A stretch of 64,000 nt of DNA from a bacterium. GTDB lineage: Bacteria; UBP18; UBA7526. The notes under the pieces were generated by a model, which was not told the DNA's origin, made no database searches, and saw only the letters and a list, made by a program, of their open reading frames with translations. Where the stretch lies: NCBI GenBank assembly GCA_030615855.1, contig JAUWYL010000003.1, forward strand, positions 2,384-66,383. The letters run 5' to 3'. The position numbers and the translations under genes are program-made. Shown piece by piece: positions 1 to 64,000 of this stretch; the stretch's first letter is position 1; the number at the start of each line of letters is the position of its first letter.

Positions 1-518
1 CCCATGATAGGGTCTACCCCAGTAGTTGGCTCATCATACAAGACGATCTCTGGCTCCATGGCGATGGCCCGAGCCAGGCCTACCCTTTTCTTCATCCCTC
101 CAGAGAGTTCGGCCGGCTTGAGGCTCTCAATCCTCACCAGACCAACCAGCCCCAGCTTCTCGTTAACAATTCTTCTTGTCTCTTCTCTGCTCAAATTGGT
201 ATGCCTTCCCAACCCGAAGCCCACATTCTCTTCCACAGTCAGGGAATCGAAGAGGGCTGCCCCCTGGAAGAGCATACCAAACTTCTTTCTCACCTCATTC
301 AGTTTTCTCTCATCCAGCTTCGTTATATCGCGACCATCGATTAGTATCCTTCCCTTATCTGGCTTCAGGATGCCGATGATGTGCTTTAATAGGACGCTCT
401 TCCCACAGCCGCTTCTACCAATGATAACAAAGGTCTTTCCCTTCTCAATCTTAAGATTCACCCCTCTTAAAACCTTATTATCACCAAACGATTTGTGGAG
501 ATTTTCAATAACAATCAC
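1..518 (-). CDS. mlaF: ABC transporter ATP-binding protein, MlaF-like (N-terminal part; gene runs past window start)
   Basis: Minus-strand translation from GTG at 518 gives VIVIENLHKSFGDNKVLRGVNLKIEKGKTFVIIGRSGCGKSVLLK...LSGGMKKRVGLARAI...LYDEPTTGVD (Walker A, ABC signature, Walker B). GAGGA Shine-Dalgarno 5 nt upstream. The listed + ORF 4..579 is its antisense shadow. Confidence 0.8.
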   Translation of the reverse strand, partial: MIVIENLHKSFGDNKVLRGVNLKIEKGKTFVIIGRSGCGKSVLLKHIIGILKPDKGRILIDGRDITKLDERKLNEVRKKFGMLFQGAALFDSLTVEENVGFGLGRHTNLSREETRRIVNEKLGLVGLVRIESLKPAELSGGMKKRVGLARAIAMEPEIVLYDEPTTGVDPIM

Positions 519-640
519 GACATCCTCGTTTCACTTAGAGTTTGTTAGTTTGTTAGCGCGCTCACTTCGTTCGCTTTAGTTGTTAGTTAAAGGATTTTAC
601 TAACTACTAAAGGGCGAAGCCCGTCCTAACTACTAACCAA
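519..640. repeat. palindromic intergenic element built from gtttgttagtt ... aactaactactaa k-mers
   Basis: The left arm k-mers are reverse complements of those on the right arm. Lies in the mlaF-mlaE spacer. Confidence 0.6.
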
Positions 641-1411
641 CTAAAATAAGGCAGCGGTTAGAAAGTAATCGGCAGCCAAAATCATGACGCAGGAAGTAAC
701 CACTGAAATGGTAGTTGCTCTTCCTACGCCTTCTGCTCCTCCTTCCGTCTTGAATCCCTCATAACATCCGATAATGGTGATAATTGCTCCGAAGACAAAG
801 GCCTTTATCAAGGCAGAGGAGATATCATTCATGGTCAGGGCTTCTATGGTGCCATCTATATACTGTCGAGAGCCGATACCCAGTTTACGCACCCCGATGA
901 AATAGCCACCCGCAATGCCTATGGCATTGGCATAGATAGTAAGTATCGGGGTCATAATAACCCCAGCAATGAACCTGGGGACGACGAGGTACTTAATAGG
1001 GTTGGTGGCTAAGGTCTCTAAGGCGTCTATCTGTTCGGTAACCTTCATGGTCCCCAGCTCTGCGGTAATCCCTGCCCCTACCCTTCCGGCAAGCATTAAA
1101 GCGGTCAGGACCGGACCCAGTTCCCGGACCATGCCCAAGGCTACTCCTCCCGCTACAATACCCATGGTCTCAACGAACTTGGCCGCATGGCCTCCCTGAA
1201 GGGCAGAGACCATTCCAATACAGAGAGCAACCAGGCTCACCACAGGAAAGGATTTTATTCCAATCTCTATCATCTGATTGGTAATATTCTTAAGGCCCAG
1301 AGGTGGCCTCACCATCCAGACCAAGGTCCTGAAGAATAGGATGACCACCTCTCCCAGATGTCTCAAGATATAGGTCGTCCACTTGCCGATGAACTCAAAG
1401 AATCTTTTCAT
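641..1411 (-). CDS. mlaE: ABC transporter permease MlaE-like (phospholipid/organic-solvent ABC system)
   Basis: 256 aa multi-TM protein typical of the MlaE/Ttg2B family. Lies directly upstream of the MlaF-like ATPase. Confidence 0.8.
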   Translation of the reverse strand: MKRFFEFIGKWTTYILRHLGEVVILFFRTLVWMVRPPLGLKNITNQMIEIGIKSFPVVSLVALCIGMVSALQGGHAAKFVETMGIVAGGVALGMVRELGPVLTALMLAGRVGAGITAELGTMKVTEQIDALETLATNPIKYLVVPRFIAGVIMTPILTIYANAIGIAGGYFIGVRKLGIGSRQYIDGTIEALTMNDISSALIKAFVFGAIITIIGCYEGFKTEGGAEGVGRATTISVVTSCVMILAADYFLTAALF

Positions 1412-1561
1412 GCCTCACTTCCGTTCGGAGTGATCTGTGATCTGTGATCTGTGATCGGTTACTAAAGGTCACCAAGCAATCCGGCGAGCACCCCGACAGG
1501 TGTCGGGGGCGGGAGACCCGGATAGCCTTATTCTGTTCATTGTTCATTGTTCATTGTTCAT
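1412..1561. repeat. 5' leader with tandem gtgatct (x3) and ttgttcat (x4) repeats
   Basis: gagtgatctgtgatctgtgatctgtgatcgg and ttgttcattgttcattgttcattgttcattg read directly. Confidence 0.75.
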
Positions 1562-2675
1562 TGAGATAGATGCGGGGGACCCTCTCTGCAATCCTGCAGA
1601 CTATCTCATGGGGAACGGTATCTACCTTCTTCGCTATCCCCTCAACAGAGACCCTCTCCTTCCCCTGCTCTCCTATTAGAACTACCTCGTCGCCTACCTT
1701 GACATCGGGAACTTCACCCACATCTATGATCGTCTGGTCCATACAGACCCTTCCCGCGATCCTTACTCTCTTACCCTTTATGATAACTTCTCCTTTATTT
1801 GAAAGGAGACGATTATAGCCATCCTCATACCCAATGGGAAGGATGGCGATGGTGGTGTTTTTATTCGTAACATAGGTCTTTCCGTAACTTATAGTAGCAC
1901 CTTTCTTAACCCTCTTGAGATATGTCACCTTACTCTTAAGGCTCATCACGGGATGGAGGTCCAGGGATCTTGAGACATATTCTGAAGGATAGATGCCATA
2001 GAGGGCGAGTCCGGGCCTTACCATATTGAAGTAGCTCTCTGGGAAGTTTAGGACCCCGGCTGAGTTTGCCGCATGCCTTAAGGGAATATCTGCTTTCTCT
2101 CCTTTCAGTTTTTCTAGAACCTCTTTAAACCTTCTTATCTGCTCTTTAGTAAAGCTTTTATCCTCTTCATCCGCTGTTGAGAAATGGGTAAAGATCCCCT
2201 CCACTTCCAGTTCGGGAATCTTTACCACCTCTTTAATTAACTTCAGGGCCCTCTGGTAAGGAACCCCGGTCCTCCCCATCCCAGTATCTACTTCAATGTG
2301 GATCTTGAGCCTTTTCTTCAACCTCTTACATTCTTCTGCTAAAGCAAGGGCGATCTCTTTGGTGCATATCGTTTGGGTAATATCCTTCTCTATGATCCCG
2401 GATGCTTTCTCAAGCATGGTGGGACCCAGGATGAGAATGGCTGATTCGATCTCTTCTTTACGAAGGAAGAAGGCCTCAAAGGGAGAGGTTACACCAAAGT
2501 AATTCACCCCTTCCTTCTCCAGGGCCCTTGAGATCTGGACCATCCCATGGCCATAACCTTGGGCCTTAACGATGGCCATGATTCCAACATCTGGGCCTAC
2601 TCTTTTCTTAATCTCCTTGAAGTTATGGACCAAGGCACCTAAATCAATCTCTGCCCAGGTGGATCGGCTGTCCAT
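1551..2675 (-). CDS. alr: alanine racemase
   Basis: 374 aa. PLP-Lys motif region IMAIVKAQGYGHG. Overall architecture of bacterial Alr. Confidence 0.85.
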   Translation of the reverse strand: MDSRSTWAEIDLGALVHNFKEIKKRVGPDVGIMAIVKAQGYGHGMVQISRALEKEGVNYFGVTSPFEAFFLRKEEIESAILILGPTMLEKASGIIEKDITQTICTKEIALALAEECKRLKKRLKIHIEVDTGMGRTGVPYQRALKLIKEVVKIPELEVEGIFTHFSTADEEDKSFTKEQIRRFKEVLEKLKGEKADIPLRHAANSAGVLNFPESYFNMVRPGLALYGIYPSEYVSRSLDLHPVMSLKSKVTYLKRVKKGATISYGKTYVTNKNTTIAILPIGYEDGYNRLLSNKGEVIIKGKRVRIAGRVCMDQTIIDVGEVPDVKVGDEVVLIGEQGKERVSVEGIAKKVDTVPHEIVCRIAERVPRIYLNEQ

Positions 2676-2819
2676 TTTCCCTCACTCTGTTCGGGAGTTA
2701 ACAGTTTACCCGTCCCGACATCCGTCGGGACTGTTTACCGTTTACCGTAAACCGTTCCAGCCAGAGGCTGGTCCGCCTTTGGCGGAAACCGTAAACCCCA
2801 TCTTGCCTCGCTTATCAGA

Positions 2820-4181
2820 TCATTCTGCTCTCTTGGCTAAGTTCTCGAACTTGGTGTATTCCTTTATGAAAGCCAGTTGCAGTGTTCCAGTGGGACCGTT
2901 GCGCTGCTTTCCGATATTTATCTCTGCAATTCGCTGATCCGCTGGAATGTCCGGATTATAGAGTTCTTCCCTAAAAATAAAGGCCACCAGGTCGGCATCC
3001 TGTTCAATGGCGCCACTCTCTCTTAAATCAGAAAGGCGGGGTCGTGGATCTTGCCTCTGCTCTGACGCCCGGGATAATTGGGATAGAGCAACTACCGGGA
3101 CATTCAGCTCTCGGGCTAAAGACTTCAGAGATCTTGAGATCTCTGAGATCTCCTGTTGCCTGTTCTCTATTCTCCCTGAACCAGACATAAGTTGAAGATA
3201 GTCGACGATTATTAAACCGATATTATGTTCGGCTTTCAATCTTCTTGCCTTGGCCCTCACTTCCCAAACACTTATGGCTGGAGTATCGTCTATGAATATT
3301 GGCGCTTCGGCCAACCTTCCGGCAGCAATGGTCAATTTCGGCCAGTCGGATTCTGATAGATAACCGGTCCTCACCTTCTGGGCATCGACCCTTGCTTCAG
3401 AGCAGAGCATCCTCTGGACTAATTGATCCATTGACATCTCCAAGGAAAATATAGCAACCGGGATTTTCTCCTCCACCCCGGCCTTATGGGCGATCCCCAA
3501 GGCAAAGGAGGTCTTCCCCATACTGGGCCTTCCCGCAATGATTATTAATTCAGAACCATGCAATCCAGAGGTTTTCAGGTCAAACTCATTATAGCCGGTG
3601 GGAATGCCAGTGACATGCTCCTTCTTGGCATATAACTCCTCGATGGTCTGGAAACTATCCTTTATGATGTGCTTTAATAGTACGAAGTCCTGCCTTATCT
3701 TCTCCTGGGTAACGGAAAAGATTATCTTCTCCGCGCTGTCTACGATCCTGTCCACCTCTTCTGCGCTTTCAAAACTCAGATTCTTTATCTCATCACAAGC
3801 ATTAATCAGTCCCCTCAATATCGCCTTCTCTAATACGATCTTGGCGTAGTATTCCACATTAGCTGCCGTAGGAACGGAGTTTATCAGTTCTGTTAAGTAG
3901 GCTGCTCCCCCAATGGCCTCCAGGTCTCCCTTCCTCCTCAGTTCCTCAGTTATGGTCACCAGATCTGCTGGCTCATTCTTCATGAAGAGATCAATGATTG
4001 CCGAATAGATCTTCTTATGGGCTTCCTTATAGAAGGGCTCCTCATTCCCCAAAACCTCGATGCCCTTTCCAATGGCCTCCTTCTCAACGAGCATGGAGCC
4101 GATTACCGATTTCTCGGCCTCAATATTCTGGGGAGGAACCCTTGCCGTCAATTCCTCTTTTCGCATTATTTCTGCGCACAT
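2820..4181 (-). CDS. dnaB: replicative DNA helicase DnaB
   Basis: 453 aa. N-terminal DnaB domain (VPPQNIEAEKSVIGSML). Walker A GRPSMGKTSFAL. RecA-like C-terminal domain. Confidence 0.9.
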   Translation of the reverse strand: MCAEIMRKEELTARVPPQNIEAEKSVIGSMLVEKEAIGKGIEVLGNEEPFYKEAHKKIYSAIIDLFMKNEPADLVTITEELRRKGDLEAIGGAAYLTELINSVPTAANVEYYAKIVLEKAILRGLINACDEIKNLSFESAEEVDRIVDSAEKIIFSVTQEKIRQDFVLLKHIIKDSFQTIEELYAKKEHVTGIPTGYNEFDLKTSGLHGSELIIIAGRPSMGKTSFALGIAHKAGVEEKIPVAIFSLEMSMDQLVQRMLCSEARVDAQKVRTGYLSESDWPKLTIAAGRLAEAPIFIDDTPAISVWEVRAKARRLKAEHNIGLIIVDYLQLMSGSGRIENRQQEISEISRSLKSLARELNVPVVALSQLSRASEQRQDPRPRLSDLRESGAIEQDADLVAFIFREELYNPDIPADQRIAEINIGKQRNGPTGTLQLAFIKEYTKFENLAKRAE

Positions 4182-4317
4182 CTCTTACCTCCTTTTATAC
4201 ACGGATTATCACGGATTGTTTACGGATTCGCACAGATTAAAAGTAAATTTTAACTTTTGGCTTCAGTGTCTCAGATTAGTTGTCAACTAACAGTATTTTA
4301 GCCAGTCAGACTATTTA

Positions 4318-4653
4318 TTATTTCTTTAAAGAGCGAAGTCTTAAGATTATTTTAACTAAAAGGTTTAGTTCACCGATAAGAATGAATAGGGTTCCTATGA
4401 AGCAGAGGAGATATCTTGTCTCCTCCTCCACCTCCCTCAGGTCCAGAGAGATGAGTCCGGAGATGAGGATGCCTGTTCCCAGAAGGAGAAAGATAGTCAT
4501 AAGGGAGTCGAAGAGTGTCCAACATCTGAGGAGTTCTATTCCCAGGGAGGCTGCTCCCCTACTCTTATAAAAGACCTTTAGAATAATTCCTATTATTCCC
4601 AAAAGGAGAAGACTGACTCCTCCAATAAGACCCCAGATCTGTGTTTCCGTCAC
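4318..4653 (-). CDS. hypothetical small membrane protein
   Basis: 111 aa. Two or three predicted TM helices. Sits between rplI and dnaB, where a small membrane protein is common. No recognisable domain. Confidence 0.35.
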   Translation of the reverse strand: MTETQIWGLIGGVSLLLLGIIGIILKVFYKSRGAASLGIELLRCWTLFDSLMTIFLLLGTGILISGLISLDLREVEEETRYLLCFIGTLFILIGELNLLVKIILRLRSLKK

Positions 4654-4656
4654 TAT

Positions 4657-5124
4657 CTATTCCTTTACCACCCAGACCTTTATCTTTGTCTCTACCTCAG
4701 GATGGAGTCTAATCAGGGCATGATAGATTCCCAAGGTCTTTATATTATCTACTAAGGATATATTTCTCTTATCGACATCTATTCCCTGGCTATCTAAGGC
4801 CCTCTTGATATCCAAAGGAGTGACCGAGCCGAATATCCGATCATCCTCTCCAGCCTTCACTTTCACAGTACAGGAGATATTTTCTAATTCTTTGGCTAAA
4901 GCAGCTGCCTTCTCTTTCTCCTTCTTCTTCGCTGCCTCTCTCATCCTCTTCTCATGTTCCAGAACCTTGAGGTTCTTGGGACTCGCCTCTAGGGCCAGGC
5001 CCTGTGGCATGAGAAAATTTCGGGCGTAGCCATCCTTTACTTCTATCACATCCCCAATATTTCCTAAATCCTCTATCTTTTCCTTTAAGATAATCCTCAT
5101 TTTGACCTCACTATAATTAGTCAA
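4657..5124 (-). CDS. rplI: 50S ribosomal protein L9
   Basis: MRIILKEKIEDLGNIGDVIEVKDGYARNFLMPQGLA is a classic L9 N-terminus. Confidence 0.9.
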   Translation of the reverse strand: MTNYSEVKMRIILKEKIEDLGNIGDVIEVKDGYARNFLMPQGLALEASPKNLKVLEHEKRMREAAKKKEKEKAAALAKELENISCTVKVKAGEDDRIFGSVTPLDIKRALDSQGIDVDKRNISLVDNIKTLGIYHALIRLHPEVETKIKVWVVKE

Positions 5125-5257
5125 AATAAAAACACCATTAGCTAAGAAGGTGGAATGTAGCTATCCTTAATCTATAGTGAACGATAGGGGAAGAGAAAGG
5201 AAGCAATGGTGGGATTCAAGAGGAAAAAGGAAGAGGAGTATGATGACAAAAACTTAT

Positions 5258-5527
5258 CTACTCGCCCTTAAAAGGTAATAGAGCAATACTCCTTGCCCTC
5301 TTGATTGCTCGGGCAAGCTCCCTCTGATGCCGGGCACAGTTTCCGGTAAACCTCCTGGGCTTTATCTTTCCTCGATCACTAATGTAATTCCTTAAAGTAG
5401 TGGCATCCTTATAATCGATTATCAGGTCTTTTCTGACGCAGAAGCGACAGGGCCTCTTCCTCCTAAAAAAGCGGGGACGAGCACCCCTTCTCGGTCGAAA
5501 TGCTCTCCCTCTTGCCTGATAAACCAT
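5258..5527 (-). CDS. rpsR: 30S ribosomal protein S18
   Basis: [65 protein letters not shown]. The exact start is uncertain. Confidence 0.85.
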
Positions 5528-5813
5528 TCTCTTTCCTCCTCTAACACGGATTTTTTCTTATTGCTTATTGTGTGGGTAGAAACCACGGATCAGCACGGAT
5601 TTAGGACAACGCGCTTCGCTTACCTCGTCTAAATAGGAACCTTTCGCTAATGCCCAAGAACCCTGTTTTATTCGCTCTGCTCAGAAAATGAGTCAAGTAA
5701 GTTGTCTCTTTTATTCGCTTCGCTCATAAAATAAAGAGTAAACAAGGTTCTGCCAAAAGCAGGTTCTTATTTATCCGTGTCTATCCGTGTTGTAATCCGT
5801 GTCTATCCGTGTC

Positions 5814-6233
5814 TTAAAAGGGGATTTCTTCCTCTCCTTCCTCTTCTTTAGGTAATGCTTCTTCTACTGCCTTTTCTTCAACTGCCTCTGCCCGAGGAGC
5901 AGCACTCAAGAAGTGAACCCGAAATGCTCTTATCTCAACAACACTTCTCTTCTGTCCCTCTGGTGTCTGCCAGGAGCGCTGCATCAGCCTTCCTTCCACT
6001 AAGACCGGGCTCCCCTTTTTCAAGTATTCACTGCAGACCTCTGCCTGCCTTGCCCAAGCGACGATACGTATGAAGCTTGTCTCTTCTTTCCACTCCCCGG
6101 ATTGATCGGGATATCTTCTGTTATTGGCAATGGAAAAGTTAGTTACCGCCTGTCCGCTGGGGGTATACCTCAATTCTGGATCGTGAGTTAGATTCCCAGA
6201 TATGAATACCCTATTTATATTGATTCTTGCCAT
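5814..6233 (-). CDS. ssb: single-stranded DNA-binding protein
   Basis: OB-fold N-terminus MARININRVFISGNLTHDPELRYTPSGQAV. Acidic C-terminal tail ending EEIPF. Confidence 0.9.
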   Translation of the reverse strand: MARININRVFISGNLTHDPELRYTPSGQAVTNFSIANNRRYPDQSGEWKEETSFIRIVAWARQAEVCSEYLKKGSPVLVEGRLMQRSWQTPEGQKRSVVEIRAFRVHFLSAAPRAEAVEEKAVEEALPKEEEGEEEIPF

Positions 6234-6294
6234 CTTTTATCTCCTTTCTTATGAAGAATCAATAGAGGGGGCAAGTGATAACGCGCCCTCACAT

Positions 6295-6675
6295 TTATTC
6301 TCGCCATCTCTCCCTCCCTCCTCTCCTTTCATATTCTTGAACTCTCGGTCTATATCTTTTCGGCTTCACCTTCTTTGGTTTTGGTTTTCGCTCCTCTATC
6401 CTCACGCTCAGGTATTTGATGATCTCCTCTATTGTTCTATAGCTCCTCTCCAGGCTTTCGATAACTGAGGGGCTAACCTCTAAATTCAAAAAGCAGTAGT
6501 ATCCCTCTTCACATCCCTTTATCGGGTAGGCTAACCTCCTCACCCCCCACTCATCGAGACCCAGAAGTTTTCCCCCACCTGAAGTTATTATTCCCTTTAA
6601 CTTCTCAATGAGTTCCTTCCTCTTCTCTTCTTTCAATTCGGGATTTATTACGAATATTGATTCATACCTGTTCAT
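6295..6675 (-). CDS. rpsF: 30S ribosomal protein S6
   Basis: MNRYESIFVINPELKEEKRKELIEK...GVRRLAYPI. Lies in the rpsF-ssb-rpsR-rplI cluster. Confidence 0.9.
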   Translation of the reverse strand: MNRYESIFVINPELKEEKRKELIEKLKGIITSGGGKLLGLDEWGVRRLAYPIKGCEEGYYCFLNLEVSPSVIESLERSYRTIEEIIKYLSVRIEERKPKPKKVKPKRYRPRVQEYERRGGRERWRE

Positions 6676-6689
6676 AAGGCCTCTTTTCG

Positions 6690-6806
6690 GAGTAACCAGT
6701 AACCAGTTTACAGTTTTTGAAAGAAGTAACCAGTTACCAGTAACCAGTTCTTTACTGTAAACTGTTCGCTGGTTACTGTAAACCTCTATTCTACTATCTA
6801 TTCTTT
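6690..6806. repeat. MITE-like element with imperfect terminal inverted repeats (gtaaccagtaaccagtttacagt / actgttcgctggttactgtaaac)
   Basis: Termini shared with 32985..33245. Lies in the rpsF 5' region. Confidence 0.55.
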
Positions 6807-6823
6807 ATGTTAGCACACTAAGA

Positions 6824-7927
6824 CTATCTGGTCAAGTGAAATTTAATGGTAATTATATCTCCCTCTGCTACTCTGTAATCTTTCCCTTCTATTTTCAAAA
6901 GACCCTTCTCCCTTGCTTGGGATAGGGAACCTATCTGAATCAAATCGGAGTAGTTGATCACCTCCGCTTTAATGAATCCCTTCTCCATATCTGAATGTAT
7001 TCTTCCCGCTGCTTCCCTGACGTTTCTCCCCCCTTCCAGAGTCCAAGCGCGAAGTTTCTTCCTCTCCAAGGTGAAGAAGGTAATAAGGCGTAGTAATCTA
7101 TAACTTTCTCTAATCAACTTCTCTAATCCTATCTCCCCTATTCCCAGCTCAGCTCGAAACTGGGCGCGCTCCTCCTCTGGTAGTTCCTGCATCTCAGACT
7201 CTAATTGAGCACAGATTCCTATTGCATTATACTTCTTCAAATCTTCTGGAACTTCCTCTTCCTCACCCAGATTGGCAACATAGAGGACCGGCTTCAGAGA
7301 GAGAAGATGGTATTCTTTCAAAACCTCTCTCTCTTTTTCATTTAATTCTGGTAGTTCTCCCTGCTTGAGCGATTCCCCCACCTTCTCAAGTAACCTAAGT
7401 TCTTCCTTTGCCTCAGGGTCCTTCTTTATTTTCTCTCTTCTTTTTTCAATGATCTCCAGATCCGCCAAGGCGAGTTCCAGATTGATGATCTCTATATCTT
7501 TTATCGGATTGAGGCCTCCGGCCTGGGCTCCGCCCCAAGAGGGGCTCTGTCCCGGTGGGAGGGGCCTCTGGCCTGGAAGGTCGGGAGTGATGTGGGCAAT
7601 ATTGGGATCCGGGAAGCACCTCACGATATGGACTATGGCCTCCACTTCCCTTATCTTTGCTAAGAACCGATTTCCCAGTCCTTGCCCCTTGCTCGCTCCT
7701 TCAACCAATCCCGCGATATCCAAGAACTTAATGGTGGTTGGGGTCACCTCGGATGCCTCAATGAGCTCTTTTAACTTCGCCAATCTCTCATCCGGGACCT
7801 CCACCACCCCGATATTGGGCTCTATGGTAGTGAAGGGATATCTCTCAACCTTAGCATGTCCCCTGGTTAGGGCATTGAATAGGGTTGTCTTCCCCACATT
7901 GGGAAGTCCCACGATTCCGATCTGCAA
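6824..7927 (-). CDS. ychF: ribosome-binding ATPase YchF (Obg-family GTPase)
   Basis: LQIGIVGLPNVGKTTLFNALT G1 motif. C-terminal TGS domain. Start is most likely the TTG at 7927, which follows the conserved leader with its GTGAGG Shine-Dalgarno. The tracked ORF extends to 7951 by translating that leader. Confidence 0.8.
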   Translation of the reverse strand: MQIGIVGLPNVGKTTLFNALTRGHAKVERYPFTTIEPNIGVVEVPDERLAKLKELIEASEVTPTTIKFLDIAGLVEGASKGQGLGNRFLAKIREVEAIVHIVRCFPDPNIAHITPDLPGQRPLPPGQSPSWGGAQAGGLNPIKDIEIINLELALADLEIIEKRREKIKKDPEAKEELRLLEKVGESLKQGELPELNEKEREVLKEYHLLSLKPVLYVANLGEEEEVPEDLKKYNAIGICAQLESEMQELPEEERAQFRAELGIGEIGLEKLIRESYRLLRLITFFTLERKKLRAWTLEGGRNVREAAGRIHSDMEKGFIKAEVINYSDLIQIGSLSQAREKGLLKIEGKDYRVAEGDIITIKFHLTR

Positions 7928-8084
7928 GATAAGCCTCACTTCGTTCGGCAAGACGCAGATTCAGACAGATGTCTGCGGATTCAAACGGATAATTCGTCGA
8001 AAAGGAGTTTTCCGTCTGCATTCGCCACAATCCGTTTGCATCCTTTTTCAAAAATTAATATAAATAAAAATTGGCCAAGAGGCC

Positions 8085-8315
8085 GATGAGACAGGATACT
8101 AGGTGATTAGGAGATTAGGATTTGGAAACTGGGATATTTGGATATTAGGAACGCCTTTGTCCCCAATCCCCTAGTCCCCTAATCATCCATCCTCCGTAGC
8201 AGTTGCACTGCTACTGCGGAGGACGGGCCAAATCCCAGTCTCCCAGTCACCCAATCTCCTAAATTTACTAATCCACCTAATTATTCTGTTCACCGTTCAC
8301 TGATCACCGATCACC
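8085..8315. repeat. ~230-bp imperfect palindrome centred on hairpin tcctccgtagcagt-tgca-actgctactgcggagga
   Basis: Flanking arms (ttaggagattaggatttggaaactggg / cccagtctcccagtcacccaatctcctaa) are reverse complements. Lies between hppA and ychF. Confidence 0.55.
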
Positions 8316-8319
8316 GGAA

Positions 8320-10383
8320 TTAGAATATCCTCTCAACCAGTGCCATAAGGTGCTCATTGAGAAATAGGATAACGGGCGAGAAGACCAGGGAGACAATGGC
8401 CATGAGCTTCAATAGAATGTTCAAAGAGGGTCCGGCGGTATCCTTGAAGGGATCCCCTACCGTATCCCCGATAATAGAATCCTTATGGACTTGAGAACCC
8501 TTTCCTCCCAAGTTTCCTTCCTCAATGTACTTCTTGGCATTGTCCCAGGCACCACCAGTATTGGCGAGCATGATGGCCAAAGGGACACCGGTCACTAAGG
8601 AACCGATTAGAAACCCGCCCAGGGTCTCCACTCCCAAAAGGATGCCAATTATGAAGGGGATGATGACCGCCATGATCCCGGGAACAATCATCTCCCTTAG
8701 AGCGCCCCGGGTAGTGATGTCTACGCATTTATAGGAGTCAGGCATCACCTTCCCTTCCATGAGGCCTTTTATCTCCTTAAACTGCCTCCTCACCTCCTCC
8801 ACCACCTTATGAGCCGTCCTCCCCACGGCCTGCATGGTCATTGAGCAGAAAAGAAAAGGAACCACTCCCCCTATAAATAATCCGGCAACCACCTTTGCCT
8901 TGAGGCAGTCGATGAGGGTGAGGTTCACTACTTTAGAATAAGCGACGAACAAGGCAAGAGCAGTCAGGGCAGCGGAACCGATGGCGAATCCCTTTCCAAT
9001 GGCAGCCGTGGTATTCCCCACGGCATCCAGCCTCTCCGCCCTCTTTCTCACCTCTGGCCCCATACCAGCCATCTCGGCAATCCCGGCCGCATTATCGGCA
9101 ATGGGACCATAGGCATCGACCGCCACGGTCATTCCCGTTATGGATAACATGCCAATGGCAGATAAGGCGACTCCGAAGATCCCTTCTAACCAGTAAGCGA
9201 TAATGGTCGCCAGGCCAATGGCCACCATGGGAAGGGCAGTAGATCTCATCCCTATCGCCAATCCTTGAATGATATTGGTTGCCGGACCAGTAGTCGTTGC
9301 CTGGGCGATCTGACGCACCGCTTTTCCAGAGGTGAAATACTCTGCAGTGAATCCCACAACGAGACCAGCTACCAGACCGGCTAAAACACTGAAAAAGGTA
9401 TTGAATATTTTCCAGGATTCGTTATACCAGTAAGTAGTCAGAATGAAGGCCCCAATTATCAAGGCCAGGGCGCTCGATACCATACCGTTGCGCAGTGCTC
9501 TCTGAGGATCCTGGCCCTCCTTCATTCTCACGAAGAATACTCCAATAATGGAAGCGAGGATTCCCCAGCCAGCCAATAGCAGAGCAAGCATCATCCCCTT
9601 GGTATTGAGTGCTGCAGCAGCGATGATTAGACAGGCGATGATGGCCCCCACATAGGACTCATATAGATCAGCGCCCATGCCCGCCACATCTCCCACATTG
9701 TCGCCCACATTATCGGCAATGACTGCGGGATTCCGGGGGTCGTCCTCTGGTATTCCTCTCTCAACCTTTCCCACCAGATCAGCACCAACATCCGCAGCCT
9801 TAGTGAAGATTCCCCCTCCCACCCTGGCGAATAAGGCCACCAGGGAAGCGCCCATAGAAAATCCCACGATGAGTGAAGTAGCCTCTATGATTCTATTCGA
9901 TAATTCCATCTCTCCTTTACCAATGAAGAGTAGAAAGACCAGGGAGAGGCCTAATAGGCCAAGGGAAACCACAGAGAGGCCCATCACCGCTCCTCCGGGA
10001 AAGGCGATGGAAAGCGCCTCGTTGAAGCTCTTCTTCGCTCCCTGGGCAGTACGGGCATTGGACTTGGTGGCGATCTGCATCCCAAAGTAGCCAGCCAAAA
10101 GGGAGAAGAAGGCGCCCACTAAGAAGGCCAAAGCGGTCTTCTTCGCCACAGCGAAGAAAAGGATTAAGGCGATAGCCAGGATGAAGAAGGCGATCGCCTT
10201 ATACTCTCGATATAAAAAAGCCATGGCTCCCCGATGAATGCTATCCGAGATCTGAACCATCCTCTCACTTCCCGCATCCTTCCTCAGGATTCTTCGGGAG
10301 AGAATGAGAACGAAGAAGAGACCCACTATCCCACAAGCCAGGGCAGCTATTAAAGATGTTAAATCACCGAATATCGGAATCAT
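8320..10383 (-). CDS. hppA: membrane-bound proton- or sodium-translocating pyrophosphatase
   Basis: 687 aa polytopic protein. Signature motifs [19 protein letters not shown] and DNVGDNVGD. Confidence 0.9.
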
Positions 10384-10450
10384 CTCTCCCTCCCTTCGGT
10401 CGGAGTGATCTGTGATCAGTGATCGGTGATCTGTATTTTTTGTTCACGGT

Positions 10451-11020
10451 TCATGGTTCACTGACATTATATTTATTCATAGCGGGGATAATTCCTTCTT
10501 TCACAAGAAGGATCAGAGCCTCCCCTGCTCTATCTATCGCTTTTTTAACTAATAAATTTTCTTCTCTTGTAAAATTCTTAAGGACGTAATCTTTAGGATC
10601 TATTCTTTGAGAAGGCCTTCCAATCCCTATGCGCAAGCGAGGAAATTCATTACTTTTTAAATATCGAATTATGGATTCCAAGCCTTTATGGCCGCCAGAT
10701 GTACCTTTTTTCCTTATTCTTATTCTTCCTAAAGGAAGGTCGATGTCATCACAGACAATGATCAGATTCTTCAAAGGAATCTTCAGGCCTCTAACTAAGG
10801 AGGCCGCTGCCACTCCAGAGTTATTCATAAAGGTCAGGGGTTGGGCAAGAACGATCCTTTTCCTTCCTATCCTTCCCCTTCCCATAAGGGATTTATATCT
10901 TTTGGTCTTTAAGTCGACCTTTAGTCTTCTGGCCAGGGAATCGAGGACCCGGAAGCCTAAGTTGTGACGACTCTTCAGATATCTCTTCCCCGGATTCCCC
11001 AGGCCGAGGAAGAGAATCAT
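10451..11020 (-). CDS. pth: peptidyl-tRNA hydrolase
   Basis: MILFLGLGNPGKRYLKSRHNLGF. 4-bp overlap with upstream rplY. Confidence 0.9.
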   Translation of the reverse strand: MILFLGLGNPGKRYLKSRHNLGFRVLDSLARRLKVDLKTKRYKSLMGRGRIGRKRIVLAQPLTFMNNSGVAAASLVRGLKIPLKNLIIVCDDIDLPLGRIRIRKKGTSGGHKGLESIIRYLKSNEFPRLRIGIGRPSQRIDPKDYVLKNFTREENLLVKKAIDRAGEALILLVKEGIIPAMNKYNVSEP

Positions 11021-11775
11021 TTCTTCTTTTCTTCTGCCTTCGGTGCTTTCTCTGGCTTCTTCTCTTCCTTAGCAGGAGGCTTGGCCTCTTTTACCTCCCT
11101 AGGAGGCGGAGCTGGTTTCTTCTTTGCTTCCTCTGCCTCCTCTGGTGGCACCTCCTTCTCCTCTCCGATTACCTCTGGCTCGGCCACCACCTCCTCTGGG
11201 GTGGGTGGGACCACCTCCTCCACTGTAGGAGGTACAATAGAGACTACGGATTCTTCTCCATCTGCCAATATCTCGATATCACCGATTACTCTCAAATCCT
11301 TGACGTGCAGAGAGTCCCCAATCCCTAATTCTGAGACATCGACGGAAATGGACTCCGGGATCTCAGTGGGGAGGCACTCCACCTCTATCTCCCTCAATCT
11401 ATGCTGAAGTATTCCTCCCTCTTTTACCCCAGGAGCCTCTCCCCTCACCTCAATGGGAACCGAGGCCTTTAACCTCTCTCTCAGGGATATCTGGCAGAGG
11501 TCAACGTGGAGAAGATCTTCCCTCACGGGATCGGTCTGCAGGTCCTTTACAATGACCGTCCTTGTCTTATCTCCCACCTTTAAAGATATGATGACATTCT
11601 CCCCTGCTTCAGAAGAGAGGGCTCTCTCCAAGTCCTTAGTATTTACAATCAGGGATTGGGCTTTCTCTTTTCCTCCATAGAGTATGGCCGGGATATAACC
11701 TCTTCTTCTCAGTCTTCCCGAGGAGCCCTTCCCCGTCTTCTCCCTGATCTCGGCCTCTAAACTTACTTTCTCCAT
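11017..11775 (-). CDS. rplY: 50S ribosomal protein L25 / general stress protein Ctc
   Basis: N-terminal L25 domain (RRRGYIPAILYGG) with a Lys/Glu/Pro-rich C-terminal extension. Lies in the conserved glmU-prs-rplY-pth cluster. Confidence 0.85.
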   Translation of the reverse strand: MEKVSLEAEIREKTGKGSSGRLRRRGYIPAILYGGKEKAQSLIVNTKDLERALSSEAGENVIISLKVGDKTRTVIVKDLQTDPVREDLLHVDLCQISLRERLKASVPIEVRGEAPGVKEGGILQHRLREIEVECLPTEIPESISVDVSELGIGDSLHVKDLRVIGDIEILADGEESVVSIVPPTVEEVVPPTPEEVVAEPEVIGEEKEVPPEEAEEAKKKPAPPPREVKEAKPPAKEEKKPEKAPKAEEKKK

Positions 11776-11796
11776 TCTTCCTCACTCCGTTCGGAT

Positions 11797-11882
11797 ACAC
11801 GGATTTGCACGGATTACAAAACGGATGAGCACGGATTAAATCAGTGCTAATCAGTGTAATAAAATCCGTGCTAATCAGTGCT
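11797..11882. repeat. cacggatt / aatcagtg k-mer repeat array upstream of rplY
   Basis: cacggatttgcacggattacaaaacggatgagcacggattaaatcagtgctaatcagtgtaataaaatccgtgctaatcagtgc. Confidence 0.7.
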
Positions 11883-12841
11883 TAATCAAAGAGGGAGCTT
11901 ACTGACTCTCCCTTGTAAATGCGTTTTATTGCCTCTCCTAAGAGCGGGGCAACAGATAGAACCTTTATCTTCTTGAGCCTCTTCTCCTTTGGCAGAGGAA
12001 TGGTATCAGTGATTATCACTTCCTTAATTACCTTCTCCTTTAATATCTCTATTGCTGGCGGAGAGAAGACCCCATGGGTGCAGGCAGCAGAGATCTCCCT
12101 TGCTCCCTCATCTTTCAAGGCCTTTACTGCCTTTATTAAGGTTCCCGCAGTATCTATGATATCATCGACAATGACCAGGTTCTTATTCTTTACTTCACCG
12201 ATGACATTCATCACTGTCGTCTTTCCCGATAGATCCCTCCGTTTATCAATGATGGCTAAAGGAGCCTTCAACCGCTTGGCATAGAACCTCGCCCTAGCTA
12301 CCCCACCAGCATCTGGAGCCACAACCACGAACCTCTTCTTCTTGAGATATCTGCAGATGCTTGGGGTAGCGAAGAGATGATCCACCGGGATATCGAAGAA
12401 GGACTGTATCTGAGCAGCATGTAGATCCATGGTAAGCACCCTATGGGCCCCAGAGCGGGCGATGAGGTTGGCCACCAGTTTGGCGGCGATGGAGACTCGG
12501 GGCTCCACCTTCCTATCCTGCCGGGCATATCCATAGTAGGGTAGAACAGCGGTGATCCTCTCTGCCGATGCCCTCTGGGCGGCATCGATCAAGAGCAATA
12601 GTTCCATCAGACTCTTATTCACTGGAGGACAGGTGGGCTGAAGAATAAAGACATCCTTTCCCCTTATATTCTCTAATATCTTGACATAGGTCTCCCCATC
12701 TGGGAACTGGGTGACCTCTGCTTTTCCTAAAGGAATCTTCAAATATCTGCAGATCTCCTTTGCTAACTCTGGATTGGCATTTCCCGTAAAGACCTTCAAC
12801 TTATCCTTCATCCCGTTTCCTCCTTTGCAATTATAACACAC
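11882..12841 (-). CDS. prs: ribose-phosphate pyrophosphokinase
   Basis: 319 aa. PRPP synthetase N- and C-domains, with PRPP-binding loop VDDIIDTAGT. Confidence 0.9.
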   Translation of the reverse strand: MCYNCKGGNGMKDKLKVFTGNANPELAKEICRYLKIPLGKAEVTQFPDGETYVKILENIRGKDVFILQPTCPPVNKSLMELLLLIDAAQRASAERITAVLPYYGYARQDRKVEPRVSIAAKLVANLIARSGAHRVLTMDLHAAQIQSFFDIPVDHLFATPSICRYLKKKRFVVVAPDAGGVARARFYAKRLKAPLAIIDKRRDLSGKTTVMNVIGEVKNKNLVIVDDIIDTAGTLIKAVKALKDEGAREISAACTHGVFSPPAIEILKEKVIKEVIITDTIPLPKEKRLKKIKVLSVAPLLGEAIKRIYKGESVSSLFD

Positions 12842-12892
12842 GAATCTATATGAATCAGAAACGAATTCACATGAATCTTTGACTTATTCGTG

Positions 12893-14281
12893 TCATTTCG
12901 TGTTTCTTTTTCGCTTCTGTGACCTCTTCTTTGCCCAGTCCTTTATATTCCTCTGTCTTCCCCGAGCAATGGCCAGGGCATAAGGGGGAACGTCCTCAGT
13001 AATGGTGGAGCCAGCTCCGATCACCGCTCCTCTCCCAATTTTGACTGGAGCAATGAAGTTGGTATTGCTTCCCACGAACACCCCATCAGAAATCGTGGTG
13101 GGATACTTCTTGAAGCCATCGTAGTTACAGGTGATGGTTCCTGCCCCGATATTGATCTCATCCCCTAAGGTAGCATCCCCAATGTAGGACATGTGGGCCA
13201 CCTTGGACTCTCTTCCAATACTTGACTTCTTTATCTCTACAAAGTTCCCGATCTTGGCTCTCTTCCCGATCCTGCTCTTTGGCCTCAGGTGGGCATAGGG
13301 GCCGATTCTGGCCTCTGATTCTATGATGCTATTCTGAATGGATGAGTTCTTGATCTCAACCTTATTGGCCACTCTACTATCCCTTATCTGGACCGCGGGG
13401 CCGATGATACAGTCTTTTCCAATTCTACTCTTGCCCTCAATTATGGTGAAGGGATAGATTACGGTATCCCGATCGATCTCTACCTCCTGGTCAATGGTAG
13501 TAGTGAGAGGATCAACGATGGTCACCCCATTGAGCATGAGCCTATCCAGGATGTGCTCCCTCATGATCCTATTGGCCAAGGCAAGATCCTTCCGAGAGTT
13601 AATCCCGATGATCTCATCTGACTCATCCGTGGTATAGGCACTGACCTTATGGCCCTTCTTGGTCAAGACCTCAATGGCATCTGTTAGGTAATACTCCTCC
13701 TGGACGTTCTCCGGCTTTATCTTCTCTAAGGCCTGGAAGATGGCTTCCTTCTTAAAACAGTAGGTCCCGGCATTCACCTCCTCATTGGCCAGTTCGATTA
13801 TCGTGGCATCCTCCTCCTCTACTATCTTACGGATGGTTCCATCCCCATGCCTGATGACCCTCCCATATCCTGTAGGAGGCTTCAGGATGGCAGTAAGAAT
13901 GGTGGCCAGGGCATCCTTCTCTCTGTGGGTCTCGATCAGTCCCTTCAGGGTCTGGGTTGTTAAGAGCGGGGTGTCCCCGCTTAAGACCAGAAGATCCCCT
14001 TTGAATTTAGTGAGGTCTTCTCTGTATTGGGCCAGGGCATGGCCGGTACCCAGCTGCTCCTTCTGCCAGATGTAATCTACCCTTTTGCCCAGGGCCTCTT
14101 TAACTAAACTTCCTTTATATCCAATGATGACTATCTTCCGATCAATATTTAGCTCTTTTAATCGGTCGATGAGATATTCTATCATGGGCTTGCCACAGAC
14201 CTGGTGCAAGACCTTGGGCAATCTGGACTTCATTCTCGTCCCCTCGCCCGCTGCCAGGACAATGGCCACAATACTTTTCAT
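12893..14281 (-). CDS. glmU: bifunctional UDP-N-acetylglucosamine pyrophosphorylase / glucosamine-1-phosphate N-acetyltransferase
   Basis: 462 aa. N-terminal LAAGEGTRMKS nucleotidyltransferase motif. C-terminal left-handed beta-helix hexapeptide repeats. Confidence 0.9.
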   Translation of the reverse strand: MKSIVAIVLAAGEGTRMKSRLPKVLHQVCGKPMIEYLIDRLKELNIDRKIVIIGYKGSLVKEALGKRVDYIWQKEQLGTGHALAQYREDLTKFKGDLLVLSGDTPLLTTQTLKGLIETHREKDALATILTAILKPPTGYGRVIRHGDGTIRKIVEEEDATIIELANEEVNAGTYCFKKEAIFQALEKIKPENVQEEYYLTDAIEVLTKKGHKVSAYTTDESDEIIGINSRKDLALANRIMREHILDRLMLNGVTIVDPLTTTIDQEVEIDRDTVIYPFTIIEGKSRIGKDCIIGPAVQIRDSRVANKVEIKNSSIQNSIIESEARIGPYAHLRPKSRIGKRAKIGNFVEIKKSSIGRESKVAHMSYIGDATLGDEINIGAGTITCNYDGFKKYPTTISDGVFVGSNTNFIAPVKIGRGAVIGAGSTITEDVPPYALAIARGRQRNIKDWAKKRSQKRKRNTK

Positions 14282-14323
14282 CTTTTACTCCTCAATAAAA
14301 AGTCAAAAGTCAAAAGTCAATAG

Positions 14324-14713
14324 TCAATAGTCTTTTTCCGATTTTGGAAGAAATTTTTCAGGATCGTTATGCATTACCCATAGCATAGAAATTATTTCCT
14401 GATAATCATTATCAATCTCGTGATATATGTCTTCATCCAAATAGCCATGCTGCAATGCATAATCAAGCCAATTTTGGGTTTCCTGTGCTTCTCCCATGGC
14501 ATCTACCATTTTGACCTTAAATGCTTTAGGATACATTCGTTTTGCCCACCCCTCAGCAATTTGACCGCTTACAGAACGGGAAGATCTTAGGGTCTGATCT
14601 ATAAGAGAATACCTTTCTTCCTTTGGCCAAGAACGAGTCAACTCATATAATCTGCAAGATAAAGCGAATGCTTTCTGCCATACCTTGAGATCACGAAACG
14701 ATTTTATTTTCAT
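14324..14713 (-). CDS. four-helix-bundle protein (23S rRNA intervening-sequence protein family)
   Basis: DLKVWQKAFALSCRLYELTRSWPKEERYSLIDQTLRSSRSVSGQIAEGW matches the conserved core of this family. Confidence 0.7.
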   Translation of the reverse strand: MKIKSFRDLKVWQKAFALSCRLYELTRSWPKEERYSLIDQTLRSSRSVSGQIAEGWAKRMYPKAFKVKMVDAMGEAQETQNWLDYALQHGYLDEDIYHEIDNDYQEIISMLWVMHNDPEKFLPKSEKDY

Positions 14714-14770
14714 TCTTACTCTATTTTCTGACTATCGACTAATGACTATCGACTAATGACTAATTGTAAG

Positions 14771-14841
14771 CTGCCGGGGATGGGATCGAACCATCACACC
14801 GGACTCCAAAGGCCCGTGTCCTACCATTAGACGACCCGGCA
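14771..14841 (-). tRNA. tRNA-Gln (anticodon UUG)
   Basis: Minus-strand sequence TGCCGGGTCGTCTAATGGTAGGACACGGGCCTTTGGAGTCCGGTGTGATGGTTCGATCCCATCCCCGGCAG folds as a cloverleaf. 7-bp acceptor stem with U1-A72, TTCGATC T-loop, anticodon loop CTTTGGA. CCA is not encoded. Confidence 0.75.
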
Positions 14842-14997
14842 ACTCTTCCTTAAGGGCTCTCTCTTGAAAATCTTTAGAACCCTCTGATTACACAGATTTC
14901 AAAATGACTACACTGATTTTACTGTCGAAGTCTTAATCTGTGTAATCTATCTTTCAATCTTGTAATCAAAGATTTCTGACTTTTTCAGAAATCTTTT

Positions 14998-15348
14998 TTA
15001 CTTCTTCTCTTCCTCCGGCTTCTCCCTTACCTCAGGGGCCTCTTCGTAGACCTTGGGTTCTTCAGGAACCACTGCCTCTGGGACTGCTCCCTGGGAGGCG
15101 AGCTCTTCCTGGTACTTCCCAATGACCTTCTCCTCAATCATCCTTCTGGTCTCGTTGTTCAGGGGATGGGCGATGTCCTTGAAGCTTCCGTCCTGGAGCC
15201 GCCTGGAAGGCATGGAGACAAAGAGTCCCCTCATACCTTTGATCACCTTTAAGCCCCTCACCACAAAGCAACCATCGAAGACGATGGAGGCAAAGGCCTT
15301 GAGCTTTTCCTCATCCCTGAGCGTGATGCGTATTTCCGTGATCTCCAT
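14998..15348 (-). CDS. spoVG: septation / regulatory protein SpoVG
   Basis: MEITEIRITLRDEEKLKAFASIVFDGCFVVRGLKVIKG is the canonical SpoVG N-terminus. Confidence 0.85.
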   Translation of the reverse strand: MEITEIRITLRDEEKLKAFASIVFDGCFVVRGLKVIKGMRGLFVSMPSRRLQDGSFKDIAHPLNNETRRMIEEKVIGKYQEELASQGAVPEAVVPEEPKVYEEAPEVREKPEEEKK

Positions 15349-15367
15349 CTAGTTCTCACCACCTTCC

Positions 15368-16276
15368 TTATGCAAGATGCTTAAAAGATTTCAAGAAAAA
15401 GACCTTTCTAAAGTCTTTCTTTATCTTCTTATAAATCTCTTCTGCTTTCTGGTAGTCTTCCGCCAGACCAAAGACTGAAGGGCCAGAGCCACTCATCAAA
15501 GCGCCGCAGGCACCCAATTCCAAGAGCCTTTTCTTTATCTTACCAATTTGGGGATGCCTGGGAATGACCACTTCCTCTAATCTATTATATAGGCTATTAC
15601 CTATTTTCTTTACGTTGCCCGATTTCAGGGCAAACAAAATTATTTTAATACTTTGCGCTTCTTTTGTCAAGTCCTTCAGGTTCTTATTTCTGAGCGAAGC
15701 GAAGAAACAAGGTTCTGACGAAGTCAGGTTCTTATAGGCCCACTCTGTAGAGACCTCAAAATCAGGGGAGATGAGGACAAAGTAAAGGGTTGGGCTCTGG
15801 GGAAGAGGTTTTAGCTTATCCCCCCTACCTTTTCCTAAAACCCTTCCTTTTCTCAAGAAGAAAGGAGCGTCTACCCCTATCTCTCGGGCAAGACCGGCTA
15901 GTTCTTGATAACTTAAACCCAAGTTCCACAACCTATTCAATCCCAGAAGGACACTCGCCCCATTACTTGACCCCCCTCCCAGGCCACTGGCTAGGGGTAT
16001 TTTCTTATCGAGGGTAATCTGGACTCCTCTTTTGATCTTGAGTCTCTCTTTTAAGAGGGAGGCTGCCTGGTAAGCAAGGTTCTCTTTCCCTAAAGGCAGT
16101 TCAGGAAGATCGCTCTTAATTTCTATCTCTTTCTCTATCTCTTTCAGTGTGAGACTATCGAAGAGGTCTACCGTCTCTAGGATGGTCTCCACATTATGGT
16201 AGCCATCCCCTCTCTTTCCCAGGACCTCTAAAAAGAGATTTACCTTGGCTGGTGATTCAATCCTTAGCTCTTTCAA
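15368..16276 (-). CDS. ispE: 4-diphosphocytidyl-2-C-methyl-D-erythritol kinase
   Basis: GHMP-kinase motifs (PLASGLGGGSSNGAS, KVNLFLEVLGKR). Carries an in-frame interspersed-repeat segment encoding ...KNLTSSEPCFFASLRNKNLKDL... Confidence 0.85.
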   Translation of the reverse strand: MKELRIESPAKVNLFLEVLGKRGDGYHNVETILETVDLFDSLTLKEIEKEIEIKSDLPELPLGKENLAYQAASLLKERLKIKRGVQITLDKKIPLASGLGGGSSNGASVLLGLNRLWNLGLSYQELAGLAREIGVDAPFFLRKGRVLGKGRGDKLKPLPQSPTLYFVLISPDFEVSTEWAYKNLTSSEPCFFASLRNKNLKDLTKEAQSIKIILFALKSGNVKKIGNSLYNRLEEVVIPRHPQIGKIKKRLLELGACGALMSGSGPSVFGLAEDYQKAEEIYKKIKKDFRKVFFLKSFKHLA

Positions 16277-18062
16277 GTTCCTTTCTTGCTCTCTTTATCT
16301 TCTGCTTAACCTTCTTATCCTTCTTAAGTTTATAAGACTTCTCCCAAAAATTAAGTGCTTTCTCTAAGAGGCCCTTCTGCTGGTAGGCATCACCAAGATG
16401 GTCGAAGATGATGGGGTCATCAGAGACAAATCCAATGGCTTTCTCTAAGAGTTCTAAGGCCTTCTCATAATTTCCCTTCTGGTAGTAACCCCATCCCAGG
16501 CTATCCAAGAAGTAGCCATTCTCCGGTTCAATCTCCAAGGCCTTCTCCACTAACTCCATGGATTCCTCAAGGTTTATTCCCCTCTCAATGTAGAGATAGC
16601 CCAGATAATTATAGGCATTGGCCAATTTGGGATCCAGTTCTATTGCCTTCCGGAAATTCTCTACCGTCTTCTCGAACTCCCCCCTCTTATCATAGGCCAC
16701 TCCCAGGTTGAAGTGGACCGCTCCATCCTTAGGATTCAAGGAGAGGGATTTCTGGAAAGAGGAGATTGCTTTCTTATAATCCTCTATCCCATTGTAGGCC
16801 AGACCGAGGAAGAACCAGACCTGGGCATTATCTGGTTTTAGTTTGGTGGTCTTCTTGAATACCTTTAGCGTTTTCCTCTTCTCATCTATTTCAGAATAGA
16901 TGTAACCCAGGTGGAGATAGGCCTCTAAGAAGTCCTTCTTTAAGTCGATGACTTTCTTGAACTGGTCCCTTGCCTTCTGATAATCCTTCTTCTCTTCAAA
17001 TAGGACTCCCAGATAGTAGTGAGCCCGCACATCCTCTGGTGCTATTTTCAGTACCTTCTGGAAACCTTCTATGGCCTTATCTACCTCTCCCTGATAGTAA
17101 TAGATCAAGGCTAATCTCTTAGTTACGCTTATCTCCCTGGGATTTATCTCCAGGATCTTTTCATACTGGGAGAGGGCCTCTTTTAGCTTGTTCTGATTGC
17201 AGTAGATCTGGGCCAGGCGGTTTCGGGCAGTGATATTCTTAGGATCCTTCTTCAATACCTCAAGATATGTTTTCTTTGCCTCTTCTGTCTCATCCTTCAG
17301 TTCATATAAGATGCCCAAGGAGAGGTGGGCCGGAAGGTATTCTGGATTGAGCTCTAAGACCTTCTTATAAGAAGCGATGGCTTTAGCAAACTCTCCCTTT
17401 CCACTATAGAGCAGAGCCAGGTTTAAATGGGTACTTGTATAATCCGGTTCCAGCCTCTCAACCTCCTCATAGGAGTCTATTGCTTTTTCAAAGTCCCCTT
17501 CCCTAGCATAGAGGTTCCCCAGGATGAAGTGGGCCTCAGCATAATCCGGCTCCAGATCTATTGCTCTCTGATAGCATTCCCTGGCTCTTTCTATTCTTCC
17601 TTCTTCAATACTTAGGGTTCCTAAGAAGAAGTAGGTCTGGGGGGAGAGGGGATCAGTCCACATGGATCGGCGAAAGAGTCCTCTGGCTTCTTTGAACTCC
17701 TCTATTCTGAAGTAATCCTTCCCTAAGGCGGTGAGGATGGCACTGGAGTCCGGCTCATACTTTAAAGCCCGCTCATACTGCTTGATGGCCTTCTTGAAAT
17801 CACCCTCCTCATCATAGATAACCCCTAGGCTATAATGAGCATAACCTAAGGGATGAGCGATTCTTTTCTCTTCCTTGGGAGGAGTAAATGGTCTCTCTTC
17901 GATCTCAAAGGAGAAGGAAGCAAGGGGGAAGCAGAATAACCAAGAAACAAGAAACAATAGCCAAACAGAGAATTTCCAATATCCCCGCCTGCCAATCGCC
18001 TGAAGGCGATAGCCTGATGGCGGGCAGGCAATACCCAATTTCCAATGATCCGGATTAAACAT
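16257..18062 (-). CDS. tetratricopeptide (TPR) repeat protein with N-terminal signal peptide
   Basis: At least 12 tandem TPR units (AxxYxxLGxxY...). The tracked ORF 16257..18209 over-extends into pckG. The start is placed at the Met before the signal peptide WKFSVWLLFLVSWLFCFPLASF and is uncertain. Confidence 0.7.
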   Translation of the reverse strand: MFNPDHWKLGIACPPSGYRLQAIGRRGYWKFSVWLLFLVSWLFCFPLASFSFEIEERPFTPPKEEKRIAHPLGYAHYSLGVIYDEEGDFKKAIKQYERALKYEPDSSAILTALGKDYFRIEEFKEARGLFRRSMWTDPLSPQTYFFLGTLSIEEGRIERARECYQRAIDLEPDYAEAHFILGNLYAREGDFEKAIDSYEEVERLEPDYTSTHLNLALLYSGKGEFAKAIASYKKVLELNPEYLPAHLSLGILYELKDETEEAKKTYLEVLKKDPKNITARNRLAQIYCNQNKLKEALSQYEKILEINPREISVTKRLALIYYYQGEVDKAIEGFQKVLKIAPEDVRAHYYLGVLFEEKKDYQKARDQFKKVIDLKKDFLEAYLHLGYIYSEIDEKRKTLKVFKKTTKLKPDNAQVWFFLGLAYNGIEDYKKAISSFQKSLSLNPKDGAVHFNLGVAYDKRGEFEKTVENFRKAIELDPKLANAYNYLGYLYIERGINLEESMELVEKALEIEPENGYFLDSLGWGYYQKGNYEKALELLEKAIGFVSDDPIIFDHLGDAYQQKGLLEKALNFWEKSYKLKKDKKVKQKIKRARKELERAKD

Positions 18063-18192
18063 TTGACATTTAAGAATTGAACATTTTGTTAGAAATTGGA
18101 AATTAGCCCCTCGCATTTGCTCGGGATAAACCTTGTCCCGAACCTTTAGGTGAGGGATAATTAGAAATTTAATAGAGTTGTCATTTCTCATT

Positions 18193-20073
18193 TTAACTTT
18201 CTTTATCAAACACTGCTGGAGCTATGTAGTCTCCATGTTCTGCTCTTGCCACTTCTAACCTCTTTCTCTCTTCTTCCAATACCTTAAACAGGATATCCGG
18301 AGCATCAGGAACCTTTGTTCTATAGATCTCAACAATCCTTTCGTTTTTTGCTACATTCTCCGGGATCCTTAAGGTGAACTGCTTTACATAATCTTCCTCA
18401 CTATAATTCTTATCAAGGACCTCTTTAAATAATTTTTTAAGGTCTTTATACTGGGGGATATAACCAGTAGGAGTCTTAATGGCCTCAACCTCGCCATGTA
18501 CTCTTCTCTCCATCCATTTGAGCCAGATGATCTTATCCTCCACAGCATTCAGATACTCTCCCTCCTTATCCTTCAAGAAGTAATTTACGGAGAAGATGGA
18601 TGGTGGATTATCTAAGGTGTTACCAAACTGAAGATTATTATTGATGTATCTGCCTAAGGGGATGGATAAAAAGTCCAGATTGGACATGAGGTTGAACTTC
18701 CTCACCCCTTCCTCTCCCAGAGTAGCGGCAGTAGTCTCTGACTCTAGGGAGGCCCCTTTGGTTATTATCCCATGTTTCCAATCAAAAGATTCTTGTACTG
18801 GAACCCAGGTATCTGAATCCCGACCCCCATAGATTATCCCCTTTATCTCTACGCCTTGGGGATCGTCTAATTTAGGGTCACAATTCTTAAGGGCATAAAG
18901 ACTGACGGTATATCTTGCGTTCTTATGGGCATGGGTTATTTCATTCCCTTTGGCATCCTTCTTTCCTTTAAACCATTCTCCCGAATAATTAACCCCTCTC
19001 TCAGGTATCTCTCTCCCATCCCCAAGCCAATAAGGAGTCCCCTCTTCAGTCACTAAGATATTAGAGAAGATTACCTCTCCCGGAGAATTGAGAGCCTTCC
19101 AAATCAGAGGGTCGTCCTTGGGATTGACATCCCTGATAATCCCAAATATTCCACATTCAACATTTACCGCATAGACTTTTCCATCCTTCTTTTTCAGATA
19201 GGCTATATCATCGCCAATGATGGTCTCCCCTTCTATCATAGAGGTTGATGTCTTGCCACAGGCGCTGGGAAATGCTCCCGTGAAATAAGTCACCCTCGCG
19301 CCTTTCCCATGGACCCCCATGATAAGCATATGCTCCGCCAGCCAGCCTTCCCGGGAGGCCTTATGGATGGCCAGGCGCAGGGAGAGCTTCTTGAAACCTA
19401 CCGTATTTCCCGCATACTGGGTATTGGTACTATAAACAATGTGATCCTTTAAGTCTATGTATACTTTACGCTCATCGATGTTCTTACTTACCCCATTCTC
19501 AAGAGGACCGGCGCTATGAACAACCTTGAAGAATTCCCTGCTTGCTCCCATTCTTTTAAACTCCTCATACCCACTCCGATAAAGAATGCCTTCTGAGTGG
19601 GCAACATAAGCCGAATCGGTTAATTGGACAGCGGGGATGGAGAATTCAGAGTTCGTCGGTCCCAGAGAGAAGAAACAGACAAACATCTCCTTTCCTTCCA
19701 TAATCTTTTTCAGATACTCATGCACCTCTTTGAGCCCCTTCTCTCTATCTATAGCATTGACATCGGGACCTAAACTTACCTCAGGGGGAAGAAGATACTT
19801 GGTATTCTCCTTATCCCTCGCCTGGTCAAAGTAGCCATCGAAATGGATGGTATGGCCATCTATGGCCAGTGACTTTTCTTCTTTCAATTCTTTGGCCCTA
19901 TTCCTGACATACTGAGCATCCTCTAAGGAATCGGTGCGCACGAAGAGAGAGGCTGGATTACAATGCTCGACATACTTTGCTACAAAATCATGAAGCCTGG
20001 GATTATCTAACGCCATCAGTTTCTCATAGTTTTCTCGTTTGCATTTGGCCTTGAGTAACTCTTTATAATTCAT
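18193..20073 (-). CDS. pckG: phosphoenolpyruvate carboxykinase (GTP)
   Basis: 626 aa. GTP-PEPCK kinase-1a/P-loop region FPSACGKTSTSM and nucleotide-binding motifs. Confidence 0.9.
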   Translation of the reverse strand: MNYKELLKAKCKRENYEKLMALDNPRLHDFVAKYVEHCNPASLFVRTDSLEDAQYVRNRAKELKEEKSLAIDGHTIHFDGYFDQARDKENTKYLLPPEVSLGPDVNAIDREKGLKEVHEYLKKIMEGKEMFVCFFSLGPTNSEFSIPAVQLTDSAYVAHSEGILYRSGYEEFKRMGASREFFKVVHSAGPLENGVSKNIDERKVYIDLKDHIVYSTNTQYAGNTVGFKKLSLRLAIHKASREGWLAEHMLIMGVHGKGARVTYFTGAFPSACGKTSTSMIEGETIIGDDIAYLKKKDGKVYAVNVECGIFGIIRDVNPKDDPLIWKALNSPGEVIFSNILVTEEGTPYWLGDGREIPERGVNYSGEWFKGKKDAKGNEITHAHKNARYTVSLYALKNCDPKLDDPQGVEIKGIIYGGRDSDTWVPVQESFDWKHGIITKGASLESETTAATLGEEGVRKFNLMSNLDFLSIPLGRYINNNLQFGNTLDNPPSIFSVNYFLKDKEGEYLNAVEDKIIWLKWMERRVHGEVEAIKTPTGYIPQYKDLKKLFKEVLDKNYSEEDYVKQFTLRIPENVAKNERIVEIYRTKVPDAPDILFKVLEEERKRLEVARAEHGDYIAPAVFDKES

Positions 20074-20102
20074 GCTATGCTCCCGTAGTTTCTAAATTAG
20101 AC

Positions 20103-20163
20103 GAGGCAAACGAAGTGCGTCGTCACAATTATAAATTGGACAAGGCAAACGAAGTGCGTTGTC
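20103..20163. promoter_or_regulatory. two tandem near-identical 25-bp palindromic sites (GACRAGGCAAACGAAGTGCGTYGTC) upstream of pckG
   Basis: Each unit has 5-bp inverted-repeat ends. Centres are about 36 bp apart, 30-90 bp upstream of the pckG start. Reading as operator sites is an inference. Confidence 0.35.
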
Positions 20164-20551
20164 ATATCTTTCCATTACTTTCCTTCACTCTTGAAAGGGA
20201 TAAGTAAGAGAGATAATCATGACTAAATAAGAACCTGACTTCGTCAGAACCTTGTTTTGCTTATTGAAGTTCCGATACCTCAAAATAGCCACCAATGATC
20301 AGGATGGGAGCAGTAGTGAGGGAGCCTTTCTAGAGATAGAGAAATCCTAAAGCAGCGATCAAGAGGCCCAGTCCAAAAATCATTAGAGTTTTCTTAGTGT
20401 CTCTCTTCACCCCGCACCTTCCCCTTGCTATAACTAAATTAGTTTAGCATACTAAACTCTGGAATGCAAATAAAAAGAAAAAGCCCCACCAATATCCCCC
20501 TAATATCGAGGGATTCGGGAGAGGCTTTCTCTTTCCTAAAATATTTCTTCC

Positions 20552-20776
20552 CTAACGGCGGGCCATCTTGGCTTCGGCAATGTAACCGGCCTTGTCCAGG
20601 TAGTACATATAGCCTTTTTTTCTAGTGATCTTCTCGGTGCCTACTCTCTTCTTTCTTCCGCCCTTGGTCCTCTTCATGGGTGCCTGCCAGACATAGCCGT
20701 CTTTCCCGATGTAGTAAAGATAGCCTTTCTGCCTCGCAATCTTTTCCTTACCGATTTTCTTTCCCATTCCCTTCAC
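20552..20776 (-). CDS. small basic protein with internal duplicated ~30-aa unit
   Basis: 74 aa. Units EKIARQKGYLYYIGKDGYVWQA and EKITRKKGYMYYLDKAGYIAEA. No known family recognised. Confidence 0.4.
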   Translation of the reverse strand: MKGMGKKIGKEKIARQKGYLYYIGKDGYVWQAPMKRTKGGRKKRVGTEKITRKKGYMYYLDKAGYIAEAKMARR

Positions 20777-20853
20777 CTCCTTCGTCTACTCTCGAAAATT
20801 TTTCAACCAAGAAATAGTATACTCGAAAAAAGTTGTTTTGTCAAGGAAAATCT

Positions 20854-21396
20854 TTAAATTTTTCTGGGAAGCAAGGTAGAGACTTCAAAGGTGACATTCA
20901 GCAGTTCACGTCTAATAGACTGAGGGGTGATGTGTAGCCTCCGTACTTCTAAGGAGTGGGGTGAACTCTCTACGGAATAAAGATACCTGGTCAATTGTTC
21001 CAAGGTAACCGCCCTTAACTTGACTCTAACCAGTGACCTCCGATACCTCTCACTCACCACCCTCTCCTCTGGTTTTAGGTAGTCTATTCTCTCCTTAATC
21101 CCTGCCTGAGAGGCGAGGTCCTCTAAGTGAGAGAAAAGGGTAAAGTCGGGAGGCCTTGTGACCATTCTCTCATCAAAGGACTTCAATCTCTCCTCCAGAG
21201 TAAGATAACGGCTCTGGAGATGATACATCTCTTCCAGATCCTTCTCTAACTTTCTATTCACTCTCTCCAGAGTTCTCATTCTCTTGTGGCCAGAGGAGAG
21301 AAGTCGGAAGAAGATGAGAAGGAGGAGAAGGACTATTCCCCCGATAAGAAGAAGCCTCTCCCTTTTGGCTAACCTTATCTTGGGTAGTTTAAACAT
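20854..21396 (-). CDS. GspM/PilO-like inner-membrane assembly protein
   Basis: 180 aa. Single N-terminal TM helix followed by a coiled-coil and periplasmic domain. Lies immediately downstream of the GspL/PilM-like gene. Confidence 0.5.
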   Translation of the reverse strand: MFKLPKIRLAKRERLLLIGGIVLLLLLIFFRLLSSGHKRMRTLERVNRKLEKDLEEMYHLQSRYLTLEERLKSFDERMVTRPPDFTLFSHLEDLASQAGIKERIDYLKPEERVVSERYRRSLVRVKLRAVTLEQLTRYLYSVESSPHSLEVRRLHITPQSIRRELLNVTFEVSTLLPRKI

Positions 21397-23396
21397 TATT
21401 CCTTCCTGTGTTTCACAGTCATTCTGAACTCCACGCTTCTCCCCCTTCTACTCAGATGGGCATCGCTCACCGCGACTTCCGTGAAATAGTCTGAGGCCTC
21501 AAGAACCCTTTTGAAGCGATCGACGAGAGAGAAGTCGGGGAGTGAAGTGCTTCCCCTTATTCTGGTCTCGTCCCAGTCAATGGAAAGGTCCTCTAAACTT
21601 ATTTCCAAATCTTGGGGAGTGAGGGAGGAGATTTCTTTCAGGATAGTCAGAGAAGAAAATTCTCTTGGTGAGAGGGCAAGGTCTTCTTCTCTCTTCTCTA
21701 AACTGCTCTTCATCTGGACTAAGGGATCGACAATATTGGTGACTTCAGGAAAGGTTTTTTTGAAGACTAAGCGAATCTCCTTTTTTAGTTTCGCGCTTCT
21801 TTTATTCTTGAGGTAGAGATGGAGATAGAAGTCCAGAAGGCCCAGGAGAAAGATGGAAAGAAGTAGGATGGTGGCTGGCTTAAGAAGGGGCCGGGCCTCC
21901 TCCAATCTCTTGATGAGGGGCTTCTCCTCCCGGATGAAATTAAGGGATGCCCTGGTCCTGGCCATTCCACGCAAGGCAATCCCCATCGCCTGGGGGAGGA
22001 GGGGTCTAGTTTTCTCTAAAGTAGAGCTATCTAGCGTACTAGAGATCTCCCTTAAGGAAGGAGTAAGAAGCTCCTTTAGGCGCAAGAAAAATGGTCTAGG
22101 GAGGGATAGCTTAAAGAAAGGATTGAAGAGAGAGGTTTCTATATTGAGGCTCTTCTGGAAGTATTCAACTATTTCGGGCAGGCGGGCACTTCCTCCAGTC
22201 AATAGGATTTTTTCTATACTCTTATCTGGGTAGAAAGCCAGGAAGGATGAGAAGGTATGCTCTATCTCTTTTATAATTTCATCCAGAACAGGCTCTATCG
22301 CCTTTAACTTCTCCTCATCGAGCTCTTCCCTCTGGGGCAGAGGCCCTTCTGGGCCGGAGGCCCTCTTTAACTTCTCCGCCTCTTTGAAGCTTACCCCAAA
22401 TCTCTCTGCCAAAACCTGGCTGACGTTATCCCCGGCCTTAGGGATACTCCGAGTGAAGAAGAGTCTCCCCTCACTTATAATATCGATTATTGTCTGGCCT
22501 GCTCCAAGATTGATAAGGGCAACGATCTCTTTATCCTCTTTCAGGGCATAGATATTGAAGAGGCTAGTACTATCAAGGTCCACAACCTCTGGCCTAAGCC
22601 CCGCCTTATCCAAAATCCTAAGGTGTTTTTCGATCACTTTCTTGTTGAAGGCAAAGGCTAAGACCAGGGTCCTGTCTGGGAGACGATCATCTACGATATA
22701 GAAATCAATAATCGCCTCTTCCAGGGGAAATGGGAGATGGGGCTCTAACTCATACCTTATTACCTGGCGGATCTTCCTTGAACCCTTAAAGGGCAGGGAG
22801 AGCCTCTTAATTACAGAAGAGGAGGCAGGAAGGGAGGAGATTACTCTTTCTTTTTCTCCTTTAACCCCGCCCATTGGTAAAGGGGCGGGGCGAGCCTGGG
22901 AGAGGAGTTCGGCTATTGTTCGGACAATTATCTCCTCCTCTGCTTCACCCTTCTCTTCCCTGGGAATCTCCTTCTCCCAGAAGTTAAGGAGTCTCACTCC
23001 CCTTCTGGTCTTCAATAACCGGGTAACTTTTATACTATTTGTCCCGATATCTAGGCCCAGGGCCTCTTTCCCTTTTAGGAATTTCTTTACCTTTACTCCT
23101 TTTATTTTCGAACGAAGTGAGAAAACAAGGTTCTTGAGTGTAGCGAAAGGCTTTCTTATTTTATGAGCAAGGCGAATAAAACAAGGTTCTGTGAAGCAGG
23201 TTCTTATTTTGGCCAGACCCTTCTTTATCAGGGGGTTTAACCTATTCCGAACGAAATGAGACATCTTCTGGAAGACGGAAAGAAGAAAGCCTTTTACACG
23301 AAGAAGAAGAGTCTTACTTTTAGTAAAAATAGTGCTCGTTAGTCTCTTCATCCTTCCCATCTTTTCTTTTAGATTGAGTTCCCGAATCTTAAACAT
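21396..23396 (-). CDS. GspL / PilM-PilN-like fusion protein
   Basis: Actin-like ATPase N-domain (LGLDIGTNSIKV...), internal TM helix (LLLSIFLLGLLDFYLHLYL) and a periplasmic PilN/GspL-like tail. The first ~100 codons of the tracked ORF translate interspersed repeats (23100-23220), so the true start may lie near 23070. Confidence 0.55.
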   Translation of the reverse strand: MFKIRELNLKEKMGRMKRLTSTIFTKSKTLLLRVKGFLLSVFQKMSHFVRNRLNPLIKKGLAKIRTCFTEPCFIRLAHKIRKPFATLKNLVFSLRSKIKGVKVKKFLKGKEALGLDIGTNSIKVTRLLKTRRGVRLLNFWEKEIPREEKGEAEEEIIVRTIAELLSQARPAPLPMGGVKGEKERVISSLPASSSVIKRLSLPFKGSRKIRQVIRYELEPHLPFPLEEAIIDFYIVDDRLPDRTLVLAFAFNKKVIEKHLRILDKAGLRPEVVDLDSTSLFNIYALKEDKEIVALINLGAGQTIIDIISEGRLFFTRSIPKAGDNVSQVLAERFGVSFKEAEKLKRASGPEGPLPQREELDEEKLKAIEPVLDEIIKEIEHTFSSFLAFYPDKSIEKILLTGGSARLPEIVEYFQKSLNIETSLFNPFFKLSLPRPFFLRLKELLTPSLREISSTLDSSTLEKTRPLLPQAMGIALRGMARTRASLNFIREEKPLIKRLEEARPLLKPATILLLSIFLLGLLDFYLHLYLKNKRSAKLKKEIRLVFKKTFPEVTNIVDPLVQMKSSLEKREEDLALSPREFSSLTILKEISSLTPQDLEISLEDLSIDWDETRIRGSTSLPDFSLVDRFKRVLEASDYFTEVAVSDAHLSRRGRSVEFRMTVKHRKE

Positions 23397-23531
23397 CGTG
23401 TCCCTTTGTCACTCGGTTAGGGTTAAGGTTAGGTTGTTAGTTTGGTCGTTGGGTTAGGTTGTTAGTCTTTTTAAACACCTAACCCTCACCAAACTACCAT
23501 ACCCACTACTTTACCCTAACCCAACTACTAA
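23397..23531. repeat. palindromic element of ggttaggttgttag ... ctaaccc k-mers
   Basis: Left arm ggttagggttaaggttaggttgttag. Right arm cctaaccctcacc...ccctaacccaactactaa. Confidence 0.6.
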
Positions 23532-26360
23532 TCACTTCAGTATTTCCTTCGCGGCCCAAACCACGGGTTTGAAATAGAACCTTACCATCTTCTTCAAGGC
23601 TTCTTTGTTCCTTATAAAGTTAGCAACTGGTGGGCTAATTCTGTTATAGAAGGAAATGAAGGCTCTGCCTGCTCTATTGGGCAAAAGATATCTATCCCTG
23701 AATTCACAGAGAATTTTCTCTTCCTCTGCCATCGGTGTTCCATAGGCGGCAGTAGCGATGAGGCAGCCGCCTCCGCCACCTCCTCCGCCTCCGCCTCCGG
23801 CAGGGGCGGCGATGGTGGTGAATTGATAGTAGGAACCACCATTATTATCTGTGGTCTGGTTCTCAACTGTGTCGCTTGAGGTAACCTGATAGTAGTATAG
23901 GGTCGAGGAACTTAAATTAGAGAGGGTAACGGAGTGAGAAGTGGTCTGGGTGGGATCCTGAGTAGTGGAACCAGGGGGAGTGGTAGTTCCATGCTTCACG
24001 ATACTATCACTCGCTTCATCTGTGGTCCAGGTGATGGTGCAGGTAGTGGAACCAGGAGAGGCGCTGACATTAGTTATTACGGGGTCCTGAGCATCTATGG
24101 TAGCGGTGTCGGTTCTCTCTCCAGGAGGGCTGGCATCAGTATAGGTAGCGGTTATGGTATCTCCGTGGGCTACCTGTAATTCTCCGGTACCCGGAGCCTC
24201 CGTAGTCAGGGTTACTGAGCCTTTGAAGCAATTTGTAGTCCCTCCCGTCTCTTCTAGGATTATGGTCTCCGAATCACCAGTAAGAAAACTGGTCATAACT
24301 ACTTCATCAGTGGTAAAACCAATGTCTGGGGTAGTATCTAAATTAGAATCCCAGAGGGTGATGTTTACTTTGGCAGAACCATTATAAACCCCGGCATCTA
24401 AATTGATTAAACCAGTAGGAACAGGTATATGGAAAGGGGTCTCGGGGTCACCGAAGAGGTTGAGAGCAAAGTAGCACCACCTTATCGCTCCTGTGCTGTC
24501 TACAGATCCATCGTTATCTTCTTTTGAATCTTGGTTAATCCTGCCCAGATTGGTTATTCCCTCATCGAATAAAGCATCCCAGAACTGGCGGTCGAACCTC
24601 TGAGAGGCTCCATTGGTGCTTCCCTGGACATACCAGCCATACCTTGAATTCCCCACAAAGGCGAAGGCACCATTGGCTTCGGTGGTGAAGTGTTCCAGGA
24701 TAGAGTCATAATTATAATAATAACTACTGCTGGTACTACGATTGTCGAAGGCTCCGCAGTAACAGCCCTGGGTATAGCCAAAGAAGTAATCGGTATTGGT
24801 CAAGGCATCGACATCCGCGTTGTACATCTTCATATCATAGTTTACATTAGCATGGCCCAGATGGTTTATAACGTGAAGGCCATTATTGATATATCCGGTG
24901 AGGGTGCTCTTCGACCAAAAAGCATCGTAATCATAGAGGGTATTGAGATCGCTGAAGAAGGAACAGTCAGTGAAGCCTTTGGTGGTATAGTAATTAATGG
25001 AGCCAGTTCGAACCTCTTCTTTATAATCCCTTCCCCAGGTTGGGTAACTATCCAGTTTTTCAGCGACCATATAAGCGGTGTGGAGATAATCAGTAGTAGC
25101 ATCCTCATAGGCCAAGGTCTTCTTGACGAAGTTGGAGAGTTCTGTAGTAGAATCAACGGGCGCTCTTCCCACATAGACCTCAGCGTAGAGGTCGATTTCT
25201 CCCCCGTCTACGCCATCGTTCGATTCCCCATATATTCCATCAGCATCGTTGTCAAACGTTCCATCGAGACAGGCATAGTACATATCGGCCGGAATATCGT
25301 TGTCTGCTGGTGTAGGAGGAGAACTTGACACATAGCCATAGAATCCACGATGGGGAATGATGGGTTCTGCCTCCCTCTCGCCATCGGCACTGCCACCTCC
25401 GTCACCGTCCCCAACCAAGAGGATATAATCGGTAGCCCAACCACCTTCAACCACAGGTTTATTGGCATCGAAGATGAAGTTTCGAATCTTGGTCTGATTG
25501 TCCGTTCCTCCATCAGGACGGGTTCCGCTATAGTTGGCATATATCCATTCTGTGGTTACGATATTGGTAGTGATTCCGCGATTGTTCTTACTCTGAGTTA
25601 AATCCTGGAGATCATAGGTTCCGGAGTAGTTCTTGAAAGTATCATTGGTAATGATGACATAATCGTAGGGACCTCCTGACAAGAGAGGGCCACCGTCTAA
25701 GGCGGTCTTAATGGCCCGGGAGTAGCTCTTTGTATCTTGAGGATTATTTACTATCTTCCCGATTACTCTTTCATCCTTGGCTAAACCACGGTATAAGGGA
25801 GGAGCAGTTATTTCGCGGACGGGAATAGTCTCTACCTCAATGGTCATATTTTTATAATAGGAGAGCCTTTTCTCTTGAGGGATATATTCCATAGGATGGA
25901 GGTTGACGGGTAGGATGCGATAACCCCTCTTATTCTGTACGGACTTTGGAGTGTGGAGTTTGCCCGGGAAAGGATTCCTGGATTGATATATTCTCTTATC
26001 CGGTAGAGTCTTAGATACTTTCCCTCTATAACTCAAGGGCACCGGCCTCTGTCCCGGTTCGACGTTATAGGTGCCGGAGAGTTCTATCTTCTGTGCAGGA
26101 ATAATATTTATTCCCTTGACCTTTTGGCCAAAGGGGATGAGGACTTTAACTGTCTTTATGGGAAGGACGGGCTCTCCAGGCTCGCCTATAGTGGATGAGC
26201 CCTTCATACTTATCCTGTGGTATTCACCAACCCTGTTAATCTGGGGAGAGGGGAAGGTTATTTCTATTCTGATGGAATTATTCCTTGCCTGCAAATAATA
26301 AGTTCCACTACTTAGAAGTAGCAGACTGATAATTATTACTAGGATGTTAACTATTTTCAC
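23532..26360 (-). CDS. C25 (gingipain-like) cysteine peptidase with propeptide-like N-domain, FN3/Ig-like domains and CFIATAAY-type C-terminal sorting domain
   Basis: Signal peptide. Candidate catalytic pair in HVINHLGHANV and YTQGCYCGAFD (His-Gly ... Gln-x-Cys). FN3-like segment. G11 linker followed by CLIATAAYG...FRDRYLL...SPPVANFIRNKEALK. Confidence 0.6.
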   Translation of the reverse strand: MKIVNILVIIISLLLLSSGTYYLQARNNSIRIEITFPSPQINRVGEYHRISMKGSSTIGEPGEPVLPIKTVKVLIPFGQKVKGINIIPAQKIELSGTYNVEPGQRPVPLSYRGKVSKTLPDKRIYQSRNPFPGKLHTPKSVQNKRGYRILPVNLHPMEYIPQEKRLSYYKNMTIEVETIPVREITAPPLYRGLAKDERVIGKIVNNPQDTKSYSRAIKTALDGGPLLSGGPYDYVIITNDTFKNYSGTYDLQDLTQSKNNRGITTNIVTTEWIYANYSGTRPDGGTDNQTKIRNFIFDANKPVVEGGWATDYILLVGDGDGGGSADGEREAEPIIPHRGFYGYVSSSPPTPADNDIPADMYYACLDGTFDNDADGIYGESNDGVDGGEIDLYAEVYVGRAPVDSTTELSNFVKKTLAYEDATTDYLHTAYMVAEKLDSYPTWGRDYKEEVRTGSINYYTTKGFTDCSFFSDLNTLYDYDAFWSKSTLTGYINNGLHVINHLGHANVNYDMKMYNADVDALTNTDYFFGYTQGCYCGAFDNRSTSSSYYYNYDSILEHFTTEANGAFAFVGNSRYGWYVQGSTNGASQRFDRQFWDALFDEGITNLGRINQDSKEDNDGSVDSTGAIRWCYFALNLFGDPETPFHIPVPTGLINLDAGVYNGSAKVNITLWDSNLDTTPDIGFTTDEVVMTSFLTGDSETIILEETGGTTNCFKGSVTLTTEAPGTGELQVAHGDTITATYTDASPPGERTDTATIDAQDPVITNVSASPGSTTCTITWTTDEASDSIVKHGTTTPPGSTTQDPTQTTSHSVTLSNLSSSTLYYYQVTSSDTVENQTTDNNGGSYYQFTTIAAPAGGGGGGGGGGGCLIATAAYGTPMAEEEKILCEFRDRYLLPNRAGRAFISFYNRISPPVANFIRNKEALKKMVRFYFKPVVWAAKEILK

Positions 26361-26364
26361 CTTG

Positions 26365-27033
26365 TTACTTCTCCTTTACTGGATAGGTCGCGATGGCCTG
26401 TGGGTTTTCCACCATCTTCTTAATCCTTTCTCTATCCTCTGGTTTTCCTCTAAATAACGTCGGCTTTGAAGCAGAAATTGTGGTTACCTCTATCTTTATG
26501 CTCTCATAATAAGAAAGTTCTCTTTTTCCCGGAATATATTTTACAGGATGAAGATTGAGAAGAAGTATTTTATATCCTCTCATACTCTGGATTGACTTAT
26601 TAGAATATAACCTGCCCGGAAAGGGATGATTAGAACTATAGATTTTATCTTTGAGAAAAGGAAGGGGCACTTTCCCTCGATATCTTAAGGGAACTGGTCT
26701 TTGACCGGGTTCTACCAGATATTTTCCCTTTAAAATCCTTTCCTTTTTAGAAGATACCTTTATTCTCTTCACTTCCTGGCCAAAGGGAATTAGTATCTTG
26801 ATCGTCTTTACTGGTAATACTGGTTCTCCCGGCTGGCCAAGACTGGGCATCCCTTTTATAGTCACCCGGTGATATTCCCTGACCTCAGTAATCGTGGGGG
26901 AGGGGAAGTCTATCTCGATTCTAATACCATGGTTTCTGATTAATAAAGAATGAAGACCACTTCCCAGAAATATTATACTGACCATGGCTACTATACCGAT
27001 TTTCCTCATCTCAAACTCCCCCCTTTCCCTCAC
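26365..27033 (-). CDS. stand-alone paralogue of the peptidase propeptide-like N-domain
   Basis: 222 aa with signal peptide. Aligns along its whole length with residues ~20-200 of the 942-aa peptidase (e.g. IRIEIDFPSPTITEVREYHRVTIKG vs IRIEITFPSPQINRVGEYHRISMKG; EPGQRPVPLRYRGKV vs EPGQRPVPLSYRGKV). Confidence 0.5.
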   Translation of the reverse strand: MRERGEFEMRKIGIVAMVSIIFLGSGLHSLLIRNHGIRIEIDFPSPTITEVREYHRVTIKGMPSLGQPGEPVLPVKTIKILIPFGQEVKRIKVSSKKERILKGKYLVEPGQRPVPLRYRGKVPLPFLKDKIYSSNHPFPGRLYSNKSIQSMRGYKILLLNLHPVKYIPGKRELSYYESIKIEVTTISASKPTLFRGKPEDRERIKKMVENPQAIATYPVKEK

Positions 27034-27038
27034 TCATG

Positions 27039-27953
27039 TTACATTACTCTCCAGTATTTTATCTCTAAACTTTTGCCTTGCCTCTCTAAGATGGTCTTTA
27101 TTCTCTTCCTCGTCTCTCCCAAGGCCCCTTGAGAAAAGATAGAGAAGGAGTTGCTCTTCACAGTAATGAGAGGGCTAATCTTATTATAGAGTCTATCAAC
27201 TATTCCGAAGACTTCCTTTAGGTCTGTAATCTTCTCAAAAGGGCGATCCTCCCGATATTTTACAATCTCTTGGGCCAAACCCTCATCAATATCAGAATGG
27301 AGGGCCTGAAGAACAATGGAAGGGGCGGTATTGATATTCACCTTACCATCCCCATAGACCGTAAGATAGGAATCCAGGGAGCCTCTTTCCTTTTCTTTTC
27401 CATAGAAGACTTCGTCATTGAAATCTTTTAGGAGGAAGAGTTCATCTATTGTGTTCAGAGGGCCGTTCTTACAAGGGTAGGGGTTTTCCAGATTAGAGTA
27501 ATAATCATCCTCTGTCCCAAAATCCCTCACTTCATCATCCTCATCAAGCCAGTCGCAGATTATATCGACAAGCTCCTTATCGATCTCAAGGACCTCAAAT
27601 AGCCTCTCTAACATTACCTTCTTTTTCTTATCAACCTTACCTTCCTTACCCAAAAGGGAGTTGATATTTATCTTACCACACTCATCTATAATGTGAAAAG
27701 TTATCGCTCCTTCCTCCATAGCAACCGGTGGCTTGGCTAAAGCCCAATCCTCATCCAAGGAGTCACAACTTAAGTCATCATCATCCCTTAAGAGGAGATA
27801 GGCAAAGTTAATCCCAGAATTCGCCAGATAATAAGATTTGAGGCTATCCCGATAATTTCCCGAGATCTCTGCCTCCACTCTCATGAGATAGTTAAACTCC
27901 AAGACCAAAACCGCTAAGATTGTAATAACCACCAGGGTGAGAACTAAGGCCAT
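27039..27953 (-). CDS. gspK: type II secretion minor pseudopilin GspK
   Basis: Prepilin-like TM segment MALVLTLVVITILAVLVLEFNYL, then a GspK-like periplasmic domain. Start placed at Met30 of the tracked ORF, downstream of the caccgattc tandem repeat. Confidence 0.65.
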   Translation of the reverse strand: MALVLTLVVITILAVLVLEFNYLMRVEAEISGNYRDSLKSYYLANSGINFAYLLLRDDDDLSCDSLDEDWALAKPPVAMEEGAITFHIIDECGKININSLLGKEGKVDKKKKVMLERLFEVLEIDKELVDIICDWLDEDDEVRDFGTEDDYYSNLENPYPCKNGPLNTIDELFLLKDFNDEVFYGKEKERGSLDSYLTVYGDGKVNINTAPSIVLQALHSDIDEGLAQEIVKYREDRPFEKITDLKEVFGIVDRLYNKISPLITVKSNSFSIFSQGALGETRKRIKTILERQGKSLEIKYWRVM

Positions 27954-27969
27954 CCCTCTTTGAGAATTA

Positions 27970-28003
27970 ATCGGTGAATCGGGGAATCGGTGAATCGGTG
28001 ATT
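27970..28003. repeat. tandem repeat (unit ~9 bp, atcggtgaa / caccgattc) in the gspJ-gspK spacer
   Basis: atcggtgaatcggggaatcggtgaatcggtgatt read directly. Confidence 0.7.
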
Positions 28004-28054
28004 TTCCCCGTTTCTCCCTTTCTCCCTGTCTCCGTTTCATAACCCACTCTCACT

Positions 28055-28690
28055 TCATTCTTTTACTGTCTCACTCTTTCCTAAGGGGATAAAAGCCACA
28101 GTGGAAAGCTCCTTTTCTGAGAATTTCAAGGTAACCTTAACCGCCTGGGGCAGGCAGGATTCTTCTTTGCTATCCCACTCATCACGCCATTCTTCCCCAT
28201 CATAATACTTAAACTCCAAACCCTCTAAGCCTTCTATTAGATTCTCTTTCTCTCCTCCCTCAAGAACATCATCATCCGGCGTTCCATCCTCCCTGCGCCA
28301 TAGAGAAAGGTTCTTCCCCTCTTCCTCCGGTTCTGTGAAGTAGCCGATCTCTACCAGATCATACTCCTTGCTATCTTTAAATATTCGCTCATGAGAAGAG
28401 GAGATAAAGTCTATCTTTCCTTCCTCTCCGGCAAACATCACATCCTCACTATCTTCTGAAAAGAAAGAAGAGGTAATTTCATCATTCATCCTGCTTAAGG
28501 TGAGTCTTACCATAGAGAAGGCATCCATCTTTTTCCGGGTATAATTCATAGTATCGATGCTTGAGGCATAGGAAGCGTAGATAATGGTGAGGATGAGGCT
28601 AACGATGGCCACGGCAATTAATATCTCAACCAAAGTGAAACCATTGCGGGTGAGCCGGTGAGAAAGTGAGAAAGTGAGCTTTTTACTCAT
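28055..28690 (-). CDS. gspJ: type II secretion minor pseudopilin GspJ
   Basis: Prepilin N-terminus ...RNGFTLVEILIAVAIVSLILTIIYASY (G/FTLxE cleavage and methylation motif). Probable start at MSKK. Confidence 0.65.
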   Translation of the reverse strand: MSKKLTFSLSHRLTRNGFTLVEILIAVAIVSLILTIIYASYASSIDTMNYTRKKMDAFSMVRLTLSRMNDEITSSFFSEDSEDVMFAGEEGKIDFISSSHERIFKDSKEYDLVEIGYFTEPEEEGKNLSLWRREDGTPDDDVLEGGEKENLIEGLEGLEFKYYDGEEWRDEWDSKEESCLPQAVKVTLKFSEKELSTVAFIPLGKSETVKE

Positions 28691-28734
28691 TTTTACACAC
28701 CTGCCTACTTTCACACCTGCCTGCTTTCTCCATT

Positions 28735-29097
28735 TTATTCACGTTTGGCAAGATAAGTAACTACTTCAAGGTTCTTCTCATCCCAGGAGATGGTCAAGGT
28801 CACCTTCCTCAAATCTTCCATAGGAGTCTCGGCCACTCTTTCTCTCCAAGTAAAACCAGGGTACTCCTCTCCAAAGTCCCCTTCTTCTCCTCCTACCTCA
28901 GGGAATCCCTCTAATTCTATCTCAGCCATCTTTCCCTGAGCAAGCAAGGTAGCTAAGGAAAAGTCCTGGGACTCGTTAGCCATACTTATTCCCAGACCAT
29001 AGGAATGGAGGATAACTACTAAAGCAATAGCGATAATGGCTATCGCGATCATCACCTCAATCAGGGTGAAGCCTTTCTTCTTCCACATATCCTTCAT
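28735..29097 (-). CDS. gspI: type II secretion minor pseudopilin GspI
   Basis: MKDMWKKKGFTLIEVMIAIAIIAIALVVIL prepilin leader and N-terminal helix. 120 aa. Confidence 0.7.
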   Translation of the reverse strand: MKDMWKKKGFTLIEVMIAIAIIAIALVVILHSYGLGISMANESQDFSLATLLAQGKMAEIELEGFPEVGGEEGDFGEEYPGFTWRERVAETPMEDLRKVTLTISWDEKNLEVVTYLAKRE

Positions 29098-29575
29098 AGA
29101 CCATAACCTGGCCCATGGTCCCCTTGACTAATAGGGTCTGGACCTCTTCCTTTTCATTCTGAAGATGGATGATGGATTTGGTAACATAGCCTTTGGGAAA
29201 AAAGAGGGTAAAGGCCTGACCATTATTTATCTTTCCCTCTGGAGTGACGACATCCAGGAATTTGATCCCTTCCGGAAGGGCCTCCCTCCTTCCCAAGACG
29301 GTCTTCAACTCCTCGAACTCTCCCTCCTCATTCTCCTCTTCTATCCAGTACTCATTCTCATCTAAGTTATAACAGAGACGCAAGCGTTTTCCTGTAGTTG
29401 CTGAGCGATCGTGAAGATAGCGGATAGTCCCTATCAGTCGCCGGCTTGTGCTCTTCAGATAACCTCCGGATAAGAAAGCCTCCATCCTGGGAAAGGCAAT
29501 GACCAAAACAGCACTCAAAACAATGAGAACGATGATTAACTCTATTAAAGTGAAGCCACAAGCTCCAAGCCTCAA
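29057..29575 (-). CDS. gspH: type II secretion minor pseudopilin GspH
   Basis: Prepilin N-terminus ...LRLGACGFTLIELIIVLIVLSAVLV. Most plausible start is the TTG at 29575, giving leader MRLGACG. The tracked ORF runs further upstream through the cctgtagc tandem repeat and into gspG. Confidence 0.55.
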   Translation of the reverse strand: MRLGACGFTLIELIIVLIVLSAVLVIAFPRMEAFLSGGYLKSTSRRLIGTIRYLHDRSATTGKRLRLCYNLDENEYWIEEENEEGEFEELKTVLGRREALPEGIKFLDVVTPEGKINNGQAFTLFFPKGYVTKSIIHLQNEKEEVQTLLVKGTMGQVMVYEGYVEEERLHPD

Positions 29576-29590
29576 GCCACAAGCTTCTTT

Positions 29591-29638
29591 GTAGCCTGGA
29601 GCCTGGAGCCTGTAACCTGTAGCCTGTAGCCTGTAGCC
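29591..29638. repeat. tandem 8-bp repeat (cctgtagc / cctggagc variants, ~6 copies) between gspG and gspH
   Basis: gtagcctggagcctggagcctgtaacctgtagcctgtagcctgtagcc read directly. Confidence 0.75.
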
Positions 29639-29639
29639 T

Positions 29640-30080
29640 TTACTTCTCCAGTGCCCAGCTCTGGATATCGGCATCATTCCCTTCCCCGCCTTCGGCTCCA
29701 TCTGCACCATAGGAGACAATATCATACTCCTTATTGTGCACCCCAGGTGAGATATAGACATAGGGGTTCCCCCAGGGATCGAAGGGAATCTCTTTGGCCT
29801 CTAAGTAGCCCCCCTCCTTCCAGTTCTTCGTCTCTCTTCCTGTAGTGGGCTTCTCAACCAGGGCCTTCAAGCTCTGCTCTGTTGAAGGATAGAAACCATT
29901 ATCTAACTTAAAGAGCTTCAGAGCTCCCTCAAAGTTCTTGATCTGAATGATGGTTGCCGTCCTCTTTGCCTGCTCCTCCCGGCCCATGAATTTAGGCACT
30001 ACAATGGTGGCCAGGATAGCCAGGATGACGATGACGATCATCAATTCAATCAGAGTAAAACCTCTTTCATTTTTTCTCAT
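29640..30080 (-). CDS. gspG: type II secretion major pseudopilin GspG
   Basis: MRKNERGFTLIELMIVIVILAILATIVVPKF, followed by the conserved GspG globular domain. 146 aa. Confidence 0.85.
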   Translation of the reverse strand: MRKNERGFTLIELMIVIVILAILATIVVPKFMGREEQAKRTATIIQIKNFEGALKLFKLDNGFYPSTEQSLKALVEKPTTGRETKNWKEGGYLEAKEIPFDPWGNPYVYISPGVHNKEYDIVSYGADGAEGGEGNDADIQSWALEK

Positions 30081-30229
30081 AAGAACCCTCCTATAATTAA
30101 TTTGTTAGTTTGCTGGTTATTTGATACCTTATCAACTTATTAACTTATTAACTTATTAACTTGTTAACTAACCAATTATCCAACTATTTTACTAATCTAC
30201 CTAATTTACTTAGCCGACTTTGTCGGCTA

Positions 30230-31441
30230 TTAGCGGATGGCTTGGCTCATTTCAAAGATAGGTAATAGAATGGCTAAGACGATAAATCCCACCACAAGTC
30301 CCATTAAGAGTATAAGAATGGGTTCCAAGAGAGCAGTCAGGGTACCAACCGTGGCCTCCACCTCGCTATCATAGGTATCCGCTGCCTTATAGAGTAAATC
30401 CTCTAAGTTCCCGCTCTTCTCTCCAGAGGCGATCATTCTGACCACGATGGGAGGGAAGACCTTATTCCTGGATAAGGGAGCAGCCAGGCTCTCCCCCCTC
30501 CTCACGCTCTCCCCCGCCTCTCCAATGGCTTCTGAGAGAACCCGATTGCCCACGATATTCTTGACAATCTCTAAGGAACTCAAGAGGGGAACCCCGCCAG
30601 CCAGAAGGGTAGCTAAGGTGCGTGAGAACCTGGCCAGGGCGATCCCCTGGTTCAGAGGTCCAAAGAGAGGAACTCTTAGCCTCAGTCGATCGAAGATTTT
30701 CCCTCCTCCTTCTGTTTTGATATATCTCTTCATCCCAAAGATAAAGACAATGACTATTAGTAAGAGAAGCCACCAGTAGCCTTTGAAGAAGTCGCCTAAT
30801 TTAATCAGGATGATGGTGGGGAGGGGAAGAGAGGCCTGAAAAGTGGTAAATAGGCTAGTCACCCGAGGAATGACGAAGGTAAAGAGAAAGGATAGAACCA
30901 GGATGCCGATGGCCACAATGAAGAGGGGGTAGGCTAAAGCAGCCCTTATTCTATTCTCTAAGCGTAGGTGCTTCTCATTATAATCTGCCAAGCGTTCCAG
31001 AACAAGTTCTAATGCTCCGGCACTTTCACCGGCTCTAATCATACTGACATAGAGGCCAGAAAAGACCTTAGGATATTGGCTAAGGGCACTAGAGAGGGTG
31101 GAACCTGACTTTACCCTTTCGCGAACATCAACCAGGGCCTTCTTCAAAGTCTGATTCTCTAACTGCTCGCTCACCCCAGAGAGGGCCTCAGTGAGGGGAA
31201 GGCCGGCACTCAATAAAGTGGCCAGCTGCCGAGTAAGAATGGCTAAATCTCTTATCCTTACCCTCTTAAATATCCTTATCTCTCGTGAGGGAATAAGGGA
31301 GGGAAGAGATTCCTTTAAGGAGGTGAGATGTAAACCTTCTTGATGGAGCTTAGCCCGGGCTTCGGCAGGACTATCGGCATCGATGATTCCCCTCTTCCTC
31401 TTTCCCGACTTATCAAGGGCCTGATACTCAAAGACTGCCAT
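30230..31441 (-). CDS. gspF: type II secretion / type IV pilus platform protein GspF
   Basis: 403 aa. Two GspF/PilC repeats, each with cytoplasmic domain plus TM helices (e.g. GLPLTEALSGVSEQLEN, GGVPLLSSLEIVKNIVGNRV). Confidence 0.85.
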   Translation of the reverse strand: MAVFEYQALDKSGKRKRGIIDADSPAEARAKLHQEGLHLTSLKESLPSLIPSREIRIFKRVRIRDLAILTRQLATLLSAGLPLTEALSGVSEQLENQTLKKALVDVRERVKSGSTLSSALSQYPKVFSGLYVSMIRAGESAGALELVLERLADYNEKHLRLENRIRAALAYPLFIVAIGILVLSFLFTFVIPRVTSLFTTFQASLPLPTIILIKLGDFFKGYWWLLLLIVIVFIFGMKRYIKTEGGGKIFDRLRLRVPLFGPLNQGIALARFSRTLATLLAGGVPLLSSLEIVKNIVGNRVLSEAIGEAGESVRRGESLAAPLSRNKVFPPIVVRMIASGEKSGNLEDLLYKAADTYDSEVEATVGTLTALLEPILILLMGLVVGFIVLAILLPIFEMSQAIR

Positions 31442-31467
31442 CTCTCCCTCGCTGTCGCTCGGAGTAA
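31435..31467. repeat. 33-bp direct repeat, copy B (ctgccatctctccctcgctgtcgctcggagtaa), spanning the gspF start codon and leader
   Basis: Identical 33-mer also at 32952..32984. Together they bracket the HEPN/MNT cassette. Confidence 0.85.
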
Positions 31468-31487
31468 GATAGTATCAAAGTAGGAAA

Positions 31488-31606
31488 GTAATGGTTGGGA
31501 ATGGGTAGTAAGTAGTGAGTCGGGTAGTGAGTAGTGCGGGTGGGGTAAAGAGACCTCACAACTCACCCCCACAACTCGACTCACAACCCATAACTCACCC
31601 TCATCC
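31488..31606. repeat. ~120-bp imperfect palindromic element (ggtagtgagtagtg ... cacaactcgactcacaacccataactcaccctca family)
   Basis: Arms are reverse complements of each other. A second copy lies at 40621..40735. Confidence 0.65.
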
Positions 31607-31645
31607 TTTGCTGTTACTCTTCTTCTCTTCTTCTTTCCTACTCTC

Positions 31646-32065
31646 CTACCTTTTGGGTTGAGGTAGCATAGATTTTACCCAAGCGAAAAAGCGCTCAGTA
31701 TGCTTAATTATCTCTATTGCTTCTTTCTGGGTAAATAACCGCTCTTCATATTCTATGAGATTTTTCTTAGCGATGACCTTCCGCAGATGTTGAGCATTTC
31801 TCCTGGCATCAGGGGTTTTTATTGATTCGATTAATAAGCGTACTGCTTCTCTATGATCTGGGCTGGTACTTCTCACCTTGCGATAAAAAGTAAGCAGGGC
31901 ATCGTTAGCAGATATAACGCAGTGTACTGCTTCCAACCCTGCTGAATTCCAGTTGCCTTTTTCATAAGCCAATCTCATAGCCCGATGGAAATCCCGAGAT
32001 TTCCTAAAGTAATTTAGATACTCGCCAGGTTCAATCTTTTTGAATTTAGTCTTCTTAGCTATCAA
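31646..32065 (-). CDS. HEPN-domain protein (HepT-like toxin candidate)
   Basis: 139 aa, all-helical. R-x4-6-H motif in RRNAQHLRK. Overlaps the upstream nucleotidyltransferase gene by 11 bp. Confidence 0.6.
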   Translation of the reverse strand: MIAKKTKFKKIEPGEYLNYFRKSRDFHRAMRLAYEKGNWNSAGLEAVHCVISANDALLTFYRKVRSTSPDHREAVRLLIESIKTPDARRNAQHLRKVIAKKNLIEYEERLFTQKEAIEIIKHTERFFAWVKSMLPQPKR

Positions 32066-32678
32066 TTGTTAGCACCTCAGTTAAACTTTTTCCTTGAATT
32101 ACTTTTCCCTCTTTAATAATTCTCCCTATTAGCCTCTCTTTTGCCTTTTGCTTTTTAGTAAATTCCCTAAGGGTTAAGATATATGGGGAAACTACATTTC
32201 CAAAGGTATCCATTAATTCCATATTCAGGGAGTCGAATTTTCGCTCTACCTTCTTCTTTTCTTTCTGGCGGGAAACCAGTACTAAAAGGTCGATGTCGCT
32301 ATCGGAACTTTCTCTACCTTGAGCAAAACTTCCAAAAAGTATTACGGAGACTACTGTTCTATTAAAGGATTTAGTTATTTTCTTTAATGCTGTCTGAAGC
32401 AAGCCTGCCTCTTTTTTAAATAAAGGTTGGAGCACATGAGAGACTAAATAATTTGTTTCTTTTAAACCGAATAAATGAGCCTTACCTACCTTCTGTCTAG
32501 TGACTATTCCTTCGTTTATCAATTCTCTTAATGCCAAATGGCAGGTTCTATGGTTCAGTCCGCTGAGTTGGGCTATTTGACGACCGGTTATTTCTATTTT
32601 ACTTTTAAATAATACACGCAATATTTTAATCTTAGATCTCTGTCCCAATACCTCTTCCAAGACATTGTGCATACGCAT
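32055..32678 (-). CDS. minimal nucleotidyltransferase (MntA-like antitoxin candidate) with N-terminal winged-HTH
   Basis: wHTH segment GRQIAQLSGLNHRTCHLALRELINEGIV. Pol-beta-type motif ILFGSFAQGRESSDSDIDLLVL. Confidence 0.65.
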   Translation of the reverse strand: MRMHNVLEEVLGQRSKIKILRVLFKSKIEITGRQIAQLSGLNHRTCHLALRELINEGIVTRQKVGKAHLFGLKETNYLVSHVLQPLFKKEAGLLQTALKKITKSFNRTVVSVILFGSFAQGRESSDSDIDLLVLVSRQKEKKKVERKFDSLNMELMDTFGNVVSPYILTLREFTKKQKAKERLIGRIIKEGKVIQGKSLTEVLTIDS

Positions 32679-32733
32679 ACAACGGCCTCACTTTCTGGAT
32701 AATTTTATTACCTATATGGCTAATTTATTAACC

Positions 32734-32762
32734 AATATATCATAGGATTATTTGATTGTCAA
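32734..32762 (-). promoter_or_regulatory. sigma70-type promoter (TTGACA-17 bp-TATATT) for the MNT/HEPN cassette
   Basis: Minus strand: -35 TTGACA = complement of 32757..32762; 17-bp spacer; -10 TATATT = complement of 32734..32739. About 55 nt upstream of the MNT start, in an AT-rich segment. Confidence 0.6.
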
Positions 32763-32869
32763 CCCCCTTAGACTTTTTAAAAATTTATTGTCAATTCATA
32801 AGATTCAGTAAACTAAAAAATTTCTGATCGAAAGTCTAATGGGATCAAGCGATTGGTCAGTAAGCACAA

Positions 32870-32898
32870 ATTACAACTCAAATCGAAACTTTTGTCAA
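32870..32898 (-). promoter_or_regulatory. second sigma70-like promoter (TTGACA-17 bp-TGTAAT) overlapping duplicated tcgaaacttttg motifs
   Basis: Minus strand: -35 = complement of 32893..32898; -10 = complement of 32870..32875. The motif gtcgaaacttttg occurs twice (32884-32896 and 32914-32926), a possible operator. Confidence 0.45.
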
Positions 32899-32951
32899 GT
32901 AATTTCAATTGCAGTCGAAACTTTTGAGACTAAAGACACAGGATTAAAAAC

Positions 32952-32984
32952 CTGCCATCTCTCCCTCGCTGTCGCTCGGAGTAA
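32952..32984. repeat. 33-bp direct repeat, copy A (duplicate of the gspF start/leader, including ATGGCAG)
   Basis: Identical to 31435..31467. Here the duplicated start codon is followed by non-coding AT-rich sequence. Confidence 0.85.
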
Positions 32985-33245
32985 CCAGTAACCAGTGTAC
33001 AGTTTACAGCAAAAGAATATCAGATTACCAGTATATCAGATGGAGAGGGATAGATATCAGAAATCAGATAAATCTGATACTCTGACCATCTGAATTCTCA
33101 TTCTGAGACTCTGATGTTCTGCATTCTGAGCATCGCGAAGAATCTAGCCAGTTTATCTGGCGTCTAATCTATAGTTTTACTGGTTACTGTTTGCTGGTTA
33201 CTGTAAACCTCTATTCTACTATTCACTGATAGTAAGTATACCATA
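32985..33245. repeat. MITE-like palindromic element with gtaaccagtaaccag ... ctggttactgtaaacctctattctact termini
   Basis: Shares both end sequences with the element at 6690..6806. The interior carries gatatcag / tctgat and cgaagaatctagccag motifs, also seen at 61141-61260 and 63181-63310. Confidence 0.55.
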
Positions 33246-33332
33246 CTCCTCTTAAAAAAGCAAAAAAGCCACTACATTCATGTGACATAGTGGCTCTTAC
33301 TTACTTTCCTACTTTTTTACTTTTATACTCTT

Positions 33333-35120
33333 TTAGACTACTATTTCCTGGGTGACGCGCAGGACTTCTTCTAAGGTGGTGATTCCAGATAAGATCTTCT
33401 CCACCCCTGCCTGCTGTAAGGTGGTCATCCCTTTGGAGACGGCCTTCTGCTTTATAAGGTTGGTCTCTTTCTTATTGGTAATCATATCCCTTATCTCATC
33501 ATCTATTACTAATAGTTCGAAGATCCCGGTCCTTCCCCAATATCCAGTATCGAGACAAAAAGGACAACCCTTTCCTCTCCAGAGAACTCCCTCCGGGCCA
33601 GAGGCCCTCTGAGCCGGCGGCCCTTCCCTCCGGGGCAGAGCCCCCTCTCTCCGAGCCAGAGGCTCTTCCGAGCCGGAGGCTGGGGCGGAGCCTTTAAGGT
33701 CAGAAGGTTTCAATCCCACCTCTGCTAAGGACTCTGGCGTTGGAGTATAGGACTCCTTGCATTTTGGGCAGATGAGGCGAACTAATCTCTGGGCCATGAT
33801 CCCGATTATTGAAGAAGAGGCAAGATAGGGCTCCACCCCCATCTCGAGTAGTCTGGTAATGGCTCCGGCAGCATCATTGGTATGGAGAGTAGAGAAGACC
33901 AAGTGGCCGGTTAAAGCAGCGTGGATGGCAATCTCTGCGGTCTCGAAGTCTCGGATCTCACCCACCATCATAACATCCGGGTCCTGCCTCACAATAGACC
34001 TTAATCCAGAAGCAAAGGTTAAACCGATCTTGGGCTTTACCTGTATCTGTCCGATCCCCTCTAACTGATACTCAATGGGATCCTCCACAGTAATGATGTT
34101 TTTGTCCGGGGTATTAATGCGGTCTAAAGCACTATACAGAGTGGTCGTCTTACCTGACCCTGTTGGCCCAGTATTCAGTATGATACCATGGGAACTTTTG
34201 ATTAATTTGAGGAGCTTTTCCAGGTTCTTTTGAGAGAAGCCTAAGTTCTCCAATCTGAAGGACATACTCGACTTATCCAATAACCTCATCACTACCCTCT
34301 CCCCAAAGAAGGTGGGAATTACTGAGACTCGGATATCAATGTCCTTTCCCGCCATCTTGATACTTATTCTTCCATCCTGGGGAAGCCTTCTCTCAGCAAT
34401 ATTTAAGCTGGCCATTACTTTTACCCGAGAGACGATGGCCGGTTGATGACTACGCTCATTACGCAGAATATCATATAGCACGCCATCTACTCTATATCGT
34501 ATCCTCAGTTCCTTCTCAAAGGGCTCGATGTGGATATCACTGGCCCTCTTCTTTAAGGCCTCAATAATGAGGGAGTCAACGAACTTAATAATGGGTGGTT
34601 TGGAAGCCAAGTCCAATAAATCCTCTGCCCCTTCAAATGTTCCTTCCCCTTTTCCAAAATCAACCTTCTCAAACTCCTTTATGATTTCAGTGGCGCTCTC
34701 TCCCTCCTGGGCACCATAACCCCTTTCAATCCCTTTGAGAATCTCCTCTTCCGGAACGATGACCATCCTTAGAGGATGGGTCAGGATAAGGCGGAGATTA
34801 TCAATGGGACCAGGGTCCAAAGGATCAGAGGTAGCCACCCTCTCTCCTTTCAGGGGAAGAAGGCAACACCTCTTGAGGAAAGAATGGGAGAGTTCAGAGA
34901 GTCCCTCAGAATCGATATCCTCATCTGAGAGATGGTCCAAGTAGGGGACATGAAGTTTTTCACTCAAGACCCGCAGAATCTCTTCCTGAGTAAGAAACTT
35001 TAGTTGTAAGAGAACCTTATCTAATCTCTCATTGGTCCTTCCCTGTAAGTCTAAAGCCTCTTTTAATTCTTCCTTAGTTATCTTCTTATCCTTCAGGAGG
35101 ATCTCACCCAGATTCTCCAT
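33333..35120 (-). CDS. gspE: type II secretion / type IV pilus assembly ATPase GspE
   Basis: N1 domain, Walker A GPTGSGKTT, Asp and His boxes. C-terminal Cys pairs CPKC ... CPFC are separated by an in-frame low-complexity Gly/Pro/Arg insertion encoded by GC-rich tandem ccggagg/gagccgg repeats (~33590-33700). Confidence 0.85.
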   Translation of the reverse strand: MENLGEILLKDKKITKEELKEALDLQGRTNERLDKVLLQLKFLTQEEILRVLSEKLHVPYLDHLSDEDIDSEGLSELSHSFLKRCCLLPLKGERVATSDPLDPGPIDNLRLILTHPLRMVIVPEEEILKGIERGYGAQEGESATEIIKEFEKVDFGKGEGTFEGAEDLLDLASKPPIIKFVDSLIIEALKKRASDIHIEPFEKELRIRYRVDGVLYDILRNERSHQPAIVSRVKVMASLNIAERRLPQDGRISIKMAGKDIDIRVSVIPTFFGERVVMRLLDKSSMSFRLENLGFSQKNLEKLLKLIKSSHGIILNTGPTGSGKTTTLYSALDRINTPDKNIITVEDPIEYQLEGIGQIQVKPKIGLTFASGLRSIVRQDPDVMMVGEIRDFETAEIAIHAALTGHLVFSTLHTNDAAGAITRLLEMGVEPYLASSSIIGIMAQRLVRLICPKCKESYTPTPESLAEVGLKPSDLKGSAPASGSEEPLARREGALPRREGPPAQRASGPEGVLWRGKGCPFCLDTGYWGRTGIFELLVIDDEIRDMITNKKETNLIKQKAVSKGMTTLQQAGVEKILSGITTLEEVLRVTQEIVV

Positions 35121-35122
35121 AA

Positions 35123-37054
35123 TTACTTCCTCTCAAACTCCTCTATCTCTTCCCTCTTTCTCTCAGTCAGGGCTTCGACCTCCTCTGGAGTAGTAACCAC
35201 ATGAGGGGTGAGAAAGATGACCAAGCTTATCTTCTCTGTGACCTCTATCTTTCTCTTGAAGAGCCAGCCCAATCCCGGAATCCTTCCCAGTCCGGGGACC
35301 CTTCTCTCCACAACAGATTTATCTTCTCTCAGTAGGCCCCCAATAACAATGGTCTGGCCATCCCTGACCGTCACTGTGGTATCTGTCTCCCTCTTGGCTA
35401 AAACCGGAGCATCGTGTATCGTCTCTGCTAATACTTTCTGAATCTCCTGATGAATCTTTAAGGTAACAAATCCCTCAGGATTTATCTGGGGGGTGATCTT
35501 CAAGTTTATTCCCACATCCTCATAGGTATAGGTCTTTACCACCGTCTCATCTTCCGTTAGCCGAGAGGCAGTAACCATGGGGACCCTCTTCCCCACCTTG
35601 ATCTCCGCCTCCTGATTATTATTCACCAAGAGATAGGGGGTAGATAGGATATTGAATTCAGAATCAGTCTTATAGAGGTTAACCAGGGCAGCGATATTGG
35701 CTGGCTCATTCTTATATAATCCCAGGGTCATGCCATACAACGTCCCAGCCAAGTACTCTGGTCTCATCCCAAAGTGAGTCACCGCGAGGGGCCGATGGGC
35801 ATGGTCGAGCCGAAATTCTTCTAATGCTGCCCATTCCACTCCTAAGTTCAGGAACTTCTCTAAAGTGACCTCTGCTACCAGAGCCTCCACTAAGACCTGT
35901 TGGCGGGGGATGTCTAGTTTCTCAATAATCTTCTCTAATTCTTCATACTGAGTGGGAGCAGCAATGATGATGAGGGCATTGGTCAATTTATCAGCCACGA
36001 TAGTAGGCTTGGCCTCTATGGCCAGGGCCTTCCCCTTTCCCACTCTGCGAGCAACCATCTTGGCATACATCTCGGTCAAAACCTTGGCTAAGTCCTCAGC
36101 AGTCGAGTTCTTGAGATAGTAGACGTGGATCATCTCCTTCCCTGGAGGAGGCTTCTTATCGATCTCTTCCACAATGGTCATCATTCTCCTTATATTAGAG
36201 GAGACATCTGTAATGATGACCGTATTGGCAGGGGGATAGGTAATGAGATTTCCTCCCGGAGAGATTAAAGGGGTCAAGAGGCTTCGTACCTGATCGCAGG
36301 CAGCATACTCTAAGGGGATGAGCTGGGTGATAATCTTATCCTCTGGGCTTATCCTTTCAACCTCTCTTCCCACTCTGGTCTCAATGCTCTTCCCTTTCGC
36401 TTCCCTTGAGGGAATGACCTTTATCACCTCTCCCGCCGGAACCGTGGTATAGCCCTTCACCTCTAAGATAGACTCTAAGACGTGATATACCTCTTCTAAG
36501 GGAATCTTGGTGGGGGAGATGATGGTTACCTTCCCCCTCACCTTCTCATCGATGACGAAGTTCTTTCCGGTCAATTCGCTTATTGCTTTAATCACTACCT
36601 TAATATCAGCATCCTTGAAATCTAAGGAGACGAGATTCCGGGGTAAGGGTTTCTTAGTAACTTTCTTCTCCTTTGGTGAGATTCTCAAGGAGAGTCTATC
36701 TTTCTGGCTGGTTGCTTTATACTCTGCTGGTTTTTTCAGGTCTATGACCACCCGACTGATACTCTTCGGTCTATCCTTATACTGGGCAGACCTTATGCTC
36801 TTCACCAATGGATGATCGACTACCAATTCTCTCTTAGGCCAGGCATGGATGGTATTGGAAAGGTCTACTACCATACGATTCGGTTTGGTAAGGAGAAAGA
36901 TATTATAATCATGGGGAGAAGGGAGGGTAATATTGACCATTGCCTCCTCTCCCTTGGGTAGAAAAGTTATTTTCGTTAATTTACCTACCGCCCCAGAAAG
37001 GCTACTTCCCAATAGCAGGAAAATTAAAGACGAAATTATTATTCTTGTTTTCAT
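35123..37054 (-). CDS. gspD: type II secretion secretin GspD
   Basis: 643 aa. Signal peptide, N0/N1 periplasmic domains, C-terminal secretin domain (...TVVIGGLLREDKSVVERRVPGLGRIPGLGWLFK). Confidence 0.85.
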   Translation of the reverse strand: MKTRIIISSLIFLLLGSSLSGAVGKLTKITFLPKGEEAMVNITLPSPHDYNIFLLTKPNRMVVDLSNTIHAWPKRELVVDHPLVKSIRSAQYKDRPKSISRVVIDLKKPAEYKATSQKDRLSLRISPKEKKVTKKPLPRNLVSLDFKDADIKVVIKAISELTGKNFVIDEKVRGKVTIISPTKIPLEEVYHVLESILEVKGYTTVPAGEVIKVIPSREAKGKSIETRVGREVERISPEDKIITQLIPLEYAACDQVRSLLTPLISPGGNLITYPPANTVIITDVSSNIRRMMTIVEEIDKKPPPGKEMIHVYYLKNSTAEDLAKVLTEMYAKMVARRVGKGKALAIEAKPTIVADKLTNALIIIAAPTQYEELEKIIEKLDIPRQQVLVEALVAEVTLEKFLNLGVEWAALEEFRLDHAHRPLAVTHFGMRPEYLAGTLYGMTLGLYKNEPANIAALVNLYKTDSEFNILSTPYLLVNNNQEAEIKVGKRVPMVTASRLTEDETVVKTYTYEDVGINLKITPQINPEGFVTLKIHQEIQKVLAETIHDAPVLAKRETDTTVTVRDGQTIVIGGLLREDKSVVERRVPGLGRIPGLGWLFKRKIEVTEKISLVIFLTPHVVTTPEEVEALTERKREEIEEFERK

Positions 37055-37244
37055 TCTATCTCCTTGCCACCGCCGAATTACAAAACAAGTTGGATTAGTG
37101 TATTAGGTAGACTTTTAGGATATTAGTTGGATTAGTGTATTAGGTGGATTAGGTGAAAGTTAATTCAACTAGTCCAACTCATCCAACTAATTTACCAGTC
37201 TAACTATCCTTTTCTGCGTCTTTGCTTCTTCAGCGCTTCTGCGT

Positions 37245-38087
37245 TTAATCTTTTATCTCATAGGTCAAAGTGATGGGACGACCGCCCCTCTCTACTTCCA
37301 CACTGATGATCGGTCTATCCTTCACCTCTTTATACATCTGAATAGCCCTCTCAATACTGTCCAGCCTCTGGCCCTCAACCCCTTTGATGATATCTCCATC
37401 CCTCACGCCCAAGCTCTCAGCCAAGCTCCCCTTCTTGACATCATCTAACCTGAAGCCTCTTATCTGACCAGCCTCTAAGTAAGGTGCAACCTTCACCTGG
37501 GCAAGGAGCTGGTTGGGGTTACTGATCACTGAGGTGAATTTACTTCTGGAAAACGACCATCTATTGCTGGCCACCTTTTCCACCAAACGGGAAGTATCAG
37601 AAGTCATACCAGGAAGAAAGTTCTCACCATAAACTGCCAGGGAGACCAGACCGGCTGAGGTCTTCAAGACAACATGGTCTCTCTCAATCTTGACTATCTC
37701 ATTTTCCCCTACCAAGTCCCCTTTCTTGTAGACTTCCTCCTTCTTAGTATCAGGATCCTCAATGATGCATAGGGATTCCAGGCCCTCTACGACAATGGTC
37801 CCCTTCAGTTTTAGATTCGATACTATACCAGGTAGGGTTTCCAATAGCCCTTCTTCAAGTGAGACCCCTTCTTCCCCAGCAGCAAAGAGATTTCTTTCTA
37901 TAATAATAGAATAATGTTCATAGAGCCTGGGTTCCTCTTTCACTTCCTCTTTTCCTGGAGGAAGCGGAGGAGGCTTAGGAACCGCTACCTTTCCCACGCG
38001 GGCAAAGGAAAGGGAGATATCAATAATAATGGTAAGTGCGATAACGATGAGAACTACATTCAGGATCAGAAAATATTTCTTCAGCAT
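37245..38087 (-). CDS. gspC: GspC-like inner-membrane protein with C-terminal PDZ domain
   Basis: N-terminal TM helix. PDZ segment GFRLDDVKKGSLAESLGVRDGDIIKGVEGQRLDSIERAIQMY. Lies directly upstream of gspD. Confidence 0.6.
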   Translation of the reverse strand: MLKKYFLILNVVLIVIALTIIIDISLSFARVGKVAVPKPPPLPPGKEEVKEEPRLYEHYSIIIERNLFAAGEEGVSLEEGLLETLPGIVSNLKLKGTIVVEGLESLCIIEDPDTKKEEVYKKGDLVGENEIVKIERDHVVLKTSAGLVSLAVYGENFLPGMTSDTSRLVEKVASNRWSFSRSKFTSVISNPNQLLAQVKVAPYLEAGQIRGFRLDDVKKGSLAESLGVRDGDIIKGVEGQRLDSIERAIQMYKEVKDRPIISVEVERGGRPITLTYEIKD

Positions 38088-38106
38088 CTTTTCCTCTCTT
38101 CAAATC

Positions 38107-38417
38107 TGGCTCCGGAGGAGGGATTCGAACCCCCGACCAAGTGGTTACAGATTCTCTCCAAATTTCTTTAGAGTCTGGACTCTCTCTTTCCCGTGTCCCA
38201 TCTGGCTCTGCCAGACAGGATTTAGGGAGCGGGTGTATAGTCTCTGCACGTTCCCTCCGAAGCTTTAGCCTAGGAGGGCTTCGCTCAGGATTACCTTACC
38301 CGCCGATGAGACGGGGTTAGGCTTCCCTGAATTAGCCCGCTTTTTCAATCCGACTTTCGACGGAAAGCTGCAACTTTCTGGTTACAGCCACCTGCGCTAC
38401 CACTGCGCTACTCCGGA
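38107..38417 (-). tRNA. tRNA gene split in the anticodon loop by a 229-nt insertion flanked by an 8-bp direct repeat. The joined exons give a class-I tRNA with anticodon GUA (Tyr by the universal code).
   Basis: 5' part TCCGGAGTAGCGCAGTGGTAGCGCAGGTGGCTGTAACC (38380..38417) and 3' part CTGTAACCACTTGGTCGGGGGTTCGAATCCCTCCTCCGGAGCCA (38107..38150) together form perfect acceptor, D, anticodon (GGTGG/CCACT) and T stems, with encoded CCA. ctgtaacc occurs at both junctions. Confidence 0.5.
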
Positions 38418-38466
38418 GCATCCTTAAATAACATTATACCAAGCAATATCTTATTTGTCAAATATC

Positions 38467-38511
38467 AAAAAAAAGAGCACTTTGACCGTTTGGGATTAAG
38501 TGCTCTTTTTA
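38467..38511 (-). terminator. bidirectional rho-independent terminator (A8-stem/loop-T5) between the HhH outer-membrane protein gene and the tRNA
   Basis: aaaaaaaa-gagcactt-[loop]-aagtgctc-ttttt. 9-10 bp perfect stem with U-tracts on both strands. Confidence 0.7.
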
Positions 38512-38695
38512 TCAGCATGATTTGCGTTCTTTTCTTTTGGCGTCTTTTAGTTTCAGCCTCAGCCAGAGGCTGATGAGCCTATGGCTCAAGAGGCTGATCT
38601 CCGCCACATTGATGGCGGACAGGCACCTTTGGCGGAAAATTTAGCGTCTTGGCGGCTGCAATTCGCGTCTTGTTTATTCGCGTTTATTCGCGTCT

Positions 38696-40591
38696 TTACC
38701 ACTTAATATCTAATTGAACAAAGATTGTCTTCTTTGGCTCATCTGGCCTGGCGGTATAGTCTTCATTAGTGTAGTTCTTGCAGGTATATCTCACCCGCAA
38801 CTTGATATCCTTGGTGAACTTCTCCGTAGCCTGGAGATAGTATTCATTATACCTGGTGTGCCTATCGGTATGGATATCGGAGTCATAATACTTCATCCTT
38901 CCCTCTAATGTGAGGCCCTTGGGCTTAGGTAAGTCGTAGCGCACCTTGAAGTAGGCGGTCTGGTCCTCCTGAAATTTATTGGTATACTTGCTGGCATCCT
39001 TCTGGTAGAAGGTATAAGAAGTCTCTAACTTAAGCCTCTTGATGGGGCTATATTTGCATTTGAAGTTATCGGTAATCTTCTCTCCCTCACTGATTGAGCG
39101 TCCCCGGCCGTTCCTATCGATGTCGTTATTCCTCCACTTGCGGTAGTAACTCAGGGTGAGTTTCTTTATTGGGGAGTAGTCTATCTTTCCCTTCCATTCA
39201 TCATCGGTAACTAAGGTGGAGTGCTGCTTCCACTGCTTATAGTATCCCTGAACCTTCCATCTCCTGCTGAACTTATAATCTCCTTTTATACGGTACCCCT
39301 TCTCATCGGTATCCCTTCCAAAGGACTTACTATGGGGATTTTCAAAGTCGGTATCATAATCATAGTAGATGGTCTCTAATTTGAACCTCTCCAGTTCCGT
39401 GAGGGCCTTCAGAAGATAGGCATCCCCTCCATCCTTTCTCCGACCAAACTCAGCAAATAGATTGGTCCTCTTTATCTTGGTGGCGAAGTCCAACCCGGCC
39501 ACAGAGAAGGTCCTCTTATCCGGGAACCTTGTCCAGTAACTACTCTTATATTCAAAGGGAAAGTCCCGATCTATCTTGCTTTGATACCAGGTGGCACCTA
39601 AGTGGGTTTTTTTATCCCAGCGGAAGGTGACATTGGCTCCCTCTATCTCTTCCCTATAGACATCGGGCAGGGTCTTCGATCCCAGGTTGGTGCTTACTGA
39701 GGGTAGGTCATAGTCATCCTGGGAATAGAAGACTGTAGTATCCAGCCATCTCTTCCCTAAGGGGATCTTCTTCCACCTGAAGGCTGCTCCAAAGAGGCGG
39801 TCAGTAGTGGTATCGTTATAGTAGATCCCATGGGCTTTACTTCGACCGGTCTCATTGAAGACCAGTCCCTGTCCAAAGCCCACCCCATAGTCACCAGCGA
39901 TGGCACTCCATTGGGGTTCACTCATATAGATATACTTCCTTAAGAGGCGCACCTCAGTATCCTCATTCTTGATGATAGCAGTCGATCCGGTAGCGGTATA
40001 ACCATCCAATATCTCATCCCTCTCTCCCAGGAAGCCAAGATGCACCCGATCGTAGGCATGGAGGCGAAGCCTCTCGTACATATAGGGCCTCTCCCCATCT
40101 TTCTCGGTATTCTTAAATTTAAAGCGCGACTCCCCCTTCCAACCCCTCTCTTCCTTCTTCCTCTTCTTCTCTACCATAGCAAAGGGCTCTATCTGGTCGT
40201 AGATATCCTTAATCCCAGAGATCTTCTTCATATCTTCCATACTTTTAAATAGACCATATCTTTCGCGGTAGGCAATAATCCTATCTGCTAAGGTGTAGGT
40301 TACTTCTGGAAGGTTATAAAGTTCCTTTCTACTGGCGGTATTGAGGTCCACCGGGTTATTGAATAGGTCCCTCAAGAGTTCGTAGCCCTCATGACTAATA
40401 TCTCCATCCACATATTCTTCTTCGTCATAGTCCCATTCTCCAGCCAGGTCACGCAGGTCGTCCTCACTTCCTACCCCGGATAGATCGACAGCATAGTCAT
40501 AGGCCCAGAGGGGATAGGCGCCAAGTAAGAGAAGGCTGAATACTATTAAAATAGTGAGCTTCTTCCTGCAGTCCATATTATACTTCCTCAA
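38696..40591 (-). CDS. outer-membrane beta-barrel protein with N-terminal ComEA-type helix-hairpin-helix domain
   Basis: Signal peptide. HhH unit VDLNTASRKELYNLPEVTYTLADRIIAYRERYGLFKSMEDMKKISGIKDIYDQIEPF. About 450 aa of alternating beta-strand pattern ending in the aromatic residues ...VQLDIKW. Confidence 0.5.
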   Translation of the reverse strand: MRKYNMDCRKKLTILIVFSLLLLGAYPLWAYDYAVDLSGVGSEDDLRDLAGEWDYDEEEYVDGDISHEGYELLRDLFNNPVDLNTASRKELYNLPEVTYTLADRIIAYRERYGLFKSMEDMKKISGIKDIYDQIEPFAMVEKKRKKEERGWKGESRFKFKNTEKDGERPYMYERLRLHAYDRVHLGFLGERDEILDGYTATGSTAIIKNEDTEVRLLRKYIYMSEPQWSAIAGDYGVGFGQGLVFNETGRSKAHGIYYNDTTTDRLFGAAFRWKKIPLGKRWLDTTVFYSQDDYDLPSVSTNLGSKTLPDVYREEIEGANVTFRWDKKTHLGATWYQSKIDRDFPFEYKSSYWTRFPDKRTFSVAGLDFATKIKRTNLFAEFGRRKDGGDAYLLKALTELERFKLETIYYDYDTDFENPHSKSFGRDTDEKGYRIKGDYKFSRRWKVQGYYKQWKQHSTLVTDDEWKGKIDYSPIKKLTLSYYRKWRNNDIDRNGRGRSISEGEKITDNFKCKYSPIKRLKLETSYTFYQKDASKYTNKFQEDQTAYFKVRYDLPKPKGLTLEGRMKYYDSDIHTDRHTRYNEYYLQATEKFTKDIKLRVRYTCKNYTNEDYTARPDEPKKTIFVQLDIKW

Positions 40592-40620
40592 TTACGTTAA
40601 TCGGTTACGGTTACTTGTAT

Positions 40621-40735
40621 TAGGAGTGCGGATGAGTTGTGAGTAGTGGGTCGGGGATGAGTTATGAGGGTGAGGTAATAGAACTCAACCCCATCCCCAC
40701 AACTCGACACACAACCCATAACCCACCCTCAACCT
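40621..40735. repeat. second copy of the ~120-bp palindromic element family (see 31488..31606)
   Basis: gagtagtgggtcgggg ... cacaactcgacacacaacccataacccaccctca. Confidence 0.65.
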
Positions 40736-40751
40736 TTTAACCGGATAGCCT

Positions 40752-41207
40752 TTATTTTTCTTCCATTCTCTGGAGGGCACATCCCCCACCCACTCGTCTT
40801 TCTCTCGCCTCAATGAAGGGCTCTATTTGCTCATATATCTCTAAGGTTATTCCAGGAATCTTCTTTATCTCTTCCTTACTTTTAAAAAGTCCATACTTCT
40901 TGCGATATTCTATAATCCTATCTGCTAAGTTGTAGCCTATCTCAGGAAGGTTATAGAGCTCATCCCTATCTGCAGTATTGAGATTCACCTTATTATCAAA
41001 TAGGTCTTTCAAGGTTTCATATTCCTCGTTAGTAATCTCCCCATCGACATACTCCTCTGCATCATAGTCCCACTCTCCGGCCAGGTCACGTAAGTCGTCC
41101 TCACTGGTAACATCAGAGAGGTCAACCCCATAGTCATAGCCCAGGATGAGAGGAGCAAGGAATAGGAGACTAAAAATCATCAAAATAGTAATCTTTCTGT
41201 GATCCAT
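40752..41207 (-). CDS. small secreted ComEA-type HhH protein (paralogue of the N-terminus of 38696..40591)
   Basis: 151 aa. VNLNTADRDELYNLPEIGYNLADRIIEYRKKYGLFKSKEEIKKIPGITLEIYEQIEPF. Nucleotide-level similarity to the 5' end of the neighbouring gene indicates a partial tandem duplication. Confidence 0.5.
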   Translation of the reverse strand: MDHRKITILMIFSLLFLAPLILGYDYGVDLSDVTSEDDLRDLAGEWDYDAEEYVDGEITNEEYETLKDLFDNKVNLNTADRDELYNLPEIGYNLADRIIEYRKKYGLFKSKEEIKKIPGITLEIYEQIEPFIEARERRVGGGCALQRMEEK

Positions 41208-41246
41208 ATTACCCTACTTATATTCGCGACAATTCGTGTCTTGGCG

Positions 41247-42656
41247 TTACTCAATAGTAAAAGAACTTTTAAGAAAGCGGTAGGTCTCATCATCCATTCC
41301 CGGGACATCCTTCACTTCCCTCATACCCTTGAATGGACCATGGCTCTCTCTATAATCGATAATAGAACGAGCCATCCCCGGCCCAATGGCCGGCATGGCG
41401 GATAACTCCTGAAAGGTAACGGTATTGATATCCATCTTTTCTACAGTGATGAGATCTTTAAGTTTCTCATAAGTCTTAGATCCGATACGGGGGACATTCT
41501 GGATCTCAATGATACTTCTAAACGGACGATATTCGATGATGCGCCTCGCAGTCTTGGGTCCGATGCCTGGGAGGTTCTCCAACTCTTTCTGAGAAGCGAT
41601 GTTAATATTTACCTTTCGGGACACCCTCTTCCTCACCTCTGGCCTTTCTCCCGGAGGAACCTCACCAACAGTAATCAAGGGCCTCAGATTCTCCAAGGTC
41701 TTTGGCCCGATCCCCCTGGCCTTGGTCAATTCATCGATAGAGGCATAGGGTCGGGCATCTATGATGGCCCGGGCTTTCACCGGTCCAATCCCGGGAAGGG
41801 TCTGAATCTCTGAAGGAGAGGCGGTGTTGATATCAATCCTTGCTCTAACTGGAGGTGCTCTTTTTACAACCGGGACCTCCTTCTCGAGAGGGGCCTCGGG
41901 GGCTGGCTCTGCAACCTCACCAACAGTAACCAGGGGTCTCAACCTCTCCAGGGTCTTTGGTCCGATCCCTCTGACCCTGATCAGTCCATCAATGGTAGCA
42001 TAGGGACGGGCATCTATGATGGCCCGGGCTTTCACCGGACCGATCCCGGGAAGGGTCTGAATCTGAGAGGCGCTTGCCGTATTGATATTGACCAAATAAG
42101 AAGGCGCGGTATTCCTCTCTGGTCTGACTTCTTCCTTCTTCGCCAAACTCTCCCGAGCAAAATTTACCTCTTTCTGGGGTAATATCCGCATCTGAGGAAC
42201 CCTTACCACTTCTCCAGGATAGATGAGATCCGGGTTCTTGATCCTGTTATATAAAGCCAGATTAGGAAAGGCTGAAGCTATCCCCAGATACCTTTTAGCA
42301 ATCTTACTCAAGGTATCACCTTCCCTAACATAATGGGTTATTATTTCAATCCCCACTCCCGGAACCTGGAATGTTGCCTTTTCTAACTCAGGCTCCCTCT
42401 CCGGTCCAACAGTAACCAGGGGTCTTAACCTCTCCAGGGTCTTTGGTCCGATCCCTCTGACCCTGATCAGTTCATCAATGGTAGCATAGGGACGGGTATC
42501 TATGATGGCCTGGGCCTTTACCGGACCGATCCCGGGAAGGGTCTGAATCTGAGAGGCGCTTGCCGTATTGATATCTATTTTCTCCTGACCCAGCCCGGTC
42601 TGGGTCACAATAAGCAAAAGAAGGAAAATTAAAAGAACCAAGCCCTTTCTCATCAT
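41247..42656 (-). CDS. secreted protein with five tandem ComEA-type HhH DNA-binding domains and one LysM domain
   Basis: Five units of INTASxxQIQTLPGIGPVKAxAIIDxRPYATIDELIRVRGIGPKTLERLRPLVTVG. LysM: YVREGDTLSKIAKRYLGIASAFPNLALYNRIKNPDLIYPGEVVRVP. Units 1 and 2 are near-identical at the DNA level. Confidence 0.7.
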   Translation of the reverse strand: MMRKGLVLLIFLLLLIVTQTGLGQEKIDINTASASQIQTLPGIGPVKAQAIIDTRPYATIDELIRVRGIGPKTLERLRPLVTVGPEREPELEKATFQVPGVGIEIITHYVREGDTLSKIAKRYLGIASAFPNLALYNRIKNPDLIYPGEVVRVPQMRILPQKEVNFARESLAKKEEVRPERNTAPSYLVNINTASASQIQTLPGIGPVKARAIIDARPYATIDGLIRVRGIGPKTLERLRPLVTVGEVAEPAPEAPLEKEVPVVKRAPPVRARIDINTASPSEIQTLPGIGPVKARAIIDARPYASIDELTKARGIGPKTLENLRPLITVGEVPPGERPEVRKRVSRKVNINIASQKELENLPGIGPKTARRIIEYRPFRSIIEIQNVPRIGSKTYEKLKDLITVEKMDINTVTFQELSAMPAIGPGMARSIIDYRESHGPFKGMREVKDVPGMDDETYRFLKSSFTIE

Positions 42657-42699
42657 TCTCTCCTACGGCTTCCATATGACACGAATCTTTATTATGAGG

Positions 42700-42860
42700 G
42701 CGCGCTTCGCTTGCCCCCTCTACTAAGGAAGCCCGAATAACAAGGTTCTCGAGCGTTAGCGAGAGGCTTCCTTATTATGAGGGCGCGCTTCGCTTGCCCC
42801 CTCTACTAAGGAAGCCCGAATAACAAGGTTCTTCCCGCTTCATCGGGAAGGCATCCTTAT
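42700..42860. repeat. tandem duplication of a 78-bp unit carrying the aacaaggttct interspersed-repeat motif
   Basis: ttattatgagggcgcgcttcgcttgccccctctactaaggaagcccgaataacaaggttct occurs twice in tandem. Confidence 0.75.
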
Positions 42861-43085
42861 TTCCTGACCAGGATAGATACGATCCGGGTCTTTGATATTA
42901 TTTTCCTTGGCTAACTCTTTATATTTACTGGCATCACCAAGATAACGTTCTGCAATTTTGGCCAAGGTATCTCCCTTCTTTACCACGTGGACTATCTCTT
43001 CAACCACTGGCTTGAGAACTTCTTCTACTTTCGGAGGAGCTACTTCTTCAGGAACAACCTCTGGTGCCGGAGGCTTTTCTTTTTT

Positions 43086-45020
43086 TCAAGGAGTCTCTTC
43101 GGGAGGGAGAATAAGAATCTCTGTCCCCGGTGGTTCCTCTTCTGGCTCCTCAACCTTCTCAGGCTCTATGGTAATTAGATCCTTCAGAACCTCATATCTC
43201 TTGGCCCCGATGCCCGGGACGCTCCGTAGATCTTCAATCCTTTCATAGGGACGGTGGGCGATGATGGCCAAGGCCTTTACTGGACCGATCCCGGGAAGGG
43301 TCTCCAATTGAGTCCGAGAAGCGGTATTGATATTGATTTTCTCTACGACCCTCTCTGGTTTGACTGGAACCTCGACCTCTTCCTCAGGGATGGACACCTC
43401 TTCCTCTATTTCTATAATCTGGATATCTGAGAGATCCTTCGGTCTTATCTCCAATTCATTAGCATAAGAACCGATCTGACCACTGACTTGAATACTCGTT
43501 CCTTGAACCAGGCTTTCCCTCTCTGGTATGCTCTCATATAGGTCCTTCCAGATAACGACATTTATGGAGCCTGTTCCATCGTCTATCTTTAATGTTCTAC
43601 CCTTCTCCTCTTTGAAGACCCTGACAGATATTATCTTCCCTTTAATGGTCACCCTTTGACCGATGGAGGCCTCGGTTATCTTACCGATAGGAACCAGTTC
43701 CGTCTCCAGAATCTGGATGTCTGAGGGTTTCTTCAGTTTTATCTCGAATTTATCCTTGTAAGATGCGACTCGACCACTGACCTGAATAGGCATTCCTTGA
43801 ACCAGGCTTTGTCTATAGAGTAGGCTCTCGTATAGTTCCTTCCAGATAAGGACATCTATGGAGCCTGTCCCATCGTTTAGCTCTAAAGTACGACCTTTCT
43901 CCTTTTTAAAGATCCTGACAGACATTATTTTTCCTTTAAGGGTTACCTTCTGACCGATGGAGGCCTCAGTTATGCTGCTGATGGGAACCACTTTTTCCTC
44001 AGGAACAGGTACCACTTCTGGCTTCTCAATCTCTTCTGGCTTCTCAACAGGGACTTCTTTAACCGGAACCTCTTCAACTGGGACTTCTTTAACAGGAACC
44101 TCTTCCACAGGAACTTCCTCAATCTCCACTATAGGAGGCTTTTCTTCCTTCCTTTTCTTTGGGCCCCCGAAACGAAAGGTCAGAGTGCCCAGATGGGTCT
44201 CATCGAGGTTATGGTGGGGAAGATAAGCATAATCAAAGGAGAGGAATCTATTCCTCAATCCCCATCCTACCATCCATCTGCCGGGATTATTAGCCACCCC
44301 GGAGCGAAGGAAGAGATACTTCAGCCAGTGGTATTCCAGGCCTAATCTGAACTCGTCATCCTCCTCTTTCTCCTGCTTCTCATAGTGATAATCTACTGCC
44401 AGGATTAAGTCGGGGTCTGGTCGATAGGCGATCCCTCCCGCATACCTCTGGGGGAGGTCGTCACCGATATGGGGGGTATTAACGTTACCTCCGAATAAGC
44501 CAAGGCTCAACTTCCCGTCCAGGAGTTTATATAAGAGTCCTAAGTCCCCTCCATAATCGAACTCCTTACCTACAGTCTCGATCTCGAGACGGAGGTACTT
44601 GGCATTTCCCCCAAGATAGATATCCTGTTTCTCAAAGGTGAACTTCCTTCCATAGGAGAAGATATAGGCATCTTCTCTTAACTTCCTGTGGCCATAATTA
44701 GTCGTGGCCAATCCAATGGTACCCAGCCTCCCCATAGGCAGAGCGAGATTTCCTAACTTATACTCTAAGTCCTTCTCCCCATAGAGCATGGTATAGCTTC
44801 CAGATAATTCTATCATTTTCAATTGTCCCAGACCCGCCGGATTGAAGTAGATGGCACTTGAATCATCTGCCACAGCAGTAAAAGCCCCTCCCATACCCCA
44901 GGCACGGGCAGAAGAGGGCCTCTCCTCAAATATAGCCCAAGCCGAGACAGTGAACAGTGAACAGTGAACAGTGAACAGTGATAAAAAAAATAAAATAAAA
45001 AATAATCGCTTAACCTTCAT
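43086..45020 (-). CDS. modular outer-membrane / surface protein: FadL-OmpP1-like N-domain, VPVEEVPVKE repeat linker, two OB-fold domains, C-terminal ComEA-type HhH
   Basis: N-terminal WGMGGAFTAVADDSSAIYFNPAGL. Linker (VPVEEVPVKE)n. Two ~90-aa OB units (ITEASIGQKVTLKGKIMSVRIFKKEKGRTLELNDGTGSIDVLIW...). C-terminal ININTASRTQLETLPGIGPVKALAIIAHRPYERIEDLRSVPGIGAKRYEVLKDL. Confidence 0.6.
   Translation of the reverse strand: MKVKRLFFILFFLSLFTVHCSLFTVSAWAIFEERPSSARAWGMGGAFTAVADDSSAIYFNPAGLGQLKMIELSGSYTMLYGEKDLEYKLGNLALPMGRLGTIGLATTNYGHRKLREDAYIFSYGRKFTFEKQDIYLGGNAKYLRLEIETVGKEFDYGGDLGLLYKLLDGKLSLGLFGGNVNTPHIGDDLPQRYAGGIAYRPDPDLILAVDYHYEKQEKEEDDEFRLGLEYHWLKYLFLRSGVANNPGRWMVGWGLRNRFLSFDYAYLPHHNLDETHLGTLTFRFGGPKKRKEEKPPIVEIEEVPVEEVPVKEVPVEEVPVKEVPVEKPEEIEKPEVVPVPEEKVVPISSITEASIGQKVTLKGKIMSVRIFKKEKGRTLELNDGTGSIDVLIWKELYESLLYRQSLVQGMPIQVSGRVASYKDKFEIKLKKPSDIQILETELVPIGKITEASIGQRVTIKGKIISVRVFKEEKGRTLKIDDGTGSINVVIWKDLYESIPERESLVQGTSIQVSGQIGSYANELEIRPKDLSDIQIIEIEEEVSIPEEEVEVPVKPERVVEKININTASRTQLETLPGIGPVKALAIIAHRPYERIEDLRSVPGIGAKRYEVLKDLITIEPEKVEEPEEEPPGTEILILPPEETP
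44944..44985. repeat. tandem cagtgaa(ca) repeat inside the signal-peptide coding region (encodes FTVHCSLFTV)
   Basis: gtgaacagtgaacagtgaacagtgaacagtg. The same k-mer family forms intergenic tandem repeats at 1533-1561 and 10423-10448. Confidence 0.7.
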
Positions 45021-45085
45021 CTATTCATCTTTCCCTTATCTGTGATCTGTGTCCATCTGTAATAAATCTGTGCCAATCTGTGTTC

Positions 45086-45949
45086 TCAAAAGGCGAGGCC
45101 AAAGCCCAACCGATGGACTCCTTTCTCCGTTGCCCGGCGATACTGATAGGCATAATCTATCTTATAGTCTATTCCTCTCCTTGTTATGATCTTTATTCCC
45201 AATCCTCCTGTGGGATCATCGTGATAGCCTCCAGCCCGAAAGGCAAAGTACCTGCTTAGCCACCACTCCATACCAAAGGAATGCTCAAGTCCTACGAAGT
45301 TTTCTAAGTCATAGATATCGTAGGCGATGAGGATCTTCTTATGGGGTCGAAAGGCAATTCCTGGTCGCACATTCATCCTCCTCAATACCCCAAAGACTTT
45401 AGGCTCATTCACATCCTGAGCTAAGAGACCAGCGCTGAACCATCTTATCGGTCTATAGTGAAGGCCGAGGTCTAAGGAGAGATCATCTTCCGTCTCTTCA
45501 GAGACTCCGCTTGTCTTATGCCGGGCATCAATAAACTGGCCTCCCGCACCTATGGAGAACCCCCTGAAGATTTCCTTTCCCCAGGAAGCACCATACTGGT
45601 TTTCCGGCTCAGACCACCCTCTGCCTCTATAGCCGGCATTCAAGAAGTATAATCCCCAGGCACCATACCTCCTATCCGGCTCAGCATAGATTACCGTATC
45701 ATCATAATCTATCCTGTCCCTTTCTGCGTTATTCACAAGAGAACTAATCGAAAAGTCCCTCTTTTCTAATTGTGATAATCCCGCTGGGTTATAGTAGACA
45801 GCATTCGCATCATCTGCTACAGCAACCGCTGCCCCACCCATGCCCATCTGCCGGGTACCAACCTCAGCATAACTAACCGCAGTGAACAGTGAACAGTGAA
45901 CAGTGAACAGTGAAAGGACCAAGAGTAAAAATTTAAATATGTTCTTCAT
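45086..45949 (-). CDS. outer-membrane beta-barrel protein, FadL/OmpP1-like (paralogue of the N-domain of 43086..45020)
   Basis: 287 aa. MGMGGAAVAVADDANAVYYNPAGL. Ends in aromatic-rich RLGFGLAF. Same repeat-encoded signal peptide LSLFTVHCSLFT. Confidence 0.55.
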   Translation of the reverse strand: MKNIFKFLLLVLSLFTVHCSLFTAVSYAEVGTRQMGMGGAAVAVADDANAVYYNPAGLSQLEKRDFSISSLVNNAERDRIDYDDTVIYAEPDRRYGAWGLYFLNAGYRGRGWSEPENQYGASWGKEIFRGFSIGAGGQFIDARHKTSGVSEETEDDLSLDLGLHYRPIRWFSAGLLAQDVNEPKVFGVLRRMNVRPGIAFRPHKKILIAYDIYDLENFVGLEHSFGMEWWLSRYFAFRAGGYHDDPTGGLGIKIITRRGIDYKIDYAYQYRRATEKGVHRLGFGLAF

Positions 45950-46021
45950 CTCTTCTCTTTTCCATAAAATCTCTTGCGTTAATAAGTCCCTTTTTGCCTT
46001 GTCTTTCTTTGCCTTATTCTC

Positions 46022-49000
46022 TTATTTTCGTATTAACTTATTCGCTCCCCAAACCAATGGCTTCAATCCTGCTCTAACTACTGCCTTGAGTGGTTCTTTA
46101 TCTCGGATGAAGTCCGCAATCGGTGGCGAAATTTTACAGTAAGTAAGAACAAATGCCCGACCTAAGGGATTAGTGAGCAGATGCTGGTCTCGGAACTGCC
46201 GCAAAGCCATTATTTCAGGAGGACAGTTTAAAAAGTTGGTTAGTTGGTTAGTTTTATCCGTGCTAATCCGTGATTTTAATCCGTGCCTATCCGTGCAACT
46301 GCTGTAAGCAGCAGTAGCAATAAAGCATCCTCCACTCCCTCCACCACTCAGAGACTTGCCCACTGTGACCGTAGTCGTTGCCTCAGTGCTCGAGTTTCCA
46401 TCTTCAGCAATGGCCTTGATATAAATGGTGTAGTAACCTATAGGAACAGAGTCGCCAGAACTGTTCTTCCCATCCCATTTTGTAGAGAAACTATCTGCAA
46501 TATAATACTTATCTTCCCCTAAGGTTTTTACCACCCTTCCCCTTCCATCGAGGGCCTGAATGGTGACCTCAGACTCCTTATTAAGAGTGAAGGAGATCTT
46601 GGTATGTCTCCGATTGAGGTCGCTTCCATCCGATAGGAAGGGATCTTCAGAGACTCCTAAACCCCTGATTCCCACTCCAGAAGGCATATCCGCATTATTT
46701 ACCTTCCCTCTGGTAGGAGAGGAACAGACGCTCCAGTCACTATTTGCATTGGTATCACTTGAATCAGCGTCACGGGCGATGGAGTCATTAGCATCGACTG
46801 TAGTGCTATTAAAACAGTCAGATTCTGCCAGAGAAGCCCCAGCAATCTTCCATTGTTCAGGATCAGCATCTACTAATGCTTGGACATCTGCTTCCTCACC
46901 AGAACCCCACGTCCCACTTTGATCTGCCCAGCAAACAGCATCCTCAATATTCCCCAATCCATCCTTGAAGATTACCTGTTCATCTGTAGAGGTCAACCCA
47001 GTATCATGGGCCCAGATATTGATGATTCCATCCGAACCAGCAGTGAGTTCATCCATCCAGTAACTCATCCCATTAGTAAAGATCTCAATATTTCCCCTTC
47101 CTGTAGGAGCCCCGGTCCGTGAACCAGTTCCTGTGCAGTAGTAGGGAATACTTTTAGCCGACAGACGATCCAAACATTCAGTAGTCGGATGGTTATAGGG
47201 GTTGGAGCCGGTAGAGATGACGGCCTTATCCGGATAGACATAGGTGAGGAAGTTACTTGAGGTGGCATATCTAGCGCCATGATGGCCTACTTTTAAGATA
47301 TCGCTCGTTAATCCTATCCCATACTTACTGATCAGGTTCTCCTCCACCTCGAATCGGGGATCATTATCATGGCAGGCAGAGGATTCCGCATCACCAGTGA
47401 GCATAAAGGAGACATTCCCGTAGGTAAGGTAAATAACAATGGAACTATTATTCTTATAATCGGTTCCTTCCTCTTCAGTTGCTCCTGGCCAAGGACTGGT
47501 AGCATGGGCATTGAGCACCTTGGCAGTAATGTTATAGTCTTCATCCCAGGTATAGGTCTGGCCAACGGTGGGAACGATACCCGGAATATCATTGACATCT
47601 GAGATGGTTGGGTAACCCAACTCATTCTTTACCGCGGTAACAAAGGCATCGGTATAATAACTCTCTGGCTGGCCAGAGAGCCAGATGGCCTCTACTGTCT
47701 TATTATTTAAAACATCTGTCAGGTCACCATAATGGTCGCTATCCGCATGGGTAGCGACCATACGATGGACAGTAGTAGAGACACCCACTTTATCAAGATA
47801 GGAATCAACGATTTCCTTATTTGGGTTTCCTCCATCGATTAAGATATTTTCTCCTCCCGGAGTCTGAACAAGAATGGAGTCCCCTTGTCCTACATCAATG
47901 AAGGTGACGGTCATGCAGCCTGAGGCTGGCTGGAGGACTAAATATTCCCCGGTCTTTATTGTTGTTCCCTTGGCGATGGTCTTTATTGTTCCATCATCTT
48001 CAAAGTAGCATTCCCCGATATCTACTCCGCTTCCATCGCTGGTTCCATCAGCCTCACAATATAACTCTACCCAGTCCTTGCTGCCTGAAGCATTAAACGA
48101 TACCTCATTTATCTTAATGCTTACATCCAATTCTAAGGAAGAGGGGTTCTTCTTTCCCTTGGTAGGGGTAGTAATAAGATTCCAATCGCTCTCCTTATGG
48201 GTATCCGTTGCTCCAGAAGCATTATCTCTTCCTAAAGACTTTCCCTTTGCCCCACTCGTCCAGTTGGCAGACTGGCCTTCCTGAGTCTCATTACTGTAGG
48301 TATCCTCATCCCCGGCATCGCCAATCCATTGACGGGGACTGAGACTATCATCCGCTATCCTGTTGAAGGCCGTACGCTGGGTGCCTGCCCAGGTGCCATC
48401 CCTCTTGGCCAATGATACAGCATCGATGATGTTTCCCGAAGGATCCTCAAGGATAATGACATTATCCGTTCCGGTAAGACCAGAATCCGTGGAATAGAAG
48501 TCACGATAGCCATTCCCATTGGTATCGCTATCCACCTCATCCGCAGTAGGGTCCTCCGGGTCATCCCTGAGACGAAGGACGATATACTCATCATCAGACA
48601 TAGTATAATCTGGAAAGGTCTTGATATAGGCGCTTCTTTCCAAGACTCTCCAGGAACCGATATTCTGGGTTGTTCCCGAGACATTATGGAACTCAATCCA
48701 CTCTGGGGTATCCTTGGTAGCAATCTCATTAATCAATATACTGCCTGGGTCTCCCTCATCTGGAGCAGTAGTATTTGTTGCTTTCGGTGACCCTCTTTCT
48801 GTGGCCCCGGCATCCCAGTTAGTAGTTCCTTCTTCATTGGCAGTATACCAGTTCTTGGCCTGCGTACCATCCCCGGGGGTGCTGCGACGCTCCATAGAAT
48901 ATTTCTTATCATTGTCACCTGCTAAAGGTGTTGAACTATCACCAGCGGTATCATAAAGGATATCGCCATCCGTGTAGAGTTTTATCTGAAGAGTGCTATT

Positions 49001-50290
49001 GGATAATACTACATCAGTATCTATTACATTTGGAGTAACACTATCTTCTATTCTGGAGTTAGCTGCATCAAAGTTAGAAATGAGGAAGTAATCATCACCA
49101 GCCGGATCACCCGTGGCCTTTATGGTTCCAGAAAGGGTGACTTGCATAGGAGCTTCAGCTCCAGCAGAAAATTTAGTGAGATACCAGTTGGTCAAATCAA
49201 TGTCTGAACTGCTGGTATTCCTCAGTTCAATCCATTCATCGGAACTGCTAAGCGTACTCCCTGTCCACATCAATTCGTTGATCACTACCGGCGCTCCTCC
49301 GTCATAATAGAGAGCAGTATCTGTGCGGTCAATAGAGGGGGCTGGTTCGGCATCGGCATAGGTAGCGGTAATGGTAGAGCCATCGGCCACCTTAATCACA
49401 TTATTGGCATCATTACTAGCAGTTGTAGAAACTCCTAACTCTGGCTCTGGAGATTGAATGTTAAATATTCCGGTATCGTTTCCCGTTTCGGTTAGGGTAA
49501 TACTTATCGTTACTGGGTCAGAGGTAGTGGAGATTATGCTGACCGTAAACGACTGCTTACTTCCCGAATCGGTATTGCGATCATTATCAGTGACCGTAAT
49601 ATCGGAAGTTTGAGAAGTGCTGCTAAAGATTCCTCTATCAATATCTATGCTCCCCACATAGTTGCCGCTTCCATTTGCTGCTCCCGGAGTTCCCAATTCT
49701 GTAGCCCCGGAATCCCAGTTCAGGGAGGTCGTAGCAGTATACCAGTTCTCTGATACCGTTCCATCACCCGGTGTAGTATTACGAGACATAGAGTATTTAT
49801 TGGCATTATCCCCAGCAAATGGGGTTCCACTAGCATCATCAGCGGTATCGATGATCGTAGTGGTTTCACCTGCATAGGGGCCATCATAGAGTTTTATCTG
49901 TAGAGCAGTATTGGCTAAAGAGACATCAGTATCTACCACATCTGGTATGACGTTCAACTTTGAACTACCACTGGTCTCGGCATAATTGGAGATGAGGAAG
50001 TATCCATTGGCTGGGATGGTGCCAGAGGAGATGGTGAGCATCAACGTCTCTGCGCCACTACTATACTTAGTAATATCCCAATTACTCAGATTGATGGGTG
50101 AACTGGTCATATTCCTCAGTTCGATCCATTCATCATAAGTACTGGCATTACTCCCCATCCACATCAACTCATTGATCACCACATCCCCGGGATCTGCTCC
50201 CCAGGCTCGCCCGCTCCCACAGAGAGCTATACTAATAATAAGGAATAGCATTAATGTTAAGTTCTTAGAAAATATTTTTCTTATCTTCAT
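46022..50290 (-). CDS. giant surface protein: three lamin-tail domains + ComEC-like metallo-beta-lactamase nuclease domain + Ig/FlgD-like domain + Gly-linker + CFIATAAY C-terminal sorting domain
   Basis: Lamin-tail-domain motifs VVINELMWMGSNASTYDEWIELRN, VVINELMWTGSTLSSSDEWIELRN, ILINEIATKDTPEWIEFHN. MBL segment MTVTFIDVGQGDSILVQTPGGENILIDGG ... VATHADSDHYGDL (ComEC C-terminal-domain-like). C-terminus GGGSGGCFIATAAYSS[repeat insert]NFLNCPPEIMALRQFRDQHLL...SPPIADFIRDKEPLK. Confidence 0.7.
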   Translation of the reverse strand: MKIRKIFSKNLTLMLFLIISIALCGSGRAWGADPGDVVINELMWMGSNASTYDEWIELRNMTSSPINLSNWDITKYSSGAETLMLTISSGTIPANGYFLISNYAETSGSSKLNVIPDVVDTDVSLANTALQIKLYDGPYAGETTTIIDTADDASGTPFAGDNANKYSMSRNTTPGDGTVSENWYTATTSLNWDSGATELGTPGAANGSGNYVGSIDIDRGIFSSTSQTSDITVTDNDRNTDSGSKQSFTVSIISTTSDPVTISITLTETGNDTGIFNIQSPEPELGVSTTASNDANNVIKVADGSTITATYADAEPAPSIDRTDTALYYDGGAPVVINELMWTGSTLSSSDEWIELRNTSSSDIDLTNWYLTKFSAGAEAPMQVTLSGTIKATGDPAGDDYFLISNFDAANSRIEDSVTPNVIDTDVVLSNSTLQIKLYTDGDILYDTAGDSSTPLAGDNDKKYSMERRSTPGDGTQAKNWYTANEEGTTNWDAGATERGSPKATNTTAPDEGDPGSILINEIATKDTPEWIEFHNVSGTTQNIGSWRVLERSAYIKTFPDYTMSDDEYIVLRLRDDPEDPTADEVDSDTNGNGYRDFYSTDSGLTGTDNVIILEDPSGNIIDAVSLAKRDGTWAGTQRTAFNRIADDSLSPRQWIGDAGDEDTYSNETQEGQSANWTSGAKGKSLGRDNASGATDTHKESDWNLITTPTKGKKNPSSLELDVSIKINEVSFNASGSKDWVELYCEADGTSDGSGVDIGECYFEDDGTIKTIAKGTTIKTGEYLVLQPASGCMTVTFIDVGQGDSILVQTPGGENILIDGGNPNKEIVDSYLDKVGVSTTVHRMVATHADSDHYGDLTDVLNNKTVEAIWLSGQPESYYTDAFVTAVKNELGYPTISDVNDIPGIVPTVGQTYTWDEDYNITAKVLNAHATSPWPGATEEEGTDYKNNSSIVIYLTYGNVSFMLTGDAESSACHDNDPRFEVEENLISKYGIGLTSDILKVGHHGARYATSSNFLTYVYPDKAVISTGSNPYNHPTTECLDRLSAKSIPYYCTGTGSRTGAPTGRGNIEIFTNGMSYWMDELTAGSDGIINIWAHDTGLTSTDEQVIFKDGLGNIEDAVCWADQSGTWGSGEEADVQALVDADPEQWKIAGASLAESDCFNSTTVDANDSIARDADSSDTNANSDWSVCSSPTRGKVNNADMPSGVGIRGLGVSEDPFLSDGSDLNRRHTKISFTLNKESEVTIQALDGRGRVVKTLGEDKYYIADSFSTKWDGKNSSGDSVPIGYYTIYIKAIAEDGNSSTEATTTVTVGKSLSGGGSGGCFIATAAYSSCTDRHGLKSRISTDKTNQLTNFLNCPPEIMALRQFRDQHLLTNPLGRAFVLTYCKISPPIADFIRDKEPLKAVVRAGLKPLVWGANKLIRK
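46252..46292. repeat. atccgtg / cacggat-family tandem repeat inserted in-frame within the C-terminal sorting domain of the 1422-aa protein
   Basis: tatccgtgctaatccgtgattttaatccgtgcctatccgtg encodes CTDRHGLKSRISTDK between AAYSS and NFLNCPPE. The paralogous site of the 1094-aa protein (51261-51304) carries the same family. Confidence 0.7.
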
Positions 50291-50307
50291 CCTGCACCTT
50301 TTGATAT

Positions 50308-50874
50308 TTAATTCCTTCCCTTCATGATCTTCTTCAGCCGATTCCAGACTCTTAAATCTTCCGCTTCATCACAGATCTTCATTGCCCATTCCTCAAGGTA
50401 TTTAACATCCAGGCTTCTCCCATGACGGATAAATATGCTTTCTACGTCAATCATATCTCGGCCTCTGCCTGGGATTAACTTGAGAAGAATTAAATCTTCG
50501 GGAGTAGGGATATAAATCTGCCGTCCCATAATTTTGGCTTTTCTTTTCCTTTGGAAGGCCGATTTTTCTAATGCTATTGATAGCTTGATGAAATCGATAT
50601 GAAGTCTACTGTGGTATAGACGGAAGACCCCCCGGGTATCAAATGTCTCTTGGACCACTTCCCTGTCGAATTTGAAGCCTTTCCTTTGAGCTGTGGTTAG
50701 GAATGCCTCTAATTTTTTCCTGTTTATTAAGATGATGAAATCCGCATCATTGGTTACTCTTGGTTCGCCAATAATACCGACCGCCAAACCTCCTACCAGA
50801 AGATAAGGGGTGTTTGTTACCTTTAACAACCCCAGGGCTTTATGAAAGACTACGGGAAATCTATTGGCTTTCAT
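50308..50874 (-). CDS. minimal nucleotidyltransferase-fold protein (GG...D.D motif), function unknown
   Basis: LLVGGLAVGIIGEPRVTNDADFIILI fits the Pol-beta superfamily hG[GS] ... DxD pattern. Paralogue of 55828..56313. Lies 17 nt upstream of the giant nuclease-like gene. Confidence 0.5.
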   Translation of the reverse strand: MKANRFPVVFHKALGLLKVTNTPYLLVGGLAVGIIGEPRVTNDADFIILINRKKLEAFLTTAQRKGFKFDREVVQETFDTRGVFRLYHSRLHIDFIKLSIALEKSAFQRKRKAKIMGRQIYIPTPEDLILLKLIPGRGRDMIDVESIFIRHGRSLDVKYLEEWAMKICDEAEDLRVWNRLKKIMKGRN

Positions 50875-51083
50875 TCCTTCTTCATTTTTAACCCCAGCTT
50901 CGCACAGACTGGAAGGTGGGAAGCAAAATTCAAGGAATCTATTAGTTCTGAGTCTAATAGAAATTCCATGATCTCGGCACTCTCTTTAATGGTAAGTTTC
51001 CTCAGGGTTTCCCTTCTCTCTTTTTCGCTCTCTCTTCTATACTTTTCCGGATTCTTAATCATCGCTTCTTCCTTCTTTAACAA
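50871..51083 (-). CDS. possible small partner protein of the nucleotidyltransferase (70 aa)
   Basis: ATGA overlap with the NTase start. Charged, helical. Overlaps the last 28 bp of the upstream giant gene. Purely positional evidence. Confidence 0.3.
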   Translation of the reverse strand: MLKKEEAMIKNPEKYRRESEKERRETLRKLTIKESAEIMEFLLDSELIDSLNFASHLPVCAKLGLKMKKE

Positions 51084-54000
51084 TTCTCTTTGCTCCCCAA
51101 ACGATCGGTTTCAGATAGAATCTCACCATTGCTTTCAGTGGTTCTTTATCTGAAATAAAGCGAGCAACCGGTGGACTAAAGCGACAGTAGAACCTCACAA
51201 ATGCTTTTCCCAGGGAATTAGTCAAGAGATGCTCATCCCGAAATCTCTGCAAAACAATAATCTGTGATCTGTGTGAATCCGTAATAAATCTGTGTGAATC
51301 CGTGCCGCTGCTATAAGCAGCGGTAGCGATGAAGCATCCCCACTTCTCTGAGGTGCTCTTCGCCTCTTCCTTGGCAGCTGCCGGGGTGGTAATGGTAACC
51401 ACGGGAGTGCTCACCTCGGTGTCCGGACTTGATGAATATACCCCCCACAACTGTATGTAGTAGGTCGTTCCTCCTGAGAGACCAGTAATGGTGGTGGAGG
51501 TCGTCGCCCTGGTAGCCAGATCAACATCATTACTATCATCCCAGTAACTGGTTGCCTTGTTTTCCACTTCAGTTCGATTGGTCCCATAATAGATGCGGTA
51601 GCGGAGAAAGTCCTTATCTGAAGGAGTGAAGGGCGTCCAGGTCAACTTGCTACTTGAGGATTTCGATTCGCTCTCCTGGACATCGGCCAAACCCACAGAA
51701 ACAGAAGCAGTACCAGAAGGAGAAGTCGTCTCATTACCAGCGTTATCCATTGCCCATATTTTAGCATAGTAGATGTTAGGTGAGGTTAATCCTGTAACGA
51801 TAGTTGAAGAGGTATCTATATCTGTCTCTTCCTTTTTAGTGGCTCCTTCTGGCGAACCCGTATTGTCCTTATCCTGCACCTTTGTCTGATCCTTCCCATA
51901 CCAGATTTCATAGTGGCTGAAGTAGCTCTCTGTGCAGGCCGTCCAGGAGAAAGTAATACTCGTTGAAGTAGCAGAACTTGCCTTGAAATCCGCCAGACCA
52001 CTGGGAACCACATTATCTATGCCAAAAGGAGTACCAGGAGAAGAAGCCGTATCCCCCATATAACCATAACTACCATCATCCGCGCCATCATTGGCCTTCA
52101 TCCTGAAGTAAACCGTGTCATCTTCAGTAGTGGGAAGATCAGTTGCCGTAGCCCAGGTGATGGTCTTCTCGCCTGGAGTGCCGATAGATTCCTCGGAGGC
52201 TGGGTCAGTAGAAGCGGTATGCCAATCTATTTCATCTCCGGTGGTAGAATACTCTGGATACCCAGTGCAGGAGTGACTATCGGCATCTATCAAGGTATAG
52301 GAAATCTCCCAGTCTCCTCTTTTCCAACTGGGAACCGGTGACTCAGTAATGTTTATTAAAGGAAGATTATTGTCGGTTACCTCAATACTAATACTGATAG
52401 CCGAGGTATAACCTGCACTTGAGTCGGCATCAATCTGTATGGTTTCCCCGGTATCATAATATATGCCGCTATAACTGGCCACCCCACTCACAACGTCTTC
52501 TGTAAGGGCGTCATTAGGTAATAAGGCACCAGCACCGGCGTGAAGTGCTAAGATAACGGTACCTATGGCAGCGGGGGTCACATTACCATAGGTATCCTTT
52601 ACGCTCACCTTTGGCTGGGTAGCAAAGGGGAAACCGACGATGGCCGCATCCGATGGTGGAGTGGTAAAGTCTAATTTATTGGGATTATCAGGATCGACAG
52701 CAATATTCGTTGAGGTCCCATTAATTGCTCCATCATCGGCCTTAATCCAGGGGGTCTCTCCTGCGTTATAGAGAGTGAAACCAGATACCGTTGCCACACC
52801 ATTCGCGAAGGTCTGGTTCCCATCAGCCGGCTTGGTCGGGTCATTAACGCCTATGGCAGTAGCGTTCCAGGTCCAGGTAATGTAATGAGAACCAGTATAA
52901 TCGGTGACCGTAGTATCGTCTTGCCTCTGAGCAGTAACCGTAACTGAGAAAGTAGTTCCCGCAGTCTCAGTTCCAGAATGCTCGGTCACTACACTGAACT
53001 TGGTGGCCAACCAACCACCTGGGGGTTCTCCGTCAGAAAGCCAGGCAGCACCCAAAATCAATCTTTCGCCAGTAGCCGCATGTCGGGTTAGTCCTATAGC
53101 TATCCCGCCATTAGTAGTCCCTTCTCCAGCGCCGATCACATAGGAGTGGCTGATTTTTGTCCAGTCAGCACCATCTAAATCGGTGACACCCGACTCATCT
53201 ATACCACCAGCATGCTCAACCCCTACTTTTACCTTACCAGTTCCTTTTGCCCAGACCACCACATAATAGGTTTTGCCCACTTCTAAATCTTTACCTAACT
53301 GCTTTAGATAACGCTCATCAGAATATGGTTCATGGGCAAAAGAAGCCTCCCCGACTAAAACCTCATCTGGGTCAGTAGTTCTTTCACCTCTATTGCCCCA
53401 GGTGTATTCATCAGGATCACTACCGGTAATATCATCAAAAAATTCGTTGTATAGGTAATTCTCTCCTGCTTCAGGATGGGTCTGGAAGGTCTTGATATCC
53501 CCATATGCATGATCGCTGTCATATTCTACAACGCCTCTAAACTGATATTTGGTCTTTTTACTAAAACTCGGAGTAGCGGTATGTGAGCCAGCTACACCAT
53601 AAGGTGTGTAGGTTGTCTCATTATCGGTTATGCTGCCTGAACTTTCCCCCCATTGAAAGTAGACATCAACAGAAATCTCCTCCCCCATGGTAAAATCACA
53701 GTTAAGGGTAGCGGTAGTAGTCCCGATGCTTGAGGCATCCTGAGTGGTGACTGTAGGATAAGGGTAGGTGCCTGTAGTAGTCCAGATAATTTCGTCCGTA
53801 ATGACCTTTCCCTCTGACCTATTGCCGATACACTTAAATACCACATTATTGCTTTCACTTATGGCAGTCAATGCCCCAGCCACCAGGGACCCATAGGTAC
53901 CATCAGTGGCTGAGTAATAAGTCTGATCAACAGGAAGAGCACCGACATCGATTACCGTTGTCAGATCAGAGTAGGCACCCCCATCAATACTATATTGGAA

Positions 54001-54339
54001 CTTTACATCACCAGTAGTAGTACCAGCACGCATCACTTGGAAGTCAAAATTAGTAAGGGTTAATCCCCGGAAATCAAAGGTATCGGTTGTATAGGTAGAT
54101 TCTCCTGTACCGGCTTTGATCATTGCTGCATTGGTGCAGTAGCTAATGTTGTATGTTACGAAGTTACCATCAGCGGTCCAGCCCGACGGCCAATCGGGAG
54201 GATCTATACTTTCAAAATCCTCTGTATAGCCAGGCGAATGCGGTATAATGAGGGCCTGGGCACCCATACCCCAGCCCAGAAGCAACCCAATAGAGAGGGA
54301 TATCAATATTAAGTTCTGGGAAAGTCTTCTTTTCTTCAT
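51055..54339 (-). CDS. large surface protein with fibronectin-type-III-like domains and CFIATAAY C-terminal sorting domain
   Basis: Signal peptide. FN3-like units (e.g. ...YYAKIWAMDNAGNETTSPSG). C-terminus WGCFIATAAYSSGTDSHRFITDSHRSQIIVLQRFRDEHLL...SPPVARFISDKEPLK. TTGACA-17-TATACT promoter upstream. Confidence 0.65.
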   Translation of the reverse strand: MKKRRLSQNLILISLSIGLLLGWGMGAQALIIPHSPGYTEDFESIDPPDWPSGWTADGNFVTYNISYCTNAAMIKAGTGESTYTTDTFDFRGLTLTNFDFQVMRAGTTTGDVKFQYSIDGGAYSDLTTVIDVGALPVDQTYYSATDGTYGSLVAGALTAISESNNVVFKCIGNRSEGKVITDEIIWTTTGTYPYPTVTTQDASSIGTTTATLNCDFTMGEEISVDVYFQWGESSGSITDNETTYTPYGVAGSHTATPSFSKKTKYQFRGVVEYDSDHAYGDIKTFQTHPEAGENYLYNEFFDDITGSDPDEYTWGNRGERTTDPDEVLVGEASFAHEPYSDERYLKQLGKDLEVGKTYYVVVWAKGTGKVKVGVEHAGGIDESGVTDLDGADWTKISHSYVIGAGEGTTNGGIAIGLTRHAATGERLILGAAWLSDGEPPGGWLATKFSVVTEHSGTETAGTTFSVTVTAQRQDDTTVTDYTGSHYITWTWNATAIGVNDPTKPADGNQTFANGVATVSGFTLYNAGETPWIKADDGAINGTSTNIAVDPDNPNKLDFTTPPSDAAIVGFPFATQPKVSVKDTYGNVTPAAIGTVILALHAGAGALLPNDALTEDVVSGVASYSGIYYDTGETIQIDADSSAGYTSAISISIEVTDNNLPLINITESPVPSWKRGDWEISYTLIDADSHSCTGYPEYSTTGDEIDWHTASTDPASEESIGTPGEKTITWATATDLPTTEDDTVYFRMKANDGADDGSYGYMGDTASSPGTPFGIDNVVPSGLADFKASSATSTSITFSWTACTESYFSHYEIWYGKDQTKVQDKDNTGSPEGATKKEETDIDTSSTIVTGLTSPNIYYAKIWAMDNAGNETTSPSGTASVSVGLADVQESESKSSSSKLTWTPFTPSDKDFLRYRIYYGTNRTEVENKATSYWDDSNDVDLATRATTSTTITGLSGGTTYYIQLWGVYSSSPDTEVSTPVVTITTPAAAKEEAKSTSEKWGCFIATAAYSSGTDSHRFITDSHRSQIIVLQRFRDEHLLTNSLGKAFVRFYCRFSPPVARFISDKEPLKAMVRFYLKPIVWGAKRIVKEGRSDD

Positions 54340-54370
54340 TTTGACTTAGGGCTCCATATTCCTTAGGAAT

Positions 54371-54399
54371 AGTATATTATTTCACACATTATATGTCAA
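54371..54399 (-). promoter_or_regulatory. sigma70-type promoter (TTGACA-17 bp-TATACT) for the 1094-aa surface-protein gene
   Basis: Minus strand: -35 = complement of 54394..54399; -10 = complement of 54371..54376. About 30 nt upstream of the start codon. Confidence 0.55.
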
Positions 54400-54487
54400 A
54401 TGTTCTTAGTCATTACTCCTGTATTTAATGTATTACCTTATTATTAGAGACTATCTCTTCCAAAAAGTTCCAAAATTATAGGGACTT

Positions 54488-55273
54488 TTAAAGGGCTTGG
54501 GAGAGACGGGAGAGGAGATCTTTAAGTTCTTTGCGACTTTCGAAGGTGACCAATAGTCTTTCTGCCTTCTTACCGGTTCGGATATTGATCTTCTTCTTCC
54601 ATTCCTTCCTGAGATGCCTCATGATATCTCTTTCGATGGCATTGAGTTCCTTCTCTCTTTCTGTCAACTCTTCCCCGGGTCGTGCTAAATCGACCAGAAC
54701 CATAGTATCTTCAACGGAGAGGCCTCGCTTAATTACTTCTTTGGCAAAGGAGAGCTGTTTATTCTTGTCCTCAAGTCCCATCAATACCTTGGCATGACCA
54801 AAGGTGATCCTACCCTTATGGAGATATTCTAACACCTTATGATGTAATCTCTTCAGAAGACGAAGATGATGACTGATATCTGATTGGGTGCGTCCGGTCT
54901 TCTTAGCGATCTCTTCTTCCTTAATCTTATAGGAATCCTTCAATTCCTGAAAGCCTTTGGCCCTCTCCAAAGGGGTAAGATCCAGCCTTTCTATATTCTC
55001 CACAATGGATTTAACTAGTAGGTCCTCACCCCCTATTTCTCCTAAGATAGCACAGGGTAATTCCTTCCAGCCCAATTTCTTTATTGCTTTAAGACGCCTA
55101 TTGCCAGAGATAAGATAATATTTATTCCCCCTTTTGGAGACCGTGGGAGGACAGATGAGGCCATTCTCTCTAATCGACCGGGCTAAATCTTCGATATTCT
55201 CCCTACCGCTTTCAAAACGTACCTTATATCCCTTGGTAGAAATCTCTTTTAAAGGCAGAATTCTAAAACGCAT
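54488..55273 (-). CDS. ParB/Spo0J-family protein (orphan, no adjacent ParA)
   Basis: ParB N-domain with ISGNRRLKAIKKLG (GxRR motif). HTH KTGRTQSDISHHLRLLKRL. C-terminal dimerisation region. Confidence 0.7.
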   Translation of the reverse strand: MRFRILPLKEISTKGYKVRFESGRENIEDLARSIRENGLICPPTVSKRGNKYYLISGNRRLKAIKKLGWKELPCAILGEIGGEDLLVKSIVENIERLDLTPLERAKGFQELKDSYKIKEEEIAKKTGRTQSDISHHLRLLKRLHHKVLEYLHKGRITFGHAKVLMGLEDKNKQLSFAKEVIKRGLSVEDTMVLVDLARPGEELTEREKELNAIERDIMRHLRKEWKKKINIRTGKKAERLLVTFESRKELKDLLSRLSQAL

Positions 55274-55466
55274 TTTTCTTCACCCTCGAAAAAAGAGGCA
55301 AATATGCCATATGGCATATTTTGGTAGCAATAAGAGTCAGGCCCGCCTTCGTCCGTCCGTCTCCGACGGGCCGAACTTCGGCGGGTAAGCATTTGACAAT
55401 AAATAAGTTCTGGAAAAGTCTTCTTTTCTTCATCCCGCACCTTTTGATAAGTTGATTAGTTGACAA
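55263..55466 (-). pseudogene. remnant 5' end of a paralogous large surface-protein gene
   Basis: Minus strand tatcaaaaggtgcgggATGAAGAAAAGAAGACTTTTCCAGAAC closely matches the ribosome-binding region and start of the 1094-aa gene (ATGAAGAAAAGAAGACTTTCCCAGAAC) and the upstream tatcaaaaggtgcagg of the 1422-aa gene. The reading frame degenerates after ~65 codons. Confidence 0.35.
55296..55317. promoter_or_regulatory. perfect 22-bp palindrome AAATATGCCATATGGCATATTT 20-45 bp upstream of the ParB-like gene
   Basis: Read directly. The position is consistent with an operator or parS-like site, but the function is inferred. Confidence 0.4.
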
Positions 55467-55827
55467 GTTGACAAGTCAATAAGTTTGCAACCGCCTATAC
55501 GCAAATTGTTACAAATTTTTTTGTTACATTTTTAAGTGCAATATAAAAAGACACTTTTATTAAAGATTTTCCACAATGGAGATGGGCTCCTGACCAGTTC
55601 ATTATTTATCTTCCTGGATGAGAGCAAACAAGATAGGCCTCACTCCATTCGGCAAAATCCTAAATTCTAATATCGAAACTCTAAACAATATCTAAATTCA
55701 AAATTCAAATGTTCCAAACCCGTTTAGTTTTGGATTTTTGTCATTTGAGATTCGGATTTGTTTAGGATTTAGTGCTTCGGATTTAGTATTTAACATTATC
55801 CAAATTCCGATGCCTCAAGGGTATCGA

Positions 55828-56313
55828 TCATCTTTTCTTCCTTAGACGTAGCTGAGCTCTTAGAAGTCGGGCATCCTTCTTATCTCGGGGACGGCCACTC
55901 CACTCCTTAAGATGAATAAGGTCAATGATCTCAGGAAGGGGGATCACCAGGCCAGCAAACTTTACCCTAATTCTATACTGATACATAAAGTCAAATTTGG
56001 CCTGGGAAAGGGTTAGGAGATCGATCCTCTGAGTATTAGTAATACGCAACATTTTTTTCTTTAACAGCCATTCTTTCCAATTGACAATCTTTCTCCCTTT
56101 CTCATCCATCGCTTTAGAATATCCCAACCTCTTTATGATCTTTAGAGTAAGGGCAACTTCCTTCTCATCCTGAGGCAAGAGAAGATCTAGGTCAAAAGTA
56201 GCCCTCTCTACCCCGTATAAAACAACAGCAACTCCTCCAATAACGAGATACCTCAGCCTTCTTTTATTAAACGCTCTGATAATCTTTTTAATTTCTTCCT
56301 TTTGGTTCGCCAC
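55828..56313 (-). CDS. minimal nucleotidyltransferase-fold protein, paralogue of 50308..50874
   Basis: LVIGGVAVVLYGVERATFDLDLLLP, same fold motif. Flanked on both sides by AT-rich non-coding DNA. Confidence 0.5.
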   Translation of the reverse strand: MANQKEEIKKIIRAFNKRRLRYLVIGGVAVVLYGVERATFDLDLLLPQDEKEVALTLKIIKRLGYSKAMDEKGRKIVNWKEWLLKKKMLRITNTQRIDLLTLSQAKFDFMYQYRIRVKFAGLVIPLPEIIDLIHLKEWSGRPRDKKDARLLRAQLRLRKKR

Positions 56314-57131
56314 GGTTTTACCGCCCTCCCTAACAGTTGGTTGAATAAAAATACTTTCTCCAGATTTTCTGGATAAAGTTTTAGTCTTAGATACTTCCTT
56401 CGTCTATTCAATTTAAGATATTTTTCACTCCTCATCTTCCTATCTCAACCCTAGAATGGGGATCAGGTCCCATTGGATAGTAAACATCCAACGGGATAAA
56501 TCTTGACCCCGAAGGACAAGCCCCGAAGAACAAGTCTACGGGGTAAACCTACGGGGCTCTGCACCGTATGGTTCAGGGCGGGGCAGGCAAATCTTGAAAA
56601 GCGTAATAAAACCCTTTCTGAATCCTTCTTTTACAGTTATTTCTTGCTCTTTTGAGTCTAAGCAGATACTTAAGGTCTTTTAAATCCTGCGGTTTTCCCG
56701 CACTACGTTTCATCCTAATGGAGATCGTTACCCTATGTCCTTTTATAGATTACTGAAAAACCACTGAATCCACTGAAATCACAGAAAATTTGTTATTCTG
56801 TTTCTTTATTTTTTAATATCTTTTGTTCAGTGTTCTCAGTGCCCTCTGTGGTTAAAGACTTTTCAGCGGTCTCTTTTAATAATTTGAGAAGGCCTTCAGT
56901 GTCCACTTTTCTTCCTGTTTATTGACAGGAAGGCCCGCCTGCCGGCGGGCCCTGTAGATATGAGAATCATCAACAGGGTAGAGTGATCATTTACCCCGCT
57001 CGCTCCATTAGAGATAGGAAACGCTTCTTTCTGATTATCTTACTGAAAGCGTTTCCGTCATCTCTATTCAAGCTGCTTAGCATCTCTAATGGAGGGAATG
57101 GCGAAGCCCGTCTATCTGCCAAGATCACCGT

Positions 57132-58391
57132 TTAGATGCTGTCGGTAATGAACTCCTCTTCGTTCTCCATCTGTTGTTCGTCAGTGATGGCCTCGGCTAT
57201 GGTCTCCTCTTCCTTCCCTCTCATAAAGATCTGCAGCAGGAGATAGATGATAGCCCCTATTCTTCTTATTCCTTTAGTCCTTTCTATTGTCTCCTGAACC
57301 TTCTCTCTCCATTCCTCTCCAAAGAGGAGTATCAAGGGGATACTCTTTATAGCTAGCTTGCTCTTTTTGACCAATTTTGCAATTGGCTTCTTCTCCTCAG
57401 AGATGCGAGCGATAAGCATGATGAGGAAGAAGGGTAGGAGCCAGAAGAAACCAAAGAGTTTCCCAGGAGAGAGAGTGAAGACCAGCGGATCAGCTACCCG
57501 ATTCAAATTGAAAACCACCAGTATAGCACTCCCCCAGATGACGAAGAGGTTCCCTAAGGGATTACTGGCCTTCAAGAACCTTCCCCCTTCTGTTCTCTTA
57601 TGCATAAAGGGCCAGGCGATATTGGCTCCCATGAAACCCGTGAAGTCGAATAGCAGGTGGGAGAAGTAGCCACAGGTAATGACCGCCCCATAGACCCAGG
57701 CCTTGGCAAAGGAGCCTAAGACCAATCCCATAATGAGCCAGCCCAAGAGGCCATAGAATAGCCCTAAGATAGCGGAATGGCTCCACTGCCTATGCCAGGG
57801 AAGAAAGACAATATTTACTCCCTCTTCCTTTTTAGTAAACAAAAAGGAGGGACCGTTGAAGATATCTATGGAAGAGGGTCTTGCCTGGGCCATTAATATC
57901 TTACACTTTGTCTTGCCCCTTCCTTCTTTTGGTCCAGTGAGTTCTGTTCCTTCAATATGCACCGGGAGCTGGGACATAGAGACCACCGGTCCTAACTTTA
58001 CCATGGTCTCATTTTTTTCCACATCATAGCCCACCTGATACTGTCTCCAGTTATCAGCCCCCATCTGGACGGTGTGCATCTGAAGGGTGATGTCCTTTCC
58101 CGTATCCCAGCATTTATTGATAGCCTCGGCCATCTTATCCGCCACCTTCTGGGCATCGATAGAACTGGGGTTGCGGGAATCGAGAAGATATTCCGGGGTT
58201 GCCGGATCGATGATGTAGTCGTTCTTGGCCAACATCATGGCCAATTTGAAGTCCTGGGTATCGGGAAGTATGCCGAATAGTCCTCCTAAGACCAGGATCC
58301 AGGAATGGGGGGTGGCCATAGACATAGAAAGAGCTTTGGTAAAACAGGTGGCTGCCGCCACCCCAGTACAAAAATGGGTAAGTCCTTTCAT
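57132..58391 (-). CDS. membrane protein with a C-terminal multi-TM domain resembling membrane-bound metal-dependent hydrolases (YdjM/DUF457-like)
   Basis: 419 aa. Soluble N-half. C-half has 5-6 TM helices with conserved His/Asp (HSAILG, SHLLFDF). Confidence 0.4.
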   Translation of the reverse strand: MKGLTHFCTGVAAATCFTKALSMSMATPHSWILVLGGLFGILPDTQDFKLAMMLAKNDYIIDPATPEYLLDSRNPSSIDAQKVADKMAEAINKCWDTGKDITLQMHTVQMGADNWRQYQVGYDVEKNETMVKLGPVVSMSQLPVHIEGTELTGPKEGRGKTKCKILMAQARPSSIDIFNGPSFLFTKKEEGVNIVFLPWHRQWSHSAILGLFYGLLGWLIMGLVLGSFAKAWVYGAVITCGYFSHLLFDFTGFMGANIAWPFMHKRTEGGRFLKASNPLGNLFVIWGSAILVVFNLNRVADPLVFTLSPGKLFGFFWLLPFFLIMLIARISEEKKPIAKLVKKSKLAIKSIPLILLFGEEWREKVQETIERTKGIRRIGAIIYLLLQIFMRGKEEETIAEAITDEQQMENEEEFITDSI

Positions 58392-58488
58392 CTTTACCTC
58401 CTTTTATACACTGATTATTACTGATTGATTACGGATTAGCACGGATAATCCGTGCCCATCCGTGTTGTTATCCGTGCCTATCCGTGTA

Positions 58489-59814
58489 TTAGAAGAGTTT
58501 CAAAGCCATGCAGATGGGTGCGCCCAATCCCGCCATATTGAGGCACATGGGGATTAAGAGAATCCCCAGGCAGTTCATCCTCCGGGAATGCCACATAACC
58601 GGGATGAGACCGATGGCGGTACCGATGAGCATGATGAAGAGCCCTATCCAGCCCGTTATCCCAATCACCGTTAGGGGAAGGATGACCAAAGTAATCCAGG
58701 AGATCATCCGATAGTTTATCTTGGCGATGAGGTTGATCATGAAGCGGGAGAAACGCAGAAGGAGAAAGAAGGATAGTCCCCCGCTTATGGCCATCACTGC
58801 CATAGCCAACCAGTAGTCCCCAATGTTGTAAGCCGCGTAGTAGGGTTTGAGCATCCAGGCCAATCCCCCTCTGGTAAGATGGTTCAGGGGGGGGATAAAG
58901 AAGAGGAGGAAGGCCCCCACATAGTAGATAACCTTGGAAGTCCCCTGTGACAAAACGAAGATCCGCTCATCCCTCTGGGCAATGGCATGGCCGGATAAGA
59001 GGCCTCCGATACCACCCGTTACCCCGGGCATGAGAGCCGCAAACCCTCCTCCTAAGGTACCGGCCACCGTTCCCCTGATAATCACAGAGAAATTAACATC
59101 TACAGAGGCGCCTGCAGTATACTGCTTAGGAATCTCTGTCTTAGAGATGATGTTGGTAATCACCCAGGGGACAGCAAAGAGCCCCACAAAGGCGGGCATC
59201 AGGGATTGAAAGGCTTTCTCCACCGGGATGAGGGTTCTATTCATGACGACCAATCCCAGGGCGCCAGAGAGAAGAAGGGTGAGAAGGCCTGCTCCACAGG
59301 ACTTCAGCCCCTCCAATGTCCTCCCTAAGGCGGTCTTGGCTCTTAAGGTGGCCTTGGGCCATTCTGAGGCAATGATGTAGACAATGATCAGACCCAGAAT
59401 CCAAAAGAAGTGGGGAGCGATTAATTTCTTGACATACTTTATGAGGTGAAAACTGACCGGGAACAGGAGCCAGAGGGCGATAATCCCCCCTAAGGAACCC
59501 AGTCCGGTCAGGATGGCTGCCTCATATCCCTTGCCCTGGAGCATATACTTCTGTCCGGGAAGGACAACAAACATGGCGCTCTCATCCGGGGCTCCTAAGA
59601 ACATGGCGGGAACAGTGTTGATTATTGCCCAGGAGACGATCCCCGCCATGAACATGACCGCAACATACTCCGCCGGGATGAGATGCAGGTGAGCCCCATA
59701 CCACAGCAAGAAGTAGCCCATCACACCGTAGAGATGCAATCCCGGAATGAGGGCCAAGACTCCGGCCACTACAGTTCCCAGAATAGTCCAGAAAAGAAGG
59801 TTTAGGAATATCAT
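58489..59814 (-). CDS. TctA-like (DUF112) large permease family membrane protein
   Basis: 441 aa, ~12 TM helices. Duplicated PG-x2-G loops (LIPGLHLYG, LMPGVTGGIGG) typical of the TctA family. Confidence 0.45.
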   Translation of the reverse strand: MIFLNLLFWTILGTVVAGVLALIPGLHLYGVMGYFLLWYGAHLHLIPAEYVAVMFMAGIVSWAIINTVPAMFLGAPDESAMFVVLPGQKYMLQGKGYEAAILTGLGSLGGIIALWLLFPVSFHLIKYVKKLIAPHFFWILGLIIVYIIASEWPKATLRAKTALGRTLEGLKSCGAGLLTLLLSGALGLVVMNRTLIPVEKAFQSLMPAFVGLFAVPWVITNIISKTEIPKQYTAGASVDVNFSVIIRGTVAGTLGGGFAALMPGVTGGIGGLLSGHAIAQRDERIFVLSQGTSKVIYYVGAFLLFFIPPLNHLTRGGLAWMLKPYYAAYNIGDYWLAMAVMAISGGLSFFLLLRFSRFMINLIAKINYRMISWITLVILPLTVIGITGWIGLFIMLIGTAIGLIPVMWHSRRMNCLGILLIPMCLNMAGLGAPICMALKLF

Positions 59815-59817
59815 TTC

Positions 59818-60942
59818 TTACCCCCTTTCCCCAGTCAATCTGATATCCTCGGAATGGAGGACCTTGACCTGCATCATTCCCCGATACTGGGTTACCTTAC
59901 CTTTTACAGAGATTGAGGCTCCGGGAATAGTAACCAACCTATCCACTCCCTTCTCCACCTCTGGCCAATAGACGACTTCTATCTTGCCCGTGTTATCAGC
60001 AATAACTACATTAGTAGGGTTTGTTCTTCGCTTAAGAGTTAAAACCTTTCCGCTACATTCTACTATCTTCCCCATCCTTTCACTGGTAATGAGGCCGATA
60101 TTGAACTTGGAAACCCTCTCTTCCTTAGAGAGGGCCTCGGCCCGGGTAATCTTAAACCTATCCAGCCTTATGAGAGTAAGCGATCTTTTTCCTTTCCTAT
60201 CTACATATACCCTTCCAGAGAGTTCTACCTTATCCTCTATCCTGGGTACCTTACCGAATTTCTTAAGATCTTGGTAGGTCCACTTAGGAGCGAATACCTT
60301 GATCTTACCTGTCTCATCCTCAACCCAGAAGTTTAGATTCACCTTCTTATAAGGACGTGGAGGATATTTCACCTTTCCTTTAATGCTCACCAAAGTACCA
60401 GCCTCTAAGGGATAGACCTCTTTAACCTTGAGTGAGGAGAAAACGGCTGGTTTTATGGTAAGCAGATCCGCACTCTGTAACGAAAGTGAGGTGCCATATA
60501 CTTCATCTATCTTTATGGCTCCCGTGGCCTCCACCTCATCCTCTACCCTGGGGATCCTATCCAGCCTCGCGATGTCCTCTGTAACATCCCCCCAGGCAGT
60601 GATCCTTATTTCTCCTGTCCCATCATCCACGGTAATGGAAAAAGATCTCTTACCTTTCTTGCCTCTCAGGGGCTTTACCTTCACTACTTTCCCTACTATC
60701 TTAGCGTTGGCAAAGTTATAGAGTCCGGTAATATCGCCCACCTTCACTACCGGAACATGAATCACCTTGATAGCAACCAAGTAAAGGATCACTACCCCGA
60801 TAATGGCCATCCAGACACTGCCATACTTGAAGAGTCTTAGTGAAAGGCGATGCTTAATGTGGGCTCCACAGTAAGGGCACTTGTAATGGGCTCCTACAAA
60901 GCGACCACAACTGGGACATCTGACCTCTTCTTCTACTACCAT
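59818..60942 (-). CDS. membrane-anchored protein: N-terminal zinc-ribbon, one TM helix, three extracytoplasmic OB-fold domains
   Basis: CPSCGRFVGAHYKCPYCG. TM helix WMAIIGVVILYLVAI. OB units share motifs with those of 43086..45020 and 63377..63958 (xVDDGTGEIRITAW, ADNTGKIEVVYW). Confidence 0.5.
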   Translation of the reverse strand: MVVEEEVRCPSCGRFVGAHYKCPYCGAHIKHRLSLRLFKYGSVWMAIIGVVILYLVAIKVIHVPVVKVGDITGLYNFANAKIVGKVVKVKPLRGKKGKRSFSITVDDGTGEIRITAWGDVTEDIARLDRIPRVEDEVEATGAIKIDEVYGTSLSLQSADLLTIKPAVFSSLKVKEVYPLEAGTLVSIKGKVKYPPRPYKKVNLNFWVEDETGKIKVFAPKWTYQDLKKFGKVPRIEDKVELSGRVYVDRKGKRSLTLIRLDRFKITRAEALSKEERVSKFNIGLITSERMGKIVECSGKVLTLKRRTNPTNVVIADNTGKIEVVYWPEVEKGVDRLVTIPGASISVKGKVTQYRGMMQVKVLHSEDIRLTGERG

Positions 60943-61094
60943 AATTCTCCCTCCTTTCTTAAACGCAGATTTCTTTATTCTGCTTACTGCGTGGGATTAA
61001 ATACACGGATAATCACGGATAAAACCTTAAACACGGATTATCACGGATTGGTTACGGATTCACACCCCATACCACTCCGACTCTAAGTTGGAGG

Positions 61095-61140
61095 CTACGG
61101 GGCCCTGCACCATATGGTTCAGGGCGGGGCAGGTAGATCA
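61095..61140. repeat. 45-nt conserved element (ctacggggcyctgcaccrtatggttcagggcggggcagg), second copy at 56545..56590
   Basis: Two near-identical copies in unrelated intergenic regions. Confidence 0.6.
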
Positions 61141-61443
61141 CAGATACTGGATACTTGATTCTAGATATTAGGAAACTCAGATAGACGCCAGACAATCTGG
61201 CTAGATTCTTCGTAATACTCAGAATGTAGGATCGGGAAACTGGGATATCAGGCACTTCGTTTCAATGCAAAGTGCAAAATTAACTGCTCACTCATTTTGC
61301 ATTGTTGTTTATTCCCAGTTTCCTCCGCCCCATCCGCCCCGGAGGGGCGAGACCTCGCCTCTGGCGGGCAATCCCCTAATCACCAATAACTGATAACTTT
61401 CTCCTGTAACCTGAGGCCGGCAGCCTGTAGCCTGAGGCCTGAA

Positions 61444-61956
61444 TTACTCTACAGTAATCAGGTCCCTCCACTTCGCCAGGGTCTTGGGCCCCACTCCCTT
61501 TGCCTTGGTGATATCATCAATACTGGTGTAGGGTCGGGCAGCGATGATTGCCTGGGCCTTAGCCGGGCCCACTCCAGGAAGGGCCTGAAGCTCACTAGCA
61601 GAAGCGGTATTGATGTTGATCTTTACTCCCGGAGCAAGGGGCTTCTTCTTGGCTGCTTTGGGCTTGCCAACCACCTCTGTGGCACCCTCTACAGTAATCA
61701 GGTCCCTCCACTTCATCAGGGTCTTGGGCCCCACTCCCTTTGCCTTGGTGATATCATCAATACTGGTGTAGGGTCGGGCAGCGATGATTGCCTGAGCCTT
61801 GGCCGGTCCCACCCCGGGAAGGCTCTGAAGCTCTGCACTGGTAGCGGTATTAATGTTCACCTTGGCCTGAATTAGGGTCGCTCCAAAGATTAGAAGACCT
61901 AAAGCAAGCACCAGAATCAATCCTTTTTTCATTCTTCTCACCCCCCTTCTAAACAC
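61444..61956 (-). CDS. secreted ComEA-like protein with two HhH DNA-binding domains
   Basis: Signal peptide. Two units NINTATSAELQSLPGVGPAKAQAIIAARPYTSIDDITKAKGVGPKTLxKWRDLITVE, near-identical at the DNA level. Confidence 0.7.
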   Translation of the reverse strand: MFRRGVRRMKKGLILVLALGLLIFGATLIQAKVNINTATSAELQSLPGVGPAKAQAIIAARPYTSIDDITKAKGVGPKTLMKWRDLITVEGATEVVGKPKAAKKKPLAPGVKININTASASELQALPGVGPAKAQAIIAARPYTSIDDITKAKGVGPKTLAKWRDLITVE

Positions 61957-62196
61957 AGATTTTCACAGATTTTTTACAGCTGGGCACAGATCACAGATCT
62001 TGAAAGCCTGCTGAATTTTGAAAATTGTTTGTATCTTGTTTCTTGGTGTTTGTATCTTGTCAACGGTTTTCTATTCTCTCTTTTCTCTACTGATTTCCGT
62101 TCTCTGCCAACTGATTTCTGTTTTCCCTGCCCCGTAGGCTTGTCCTTCGGGGTAACAACCGATTTCTATTTTTATAGTCAATCACCGATCACCGTA

Positions 62197-63180
62197 TTAG
62201 AACCATCTCTTCCTACGACAGTAGACGTAGATCAGGAATCCGGTTAAGCAGATAATGCCCCAGGCGAAGAGGTAGCCGAGGCGCCACCTGAACTCTGGGA
62301 TAAAGACAAAGTTCATCCCCCACAGTCCGGTAAGAAAGGTCATGGGGATGAAGATAGTGGCCACAATGGTCAGTACCTTCATGGTATTGTTCATCCTATG
62401 AGAAAGAAGGGAGAGATGGGCCTCCATTACTGAGGTTAACAACTCCCGAAAGGTCTCGATCATACTATGGATCCTGATCAGATGATCGTGGATATCCCTA
62501 TAGTAGACGGCCATCTGAGGATGAACGAAGGGATAGTCCCTTCTGCAGAAACGGGCGATGAGCTCTCGTTGGGGAGCCATGACCTTCCTCAGGGAAATAA
62601 TGTGTCTCTTATAGGAAAAGACCTTATTTAAAAACTTCTCTGGCTTAGCAGTAGAAACAGTGTCTTCCAATTCATCTATCCGATCCTCAATGAGGTTCAG
62701 GATATAGAAGTAGTTATCCATAATGTCATCCAGAATGGAATAGAGGAGAAAGTCGCATCCCTTAGAAAGTATTTCAGGATTTTTCTTTAACTCTTCCATT
62801 ATGGTATTTATATTCCATATCTTCTCCTTATGTAAGGTGAGGATATAATTCTTTCCTAAGATAACGTCTATCTCTCGGATGCTCAAGGGCTCCTCCCCTC
62901 TCTCTTCCTTATCCTTATAGAAGTAGACAGAGTGCATGATCATAAAGAGGTAATCGGAGAACTCATCAACCTTGGGCTCTTCTTGAGGAACACGGCAGGC
63001 ATCGATCACCAGAGAATGGAGATAGATGGCCGCTCTTAAGAATTCAAAATCTTCTTCACTGGGATCGAAGAAGTCAAGCCACAGGACGTTCTTCTCATTC
63101 TTAAGAAGTTTCTTGACCTTCTTAAGGTCGATCCCGGTCTCTAACTTCTTACCTTCTCTTAGGAGAAAGGAAGTAATCAT
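62197..63180 (-). CDS. corA: magnesium/cobalt transporter CorA
   Basis: 327 aa. C-terminal two TM helices with GMN motif (LWGMNFVFIPEF). Confidence 0.85.
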   Translation of the reverse strand: MITSFLLREGKKLETGIDLKKVKKLLKNEKNVLWLDFFDPSEEDFEFLRAAIYLHSLVIDACRVPQEEPKVDEFSDYLFMIMHSVYFYKDKEERGEEPLSIREIDVILGKNYILTLHKEKIWNINTIMEELKKNPEILSKGCDFLLYSILDDIMDNYFYILNLIEDRIDELEDTVSTAKPEKFLNKVFSYKRHIISLRKVMAPQRELIARFCRRDYPFVHPQMAVYYRDIHDHLIRIHSMIETFRELLTSVMEAHLSLLSHRMNNTMKVLTIVATIFIPMTFLTGLWGMNFVFIPEFRWRLGYLFAWGIICLTGFLIYVYCRRKRWF

Positions 63181-63376
63181 CTCTCAACCCCTAATCATAG
63201 ATTATCAGAACATCAGAATGAGAATTCAGGAATCAGATTTCAGATTCAATCTGACCTTCTGATAACTGACCCTCTCCATCTGATACTCTGGTAATCTGAT
63301 ATTCTAATTATACGAGCAGCGCCCGTCTGGCCGCCGGACAGGCAACCGCAATCAATTAACGTAACTTGCAGCCTAT

Positions 63377-63958
63377 TTATTTTACAGTAACCAATGGTCT
63401 CAATTTTTCCAGGGTGGCAGGTCCGATTCCCCTTACCTTAAGTAAATCATCAACTGTAGCATAGGGTCTACCAGCGATGATTGCTTGGGCCTTGGCTGGC
63501 CCAATCCTAGGGAGAGTCTCTAGCTGGGGGACAGAAGCGGTGTTGATATTTATCCTGGCCCCTGGAACCACTCTCTTCTCTGCGGGAGTTACTCTCTTCG
63601 CTGGAGGTTTCTTTATCACTGGTGCTGCACTTAGTATCTGGATATCAGAAGGCTCCTTGGGCTTTATTTGTAGCCCTCCTCTATAGAAACCGATCTGGCC
63701 AGTGACCTGGATGGAGGTGCCGGTCTTTAGGCTTTCTCTCCGGGGTAGGCGCTGGTATAGGCTCTTCCAGATGAGAACATCTATGCTTCCGGTGCCGTCG
63801 TTAATCCGCAAAGTGCGGCCCTTCTCTTCCTTGAAGACCTTGATGCTTGTTATCTTTCCTTTGAGCCTTGCCCTCTGCCCCACGTTCGCCCGGGTCATAC
63901 TCCCAATAGAGGAGACCTCTGGGGCGGGAAGAGCCGGCGCCTTCTTTTTCGGAACCAC
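63377..63958 (-). CDS. secreted OB-fold + ComEA-type HhH protein
   Basis: OB unit ANVGQRARLKGKITSIKVFKEEKGRTLRINDGTGSIDVLIWKSLYQ. HhH unit ININTASVPQLETLPRIGPAKAQAIIAGRPYATVDDLLKVRGIGPATLEKLRPLVTV. Confidence 0.55.
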   Translation of the reverse strand: MVPKKKAPALPAPEVSSIGSMTRANVGQRARLKGKITSIKVFKEEKGRTLRINDGTGSIDVLIWKSLYQRLPRRESLKTGTSIQVTGQIGFYRGGLQIKPKEPSDIQILSAAPVIKKPPAKRVTPAEKRVVPGARININTASVPQLETLPRIGPAKAQAIIAGRPYATVDDLLKVRGIGPATLEKLRPLVTVK

Positions 63959-64000
63959 TTTCTTTTCTGGAACTACTTTTTTCTCCGGGATACCTCCGCG

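Follow-up and report, generated by a model that had tools for sequence, protein, structure and literature searches.

A 64-kb stretch of the genome of an uncultured bacterium, analyzed in full and referred to here as the window, is densely populated by short tandem repeat arrays of many different words, many of which fold into long imperfect hairpins. In the explanation that we favor, to which we give about an even chance of being right, the arrays are slippage-prone short tandem repeat cassettes that spread and are replaced, at least one of the word families being linked to a putative conserved protein.

Abundance of repeat arrays

Arrays of period 5 to 12 detected with TRF occupy 1078 of 8098 intergenic bases, compared to 28±21 (maximum, 70) in 30 dinucleotide shuffles, and 740 of 55,902 ORF bases, compared to 198±55. 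At least one array is present in 22 of the 34 intergenic regions of ≥40 nt (shuffles, 2.1±1.3; maximum, 5), and ~5 further intergenic regions hold degenerate k-mer hairpins missed by TRF. Under stringent criteria (≥3 copies, period 6 to 11, score ≥40), the window contains 3.75 arrays per 10 kb, ~12 times the background of 0.32 (median, 0) obtained from 89 pooled, unrelated prokaryotic loci (~1.4 Mb). The dominant periods are 7 and 8 nt, plus 10 to 11 nt for CACGGAT. The initial annotation had described intergenic arrays of recurrent families at a density unusual for a bacterial chromosome. These arrays are real, every example checked being found in place; their density exceeds that of the unrelated loci and is not reproduced by shuffling, and self-BLAST of the window bears out that they form families that recur and are not local low-complexity sequence. 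The elements are collected in Table 1.

Table 1. Repeat elements of the window (z, folding z score)
Position	Strand	Element	Folding and other details
519..640		inverted k-mer arms GTTAGTT / AACTAAC flanking GGGCGAAGCCC mini-hairpin	z -3.5 (+), -2.5 (-)
1412..1565	-	Alr-MlaE intercistronic cassette	(CAATGAA)x4, GC hairpin 1491-1508, (GATCACA)x4, then CTCCGAACGGAAGTGAGGC, ATG
2676..2819	-	GGTTTAC/GGTAAAC arrays, three small GC hairpins; upstream of Alr	z -4.2/-3.6
4182..4317	-	direct CACGGATT array, period 10-11, up to DnaB Shine-Dalgarno	no hairpin, z ~0
5528..5813		286-nt hairpin, 5' arm CACGGAT, 3' arm ATCCGTG; SSB-S18 operon spacer	z -7.3/-5.2
6676..6823		GTAACCAG palindromic element, upstream of S6	ends recur elsewhere in window
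8060..8319		260-nt compound palindrome of 8-mer arrays	dG -113.7; z -7.5/-7.7
10384..10465	-	(GATCAC[ACT])x4 array then CTCCGACCGAAGGGAGGGAGAG, upstream of PPase gene	
11776..11890		CACGGAT/CACTGAT palindrome then CCGAACGGAGTGAGGAAGA, upstream of L25	z -4.2/-4.7
14282..14335	-	direct AAAAGTC x5 array, upstream of GlmU	96% matches; no hairpin
14714..14770	-	direct TGACTATCGACTAA x2.4 array, adjoins tRNA-Gln	
14842..14997		two neighboring hairpins, CACAGAT/ATCTGTG-type words	z -6.9/-8.9
23397..23531		G/T-rich GGTTAGG-type arm paired with C/A-rich CCTAACC-type arm	z -5.8/-4.6
27965..28054	-	AATCGGTG x4.1 and TTTCTCCC x4.5 arrays, 5' leader of T2SS-K-like gene	
29550..29640	-	(GGCTACA)n paired with (GTGGCTT)n	z +0.1 (+ strand), -6.3 (- strand)
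30081..30229		CTTATTAA x5, related 8-mer arrays, TAGCCGAC..GTCGGCTA hairpin	z -3.6/-3.7
31442..31645		GGTAGTGAGTAGTG-family hairpin then CTCCGAGCGACAGCGAGGGAGAG, upstream of T2SS-F gene	
32952..33245		composite: GTAACCAG element with nested ATCAGA/CGAAGAATCTAGCCAG element	
37055..37244		GGATTAGTGTATTAGG arrays paired with CCTAATACACTAATCC arrays	z -2.5/-4.1
38520..38695		CAGCCAGAGGCTG and CCGCC..GGCGG mini-hairpins, GTTTATTCGC x2.2	
40592..40751		GGTAGTGAGTAGTG-family hairpin, second copy	
44940..45085	-	(TCACTGT)x5 in signal peptide; ATCTGTG period-10 array upstream of gene	
45875..45920	-	(TCACTGT)x5 in signal peptide of neighboring outer-membrane protein gene	
46234..46300	-	CACGGAT x4 and AACTAACC x2, in frame, CFI-box-CTERM domain	
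51255..51310	-	CACGGAT/CACAGAT array, in frame, second CFI-box-CTERM domain	
55440..55827		TTGATAAG x5 array, GGATTT/AAATCC palindromic k-mers, CCGAATGGAGTGAGG block	z -3.9/-2.2 (55640-55827)
56490..57131		45-nt element, first copy (56549-56587); CACTGAA/TTCAGTG k-mers, GC hairpins	
58392..58488		compact CACGGAT x4 / ATCCGTG-AATCAGT hairpin, ends at Shine-Dalgarno	z -6.4/-4.9
60943..61443		CACGGAT x4.7, 45-nt element second copy, inverted CGAAGAATCTAGCCAG element, CCTGAAG array	
61957..62196		CACAGAT, TTGTATC and related arrays	
63181..63376		ATCAGA/TCTGAT palindromic element, GC hairpin	z -4.9/-4.6

Folding and layout of the elements

The formation of long imperfect hairpins by many arrays is borne out by folding. 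The broader claim that most are palindromic holds for nearer half, with z below −3 for 18 of 38 segments; the others, to which the claim does not extend, are direct arrays only. The folding z scores of the two strands are equal (−2.93 and −2.90, compared to −0.07 for the coding control). Single mismatches in helices are of the G·U type in 9 cases versus the A·C type in 10, and purine·purine in 47 versus pyrimidine·pyrimidine in 20. The palindromes are a property of DNA: folding is as good on one strand as on the other, and purine bias of the strand erodes the arms. The hairpin at 29550–29640 is stable on the gene-sense strand only, because it needs G·U pairs. For the GGTAGTGAGTAGTG pair at 31501/40632, all 39 of 39 predicted sense-strand pairs are kept in both copies, 9 of them via wobble changes, and the opposite strand has 28 pairs. 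The sense-strand preference of these elements hints at some RNA-level constraint.

Read in gene-sense direction, the typical layout consists of a stop codon, an array, a small GC hairpin, the reverse-complement array, a conserved Shine-Dalgarno block (CCGAAC..AGTGAGG or AAAGGAGG), and ATG, with many arrays stopping a few bases 5′ of the Shine-Dalgarno sequence. The palindrome at 8060–8319, composed of the words TAGGAGAT, ATTTGGAT, GTCCCCTA, TCCCAGTC, and TCACCGA around a GTAGCAG..CTGCTAC hairpin, sits between the PPase stop codon and the conserved PPase terminator.

Arrays within genes and recurrence of families

Arrays lie in frame within four genes of the window. The cacggatt copies at 46252–46292 and 51261–51304 had been taken as intergenic; both are instead in frame within two genes, in the parts that encode CFI-box-CTERM. 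The two arrays occupy the same domain position, and the match to the domain bearing the first spans 92 residues versus a 69-position profile; a third CFI-box-CTERM paralogue (23532–26360) is without an array insert. ACAGTGA arrays at 44947–44981 and 45880–45914 encode part of two signal peptides; read as (TCACTGT)x5, they are 100% identical over 34 nt, and the first is translated as SLFTVHCSLFTV. For the T2SS-K-like gene, the true start codon likely lies downstream of the arrays at 27965–28054.

Self-BLAST pairs 1425 with 10400 (the GTGATCT array of the Alr-MlaE cassette, found again at 10400–10431); 4185 with 58394 and 61027 (53 nt of the 4182–4317 array being 88.7% identical to 58394–58446); 5773 with 58448 and 46256; 6687/6751 with 32976/33176 (both ends of the S6-upstream element, recurring at 32976–33005 with 96.7% and 33176–33222 with 91.5% identity); 31501 with 40632 (109 nt, 81.7% identical to 40632–40737); 56549 with 61095 (the 45-nt element, its 56549–56587 copy being 94.9% identical to 61095–61133); and 45038 with 51260 and 61998 (61998–61952 matching 45038–45084). 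Mini-hairpin words of 38520–38695 are also present at 2747–2790. Inverted pairs (33014 with 63305 and 33122 with 61226) involve the nested element of the composite at 32952–33245, which lies within the loop of a GTAACCAG element and matches 63305–63213 through 33014–33106 and 61226–61182 through 33122–33166. Adjoining this composite is a duplicate of the 33-nt leader-plus-ATG of the T2SS-F gene (31435–31467, identical to 32952–32984). Array modules recur at unrelated loci of the window, as they do in relatives.

Comparison with relatives

The relatives compared are genus-level only (75 to 95% protein identity), apart from the more distant, family-level L081. Genus-level relatives carry arrays too, but copy numbers differ or entire cassettes are gained or missing. 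Between relatives, the elements behave as units of gain and loss, with one nested case. The DnaB leader has 1 unit in L119, ~6 in L121, and ~9 in L084 at the same site. Alr and MlaE overlap in L119 and L120, which have no cassette; in the window, a 139-nt spacer lies between the genes, and a cassette of ~160 nt, including a new Alr C terminus, replaces 13 nt and supplies the Alr stop codon and the MlaE Shine-Dalgarno sequence. In L119/L121, and likewise in L084, the spacer orthologous to 2676–2819 carries other words; in L120 and L081, it carries none. In L082, an unrelated module takes the place of the S6-upstream element, and the spacer orthologous to 8060–8319 is 94 nt (it is different in L118); that orthologous to 10384–10465 has other elements in L082 and L117. 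The L25 leader of L117 retains the CACGGAT/CACAGAT word family and Shine-Dalgarno block at the orthologous site, and the 63181–63376 family is present in L117 at a nonorthologous site. Because these relatives are only genus-level, some apparent cassette replacement could be no more than the usual rapid divergence of spacers.

Synteny between L081 and the window extends over 22 kb, and L081 has 0 arrays under the stringent criteria. Its spacers are 27 nt between SSB and S18, 41 nt after the PPase stop, 11 nt upstream of PPase, and 17 nt upstream of L25; in the window, arrays split operons, e.g., S6-SSB-S18-L9, whose conserved, compact form is seen in L081.

CACGGAT arrays in tailed phages

The CACGGAT pattern with 10- to 11-base spacing was found in 83 stretches of tailed-phage contigs, versus 6 for a scrambled word. 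The contigs range from 45 to 69% G+C, and several of those tested are Mu-like; the matching viral contigs are real phages, themselves array-rich (2.9 arrays per 10 kb). Paired copies are always convergent (22:0), and the outer boundary (..TTTTAAC, then CACGGAT) is defined, with C at −1 in 86 and A at −3 in 82 of 106 arrays. Complete copies have arm words in common, not interiors. Unpaired arrays are not biased toward either orientation with respect to genes, 25 being sense and 15 antisense (p=0.15). In phage locus L190, 5 of 5 arrays are on the gene strand; among those listed, four are intergenic, and three intergenic arrays have a Shine-Dalgarno sequence and start codon within ~25 nt downstream. 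Because word, spacing, and convergent polarity recur in phages of such divergent G+C content, this family implies more than neutral slippage, namely, a conserved sequence-specific protein (a putative mobilizer or binding factor).

Origin and possible roles of the arrays

The initial annotation placed the elements among REP/MITE-like sequences. REP membership is not supported: the GTAG/CGTC tag is present in only 1 of 31 GC-rich hairpins, a conserved high-copy 20- to 40-bp palindrome is lacking, and neither a Y1/RAYT protein nor any other transposase is encoded in the window. Nor is classical MITE membership supported: target-site duplications are absent at two window elements, the Alr/MlaE insertion, and 17 complete phage copies, which rules out common cut-and-paste transposition. 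A wider version, which we regard as possible but doubtful, sees the hairpin cassettes as nonautonomous REPIN/MITE-type mobile elements and the mirrored arrays as multisite platforms for a transposase encoded elsewhere, one candidate being an HUH/Y1 single-strand (IS200/IS605/RAYT-like) enzyme. HUH/Y1-type enzymes make no target-site duplication and insert beside a short fixed sequence, and the lack of such duplications in the 17 phage copies is as expected for them; the defined outer boundary of the arrays, presence or absence between relatives, the nested case, strictly convergent arms, and spread over phages also favor mobility, and copies in frame within genes are likewise known for Rickettsia palindromic elements. 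However, beyond the missing transposase and tags, only arm words are shared among copies, dozens of unrelated words would each require a cognate enzyme, and direct-only arrays and in-place changes in copy number are not products of transposition.

We consider it unlikely that the arrays are cis-regulatory platforms for a conserved DNA- or RNA-binding protein common to host and phages, which would bind the CACGGAT units, one helical turn apart, and perhaps other words, each word marking a co-regulated gene set, as has been proposed for TAACTGA. Candidates would include an OmpR/PhoB-type winged-helix regulator on DNA or a CsrA-like protein on ACGGAU in RNA beside the Shine-Dalgarno sequence. OmpR/PhoB and SARP sites are typically 7-bp direct repeats with 10- to 11-bp spacing, and A(N)GGA is part of CsrA sites. 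The 10- to 11-nt period, conservation of a single word across genomes of very different G+C content, arrays ending just before Shine-Dalgarno sequences (including the gene-strand arrays of L190), the family kept at the L25 leader, and the sense-strand pairs retained at 31501/40632 all suit such a role. Yet unpaired arrays lack orientation bias, the window array beside the Shine-Dalgarno sequence usually reads AUCCGUG on the mRNA, without GGA, relatives have different words at most orthologous spacers, the genes that follow share no function (DnaB, S18, L25, and transporters), and the words are too many for few regulators.

It is very improbable that the hairpins are transcription terminators or insulators between co-oriented genes, as had also been suggested. 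Roughly half of the spacers could form significant hairpins, the hairpins stop just ahead of the Shine-Dalgarno sequence, and its accessibility is slightly raised relative to shuffled upstream sequence (+0.035, p=0.024), which leaves something of the insulator idea. The terminator role does not hold: terminator-like sites barely exceed shuffles (30 versus 22.5±4.8, 30 versus 23.2±5.9, and 28 versus 18.4±4.7), those of the gene strand include no array hairpin, and no T-run follows an array hairpin. Canonical terminators exist apart from arrays (33264–33298 and the conserved PPase GGCC..GGCC hairpin with T-run near 8040), as do near-consensus sigma-70 promoters, and arrays break into operons compact in L081.

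Under the favored slippage-cassette explanation, short tandem repeats would have proliferated in this lineage into many word families. Replication slippage alters copy number in place, as comparison between relatives shows. In addition, whole cassettes come in, take the place of others, or nest within them, leaving no target-site duplication; this outcome is shown, and it would be brought about by a putative enzyme or recombination route. Cassettes would be tolerated where genes stay intact: between cistrons, in the stop codon-terminator gap, in signal peptides, and in the C-terminal sorting-domain linker. On polycistronic mRNA, long hairpins would form and stop just 5′ of the Shine-Dalgarno sequence; any effect on stability, processing, or translation appears small. 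Against this explanation, no mobilizing enzyme or insertion signature was found. Pure slippage leaves the mirrored arms, fixed polarity, and reuse of one word across distant genomes unexplained, and the model therefore needs a second component.

The arrays belong to the same class as the short tandem repeats of cyanobacteria (STRRs), the GGGAATC arrays of Xanthomonas, and the TAACTGA repeats of Beggiatoaceae (giant sulfur bacteria). Such repeats are thus known; what distinguishes this lineage is their unusual density, the many word families of 7- to 11-nt units, and the presence of one of these words in phages.

Distribution and density of the repeat arrays

Short tandem arrays occur in the spacers of this window far beyond chance. 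Of 8098 intergenic bases, 1078 fall in TRF arrays with periods of 5 to 12 nt (dinucleotide shuffles, 28 ± 21), and at least one array is found in 22 of the 34 spacers of at least 40 nt (shuffles, 2.1 ± 1.3). Several additional spacers hold degenerate k-mer hairpins. The pattern seen in the initial annotation is real; its array coordinates were all verified, and the recurrent families it named were recovered by self-BLAST. In ORFs, arrays cover 740 bases versus 198 in shuffles, an excess that is much smaller than the intergenic one and that stems partly from over-extended ORF starts. Expressed as a share, arrays make up 13% of intergenic bases and 1.3% of ORF bases, and those located in ORFs sit in leaders, signal peptides, or a domain linker. 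The arrays are thus mostly intergenic, as first described, with the exception of two "cacggatt" copies in coding sequence and two ACAGTGA arrays in signal peptides.

Stringently defined arrays number 3.75 per 10 kb in the window and 0.32 per 10 kb in 89 unrelated prokaryotic loci pooled (median, 0). Together with the far lower values of shuffled controls, this supports the earlier view that the density exceeds what is usual. One of the 89 loci reaches the density of the window, at 4.1 arrays per 10 kb; this locus, L023, belongs to an uncultured Candidatus Peribacteria MAG (CAYGQA010000016.1), and its arrays include GACTCTG x12.4 and GGCTGAT x6.6. Based on the array density of L023, the multi-word heptamer syndrome may be present in other uncultured lineages. 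An assembly artefact was rejected on the grounds that relatives assembled independently (JGI, Logan, ENA, and NCBI MAGs) carry arrays of this sort.

Cassette architecture

Read in gene sense, the usual order of a cassette is stop codon, array X, short GC-rich hairpin, the reverse complement of array X, SD block, and ATG. Examples of the central hairpin are CCCCGACA..TGTCGGGG and GTAGCAG..CTGCTAC, and the conserved SD-bearing block reads either CCGAAC(G/A)(G/A)AGTGAGG (∼5 tight copies, and variants besides) or GTATAAAAGGAGGTAA. When the block was sought with a loose regular expression, it was not enriched (15 versus 12.6 ± 2.9 matches); it is the tight 15-mer that recurs. An anti-Shine-Dalgarno hairpin formed by a CTCCGA..GAGG block was worked through by hand and discarded, as the pairing is inconsistent among copies. 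Unit length is mostly 7 or 8 nt, and the CACGGAT/CACAGAT/CACTGAT family is spaced at 10 to 11 nt. The most enriched 5-mers, common to many spacers, are CGGAT (38 versus 9.8), CAGTG (27 versus 8.4), CTGAT (36 versus 15), and GGATT (42 versus 19).

Not every spacer follows this layout. Most elements had been described as palindromic, but only about half of the spacers are significant palindromes. Others contain direct arrays only, one element is nested in the loop of another, and the array-free spacers include several with near-consensus sigma-70 promoters (see the table). About seven long hairpins pair a G/T-rich arm with a C/A-rich arm; in every one of them the G/T-rich arm precedes the C/A-rich arm, whichever strand is read, and none has the opposite order.

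Some longer repeats were also observed. An 83-nt unit is tandemly duplicated, and related GCGAAGC/GCTTCGC-centred hairpins occur in several spacers. A motif consisting of a hairpin followed by AACCTTGTT recurs, with one copy within the ispE ORF. The so-called 45-nt element, present in two copies, has no match in Rfam, no exact match in the viral contigs, and no copy among the fetched relatives.

Coordinates of individual features in the window
Feature	Positions	Strand	Remarks
Near-consensus sigma-70 promoter	20816-20844		Array-free spacer
Near-consensus sigma-70 promoter	32734-32762		Array-free spacer
Near-consensus sigma-70 promoter	38433-38461		Array-free spacer
Near-consensus sigma-70 promoter	54371-54399		Array-free spacer
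Direct-only array spacers (examples)	4182-4317, 14282-14335, 14714-14770
Element with another nested in its loop	32976-33222
Tandemly duplicated 83-nt unit	42689-42832		61 nt identical; holds GAGGGGGCAAGCGAAGCGCGCCCTC hairpin
GCGAAGC/GCTTCGC-centred hairpins (examples)	20093-20164, 5600-5640, 6250-6290		Related to hairpin at 42689-42832
(Hairpin)-AACCTTGTT motif	5750, 15715, 20235, 42747
45-nt element	56549-56587, 61095-61133		CTACGGGG..CTGCACC(A/G)TATGGTTCAGGGCGGGGCAGG; 95% identical
ATCAGA element	63181-63310, 33014-33106
33-nt perfect direct repeat	31435-31467, 32952-32984		T2SS-F leader + ATGGCAG
1.5-kb segment between 33-nt repeats	31468-32951
HTH-nucleotidyltransferase/HEPN pair	32055-32678, 31646-32065		Own near-consensus promoter
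Strong terminator	33264-33298		Upstream of the 1.5-kb segment
tRNA-Asn(GUU) gene	38072-38458	minus
Group I intron (236 nt)	38148-38383	minus	Rfam RF00028, 81.9 bits
ComEA-like/OB-fold protein	38696-40591
ComEA-like/OB-fold protein	40752-41207
ComEA-like/OB-fold protein	41247-42656
ComEA-like/OB-fold protein	59818-60942
ComEA-like/OB-fold protein	61444-61956
ComEA-like/OB-fold protein	63377-63958
ComEA-like protein fused to PorV-like domain	43086-45020

Arrays inside genes

Two CFI-box-CTERM paralogues carry in-frame CACGGAT/CACAGAT arrays, which follow ..AAYSS at an identical position in both; the coding sequence there itself folds into a small hairpin. A third paralogue is without the insert. 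(TCACTGT)x5 is part of two neighbouring outer-membrane protein genes, where it encodes SLFTVHCSLFTV within the hydrophobic core of the signal peptide. A literature search on CFI-box-CTERM returned no relevant report. In-frame, translated palindromic repeats in coding genes are shared with the Rickettsia palindromic elements, which Ogata et al. reportedly described in 2000 as sequences of 100 to 150 bp with a defined sequence. The in-frame pieces in the window differ in being short k-mer arrays at positions that tolerate them, a signal peptide and a domain linker.

Hairpin symmetry at the DNA level

As anticipated in the initial annotation, many of the elements fold into long hairpins, with z < -3 in 18 of 38 segments; this holds for each strand alike. 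Mean folding z is -2.93 and -2.90 on the two strands (coding controls, -0.07), and within helices restricted to Watson-Crick pairs, sense-strand G.U-type mismatches (9) are as frequent as A.C-type mismatches (10). These figures place the symmetry at the level of the DNA, and we rejected RNA-level structure as a general explanation. Two local cases depart from this: at 29550-29640 the hairpin is stable on the sense strand only, and in the 31501/40632 pair the sense strand keeps 39 of 39 pairs via 9 wobble changes, compared to 28 on the other strand. Purine.purine mismatches outnumber pyrimidine.pyrimidine ones (47 versus 20), matching the purine-rich sense strand of the window, which suggests that arms decay under strand-biased mutation. 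The hairpins end just short of the SD, and with them predicted SD accessibility rises only slightly over that obtained when the upstream sequence is shuffled (+0.035; P = 0.024).

Gene content and side features of the window

The window has a G+C content of 46% and ∼53 genes, all but one on the minus strand. The first 20 kb consist of housekeeping genes (MlaE, Alr, DnaB, L9, S18, SSB, S6, YchF, a membrane pyrophosphatase [PPase], Pth, L25, PRPP synthase, GlmU, SpoVG, IspE, and PEPCK), followed by a type II secretion/type IV pilus-like (T2SS/T4P) cluster and many ComEA-like helix-hairpin-helix, OB-fold, and ComEC proteins. Plus-strand GC skew is negative in every 2-kb step but one; given this and the gene orientation, the window seems to belong to a single replichore whose genes run in the direction of replication.

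ComEA-like helix-hairpin-helix/OB-fold proteins are unusually concentrated at 38696-63958, beside the T2SS/T4P-like genes. The concentration also includes a 1422-aa protein with a ComEC/metallo-beta-lactamase region; this protein and two further large ones terminate in a CFI-box-CTERM domain. This cluster may constitute a large extracellular DNA-binding or DNA-uptake apparatus. DNA-uptake sequences, linked to this ComEA/ComEC-rich neighbourhood, were considered as an identity for the arrays, but array clustering and word diversity are unlike those of known uptake sequences.

Two further features were observed. A group I intron splits the anticodon loop of tRNA-Asn(GUU); the joined exons are called as Asn(gtt) by ARAGORN, and the same tRNA is uninterrupted in the distant syntenic relative L081 (about 580-655). 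Group I introns of bacterial tRNAs are found in Leu, fMet, Ile, and Arg genes, and we know of none in a bacterial tRNA-Asn. Between gspE and gspF, a 33-nt perfect direct repeat brackets a 1.5-kb segment encoding an HTH-nucleotidyltransferase/HEPN pair, which looks like an inserted toxin-antitoxin-type module with a duplicated target.

Comparison with relatives

The array-bearing lineage is uncultured, and its nearer relatives are available as metagenome contigs only. The best named relatives of DnaB are Omnitrophota MAGs (63 to 66% identity) and those of the PPase are Elusimicrobiota MAGs (∼70%); a literature search for Omnitrophota repeats gave no relevant report. Six of the relatives (L082, L117, L118, L084, L119, and L121) are 75 to 95% identical to the window per protein, roughly genus level, and DnaB of a seventh, L120, is 87% identical. 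L081 retains synteny over 22 kb at 60 to 92% protein identity. An exact look-up of the PPase protein gave no match, the relatives listed in a GTDB scan with the PPase were at most 60% identical, and a metagenome scan with L9 yielded one close relative.

Arrays are present in every genus-level relative and absent from L081, which has zero stringent arrays in 22 kb. Spacers of 11, 17, 27, and 41 nt in L081 correspond to spacers of 67, 106, 286, and 368 nt in the window. Among the relatives, orthologous sites differ in three ways: in-place copy number, retention of a word family with rearrangement, and replacement or presence/absence of the whole spacer. Some spacer turnover is to be expected in any case at 75 to 95% protein identity. 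The DnaB leader illustrates the first kind, with 1 unit copy in L119, ∼6 in L121, and ∼9 in L084; the window instead has a CACGGAT-type leader. In the L25 leader, the window and L117 keep the same word family, rearranged, along with an identical SD block. The third kind is seen at Alr/MlaE, which overlap (ATGA) in L119 and L120 and are separated by a 139-nt spacer in the window. Here, a cassette of ∼160 nt, counting the stretch that forms the present end of Alr, replaces 13 nt and supplies a new C-terminus and stop codon for Alr as well as a new SD for MlaE.

Individual modules also move from site to site. The PPase gene has the ATCAGA element on its upstream side in L117 and the CGAAGAATCTAGCCAG element on its downstream side in L118, and the hairpin + AATCCGTG module of 60990-61100 is found upstream of S6 in L082. 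In L119 (GCA_030641045.1, the closest MAG), positions 1-209 hold a 43-nt unit repeated ∼4.5 times upstream of the L9 gene. As this unit is related to sequence within the window hairpin 5528-5813, longer-unit tandem repeats vary between relatives too.

The CACGGAT family in tailed phages

CACGGAT arrays recur across genomes, including those of phages. The pattern CACGGAT-N3-4-CACGGAT-N3-4-CACGGAT matched 83 IMG/VR stretches (∼106 arrays, up to ∼7 per contig, 45 to 69% G+C), compared to 6 for a scrambled word with the same spacing, 6 for GTGATCT x3, and 18 for AGTAACC x3. These contigs (loci L122-L201, e.g., L190, L142, L128, and L170) derive from true tailed phages: MuA/MuB-like proteins, terminase, portal with Mu F, capsid, or tape measure are encoded by those tested, several of which are Mu-like. 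Diverse heptamer arrays are plentiful in them, too (2.9 per 10 kb). The phage consensus is TTTTAAC-CACGGAT-GAA-CACGGAT-GAA-CACGGAT, and the arrays are mostly intergenic with no gene-orientation bias (25 sense versus 15 antisense). In L190, which has five arrays, an SD and start codon follow within ∼25 nt after three of four arrays inspected, and an upstream stop codon abuts the array in one of these four.

Polarity in this family is fixed: paired arrays are ordered CACGGAT..ATCCGTG in 22 cases and the reverse in 0, and the window behaves likewise. The one-way order of the G/T- and C/A-rich arms in the window has its counterpart in these pairs and in those of L229. A TTAA/YTAR target site was rejected, as the pair flanks extend the palindrome outward (GAAAC..GTTTC) and are not direct repeats. 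Our literature search for the CACGGAT word found no paper, and its matches were unrelated primer sequences.

L229, a phage contig found via AGTAACC arrays, has 45 TRF rows in 11.7 kb; many of these overlap, leaving about two dozen arrays, of which most form mirrored pairs. Its words ACTGATT, CAGTGAT, and AGTTATC overlap with the vocabulary of the window and with the published TAACTGA repeat. In both L229 and L230 (IMGVR_UViG_3300025441_000052 and 3300038417_000269), mirrored heptamer arrays lie at nearly every gene junction, with the words ATCAGTA/ACTGATT, CAGTGAT, and AGTTATC, the last being the reverse complement of TAACTGA.

Relation to known repeat classes

The closest matches are the heptamer-dominated long simple sequence repeats, whose distribution is sporadic. 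As summarized by later authors, the cyanobacterial STRRs and other repeats with 5- to 11-nt units (Mazel 1990 and Mrazek 2007, via PMC4679880 and PMC4692102) are tandem, mostly intergenic, present as several word families per genome, and variable in copy number among near relatives, with some similar words (CCCAGT and xCAGTxx). The window shares these properties: head-to-tail units longer and commoner than chance, periods of 7 and 8 dominating, an intergenic bias, and copy-number variation at the DnaB leader. It differs from the STRRs, as summarized there, in its uncultured, non-cyanobacterial lineage, in its far greater density (about two thirds or more of spacers), in the mirroring of about half of the arrays, and in the many arrays that directly abut an SD. 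In Xanthomonas, a genome of 5 Mb contains ∼186 GGGAATC arrays, with ∼70 cases of two convergent arrays capable of folding into stem-loops (Rehm et al. 2015, PMC4692102). These are likewise intergenic and variable in length among related species; however, they use a single G-rich, quadruplex-prone word and keep 83% of sites between species, whereas the window has dozens of words, with 24 to 69 arrays per 64 kb, and most of its orthologous sites differ among genus-level relatives. In a Beggiatoaceae genome (BOGUAY), 169 TAACTGA sets occur, of which most lie immediately 5' of start codons and some overlap ORFs or fall within them (MacGregor 2015, PMC4679880). Shared features are some overlap with the end of the upstream ORF, some arrays within ORFs, downstream genes without a functional pattern, suspected horizontal spread, and related words (ACTGATT and CTGATAACTGA, in the window and L229); direct heptamers a few bases upstream of starts are a probable further likeness. 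In contrast, BOGUAY uses one word in direct sets (1 inverted), and canonical SDs are rare in its repeat-bearing spacers, while the window has many words, common inverted pairs, and SDs. TAACTGA itself occurs in the window as 8 single copies, with no tandem doublet on either strand. Many window arrays do end at an SD; many words and mirrored arms hinder scoring orientation as for a single word. The class as such is already known. This case is set apart by its lineage, by its density (most spacers, those within operons included), by how many word families it has, by a regular cassette layout with mirrored arms and an SD block, and by the phage link.

The initial annotation had proposed REP/MITE-like elements acting as terminators or insulators, and neither the identity nor the terminator role was borne out. 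Like REPs and REPINs with RAYTs, the elements are extragenic palindromes between co-directional genes, form inverted pairs folding into larger hairpins, create no target-site duplication, and occasionally lie in genes (PMC3733652 and PMC3116915). However, REPs by definition bear an unpaired GTAG or CGTC tag on one side (PMC3733652), which accompanies 1 of 31 perfect GC-rich hairpins here, CACGGAT arms being flanked by ..AAC instead. The 31 hairpins have no common consensus; no conserved 20- to 40-bp high-copy palindrome was found, self-BLAST families have only 2 to 3 copies with heterogeneous arms, and no RAYT/Y1 or other transposase is among the window-encoded proteins. Terminal inverted repeats of the kind expected of MITEs are present, yet the arms are tandem k-mers and not a unique terminal repeat. 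No target-site duplication was visible at 6676-6823, at 32976-33222, at the Alr/MlaE insertion, or at 17 complete phage CACGGAT pairs; interiors and lengths differ among copies (CACGGAT pair spacers, 13 to 170 nt), and no autonomous element was seen. The number of terminator-like sites is close to that in shuffles, and no array hairpin is among them; no GC-rich stem with a T-run on the transcribed strand was seen at array hairpins. Genuine terminators are separate from arrays, one being kept in relatives downstream of a variable palindrome. CRISPR was dismissed because the repeat periods are far too short. In Rfam 15, only tRNA-Gln and the group I intron pass the threshold, and array hairpins give sub-threshold, microRNA-like chance matches.

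Mechanism and significance

Slippage would be the source of the copy-number change, and a separate route would account for the mirroring of arms and the insertion of cassettes. A putative sequence-specific protein may stand behind the CACGGAT family, and effects on mRNA would be largely neutral or mildly modulating. A trans-mobilised HUH/RAYT-like element could instead be at work; modules found at differing sites and the Alr/MlaE cassette favour this reading, and the rarity of tags and the lack of a transposase in the window speak against it. Alternatively, the arrays could be regulatory platforms for protein binding, and both readings could be partly true. A bolder proposal, which we consider improbable, is that the CACGGAT arrays at 10- to 11-nt spacing are the recognition element of a new sequence-specific system common to this uncultured clade and its tailed phages, be it a new type of mobiliser, single-strand or without TSDs, or a host factor that works at the junctions between cistrons. 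Under this proposal, the many-word heptamer syndrome of the window, its genus, and phage contigs such as L229 would be a product of the same horizontally transmissible process and not of passive slippage.

A practical consequence is that short-read assemblies break at the arrays, so that contigs of 2 to 6 kb are all that was recovered for most of the nearest relatives, and that start-codon calling is misled. Arrays of 7- to 11-nt repeats have been known for 35 years in scattered bacteria, with no agreed origin or function. The present lineage offers a testable, extreme case, in which most spacers are occupied even inside ribosomal-protein operons. It comes with a natural control in the syntenic relative without arrays, with visible intermediates (the graded copy numbers at one site and the cassette between two formerly overlapping genes), and with one word family common to the window and to phages that differ widely in base composition. 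With these features at hand, one can ask whether arrays of this kind arise by passive slippage, belong to a TSD-less mobile class, or serve as binding platforms.

Follow-up and report, generated by a model that had tools for sequence, protein, structure and literature searches.

A candidate structured ribosome-binding module carried by a modular intergenic repeat system

Known elements at gene starts

Repeats that carry a promoter, a ribosome-binding site (RBS) and an ATG are known from Neisseria (REP2) and Borrelia (IR-A) (reviewed in PMC3184786). The leader described here, from a 64 kb stretch of DNA of an uncultivated bacterium (the window), resembles them in being a multi-copy intergenic repeat that sits directly 5' of unrelated genes, supplies an RBS up to the start codon and has predicted stem-loops. 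It differs in that its conserved unit is only 17-18 nt long and is coupled to independently exchanged, highly variable k-mer arrays, that no promoter was found inside the module (the rpsF promoter lies upstream of it), and that the module occurs in several phyla and in a phage; the comparison with REP2 is one of layout, not of sequence.

In Beggiatoaceae, Cyanobacteria and Bacteroidetes, start codons are preceded by direct repeats of the heptamer TAACTGA, whose patchy phylogenetic distribution suggests horizontal spread and for which a post-transcriptional role has been proposed; in BOGUAY, about 90% of the repeat-bearing spacers are without a Shine-Dalgarno sequence (SD) (PMC4679880). As in those genomes, tandem heptamers stand here a few nucleotides from the starts of unrelated genes, ribosomal-protein genes included. 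Unlike them, the window has no tandem TAACTGA; it has many different units of 7-10 nt, these arrays are inverted arms that make long hairpins, and a conserved SD-containing mini-hairpin lies between array and start codon.

The leader also recalls the short dispersed intergenic repeats, palindromic or modular, that are transcribed together with genes (MIRUs, Correia/ERIC MITEs, REP/BIME and pneumococcal BOX), some of which are orientation-biased and some of which affect expression, BOX being internally modular with variable copy number (PMC3184786). In contrast to MITEs and REP, we identified no terminal inverted repeats with target duplications, GTAG-type REP head or RAYT, and, in contrast to MIRU, no ORF runs through the unit; the hallmark here is an RBS hairpin beside swappable arrays.

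In SD-sequestering leader hairpins and RNA thermometers (ROSE, fourU), a short helix, weakened by non-canonical pairs, joins upstream pyrimidines to the SD. The helix described here is of this kind, with a pyrimidine stretch upstream as partner of the SD, but copies of the element precede many housekeeping genes as part of a repeat system, and there is no sequence or Rfam match. Finally, several apexes are exactly GCGAAGC, GCGACAGC, GCGATAGC or CCGAAGG, with G-N-A or G-NN-A loops closed by C-G, as in the mini-hairpin DNA GCGNAGC/GCGNNAGC (Hirao; PMC13037366), which is extremely stable as DNA and much weaker as RNA (PMC13037366). What is known of that sequence concerns its physical chemistry, ssDNA initiation sites and phage N4 promoters, not RBS modules, and many copies here are closed by A-T or other pairs.

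Copies and fold of the leader

The preliminary description listed seven minus-strand leaders. All seven (mlaE, alr, rpsF, ychF, hppA, rplY and gspF; by Pfam MlaE, alanine racemase, S6, YchF, H+-PPase, L25/TL5 and GspF) were re-extracted exactly as quoted and the shared leader is real, but the rpsF copy proved to be a truncated variant, and two orphan copies and one degenerate copy are added (scores in bits are from a covariance model).

1412..1429, minus strand: mini-hairpin RBS of mlaE, TCC-GA-AC-GGAA-GT-GA-GGC; ATG 1409-1411; 20.4 bits
2679..2695, minus strand: mini-hairpin RBS of alr, CCC-GA-AC-AGA-GT-GA-GGG; ATG 2673-2675; 23.0 bits
6676..6692, minus strand: truncated leader of rpsF, CTCCGAAAAGAGGCCTT then ATG; without inner stem
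7933..7949, minus strand: mini-hairpin RBS of ychF, GCC-GA-AC-GAA-GT-GA-GGC; TTG start 7925-7927; 26.3 bits
10388..10404, minus strand: mini-hairpin RBS of hppA, TCC-GA-CC-GAA-GG-GA-GGG; ATG 10381-10383; 26.6 bits; -11.3 kcal/mol
11779..11795, minus strand: mini-hairpin RBS of rplY, TCC-GA-AC-GGA-GT-GA-GGA; ATG 11773-11775; 24.9 bits
23397..23416, minus strand: degenerate copy at pilM/gspL, CCGAGTGACAAAGGGACACG then ATG; 10.7 bits
31446..31463, minus strand: mini-hairpin RBS of gspF, TCC-GA-GC-GACA-GC-GA-GGG; ATG 31439-31441; 24.7 bits
32963..32980, minus strand: orphan copy, same sequence as the gspF leader; 4-codon ORF behind it, no real gene
55637..55653, minus strand: orphan copy (orphan55), GCC-GA-AT-GGA-GT-GA-GGC, then ctatc and TTG; 9-codon ORF behind it, no real gene; 21.4 bits; similar in sequence to the ychF leader

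The ychF start codon is the TTG at 7925-7927 rather than the start of the longer ORF, and in the mlaE leader only 1 nt separates GAGG from the ATG. The rpsF array and leader are preceded by a conserved promoter, TTGACC-17-TAACAT (6807-6835), and this places the module in a transcribed spacer.

The consensus module, 5'-YCC-GA-NC-GNA-GN'-GA-GGR-3' (17-18 nt), has a basal CC/GG stem followed by two G.A/A.G mismatches and a 2-bp apical stem with a GNA or GNNA loop. Its 3' half (G-N'-GAGG-R) is the SD and ends 1-6 nt, mostly 4-6 nt, from the start codon. In the 5' half, an anti-SD-like (C)UCC contributes the CC of the basal stem, its partner being the GG of the SD. When 18 leaders were selected by their position, 92.2% of cells were paired versus 76.8% in shuffles (0/500), figures to be read with the small sample in mind and with shuffle statistics that are inflated because the leaders are related by descent or copying. 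Double (compensatory) changes occurred at all five pairs in these leaders, and slid control folds paired at most 62% of cells. The hairpin proposed earlier, a CTCCG-AA-CGGAG core abutting the SD, fared no better than its shuffles (62.7% paired versus 61.8%); the supported fold embeds the SD.

Orthologous sites in the sequences compared with the window (L numbers) show how the stem varies: at gspF in L175/L176 the inner stem changes from GC-GACA-GC to AT-GATA-AT between conserved flanks, at alr, where the copies in L163 and L162 have an altered stem, AC..GT becomes AT..AT, at hppA CCC/GGG becomes CTT/AAG, and at rplY inner stems of AC..GT, AC..GC and GC..GC are all found. The inner pair is mismatched in three leaders (L162 rplY, L167 hppA and L162/L163 hppA). 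That the hairpin is kept through compensatory substitutions argues for selection on the SD-containing fold, and the excess of G.U over A.C in the alignment rows (about 11 cells versus one) points to the sense strand.

MFE folding reproduces the hairpin at alr, ychF, hppA, rplY, gspF and L083 hppA, with modest energies (-3 to -11 kcal/mol) and weak z-scores (0 to -2.5). Initiation regions of hairpin-leader genes have a mean MFE of -12.2 kcal/mol versus -6.0 kcal/mol for other genes (P 6e-4); in the predicted probability that the SD region is unpaired, the two groups did not differ significantly (0.49 versus 0.56, P 0.29). The pairing of the SD with an anti-SD-like CC, in a short and modestly stable helix broken by G.A mismatches, resembles the logic of ROSE and fourU, and the hairpin might accordingly be read as a thermometer or zipper that melts on temperature or another physical cue. 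We regard this as very unlikely, as the genes are housekeeping ones (ribosomal proteins, PPase, Alr, secretion) rather than heat-shock or virulence genes, and no Rfam thermometer family matched at the gathering threshold or E <= 1.

The motif is enriched in the window. A strict structure-aware motif gave 10 sense and 0 antisense matches in the window (dinucleotide shuffles, about 1.1 and 0.6) and 19 per Mb-strand in 2.2 Mb of unrelated genomes, and a 17-mer search allowing up to 3 mismatches gave 5 matches versus 0.17 expected. Covariance-model matches of at least 20 bits numbered 10 in 64 kb versus 4 in 2.2 Mb of unrelated DNA, a density about 85-fold higher, and, of the eight strong sense-strand matches, six have their end no more than 8 nt from a gene start (8463 nt intergenic; binomial P 3e-7). 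We give next to no credence to the view that there is no special element, merely the lineage's preferred extended SD with a purine-rich leader, or chance resemblance. GAGG and GGAG are ordinary SD cores, and many other window genes carry a plain AAGGAGG; this view is nevertheless contradicted by enrichment far above shuffles and unrelated genomes, by covariation of the 5' half with the SD, by copies that are identical through their flanks, and by hppA in L083, where the fold is kept (CTT..AAG) and GAGG is lost.

Arrays, copying and exchange

The module lies immediately 3' of a long hairpin built from inverted k-mer tandem arrays. TRF confirmed the tandem arrays that the preliminary description had placed beside the leaders.

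1430..1456, minus strand: GATCACA tandem array, 3.9 copies, adjoining the mlaE mini-hairpin; an example of a k-mer array arm
6693..6790, minus strand: long array hairpin in the rpsF 5'UTR, inverted arms GTTTACAGTAACCAG ... CTGGTTACTGG; z = -4.2
10405..10434, minus strand: GATCACA-type tandem array adjoining the hppA mini-hairpin
11796..11881, minus strand: long array hairpin in the prs-rplY spacer, inverted arms CACGGATT / AATCCGTG; -37.3 kcal/mol, z = -4.2
31467..31645, minus strand: long hairpin 5' of the gspF leader, one arm G/T-rich and the other C/A-rich; z = -3.6

The long array hairpins fold at z = -3.5 to -5 with the mini-hairpin at their foot, the base of the rplY array hairpin being 1 nt from it. 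Array modules are swapped among loci and among genomes, whereas the mini-hairpin stays put at a given gene: the rpsF array module recurs upstream of alr (L162) and of rplY (L166) and, within the window, at 32981-33180, and the array module is 97.8% identical over 89 nt at non-orthologous sites versus about 88% in flanking coding DNA. One array module is found with four different mini-hairpins, and one orthologous mini-hairpin with different arrays, always with the same junction. The module and its arrays form part of a modular system of intergenic repeats, with components that are copied and traded among loci and genomes.

Leaders are also duplicated, gained and lost. An exact 33-nt duplicate (31435-31467 = 32952-32984) extends through the ATG and brackets an inserted segment with a HEPN/nucleotidyltransferase gene pair (a toxin-antitoxin-like cassette), and the ychF leader and orphan55 share flanks through the start codon. 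The ychF leader is present in L083 and L163/L164 and absent in L082, L162, L165, L166, L168 and L171; where relatives differ at orthologous genes, canonical AAGGAGG leaders stand instead. At spoVG in L162, the hairpin lies about 25 nt upstream of a separate SD. Shared flanks, orphan copies and gain or loss at orthologues make the leader part of the repeat system, as the earlier suggestion of a mobile repeat delivering an RBS had it; since arrays join various mini-hairpins and vice versa, it is not simply the 3' end of one mobile repeat.

The layout of array, hairpin and start codon also occurs in Omnitrophota (L048), in L100 and in the viral contigs L180, L183 and L187 (62-70% GC), and exact 17-mers are common to a 46% GC bacterium and a 70% GC phage. 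We found no Rfam match to the leader and no counterpart in the searched literature, cultured phages or plasmids. The sequence-level identity in distant genomes, the overlap of the site with the SD, and invariant positions (G4, A5, A11, G14, A15, and a G-N-A loop) beyond the needs of folding alone would suit an operator, at which a trans-acting RNA-binding protein binds the hairpin, possibly with the arrays, and co-regulates translation of housekeeping genes; the TAACTGA proposal in Beggiatoaceae is a precedent (PMC4679880). We judge an operator improbable: which genes carry the leader shifts even among close relatives, as would not be expected of a regulon, there are orphan copies, the GGA loop required by CsrA occurs in only 3 of the 18 leaders, the K-turn bulge is absent, and no candidate binding protein was identified.

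Other palindromic repeats also contain the apex GA-NC-GNA-GN'-GA, in either orientation and at sites remote from gene starts. Together with the two gene-less copies, this means that the fold could belong to the repeat family and not to translation. In such a selfish repeat, the mini-hairpin would be an ssDNA structure of the GCGNAGC type needed for mobilising or recombining repeats, for instance as recognition or attachment site of a putative enzyme, and its purine-rich 3' half would act as an SD by accident, wherever a copy happened to land in front of a gene. The apexes that fit the mini-hairpin DNA consensus, their presence in other repeats and in elements inserted in-frame in genes, the orphan copies, the constant array-hairpin junction with its many combinations, the duplicate around the inserted cassette and the 17-mers shared with phage all speak for it, yet we consider it unlikely, if less so than an operator. 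SD-type versions (CC/GG outer stem) occur in sense orientation only and almost only at start codons, whereas elsewhere the outer stem is a different one, for example TCT/AGA or TAT/ATA, and at orthologous genes the hairpin endures and co-varies even as neighbouring arrays are replaced. Moreover, a scan of 46 window proteins turned up no transposase, RAYT or recombinase, and neither target-site duplications nor defined termini were identified.

A possible role in translation initiation

On balance, we lean towards reading the shared leader as a repeat-borne, structured ribosome-binding module, a 17-18 nt stem-loop. The compensatory changes favour the SD-containing fold and so speak for part of the earlier idea of a shared translational-control element; translational control itself is what we infer from sequence. 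The module may act as a plug-in translation initiation region, in which a weak local hairpin would hold the SD in a defined, partly occluded state beside a large structured element. In this way it could prevent the SD from pairing wrongly with the C-rich array arm next to it and could moderate the loading of ribosomes. New copies would arise by duplication or recombination and may replace a gene's native SD, as with Neisseria REP2.

Leader copies and their position at gene starts

The minus strand carries nearly all open reading frames (ORFs) of the window. By re-extracting the 70 nt 5' of every start, we reproduced the seven leaders quoted in the preliminary description, and Pfam confirmed the genes that they precede as encoding MlaE, alanine racemase (alr), ribosomal protein S6 (rpsF), YchF, H+-pyrophosphatase (hppA), L25/TL5 (rplY) and GspF; the true start of ychF is the TTG at 7925-7927. 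Six of these gene leaders and one truncated leader belong to the repeat and reach the start codons. A survey of all intergenic spacers of the window yielded three further copies:

32963-32980, minus strand: orphan copy with the same sequence as the gspF leader, then a 4-codon ORF
55637-55653, minus strand: orphan copy resembling the ychF leader, then a 9-codon ORF
before pilM/gspL: degenerate version of the leader

This motif occurs far more often than chance predicts. A 17-mer allowing up to 3 mismatches gave 5 matches against 0.17 expected, and a structure-aware pattern matched 10 sites in sense and 0 in antisense orientation in the window (dinucleotide shuffles, about 1.1 and 0.6), with 19 matches per Mb-strand in 2.2 Mb of unrelated genomes. 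It is also enriched at start codons: of the 8 strong copies on the sense strand, 6 have their ends no more than 8 nt from a gene start (P = 3 × 10−7), in a test based on the window's intergenic DNA of only 8463 nt. A covariance model of the leader, R1, scored 20 bits or more at 10 sites of the window but at only 4 in the 2.2 Mb of unrelated genomes. Tandem arrays adjoining the leaders, likewise reported earlier, were recovered by TRF with units of 7-10 nt.

A second shared leader type, consisting of an array, GTGTATAAAAGGAGGTAA(G)AG and ATG, occurs at 4182-4202 and 58392-58411 (minus strand), where it precedes dnaB and the gene at 57132-58391; AATCCGTG/AATCAGTG-type arrays lie upstream of both. 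The approximately 51 genes of the window all lie on the minus strand, and both purine skew and GC skew are strong (GC skew of −0.03 to −0.19 for the plus strand, in every 4-kb bin); the relatives' loci are unidirectional too.

A Shine-Dalgarno hairpin maintained by compensatory change

L25 homologues grouped uncultivated bacteria into a tight clade, at 73-100% identity (next relatives below 60%), and syntenic loci were fetched from eight relatives. The clade includes the MAGs GCA_030619985.1, GCA_022012655.1, GCA_018903055.1, GCA_030616365.1 and GCA_002478245.1, as well as the 449-kb contig Ga0452208_000002, in which the repeat system seems to be missing. A YchF-based metagenome scan found two close relatives, while an HppA-based scan of GTDB genomes gave, among the matches listed, only distant taxa at 60% identity or less, which we used as a negative control. 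Judged by the relatives' syntenic loci, the leader is not bound to particular genes. At rplY it is full in five genomes, short in three and missing from one; at ychF it is present in 4 of 10; at prs it occurs only in relatives L163 and L164; and at rpsF it occurs only in the window, the relatives carrying AAGGAGG at that gene. Orthologous leaders keep the fold by compensatory change: GC-GACA-GC becomes AT-GATA-AT at gspF within near-identical flanks, AC/GT becomes AT/AT at alr, and CCC/GGG becomes CTT/AAG at hppA in relative L083, in which GAGG is lost and the hairpin kept. Between the window and L083, identity is 94.8% over the roughly 150 nt 5' of ychF (window 7928-8080, minus strand; L083 3577-3729) but only 75% for the YchF proteins; L082, a closer relative (84%), is without the whole segment upstream of ychF.

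The alignment comprised at first 17 and then 18 leaders of the window and its relatives, picked by position 5' of starts and not by pairing. Positions G4, A5, A11, G14 and A15 are invariant and other positions co-vary. The supported structure is (((..((....))..))), or YCC-GA-NC-GNA-GN'-GA-GGR. Paired cells make up 92% under this fold compared with 77% in shuffles (0/500 shuffles), both-side changes are seen at all five pairs, and slid controls reach at most 62%. The hairpin drawn in the preliminary description, CTCC-GAAC-GGAG, fails this comparison, with 62.7% paired cells against 61.8% in shuffles (leader alignment A1). The Shine-Dalgarno (SD) sequence, GAGG, forms the 3' half of the supported fold and ends 1-6 nt 5' of the start, its GG pairing with the upstream CC across two G.A mismatches. 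ViennaRNA returned this fold as the minimum free energy (MFE) structure for most copies, at modest energies (−3 to −11 kcal/mol) and with weak z-scores. The alignment rows hold about 11 G.U wobble cells against one A.C, so it is the sense strand that forms the structure, either as mRNA or as single-stranded DNA. The SD-containing hairpin is position-specific, strand-specific and maintained by compensatory change.

Initiation regions (−35 to +20) were more structured in the six genes with a full hairpin leader, at a mean MFE of −12.2 kcal/mol versus −6.0 kcal/mol for the other 42 genes (P = 6 × 10−4); predicted SD accessibility in the same comparison was not significantly lower for the hairpin-leader genes. 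We infer that the hairpin could act as a portable translation-initiation module, in which a weak local fold next to the base of a large hairpin would hold the SD, moderating and insulating ribosome access. In the main rival reading, mobility of the repeat would require the fold on single-stranded DNA, and its use as an SD would be incidental. In part of the leaders the apex fits the mini-hairpin DNA consensus (GCGNAGC/GCGNNAGC), a G-N(N)-A loop closed by two G-C pairs, whose stability as DNA greatly exceeds its stability as RNA (PMC13037366); the exact consensus occurs in the window's gspF leader and in the rplY leaders of L167 and L168, a CCGAAGG apex is found in hppA and prs, and other leaders have A-T or T-A pairs. 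Against this rival, SD-type versions are found only in sense orientation at starts.

Exchangeable arrays and occurrence beyond the clade

Whole spacers fold as long hairpins of inverted k-mer arrays (z = −3.5 to −5), and the mini-hairpin begins 1-2 nt past the base of the long array hairpin. At rpsF, a promoter (TTGACC-17-TAACAT) that is conserved across the relatives lies upstream of the array and leader, which puts the module in the 5' UTR. Arrays and mini-hairpins are joined in varying combinations. One array module, GTTTACAGTAACCAG...CTGGTTACTGG, is found in the window upstream of rpsF and at the 33-kb orphan, in L162 upstream of alr and in L166 upstream of rplY; copies at non-orthologous sites are up to 97.8% identical over 89 nt, compared with about 88% for flanking coding DNA. 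Four different mini-hairpins are joined to this single module, and different arrays adjoin orthologous mini-hairpins. The gspF leader is duplicated exactly over 33 nt, ATGGCAG included (31435-31467 and 32952-32984, minus strand). The two copies bracket a segment with a toxin-antitoxin-like HEPN/nucleotidyltransferase pair (genes 31646-32678) between gspE and gspF; in relatives L174-L176 the pair is absent from this position and gspF directly follows gspE. The hairpin sits in transcribed spacers, within a modular repeat system with swappable arrays.

Another repeat family, with ends GAACCTTGTT / AACAAGGTTC and AAGCGAAGCG-loop hairpins, lies between genes at 42657-43085, 5125-5813 and 6234-6294 (minus strand), where copies of about 100 nt stand in tandem; in either orientation it is also found in L162, L163, L166 and L171. 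At 38088-38440 (minus strand), a tRNA gene is split by a group I intron (Rfam RF00028, 81.9 bits, 38156-38393), and the 3' half of the tRNA with its CCA end lies just upstream of a T2SS-C-like gene (37245-38087). In L176, an ORF called with a TTG start begins only a few nucleotides after the 5' half of the homologous tRNA.

Two of the four R1 matches in unrelated genomes were in Candidatus Omnitrophota metagenome-assembled genomes (MAGs). In one Omnitrophota locus, L048, a heptamer array is followed by ACCGAGTGAAACGAGGT, taagc and ATG, and at locus L100 the hairpin precedes an S6-like start. Exact scans of IMG/VR found CTCCGAACGGAGTGAGG after heptamer arrays and before a start codon in three viral contigs of 62-70% GC, L180 (twice), L183 and L187, and L180 encodes head-tail adaptor and tape-measure genes. 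This layout is therefore not restricted to the window's clade. Loci from very different genomes share a common layout of stop codon, heptamer array, in places a terminator-like hairpin, inverted array, CTCCGAACGGAGTGAGG-type hairpin and start codon; in L187 the array runs on into the first codons of the gene.

L180 6080-6740: common layout, 70% GC tailed-phage module
L183 1740-1810, minus strand: common layout, 62-63% GC IMG/VR viral contig
L187 10470-10640: common layout, 62-63% GC IMG/VR viral contig
L048 15690-15760: common layout, Omnitrophota MAG

The 17-mer TCCGAGCGAAGCGAGGG was found in 17 IMG/VR viral contigs (L195-L211; 33-70% GC), in which it often caps longer stems, and the similar 17-mer TCCGACCGAAGGGAGGG in none in the IMG/VR scan. 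Since the TCCGAGCGAAGCGAGGG contigs are very diverse and mostly without arrays, the GAGCGAAGCGAG apex is widespread and alone not diagnostic; the GAGCGAAGCGAG hairpin may have been reused widely as a structural module. The GA-NC-GNA-GN'-GA apex also occurs in the clade's other palindromic repeats, on both strands and with other outer stems.

Coding regions of the window contain in-frame insertions of palindromic elements, which show either a GA-GC-GAA-GC-GA apex or the imperfect palindrome CCCTCAC...CGAGGGG and resemble Rickettsia palindromic elements:

about 15660-15720: in IspE
18100-18175: at the N-terminus of a TPR protein
23097-23190: at the N-terminus of pilM/gspL

IspE carries a 15-aa insert relative to L162, which has a different 24-aa insert elsewhere.

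It is conceivable, though we consider it improbable, that a recombination or templated-synthesis system uses the mini-hairpin as its attachment or recognition site, installs and swaps k-mer-array hairpin cassettes directly 5' of starts and is shared horizontally among distant bacterial phyla and their phages, making a new class of mobile "plug-in UTR" cassette. If so, that machinery would have produced both the diversity of the arrays and the exact conservation of the 17-mer between genomes of 46% and 70% GC.

Relation to known elements and meaning

Repeats that bring a ribosome-binding site and ATG are already known from Neisseria REP2 and Borrelia IR-A (PMC3184786). Like REP2, the leader is multi-copy, lies directly 5' of unrelated genes and reaches the start codon, its 33-nt exact duplicate including the ATG; the taxa concerned make sequence homology to REP2 unlikely. 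As for a promoter of its own of the REP2 type, the sigma-70-like promoter of rpsF lies outside the module, and a consensus scan found 19 promoters against 15.2 expected, no excess. MITEs of the Correia/ERIC type have terminal inverted repeats and target-site duplications and are mobilised in trans by a transposase. In the present system inverted array arms exist and modules move between loci; no defined termini or target-site duplications were recognised. REP/REPIN elements are GC-rich palindromes of 20-40 nt with a conserved GTAG-type head and a RAYT gene in the genome. The leader is without a GTAG head, and the 46 window proteins scanned included no transposase, RAYT or Y1 transposase domain, so within the window the leader does not fit the REP/REPIN class.

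Heptamer arrays near start codons have also been described (PMC4679880). The present arrays, like TAACTGA repeats, end near start codons of unrelated genes; here, a 17-nt hairpin intervenes. Tandem TAACTGA is absent from either strand of the window and the arrays use many other units, which sets them apart from TAACTGA direct repeats. A protein-operator model, as proposed for the TAACTGA repeats (PMC4679880), is less probable here than the readings of the hairpin as an initiation module or a mobility structure. The same applies to a thermometer model: the leader has no Rfam match to ROSE, fourU or other RNA thermometers (gathering threshold, or E ≤ 1 within 1-13000), and it precedes housekeeping genes instead of heat-shock or virulence genes. 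CsrA-site, K-turn and sigma-54 promoter ideas were dropped on sequence grounds; a GGA or GGAA loop occurs in only 3 of 18 leaders, most having GAA, and the tandem GA columns are invariant as in a kink-turn, but the internal loop is symmetric (2x2) and without a bulge.

Rfam gave no leader match at the gathering threshold across the whole window or at E ≤ 1 within 1-13000, the motif sequences appeared in the searched literature only as unrelated primers, and among cultured phages and plasmids a short-query blastn search with the leader returned chance-level matches only. Neither Rfam nor the searched literature yielded the combination seen here, in which a co-varying SD hairpin of 17 nt is joined to k-mer-array hairpins that are exchanged independently and occurs across phyla and in phages.

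Should the initiation-module reading hold, model R1 together with array detection would offer a handle to chart this cross-phylum intergenic repeat system, phages included, and the system would connect to the unexplained heptamer arrays 5' of start codons in Beggiatoaceae and cyanobacteria. For MAG annotation, such repeats mislead ORF callers, giving over-extended starts, tiny orphan ORFs and in-frame palindromes in genes. If the initiation-module reading is right, a module with a defined, selected fold would be a natural example of portable, structured ribosome-binding sites, and housekeeping genes of an uncultivated lineage would owe part of their translation-initiation signal to an exchangeable repeat module rather than to gene-specific sequence.

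Follow-up and report, generated by a model that had tools for sequence, protein, structure and literature searches.

The window analysed here is a stretch of 64,000 nt of a metagenome-assembled bacterial genome (GTDB lineage Bacteria; UBP18; UBA7526; assembly GCA_030615855.1, contig JAUWYL010000003.1, positions 2,384 to 66,383), to which the MAGs GCA_030616365.1 (CSMAG_2684), GCA_030619985.1 and GCA_021733565.1 are the nearest assemblies. Besides ispE, pilM, gspE, gspG, gspH and a gspK-like gene, three proteins with a CFI-box sorting domain and two PorV-like proteins, it harbours several unrelated repeat families. Units of 7, 8 or 10 nt form direct arrays, among them a four-box CACGGAT element, hairpins recur every 48 nt or so in an AT-rich array, and further hairpin units are rich in GC. 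Arrays with a period of 5-11 nt and 2.9 or more copies are predominantly intergenic, as the 14.4% of the window between genes holds 29 of the 42 (P=1.5e-15); among the 33 intergenic segments with a length of 40 nt or more, 24 contain one. Scanning of about 46 ORFs of the window against Pfam or NCBIfam detected neither a transposase nor a RAYT or IS200/IS605-like TnpA gene.

The original prediction had proposed that intergenic-type repeats occur in frame inside coding sequences of this window, in ispE, in the linker of two sorting domains, in GspE and in two signal peptides, and all four observations were found in the sequence where it had placed them. That such repeats are tolerated within genes is borne out by empty or differently filled sites in relatives for ispE, GspE and the CFI-box linker. 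Palindromic among the four cases is the ispE element only, while the other three are direct tandem arrays, with head-to-tail copies of short units in excess of chance expectation (Tandem Repeats Finder). Against shuffled sequence the CACGGAT array gives a z-score of 0.08 and the GspE array scores of -0.11 on one strand and -0.10 on the other, and the heptamer units are repeated directly, head to tail. The proposed analogy to the palindromic Rickettsia RPEs and Neisseria Correia elements thus applies to ispE and not to the CACGGAT, heptamer and GspE arrays, as these fold no better than shuffled sequence.

A hairpin element in ispE

The ispE gene for 4-diphosphocytidyl-2-C-methyl-D-erythritol kinase (15368..16276, minus strand) was confirmed by TIGR00154 (253 bits versus a cut-off of 138.7), and its product matches solved structures with E-values down to 4e-37. 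It contains an in-frame insert of 48 nt (15688..15735, minus strand), encoding TSSEPCFFASLRNKNL, which corresponds to a single period of the hairpin array with its AAGAACC boundaries, with a direct duplication of ATAAGAACCTGA flanking it. The predicted AACAAGGTTCTG-N7-CAGGTTCTTAT element is present within it as an exact copy at 15706, reading KNLTSSEPCFFASLRNKNLKDL. An allele from another sample (L001, 95% identical) lacks exactly these 48 nt as a clean gap in the DNA alignment; its empty site has a single ACAAGAACCTGA, which matches the element boundary, such that the filled site equals exactly one period between two copies. The 12-nt ATAAGAACCTGA duplication is the conserved boundary of the array period itself, and a target-site duplication and a homology-seeded insertion look alike here. 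The insert is absent also from L207 and L209, and L001 itself possesses an additional 30-nt GC hairpin at a different site of ispE and an additional 24 nt at its 3' end. Alignment of 25 close ispE homologues revealed at least three insertion sites with differing contents. In the AlphaFold model of the protein (mean pLDDT 87.7), the pLDDT drops below 50 at residues 187-207 only, the segment of the insert.

Without mismatches, the pattern AACAAGGTTCTG-N7-CAGGTTCTTAT occurs three times in the window (5741, 15706 and 20227) versus 0.00 times expected from shuffles. The copy at 5741..5770 (plus strand; z=-2.85) is located within a 689-nt intergenic segment (5125-5813), while the copy at 20227..20256 (minus strand; z=-3.06) is 31/31 identical to the ispE copy (100% complementary). 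A third intergenic locus, 42686..42870 (plus strand), is a multi-hairpin array with an 83-nt direct repeat (copies 98% identical) and TTCCTTAT/AACAAGGTTCT boundaries, of which 42740-42870 has a z-score of -3.64, with 0/200 shuffles folding equally well. In its coding context the ispE copy folds more weakly (z=-1.16). Degenerate copies of the family are found at 5657-5734, 23100-23220 and 42686-42870. Of the four sites regarded as intergenic in the original prediction, those at 5741, 20227 and 42686-42870 are so indeed, but 23100-23220 (minus strand) is part of the pilM ORF. There, about 2.5 periods are open in the pilM frame (KIRTCFTEPCFIRLAHKIRKPFATLKNLVFSLRSKIKG), the PilM profile begins at ORF residue 112 and the stretch from the array to the conserved PilM core KKFLKGKEALGLDIG contains no ATG, GTG or TTG in frame, so that this array is probably a translated N-terminal extension of PilM rather than intergenic DNA.

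A GC-rich hairpin (CCTGCCCGCC...GGCAGGCGGG; 17978..18023, minus strand) lies in the 5' part of a TPR-protein ORF without interrupting its frame and is absent from syntenic relatives; whether this part of the ORF is translated is uncertain. The GC hairpins inserted in ispE of relatives are of the same type.

The window and all relatives being metagenome assemblies, and repeats being a classic cause of misassembly, the inserts could have arisen by misjoining of repeats into genes. This is extremely improbable, as the same kinds of insert are seen in independent assemblies (NCBI, ENA, JGI, Logan), the inserts are exactly in frame with flanking codons intact and contig P0123 is identical from two sources.

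All inserts characterized on the DNA level (48, 30, 24, 33+33, 12, 30, 33, 36, 69 and 87 nt) are multiples of three without an in-frame stop, a rule that is partly a detection effect as intact ORFs alone get noticed or enter protein databases. The sole out-of-frame event seen is a 103-nt deletion in ispE of L209. Identical AAG AAC CTG codons bound the ispE insert, with a hairpin beside the first, and offer possible take-off and landing sites if the inserts were left untranslated by ribosome skipping, like the phage T4 gene 60 or mitochondrial 'byp' bypass, or by removal from the mRNA. Such processing is very unlikely, since neither bypass nor splicing would need inserts to be stop-free multiples of three, the direct arrays lack secondary structure and the L209 deletion breaks its ORF in the ordinary way.

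GspE and pilM

In GspE, about five tandem GC-rich units of 16-21 nt (GCCTCYGGCYCRGAGRG; 33591..33681, minus strand), delimited by Tandem Repeats Finder as 33589-33681, encode ASGSEEPLARREGALPRREGPPAQRASGPE in the loop between the two zinc-binding CxxC pairs, CPKC and CPFC. An orthologue with 79% amino acid identity (L002) has one unit instead of about five and lacks two 33-nt blocks (33649-33681 and 33591-33623), while solved PilB/GspE structures have no counterpart of the insert, with the alignment breaking at query residues 474-514. The position between the Cys pairs thus stands as predicted, but not the assignment as an intergenic-type repeat, as no intergenic copy of the unit exists in the window. 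The only other copies there are two units inside pilM (22329..22360, minus strand; ASGPEGPLPQRE), in what structure alignment identifies as a variable loop where the PilM of M. xanthus has a 4-residue gap.

The CFI-box linker

The profile NF041770 (CFI_box_CTERM; 69 positions) is matched over positions 1-69 by proteins of 1422, 1094 and 942 aa, with scores of 73.4, 73.5 and 85.1 bits versus a cut-off of 40, but spans 92, 79 and 69 aa, respectively. The linker of the 1422-aa protein (46205..46303, minus strand) measures 99 nt and that of the 1094-aa protein (51253..51312, minus strand) 60 nt instead of the canonical 30 nt because intergenic-type CACGGAT arrays sit inside. The former contains, at 46256-46295, four CACGGAT boxes spaced 10/13/10 and, at 46234-46253, a CTAACCAA octamer array, the latter a CACGGAT/CACAGAT composite (51261-51304; GTDSHRFITDSHRSQ) which matches intergenic composites at 61954-61998 and 61032-61065 to 80-85%. 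The third paralogue, a C25 peptidase, has the uninserted 30-nt linker GTPMAEEEKI (23712..23741, minus strand), which includes CACCGAT, a CACGGAT box with one mismatch, in a reading frame one base off from the inserted boxes. Insertion at the same linker of two paralogues and its absence from the third are therefore as predicted; 'twice at the same site', on the other hand, holds for the shared linker yet understates the pattern, and does not by itself prove two independent insertions.

The eight linkers compared measure 30, 42, 42, 60, 63, 66, 99 and 117 nt, with four distinct repeat contents. One 39-nt CACGGAT element is present in this linker in three different genes of three genomes, and other arrays fill it in two paralogues of L085, in L086 and in P0125. 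With four related contigs carrying the same or other arrays there, the linker is a hot spot for repeats.

Could these segments simply be coding sequence specific to the lineage, or could coding copies have given rise to the intergenic ones, with nothing inserted at all? The peptide TD(R/S)HGLKSRISTD recurs in CFI-box proteins of three related genomes, and the signal-peptide arrays discussed below are common to orthologues; in the original prediction, shared segments in distant taxa had been named as the sign of ancestral sequence. The segments are, however, absent from solved-structure alignments, and the canonical 10-aa linker is found in 56 of the 61 family hits that have both linker-bounding motifs, linker length in the family being 7, 10 or 41 aa. 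In addition, near-identical alleles and orthologues of ispE and GspE have empty sites, the C25 peptidase linker is canonical in the window yet bears the element in its L084 counterpart, which has a similar secretion-gene neighbourhood, and the inserted DNA has a periodicity of 7, 8 or 10 nt unrelated to codons. That nothing was inserted is consequently highly improbable. Predicted insert-encoded peptides include NLTSSEPCFFASLR and ISTDK.

The 39-nt element is 95-97% identical (37-38/39) across the three genomes versus 64-67% for the flanking domain DNA, and 11-12 of its 13 third codon positions match versus 40-52% in the flanks (P=1.5e-4 to 1.1e-2). Such conservation is unexpected for passive neutral repeats and points to constraint on the DNA level or ongoing homogenization.

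Of 30 CACGGAT sites in the window most are clustered in arrays. The CFI-box inserts resemble the intergenic four-box element at 5773..5811 (minus strand; spacing 10/12/10) and its sister copies at 11798-11836, 58448-58486 and 61004-61048 (another lies at 4200-4216), as well as the CACAGAT composites at 61952-61998 and 45038..45084 (plus strand), the latter an 89% match to the former and of the same family as the insert of the 1094-aa protein. The four-box layout of two pairs with 10-bp spacing recurs among the intergenic copies, and CACGGAT arrays with a 10-nt period were found in at least 120 metagenome contigs with a GC content of 0.27-0.72, partly in frame within pgk, rplI, gatB, an aminotransferase and a PLP enzyme. 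In the metagenomic rplI, the array-encoded His-Gly aligns with the native His-Gly of a solved L9 structure.

Signal peptides and leader arrays

Two perfect (TCACTGT)x5 arrays (ACAGTGA x5.0, 100% matches, in Tandem Repeats Finder) encode the signal-peptide hydrophobic core SLFTVHCSLFTV, residues 12-25, of a 644-aa PorV-like/ComEA-like protein (44947..44981, minus strand) and a 287-aa PorV-like protein (45880..45914, minus strand), whose NF033709 scores of 58-62 bits are below the 90-bit cut-off. While the repeats encode both signal peptides as predicted, they are not insertions, since the peptides are of normal length and a heptamer array is found at the same place in orthologues of 76-77% identity. 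In L085 (76% protein identity for the PorV-like orthologue) five units are present at both sites, four identical units at one and two at the other, three of the five being mutated in the orthologue of the 287-aa protein, and in L086 the latter protein has a TCACTTT/TTACTTG array. Retention of five units in L085 together with the perfect arrays here suggests more than drift.

Arrays are also found in leaders of the prepilin type. Two octamer arrays (CACCGATT x4 and GGGAGAAA x4.5; 27969..28038, minus strand) make up codons 1-24 of the GspK-like ORF and precede its prepilin-type motif QRG|MALV, the sole in-frame start upstream of the motif being the ATG at 28040. Heptamer arrays (GGCTACA x7 and GTGGCTT x4.6; 29553..29639, minus strand) occupy the spacer between gspG and gspH and leave the gspH frame open up to G|FTLIEL; the start codon of gspH is uncertain.

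Origin and maintenance of the in-frame repeats

Relatives show presence/absence and copy-number differences, and the same site is filled by different repeats in different genomes. As close relatives lack the repeats or have different ones, proteins of this bacterium are remodelled by repeat turnover, an event of a known type at an unusual density. The probable explanation is rapid turnover of the repeats, with selection retaining copies that preserve the frame, contain no stop and lie in loops, linkers or leader peptides able to accept them. The mainly intergenic repeats would be gained, lost and resized quickly, with slippage during replication, template switching or ectopic recombination as the source of new copies, presumably seeded where a gene already resembles the repeat boundary, for which ispE, the CFI-box and rplI provide three examples. 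Within genes, selection would purge frame shifts, stops and hits on structured regions, such that the survivors would be copies free of stops and divisible by three in length, located in surface loops, in domain linkers and in leader or signal peptides that are cleaved off. They are predicted to be translated into low-complexity peptide. Where arrays encode signal peptides and prepilin leaders, they are the coding sequence itself and not an addition.

Alternatively, a function on the DNA or RNA level might keep the intragenic repeats, with CACGGAT boxes phased by 10 bp as putative protein-binding sites and 5' heptamer arrays as slippage on/off switches (phase variation) of outer-membrane, pilus and surface proteins, preserved by selection or gene conversion. 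Consistent with it are the nucleotide-level conservation of the 39-nt element including its third codon positions, the recurrence of the four-box layout between genes and in metagenome contigs of widely differing GC content, and the perfect arrays in two paralogous signal peptides with five units in both L085 orthologues. Moreover, a 7-nt unit, not a multiple of three, is located in the 5' coding region of outer-membrane-type (PorV-family-like) proteins, where every unit gained or lost shifts the frame, and the genes affected code for surface, secretion and pilus components. However, both the CACGGAT binder and the regulated gene set are hypothetical, the many unrelated units at equivalent positions speak against a single specific factor, phase variation is implausible for ispE, pgk, rplI and gatB, and no Rfam family is matched by the arrays. 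A DNA- or RNA-level function as the main explanation thus appears unlikely.

A bolder reading can be entertained tentatively for the CACGGAT family. The 10-nt-period array, typically with two box pairs, might be a distinct cross-phylum element, undescribed as far as searches could tell, which either spreads actively or represents a putative binding-site array of a widely conserved protein, and which can settle in frame inside conserved genes, where selection on the DNA or recurrent conversion by other copies would preserve its nucleotide sequence. If nucleotide conservation and cross-phylum spread hold true, they would point to a new DNA-binding factor or propagation mechanism.

Repeat turnover as the preferred explanation extends the route from non-coding repeat to protein sequence, with textbook cases mainly from Rickettsia and Neisseria, to a free-living uncultivated lineage. 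It has consequences for annotation, as starts will be mis-set, domains split or proteins with repeat-built linkers and leaders under-scored by gene callers and domain models. The CFI-box linker provides a natural map of insertion tolerance in a poorly understood sorting domain, which can aid the design of tagged constructs.

Comparison with known systems

As far as REP/BIME elements are described by Di Nocera et al. (2013; PMC3733652), the hairpins resemble them as small (20-40 nt) high-copy units clustered in intergenic arrays; while REP/BIME elements are mobilized by RAYT transposases, no RAYT or IS200-like gene was detected among the about 46 ORFs of the window that were scanned. With RPEs and Correia/NEMIS elements, compared by description, the ispE element shares that it is a short dispersed hairpin repeat, mostly intergenic but sometimes in frame at tolerated surface positions, and that the insert is present or absent between close relatives. 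Those elements, however, are units of 100-150 nt that end in inverted repeats and are flanked by a short duplication of the target, whereas the ispE element is an array period of about 48 nt with the boundary ATAAGAACCTGA duplicated, and three of the four cases here are non-palindromic.

For the signal-peptide arrays, the closest analogue is a simple-sequence repeat located in the coding region of a leader peptide, as exemplified by the phase-variable CTCTT pentamers of Neisseria opa genes. In both, a tandem unit that is not a multiple of three encodes the signal-peptide hydrophobic core of an outer-membrane protein; unlike in opa, no change in copy number was seen among the consensus assemblies compared, where the orthologues have five units and differ by point changes.

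Heptamer arrays are further represented by the cyanobacterial STRR heptamers. Long simple sequence repeats have been treated by Mrazek et al. (2007), as summarized in PMC4679880, and TAACTGA repeats of Beggiatoaceae, Cyanobacteria and Bacteroidetes by MacGregor (2015; PMC4679880). As in these systems, 7-nt tandem units dominate in the window and are overwhelmingly intergenic, often just upstream of starts, with few within ORFs and these chiefly at protein termini. Unlike in TAACTGA-type systems with one dominant heptamer, many unit sequences coexist here, and arrays are found also in linkers internal to a conserved domain, as in the CFI-box, as well as in pgk, rplI and gatB of other metagenomic bacteria. 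While the forward TAACTGA unit is not stop-free, the fixed positions of the CACGGAT unit are.

Repeat families and genomic setting

About 100 arrays were found in the window by Tandem Repeats Finder, and among merged arrays (period 5-11, at least 2.9 copies) 29 of 42 are located outside long ORFs, a fraction that makes up 14.4% of the window (P=1.5e-15). Of the intergenic segments measuring 40 nt or more, 24 out of 33 have an array. At least four repeat families can be distinguished: (i) heptamers and octamers arranged head to tail, very diverse in sequence; (ii) CACGGAT/CACAGAT boxes repeated every 10-11 nt, the typical four-box unit consisting of two pairs; (iii) AT-rich hairpins arrayed at a period of about 48 nt, with TTCTTAT/AACAAGGTTCT boundaries and mini-hairpins that have a GAA loop; and (iv) hairpin units rich in GC. 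Family (iii) alone surpasses shuffled sequence in folding (z -2.9 to -3.6), the CACGGAT and GspE arrays folding no better (z about 0), and Rfam contains no family for any repeat of the window or of 16 metagenome loci. The four in-frame repeat occurrences of the original prediction, located in ispE, in the linkers of CFI-box sorting domains, in gspE and in signal peptides, are all present as described; their reading as insertions of intergenic-type repeats is upheld for ispE and the CFI-box linkers, leaves the intergenic type unproven for gspE and fails for the signal peptides.

Nearly all genes of the window are on the minus strand and comprise housekeeping genes (dnaB, rplI, ssb, rpsF, ychF, H+-pyrophosphatase, pth, rplY, prs, glmU, spoVG, ispE and PEP carboxykinase), a type II secretion/type IV pilus-like cluster (pilM-gspL, gspM, C25 peptidase, pseudopilins, gspF, gspE, secretin and gspC) and genes for several ComEA-like HHH/OB-fold proteins, two PorV-like outer-membrane proteins and three CFI-box-CTERM surface proteins. 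A transposase or RAYT was sought in the window and not found. Among the closest assemblies, all MAGs, are GCA_030616365.1 (CSMAG_2684; source of loci L002 and L082), GCA_030619985.1 (locus L207, syntenic over ~15 kb) and GCA_021733565.1 (locus L208).

The ComEA-like proteins form a secreted DNA-binding family (40212-43993 and 61448-63918) with HHH_3 and OB-fold domains, some with LysM, the paralogues being visible as 169-300-nt repeats at the DNA level (D1-D3, 63-96% identity). One member is fused to a PorV-like barrel, giving the 644-aa protein, which also contains a 15/30-nt tandem repeat (44040-44122) encoding (EVPVE/KEVPV)n; its unit length is divisible by 3, as usual for coding repeats that stay in frame and unlike the 7- and 10-nt arrays. 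Small accessory genes are interspersed among the housekeeping and secretion genes at 14324-14713, 31646-32678, 50308-50874 and 55828-56313; they encode a 23S-rRNA-IVP-family protein adjoining tRNA-Gln, a HEPN and nucleotidyltransferase pair and two DUF6036 nucleotidyltransferases. A group I intron (38156-38393; RF00028, 81.9 bits, full-length model) splits a tRNA gene on the minus strand (38108-38430) in the anticodon loop, between the halves GCTCCGGAGTAGCGCAGTGGTAGCGC... and ...GGTCGGGGGTTCGAATCCCTCCTCCGGAGCCA; if the guessed splicing holds, the loop reads CTGTAAC with anticodon GTA. This tRNA is overlooked by ARAGORN alone.

Repeat insertion in ispE

The ispE insertion is confirmed by an allele from another sample (L001), 95% identical at the DNA level outside indels, with respect to which the window has 48 additional nt at 15688-15735. 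The empty site contains a single ACAAGAACCTGA, the filled site 36 nt with ATAAGAACCTGA on either side, and as the boundary belongs to the repeat period of the intergenic arrays, the insert corresponds to exactly one period of the array. The 30-nt pattern has 3 exact copies versus 0.00 expected. The nearest of 25 aligned close homologues (P0002) does not have the 16 residues TSSEPCFFASLRNKNL. Ancestral coding sequence is an unlikely source of the inserts. More distant ispE matches are labelled Omnitrophota, NPL-UPA2, Nitrospirae and Acidobacteria, among others.

The gene is polymorphic beyond this site. In the 95%-identical relative, a GC hairpin of 30 nt (TCTGCCCGCCGAAGCCTTGGCGTAGGCGGG) occupies a second site, and the 3' end of the gene reads through 24 nt of ATCAGA-type repeat. 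Other relatives have GC-rich inserts of different sequence, both at the window's site (ACPPKL...ERRRDL) and at a third one (CPPSLPARSCLAVAGGRSGVSRR). An assembly artefact is an unlikely origin of the inserts. Assembly error could be one explanation, besides pseudogene or population variant, for the ispE of a further relative (L209:2250-3007, JGI 3300028837). This gene has a 103-nt frameshifting deletion ending downstream at insertion hot spot 1, which holds GC-hairpin inserts in other relatives, showing that disruptive events also happen. In two relatives (L001:926-949; L207 3' end) ispE extends 8 codons further (ASEFQSDT): the usual stop is replaced, and the ORF continues into an ATCAGA-type repeat (GCATCAGAATTTCAATCTGATACT).

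The region of the insert is rich in indels in solved IspE structures, and the AlphaFold model (mean pLDDT 87.7) is of low confidence in one segment only, residues 187-207, corresponding to the insert. Translation would give peptides such as NLTSSEPCFFASLR in IspE, EGALPR/EGPPAQR in GspE and ISTDK/HGLK in the CFI-box proteins; that the inserts are instead bypassed or spliced is unlikely.

A hot spot in the CFI-box linker

The sorting-domain model NF041770 (NCBIfam, 69 positions) spans 92, 79 and 69 residues in the 1422-aa protein, the 1094-aa protein and the C25 peptidase. Among the 61 of 120 database matches to the domain that match both bounding motif patterns, the linker is 10 aa long in 56 cases; four have 7 aa and one has 41 aa. 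In the window it measures 30 nt in the C25 peptidase gene, 99 nt in the gene of the 1422-aa protein, where four CACGGAT boxes are accompanied by an octamer array of CTAACCAA, and 60 nt in that of the 1094-aa protein, which has a CACGGAT/CACAGAT composite with 80-85% match to the intergenic copies at 61954-61998 and 61032-61065. The proposed same-site arrays in two paralogues are thus present in both linkers, but are part of something wider: related contigs have linkers of 63 nt (L082), 66 nt (L084), 42 nt (L085, two paralogues) and 117 nt, the latter (L086) with three arrays (GAGTTCG x4, GGAGAATC x4, CCGTGTCC x3), so that the site is a hot spot of the lineage rather than a two-gene coincidence. 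L084 encodes a C25 peptidase in a secretion-gene neighbourhood similar to that of the window's uninserted C25 gene, so that probable orthologues differ at the linker site. As orthologues of the 1422-aa protein were not found, all matches being confined to the CFI-box domain, the empty-site argument is based on the profile of the family together with the other CFI-box genes, as paralogues and orthologues. The literature search on CFI-box found no paper using that term.

The window, L082 and L084 share a 39-nt element, ACGGATAGGCACGGATTAAAATCACGGATTAGCACGGAT, at 37-38/39 identical positions, compared with only 64-67% identity of the surrounding domain DNA, and 11-12 of 13 third codon positions match versus 40-52% in the flanks (P 1.5e-4 to 1.1e-2). 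Peptide constraint alone does not explain the conservation. The strongest rival to repeat turnover is a possible DNA-level function of the repeats, as protein-binding boxes or phase-variation tracts, which would account for nucleotide-level conservation and for persisting perfect arrays.

CACGGAT arrays are not restricted to this lineage. The four-box pattern occurs in at least 120 stretches of metagenome contigs, and the GC content of 0.27-0.72 among the matches listed indicates many unrelated bacteria. The arrays typically take the form (CACGGATGAA)n or (CACGGATAAA)n, in many cases followed by inverted copies, and a dispersed unit, AAACCTTTGGAA-CACGGATGAACACGGAT-AACN-ACGGATGAACACGGAT, recurs in high-GC contigs. 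Compared with solved structures, in-frame arrays add net 6 aa to phosphoglycerate kinase and net 5 aa to ribosomal protein L9, where the array His-Gly aligns to a native His-Gly; those in GatB, an aminotransferase and a PLP enzyme are judged by translated sequence only. In-frame four-box arrays were seen on contigs L092, L152, L156, L098, L177 and L164 (GC 0.34-0.62), the host ORFs being gatB-, pgk-, rplI-, aminotransferase-, PLP-enzyme- and membrane-protein-like. On contigs L170, L173 and L135 such arrays adjoin window-like hairpins (ttaggacgacgcgctttgcttgcctcgtctaaat; ccctgcctgccggcaggcagg), and these contigs are probably further relatives of the window organism. A literature search for CACGGAT array strings returned no matching paper.

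GspE and PilM

Between CPKC and CPFC the window's GspE reads KGSAP-ASGSEEPLARREGALPRREGPPAQRASGPE-GVLW, a segment with essentially no counterpart in solved PilB/GspE proteins. The 79%-identical orthologue in L002 has one unit (EGTLPRRE), to which the window adds two 33-nt blocks, and two units of the same GC-rich type are found in a variable loop of PilM. As the window has no intergenic copy of this family, its intergenic type is unproven. A further case is the hairpin array at 23100-23220, which is open in the reading frame of pilM; no start codon occurs downstream of the array. GspE homologues from Brocadiia, Planctomycetota, Armatimonadota and Elusimicrobiota MAGs (L034, L040, L052, L080) measure 2.4-2.6 kb versus the usual ~1.7 kb, which suggests large ATPase insertions, possibly inteins.

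Array-built signal peptides

In the two PorV-like ORFs (644 and 287 aa), SLFTVHCSLFTV is encoded by (TCACTGT)5, the units of which match at 100%. As the only other in-frame methionines are inside the conserved GMGG core, the arrays are translated, provided that the proteins are exported. The orthologue of the 644-aa protein in L085 has five units, and orthologues of the 287-aa protein have an array at the corresponding position, with five units, point changes included, in L085 and a TCACTTT/TTACTTG array in L086; a metagenome scan with the 287-aa protein gave no match. Distant homologues have signal peptides of equal length. The predicted coding of the signal peptides by heptamers is correct, but kept arrays and equal length indicate an array-built core and not an insertion. 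Array-built leaders are likewise found in GspK-, GspJ- and GspH-like pseudopilins, and an array-built hydrophobic N-terminus in a TPR protein. At 17978-18023 the TPR ORF stays open through a GC hairpin that is missing from L207 and L208; this was rejected as a clean further insert, since the 5' part of the ORF is not conserved between relatives and its coding status is uncertain.

Probable repeat turnover and comparison with known systems

Rapid repeat turnover followed by selective filtering is the best-supported interpretation. Repeats would arise and change size everywhere, and within genes the survivors would be 3n-long, stop-free copies in loops, linkers and cleaved leaders. Repeats are polymorphic between relatives and placed at permissive sites, and the intragenic copies follow the 3n/stop-free rule, biased by how the cases were found. 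Seeding may occur by local similarity; seeding of the CFI-box linker via CACCGAT is weakened by a reading frame off by one base.

The suggested likeness to Rickettsia RPEs and Correia elements applies to the behaviour of the ispE insert, although the architecture of this element is different, whereas the CFI-box and signal-peptide arrays belong with heptamer and long simple-sequence repeats. The signal-peptide arrays resemble the repeats with which Neisseria opa genes encode part of their leader peptides. Occasional intragenic repeat copies at protein termini are already noted by Mrazek 2007 and MacGregor 2015 (PMC4679880). New with respect to these systems are the joint action of several repeat families in a single free-living lineage, the recurrent use of one hot spot within a conserved sorting domain and the conserved and widely distributed CACGGAT array.
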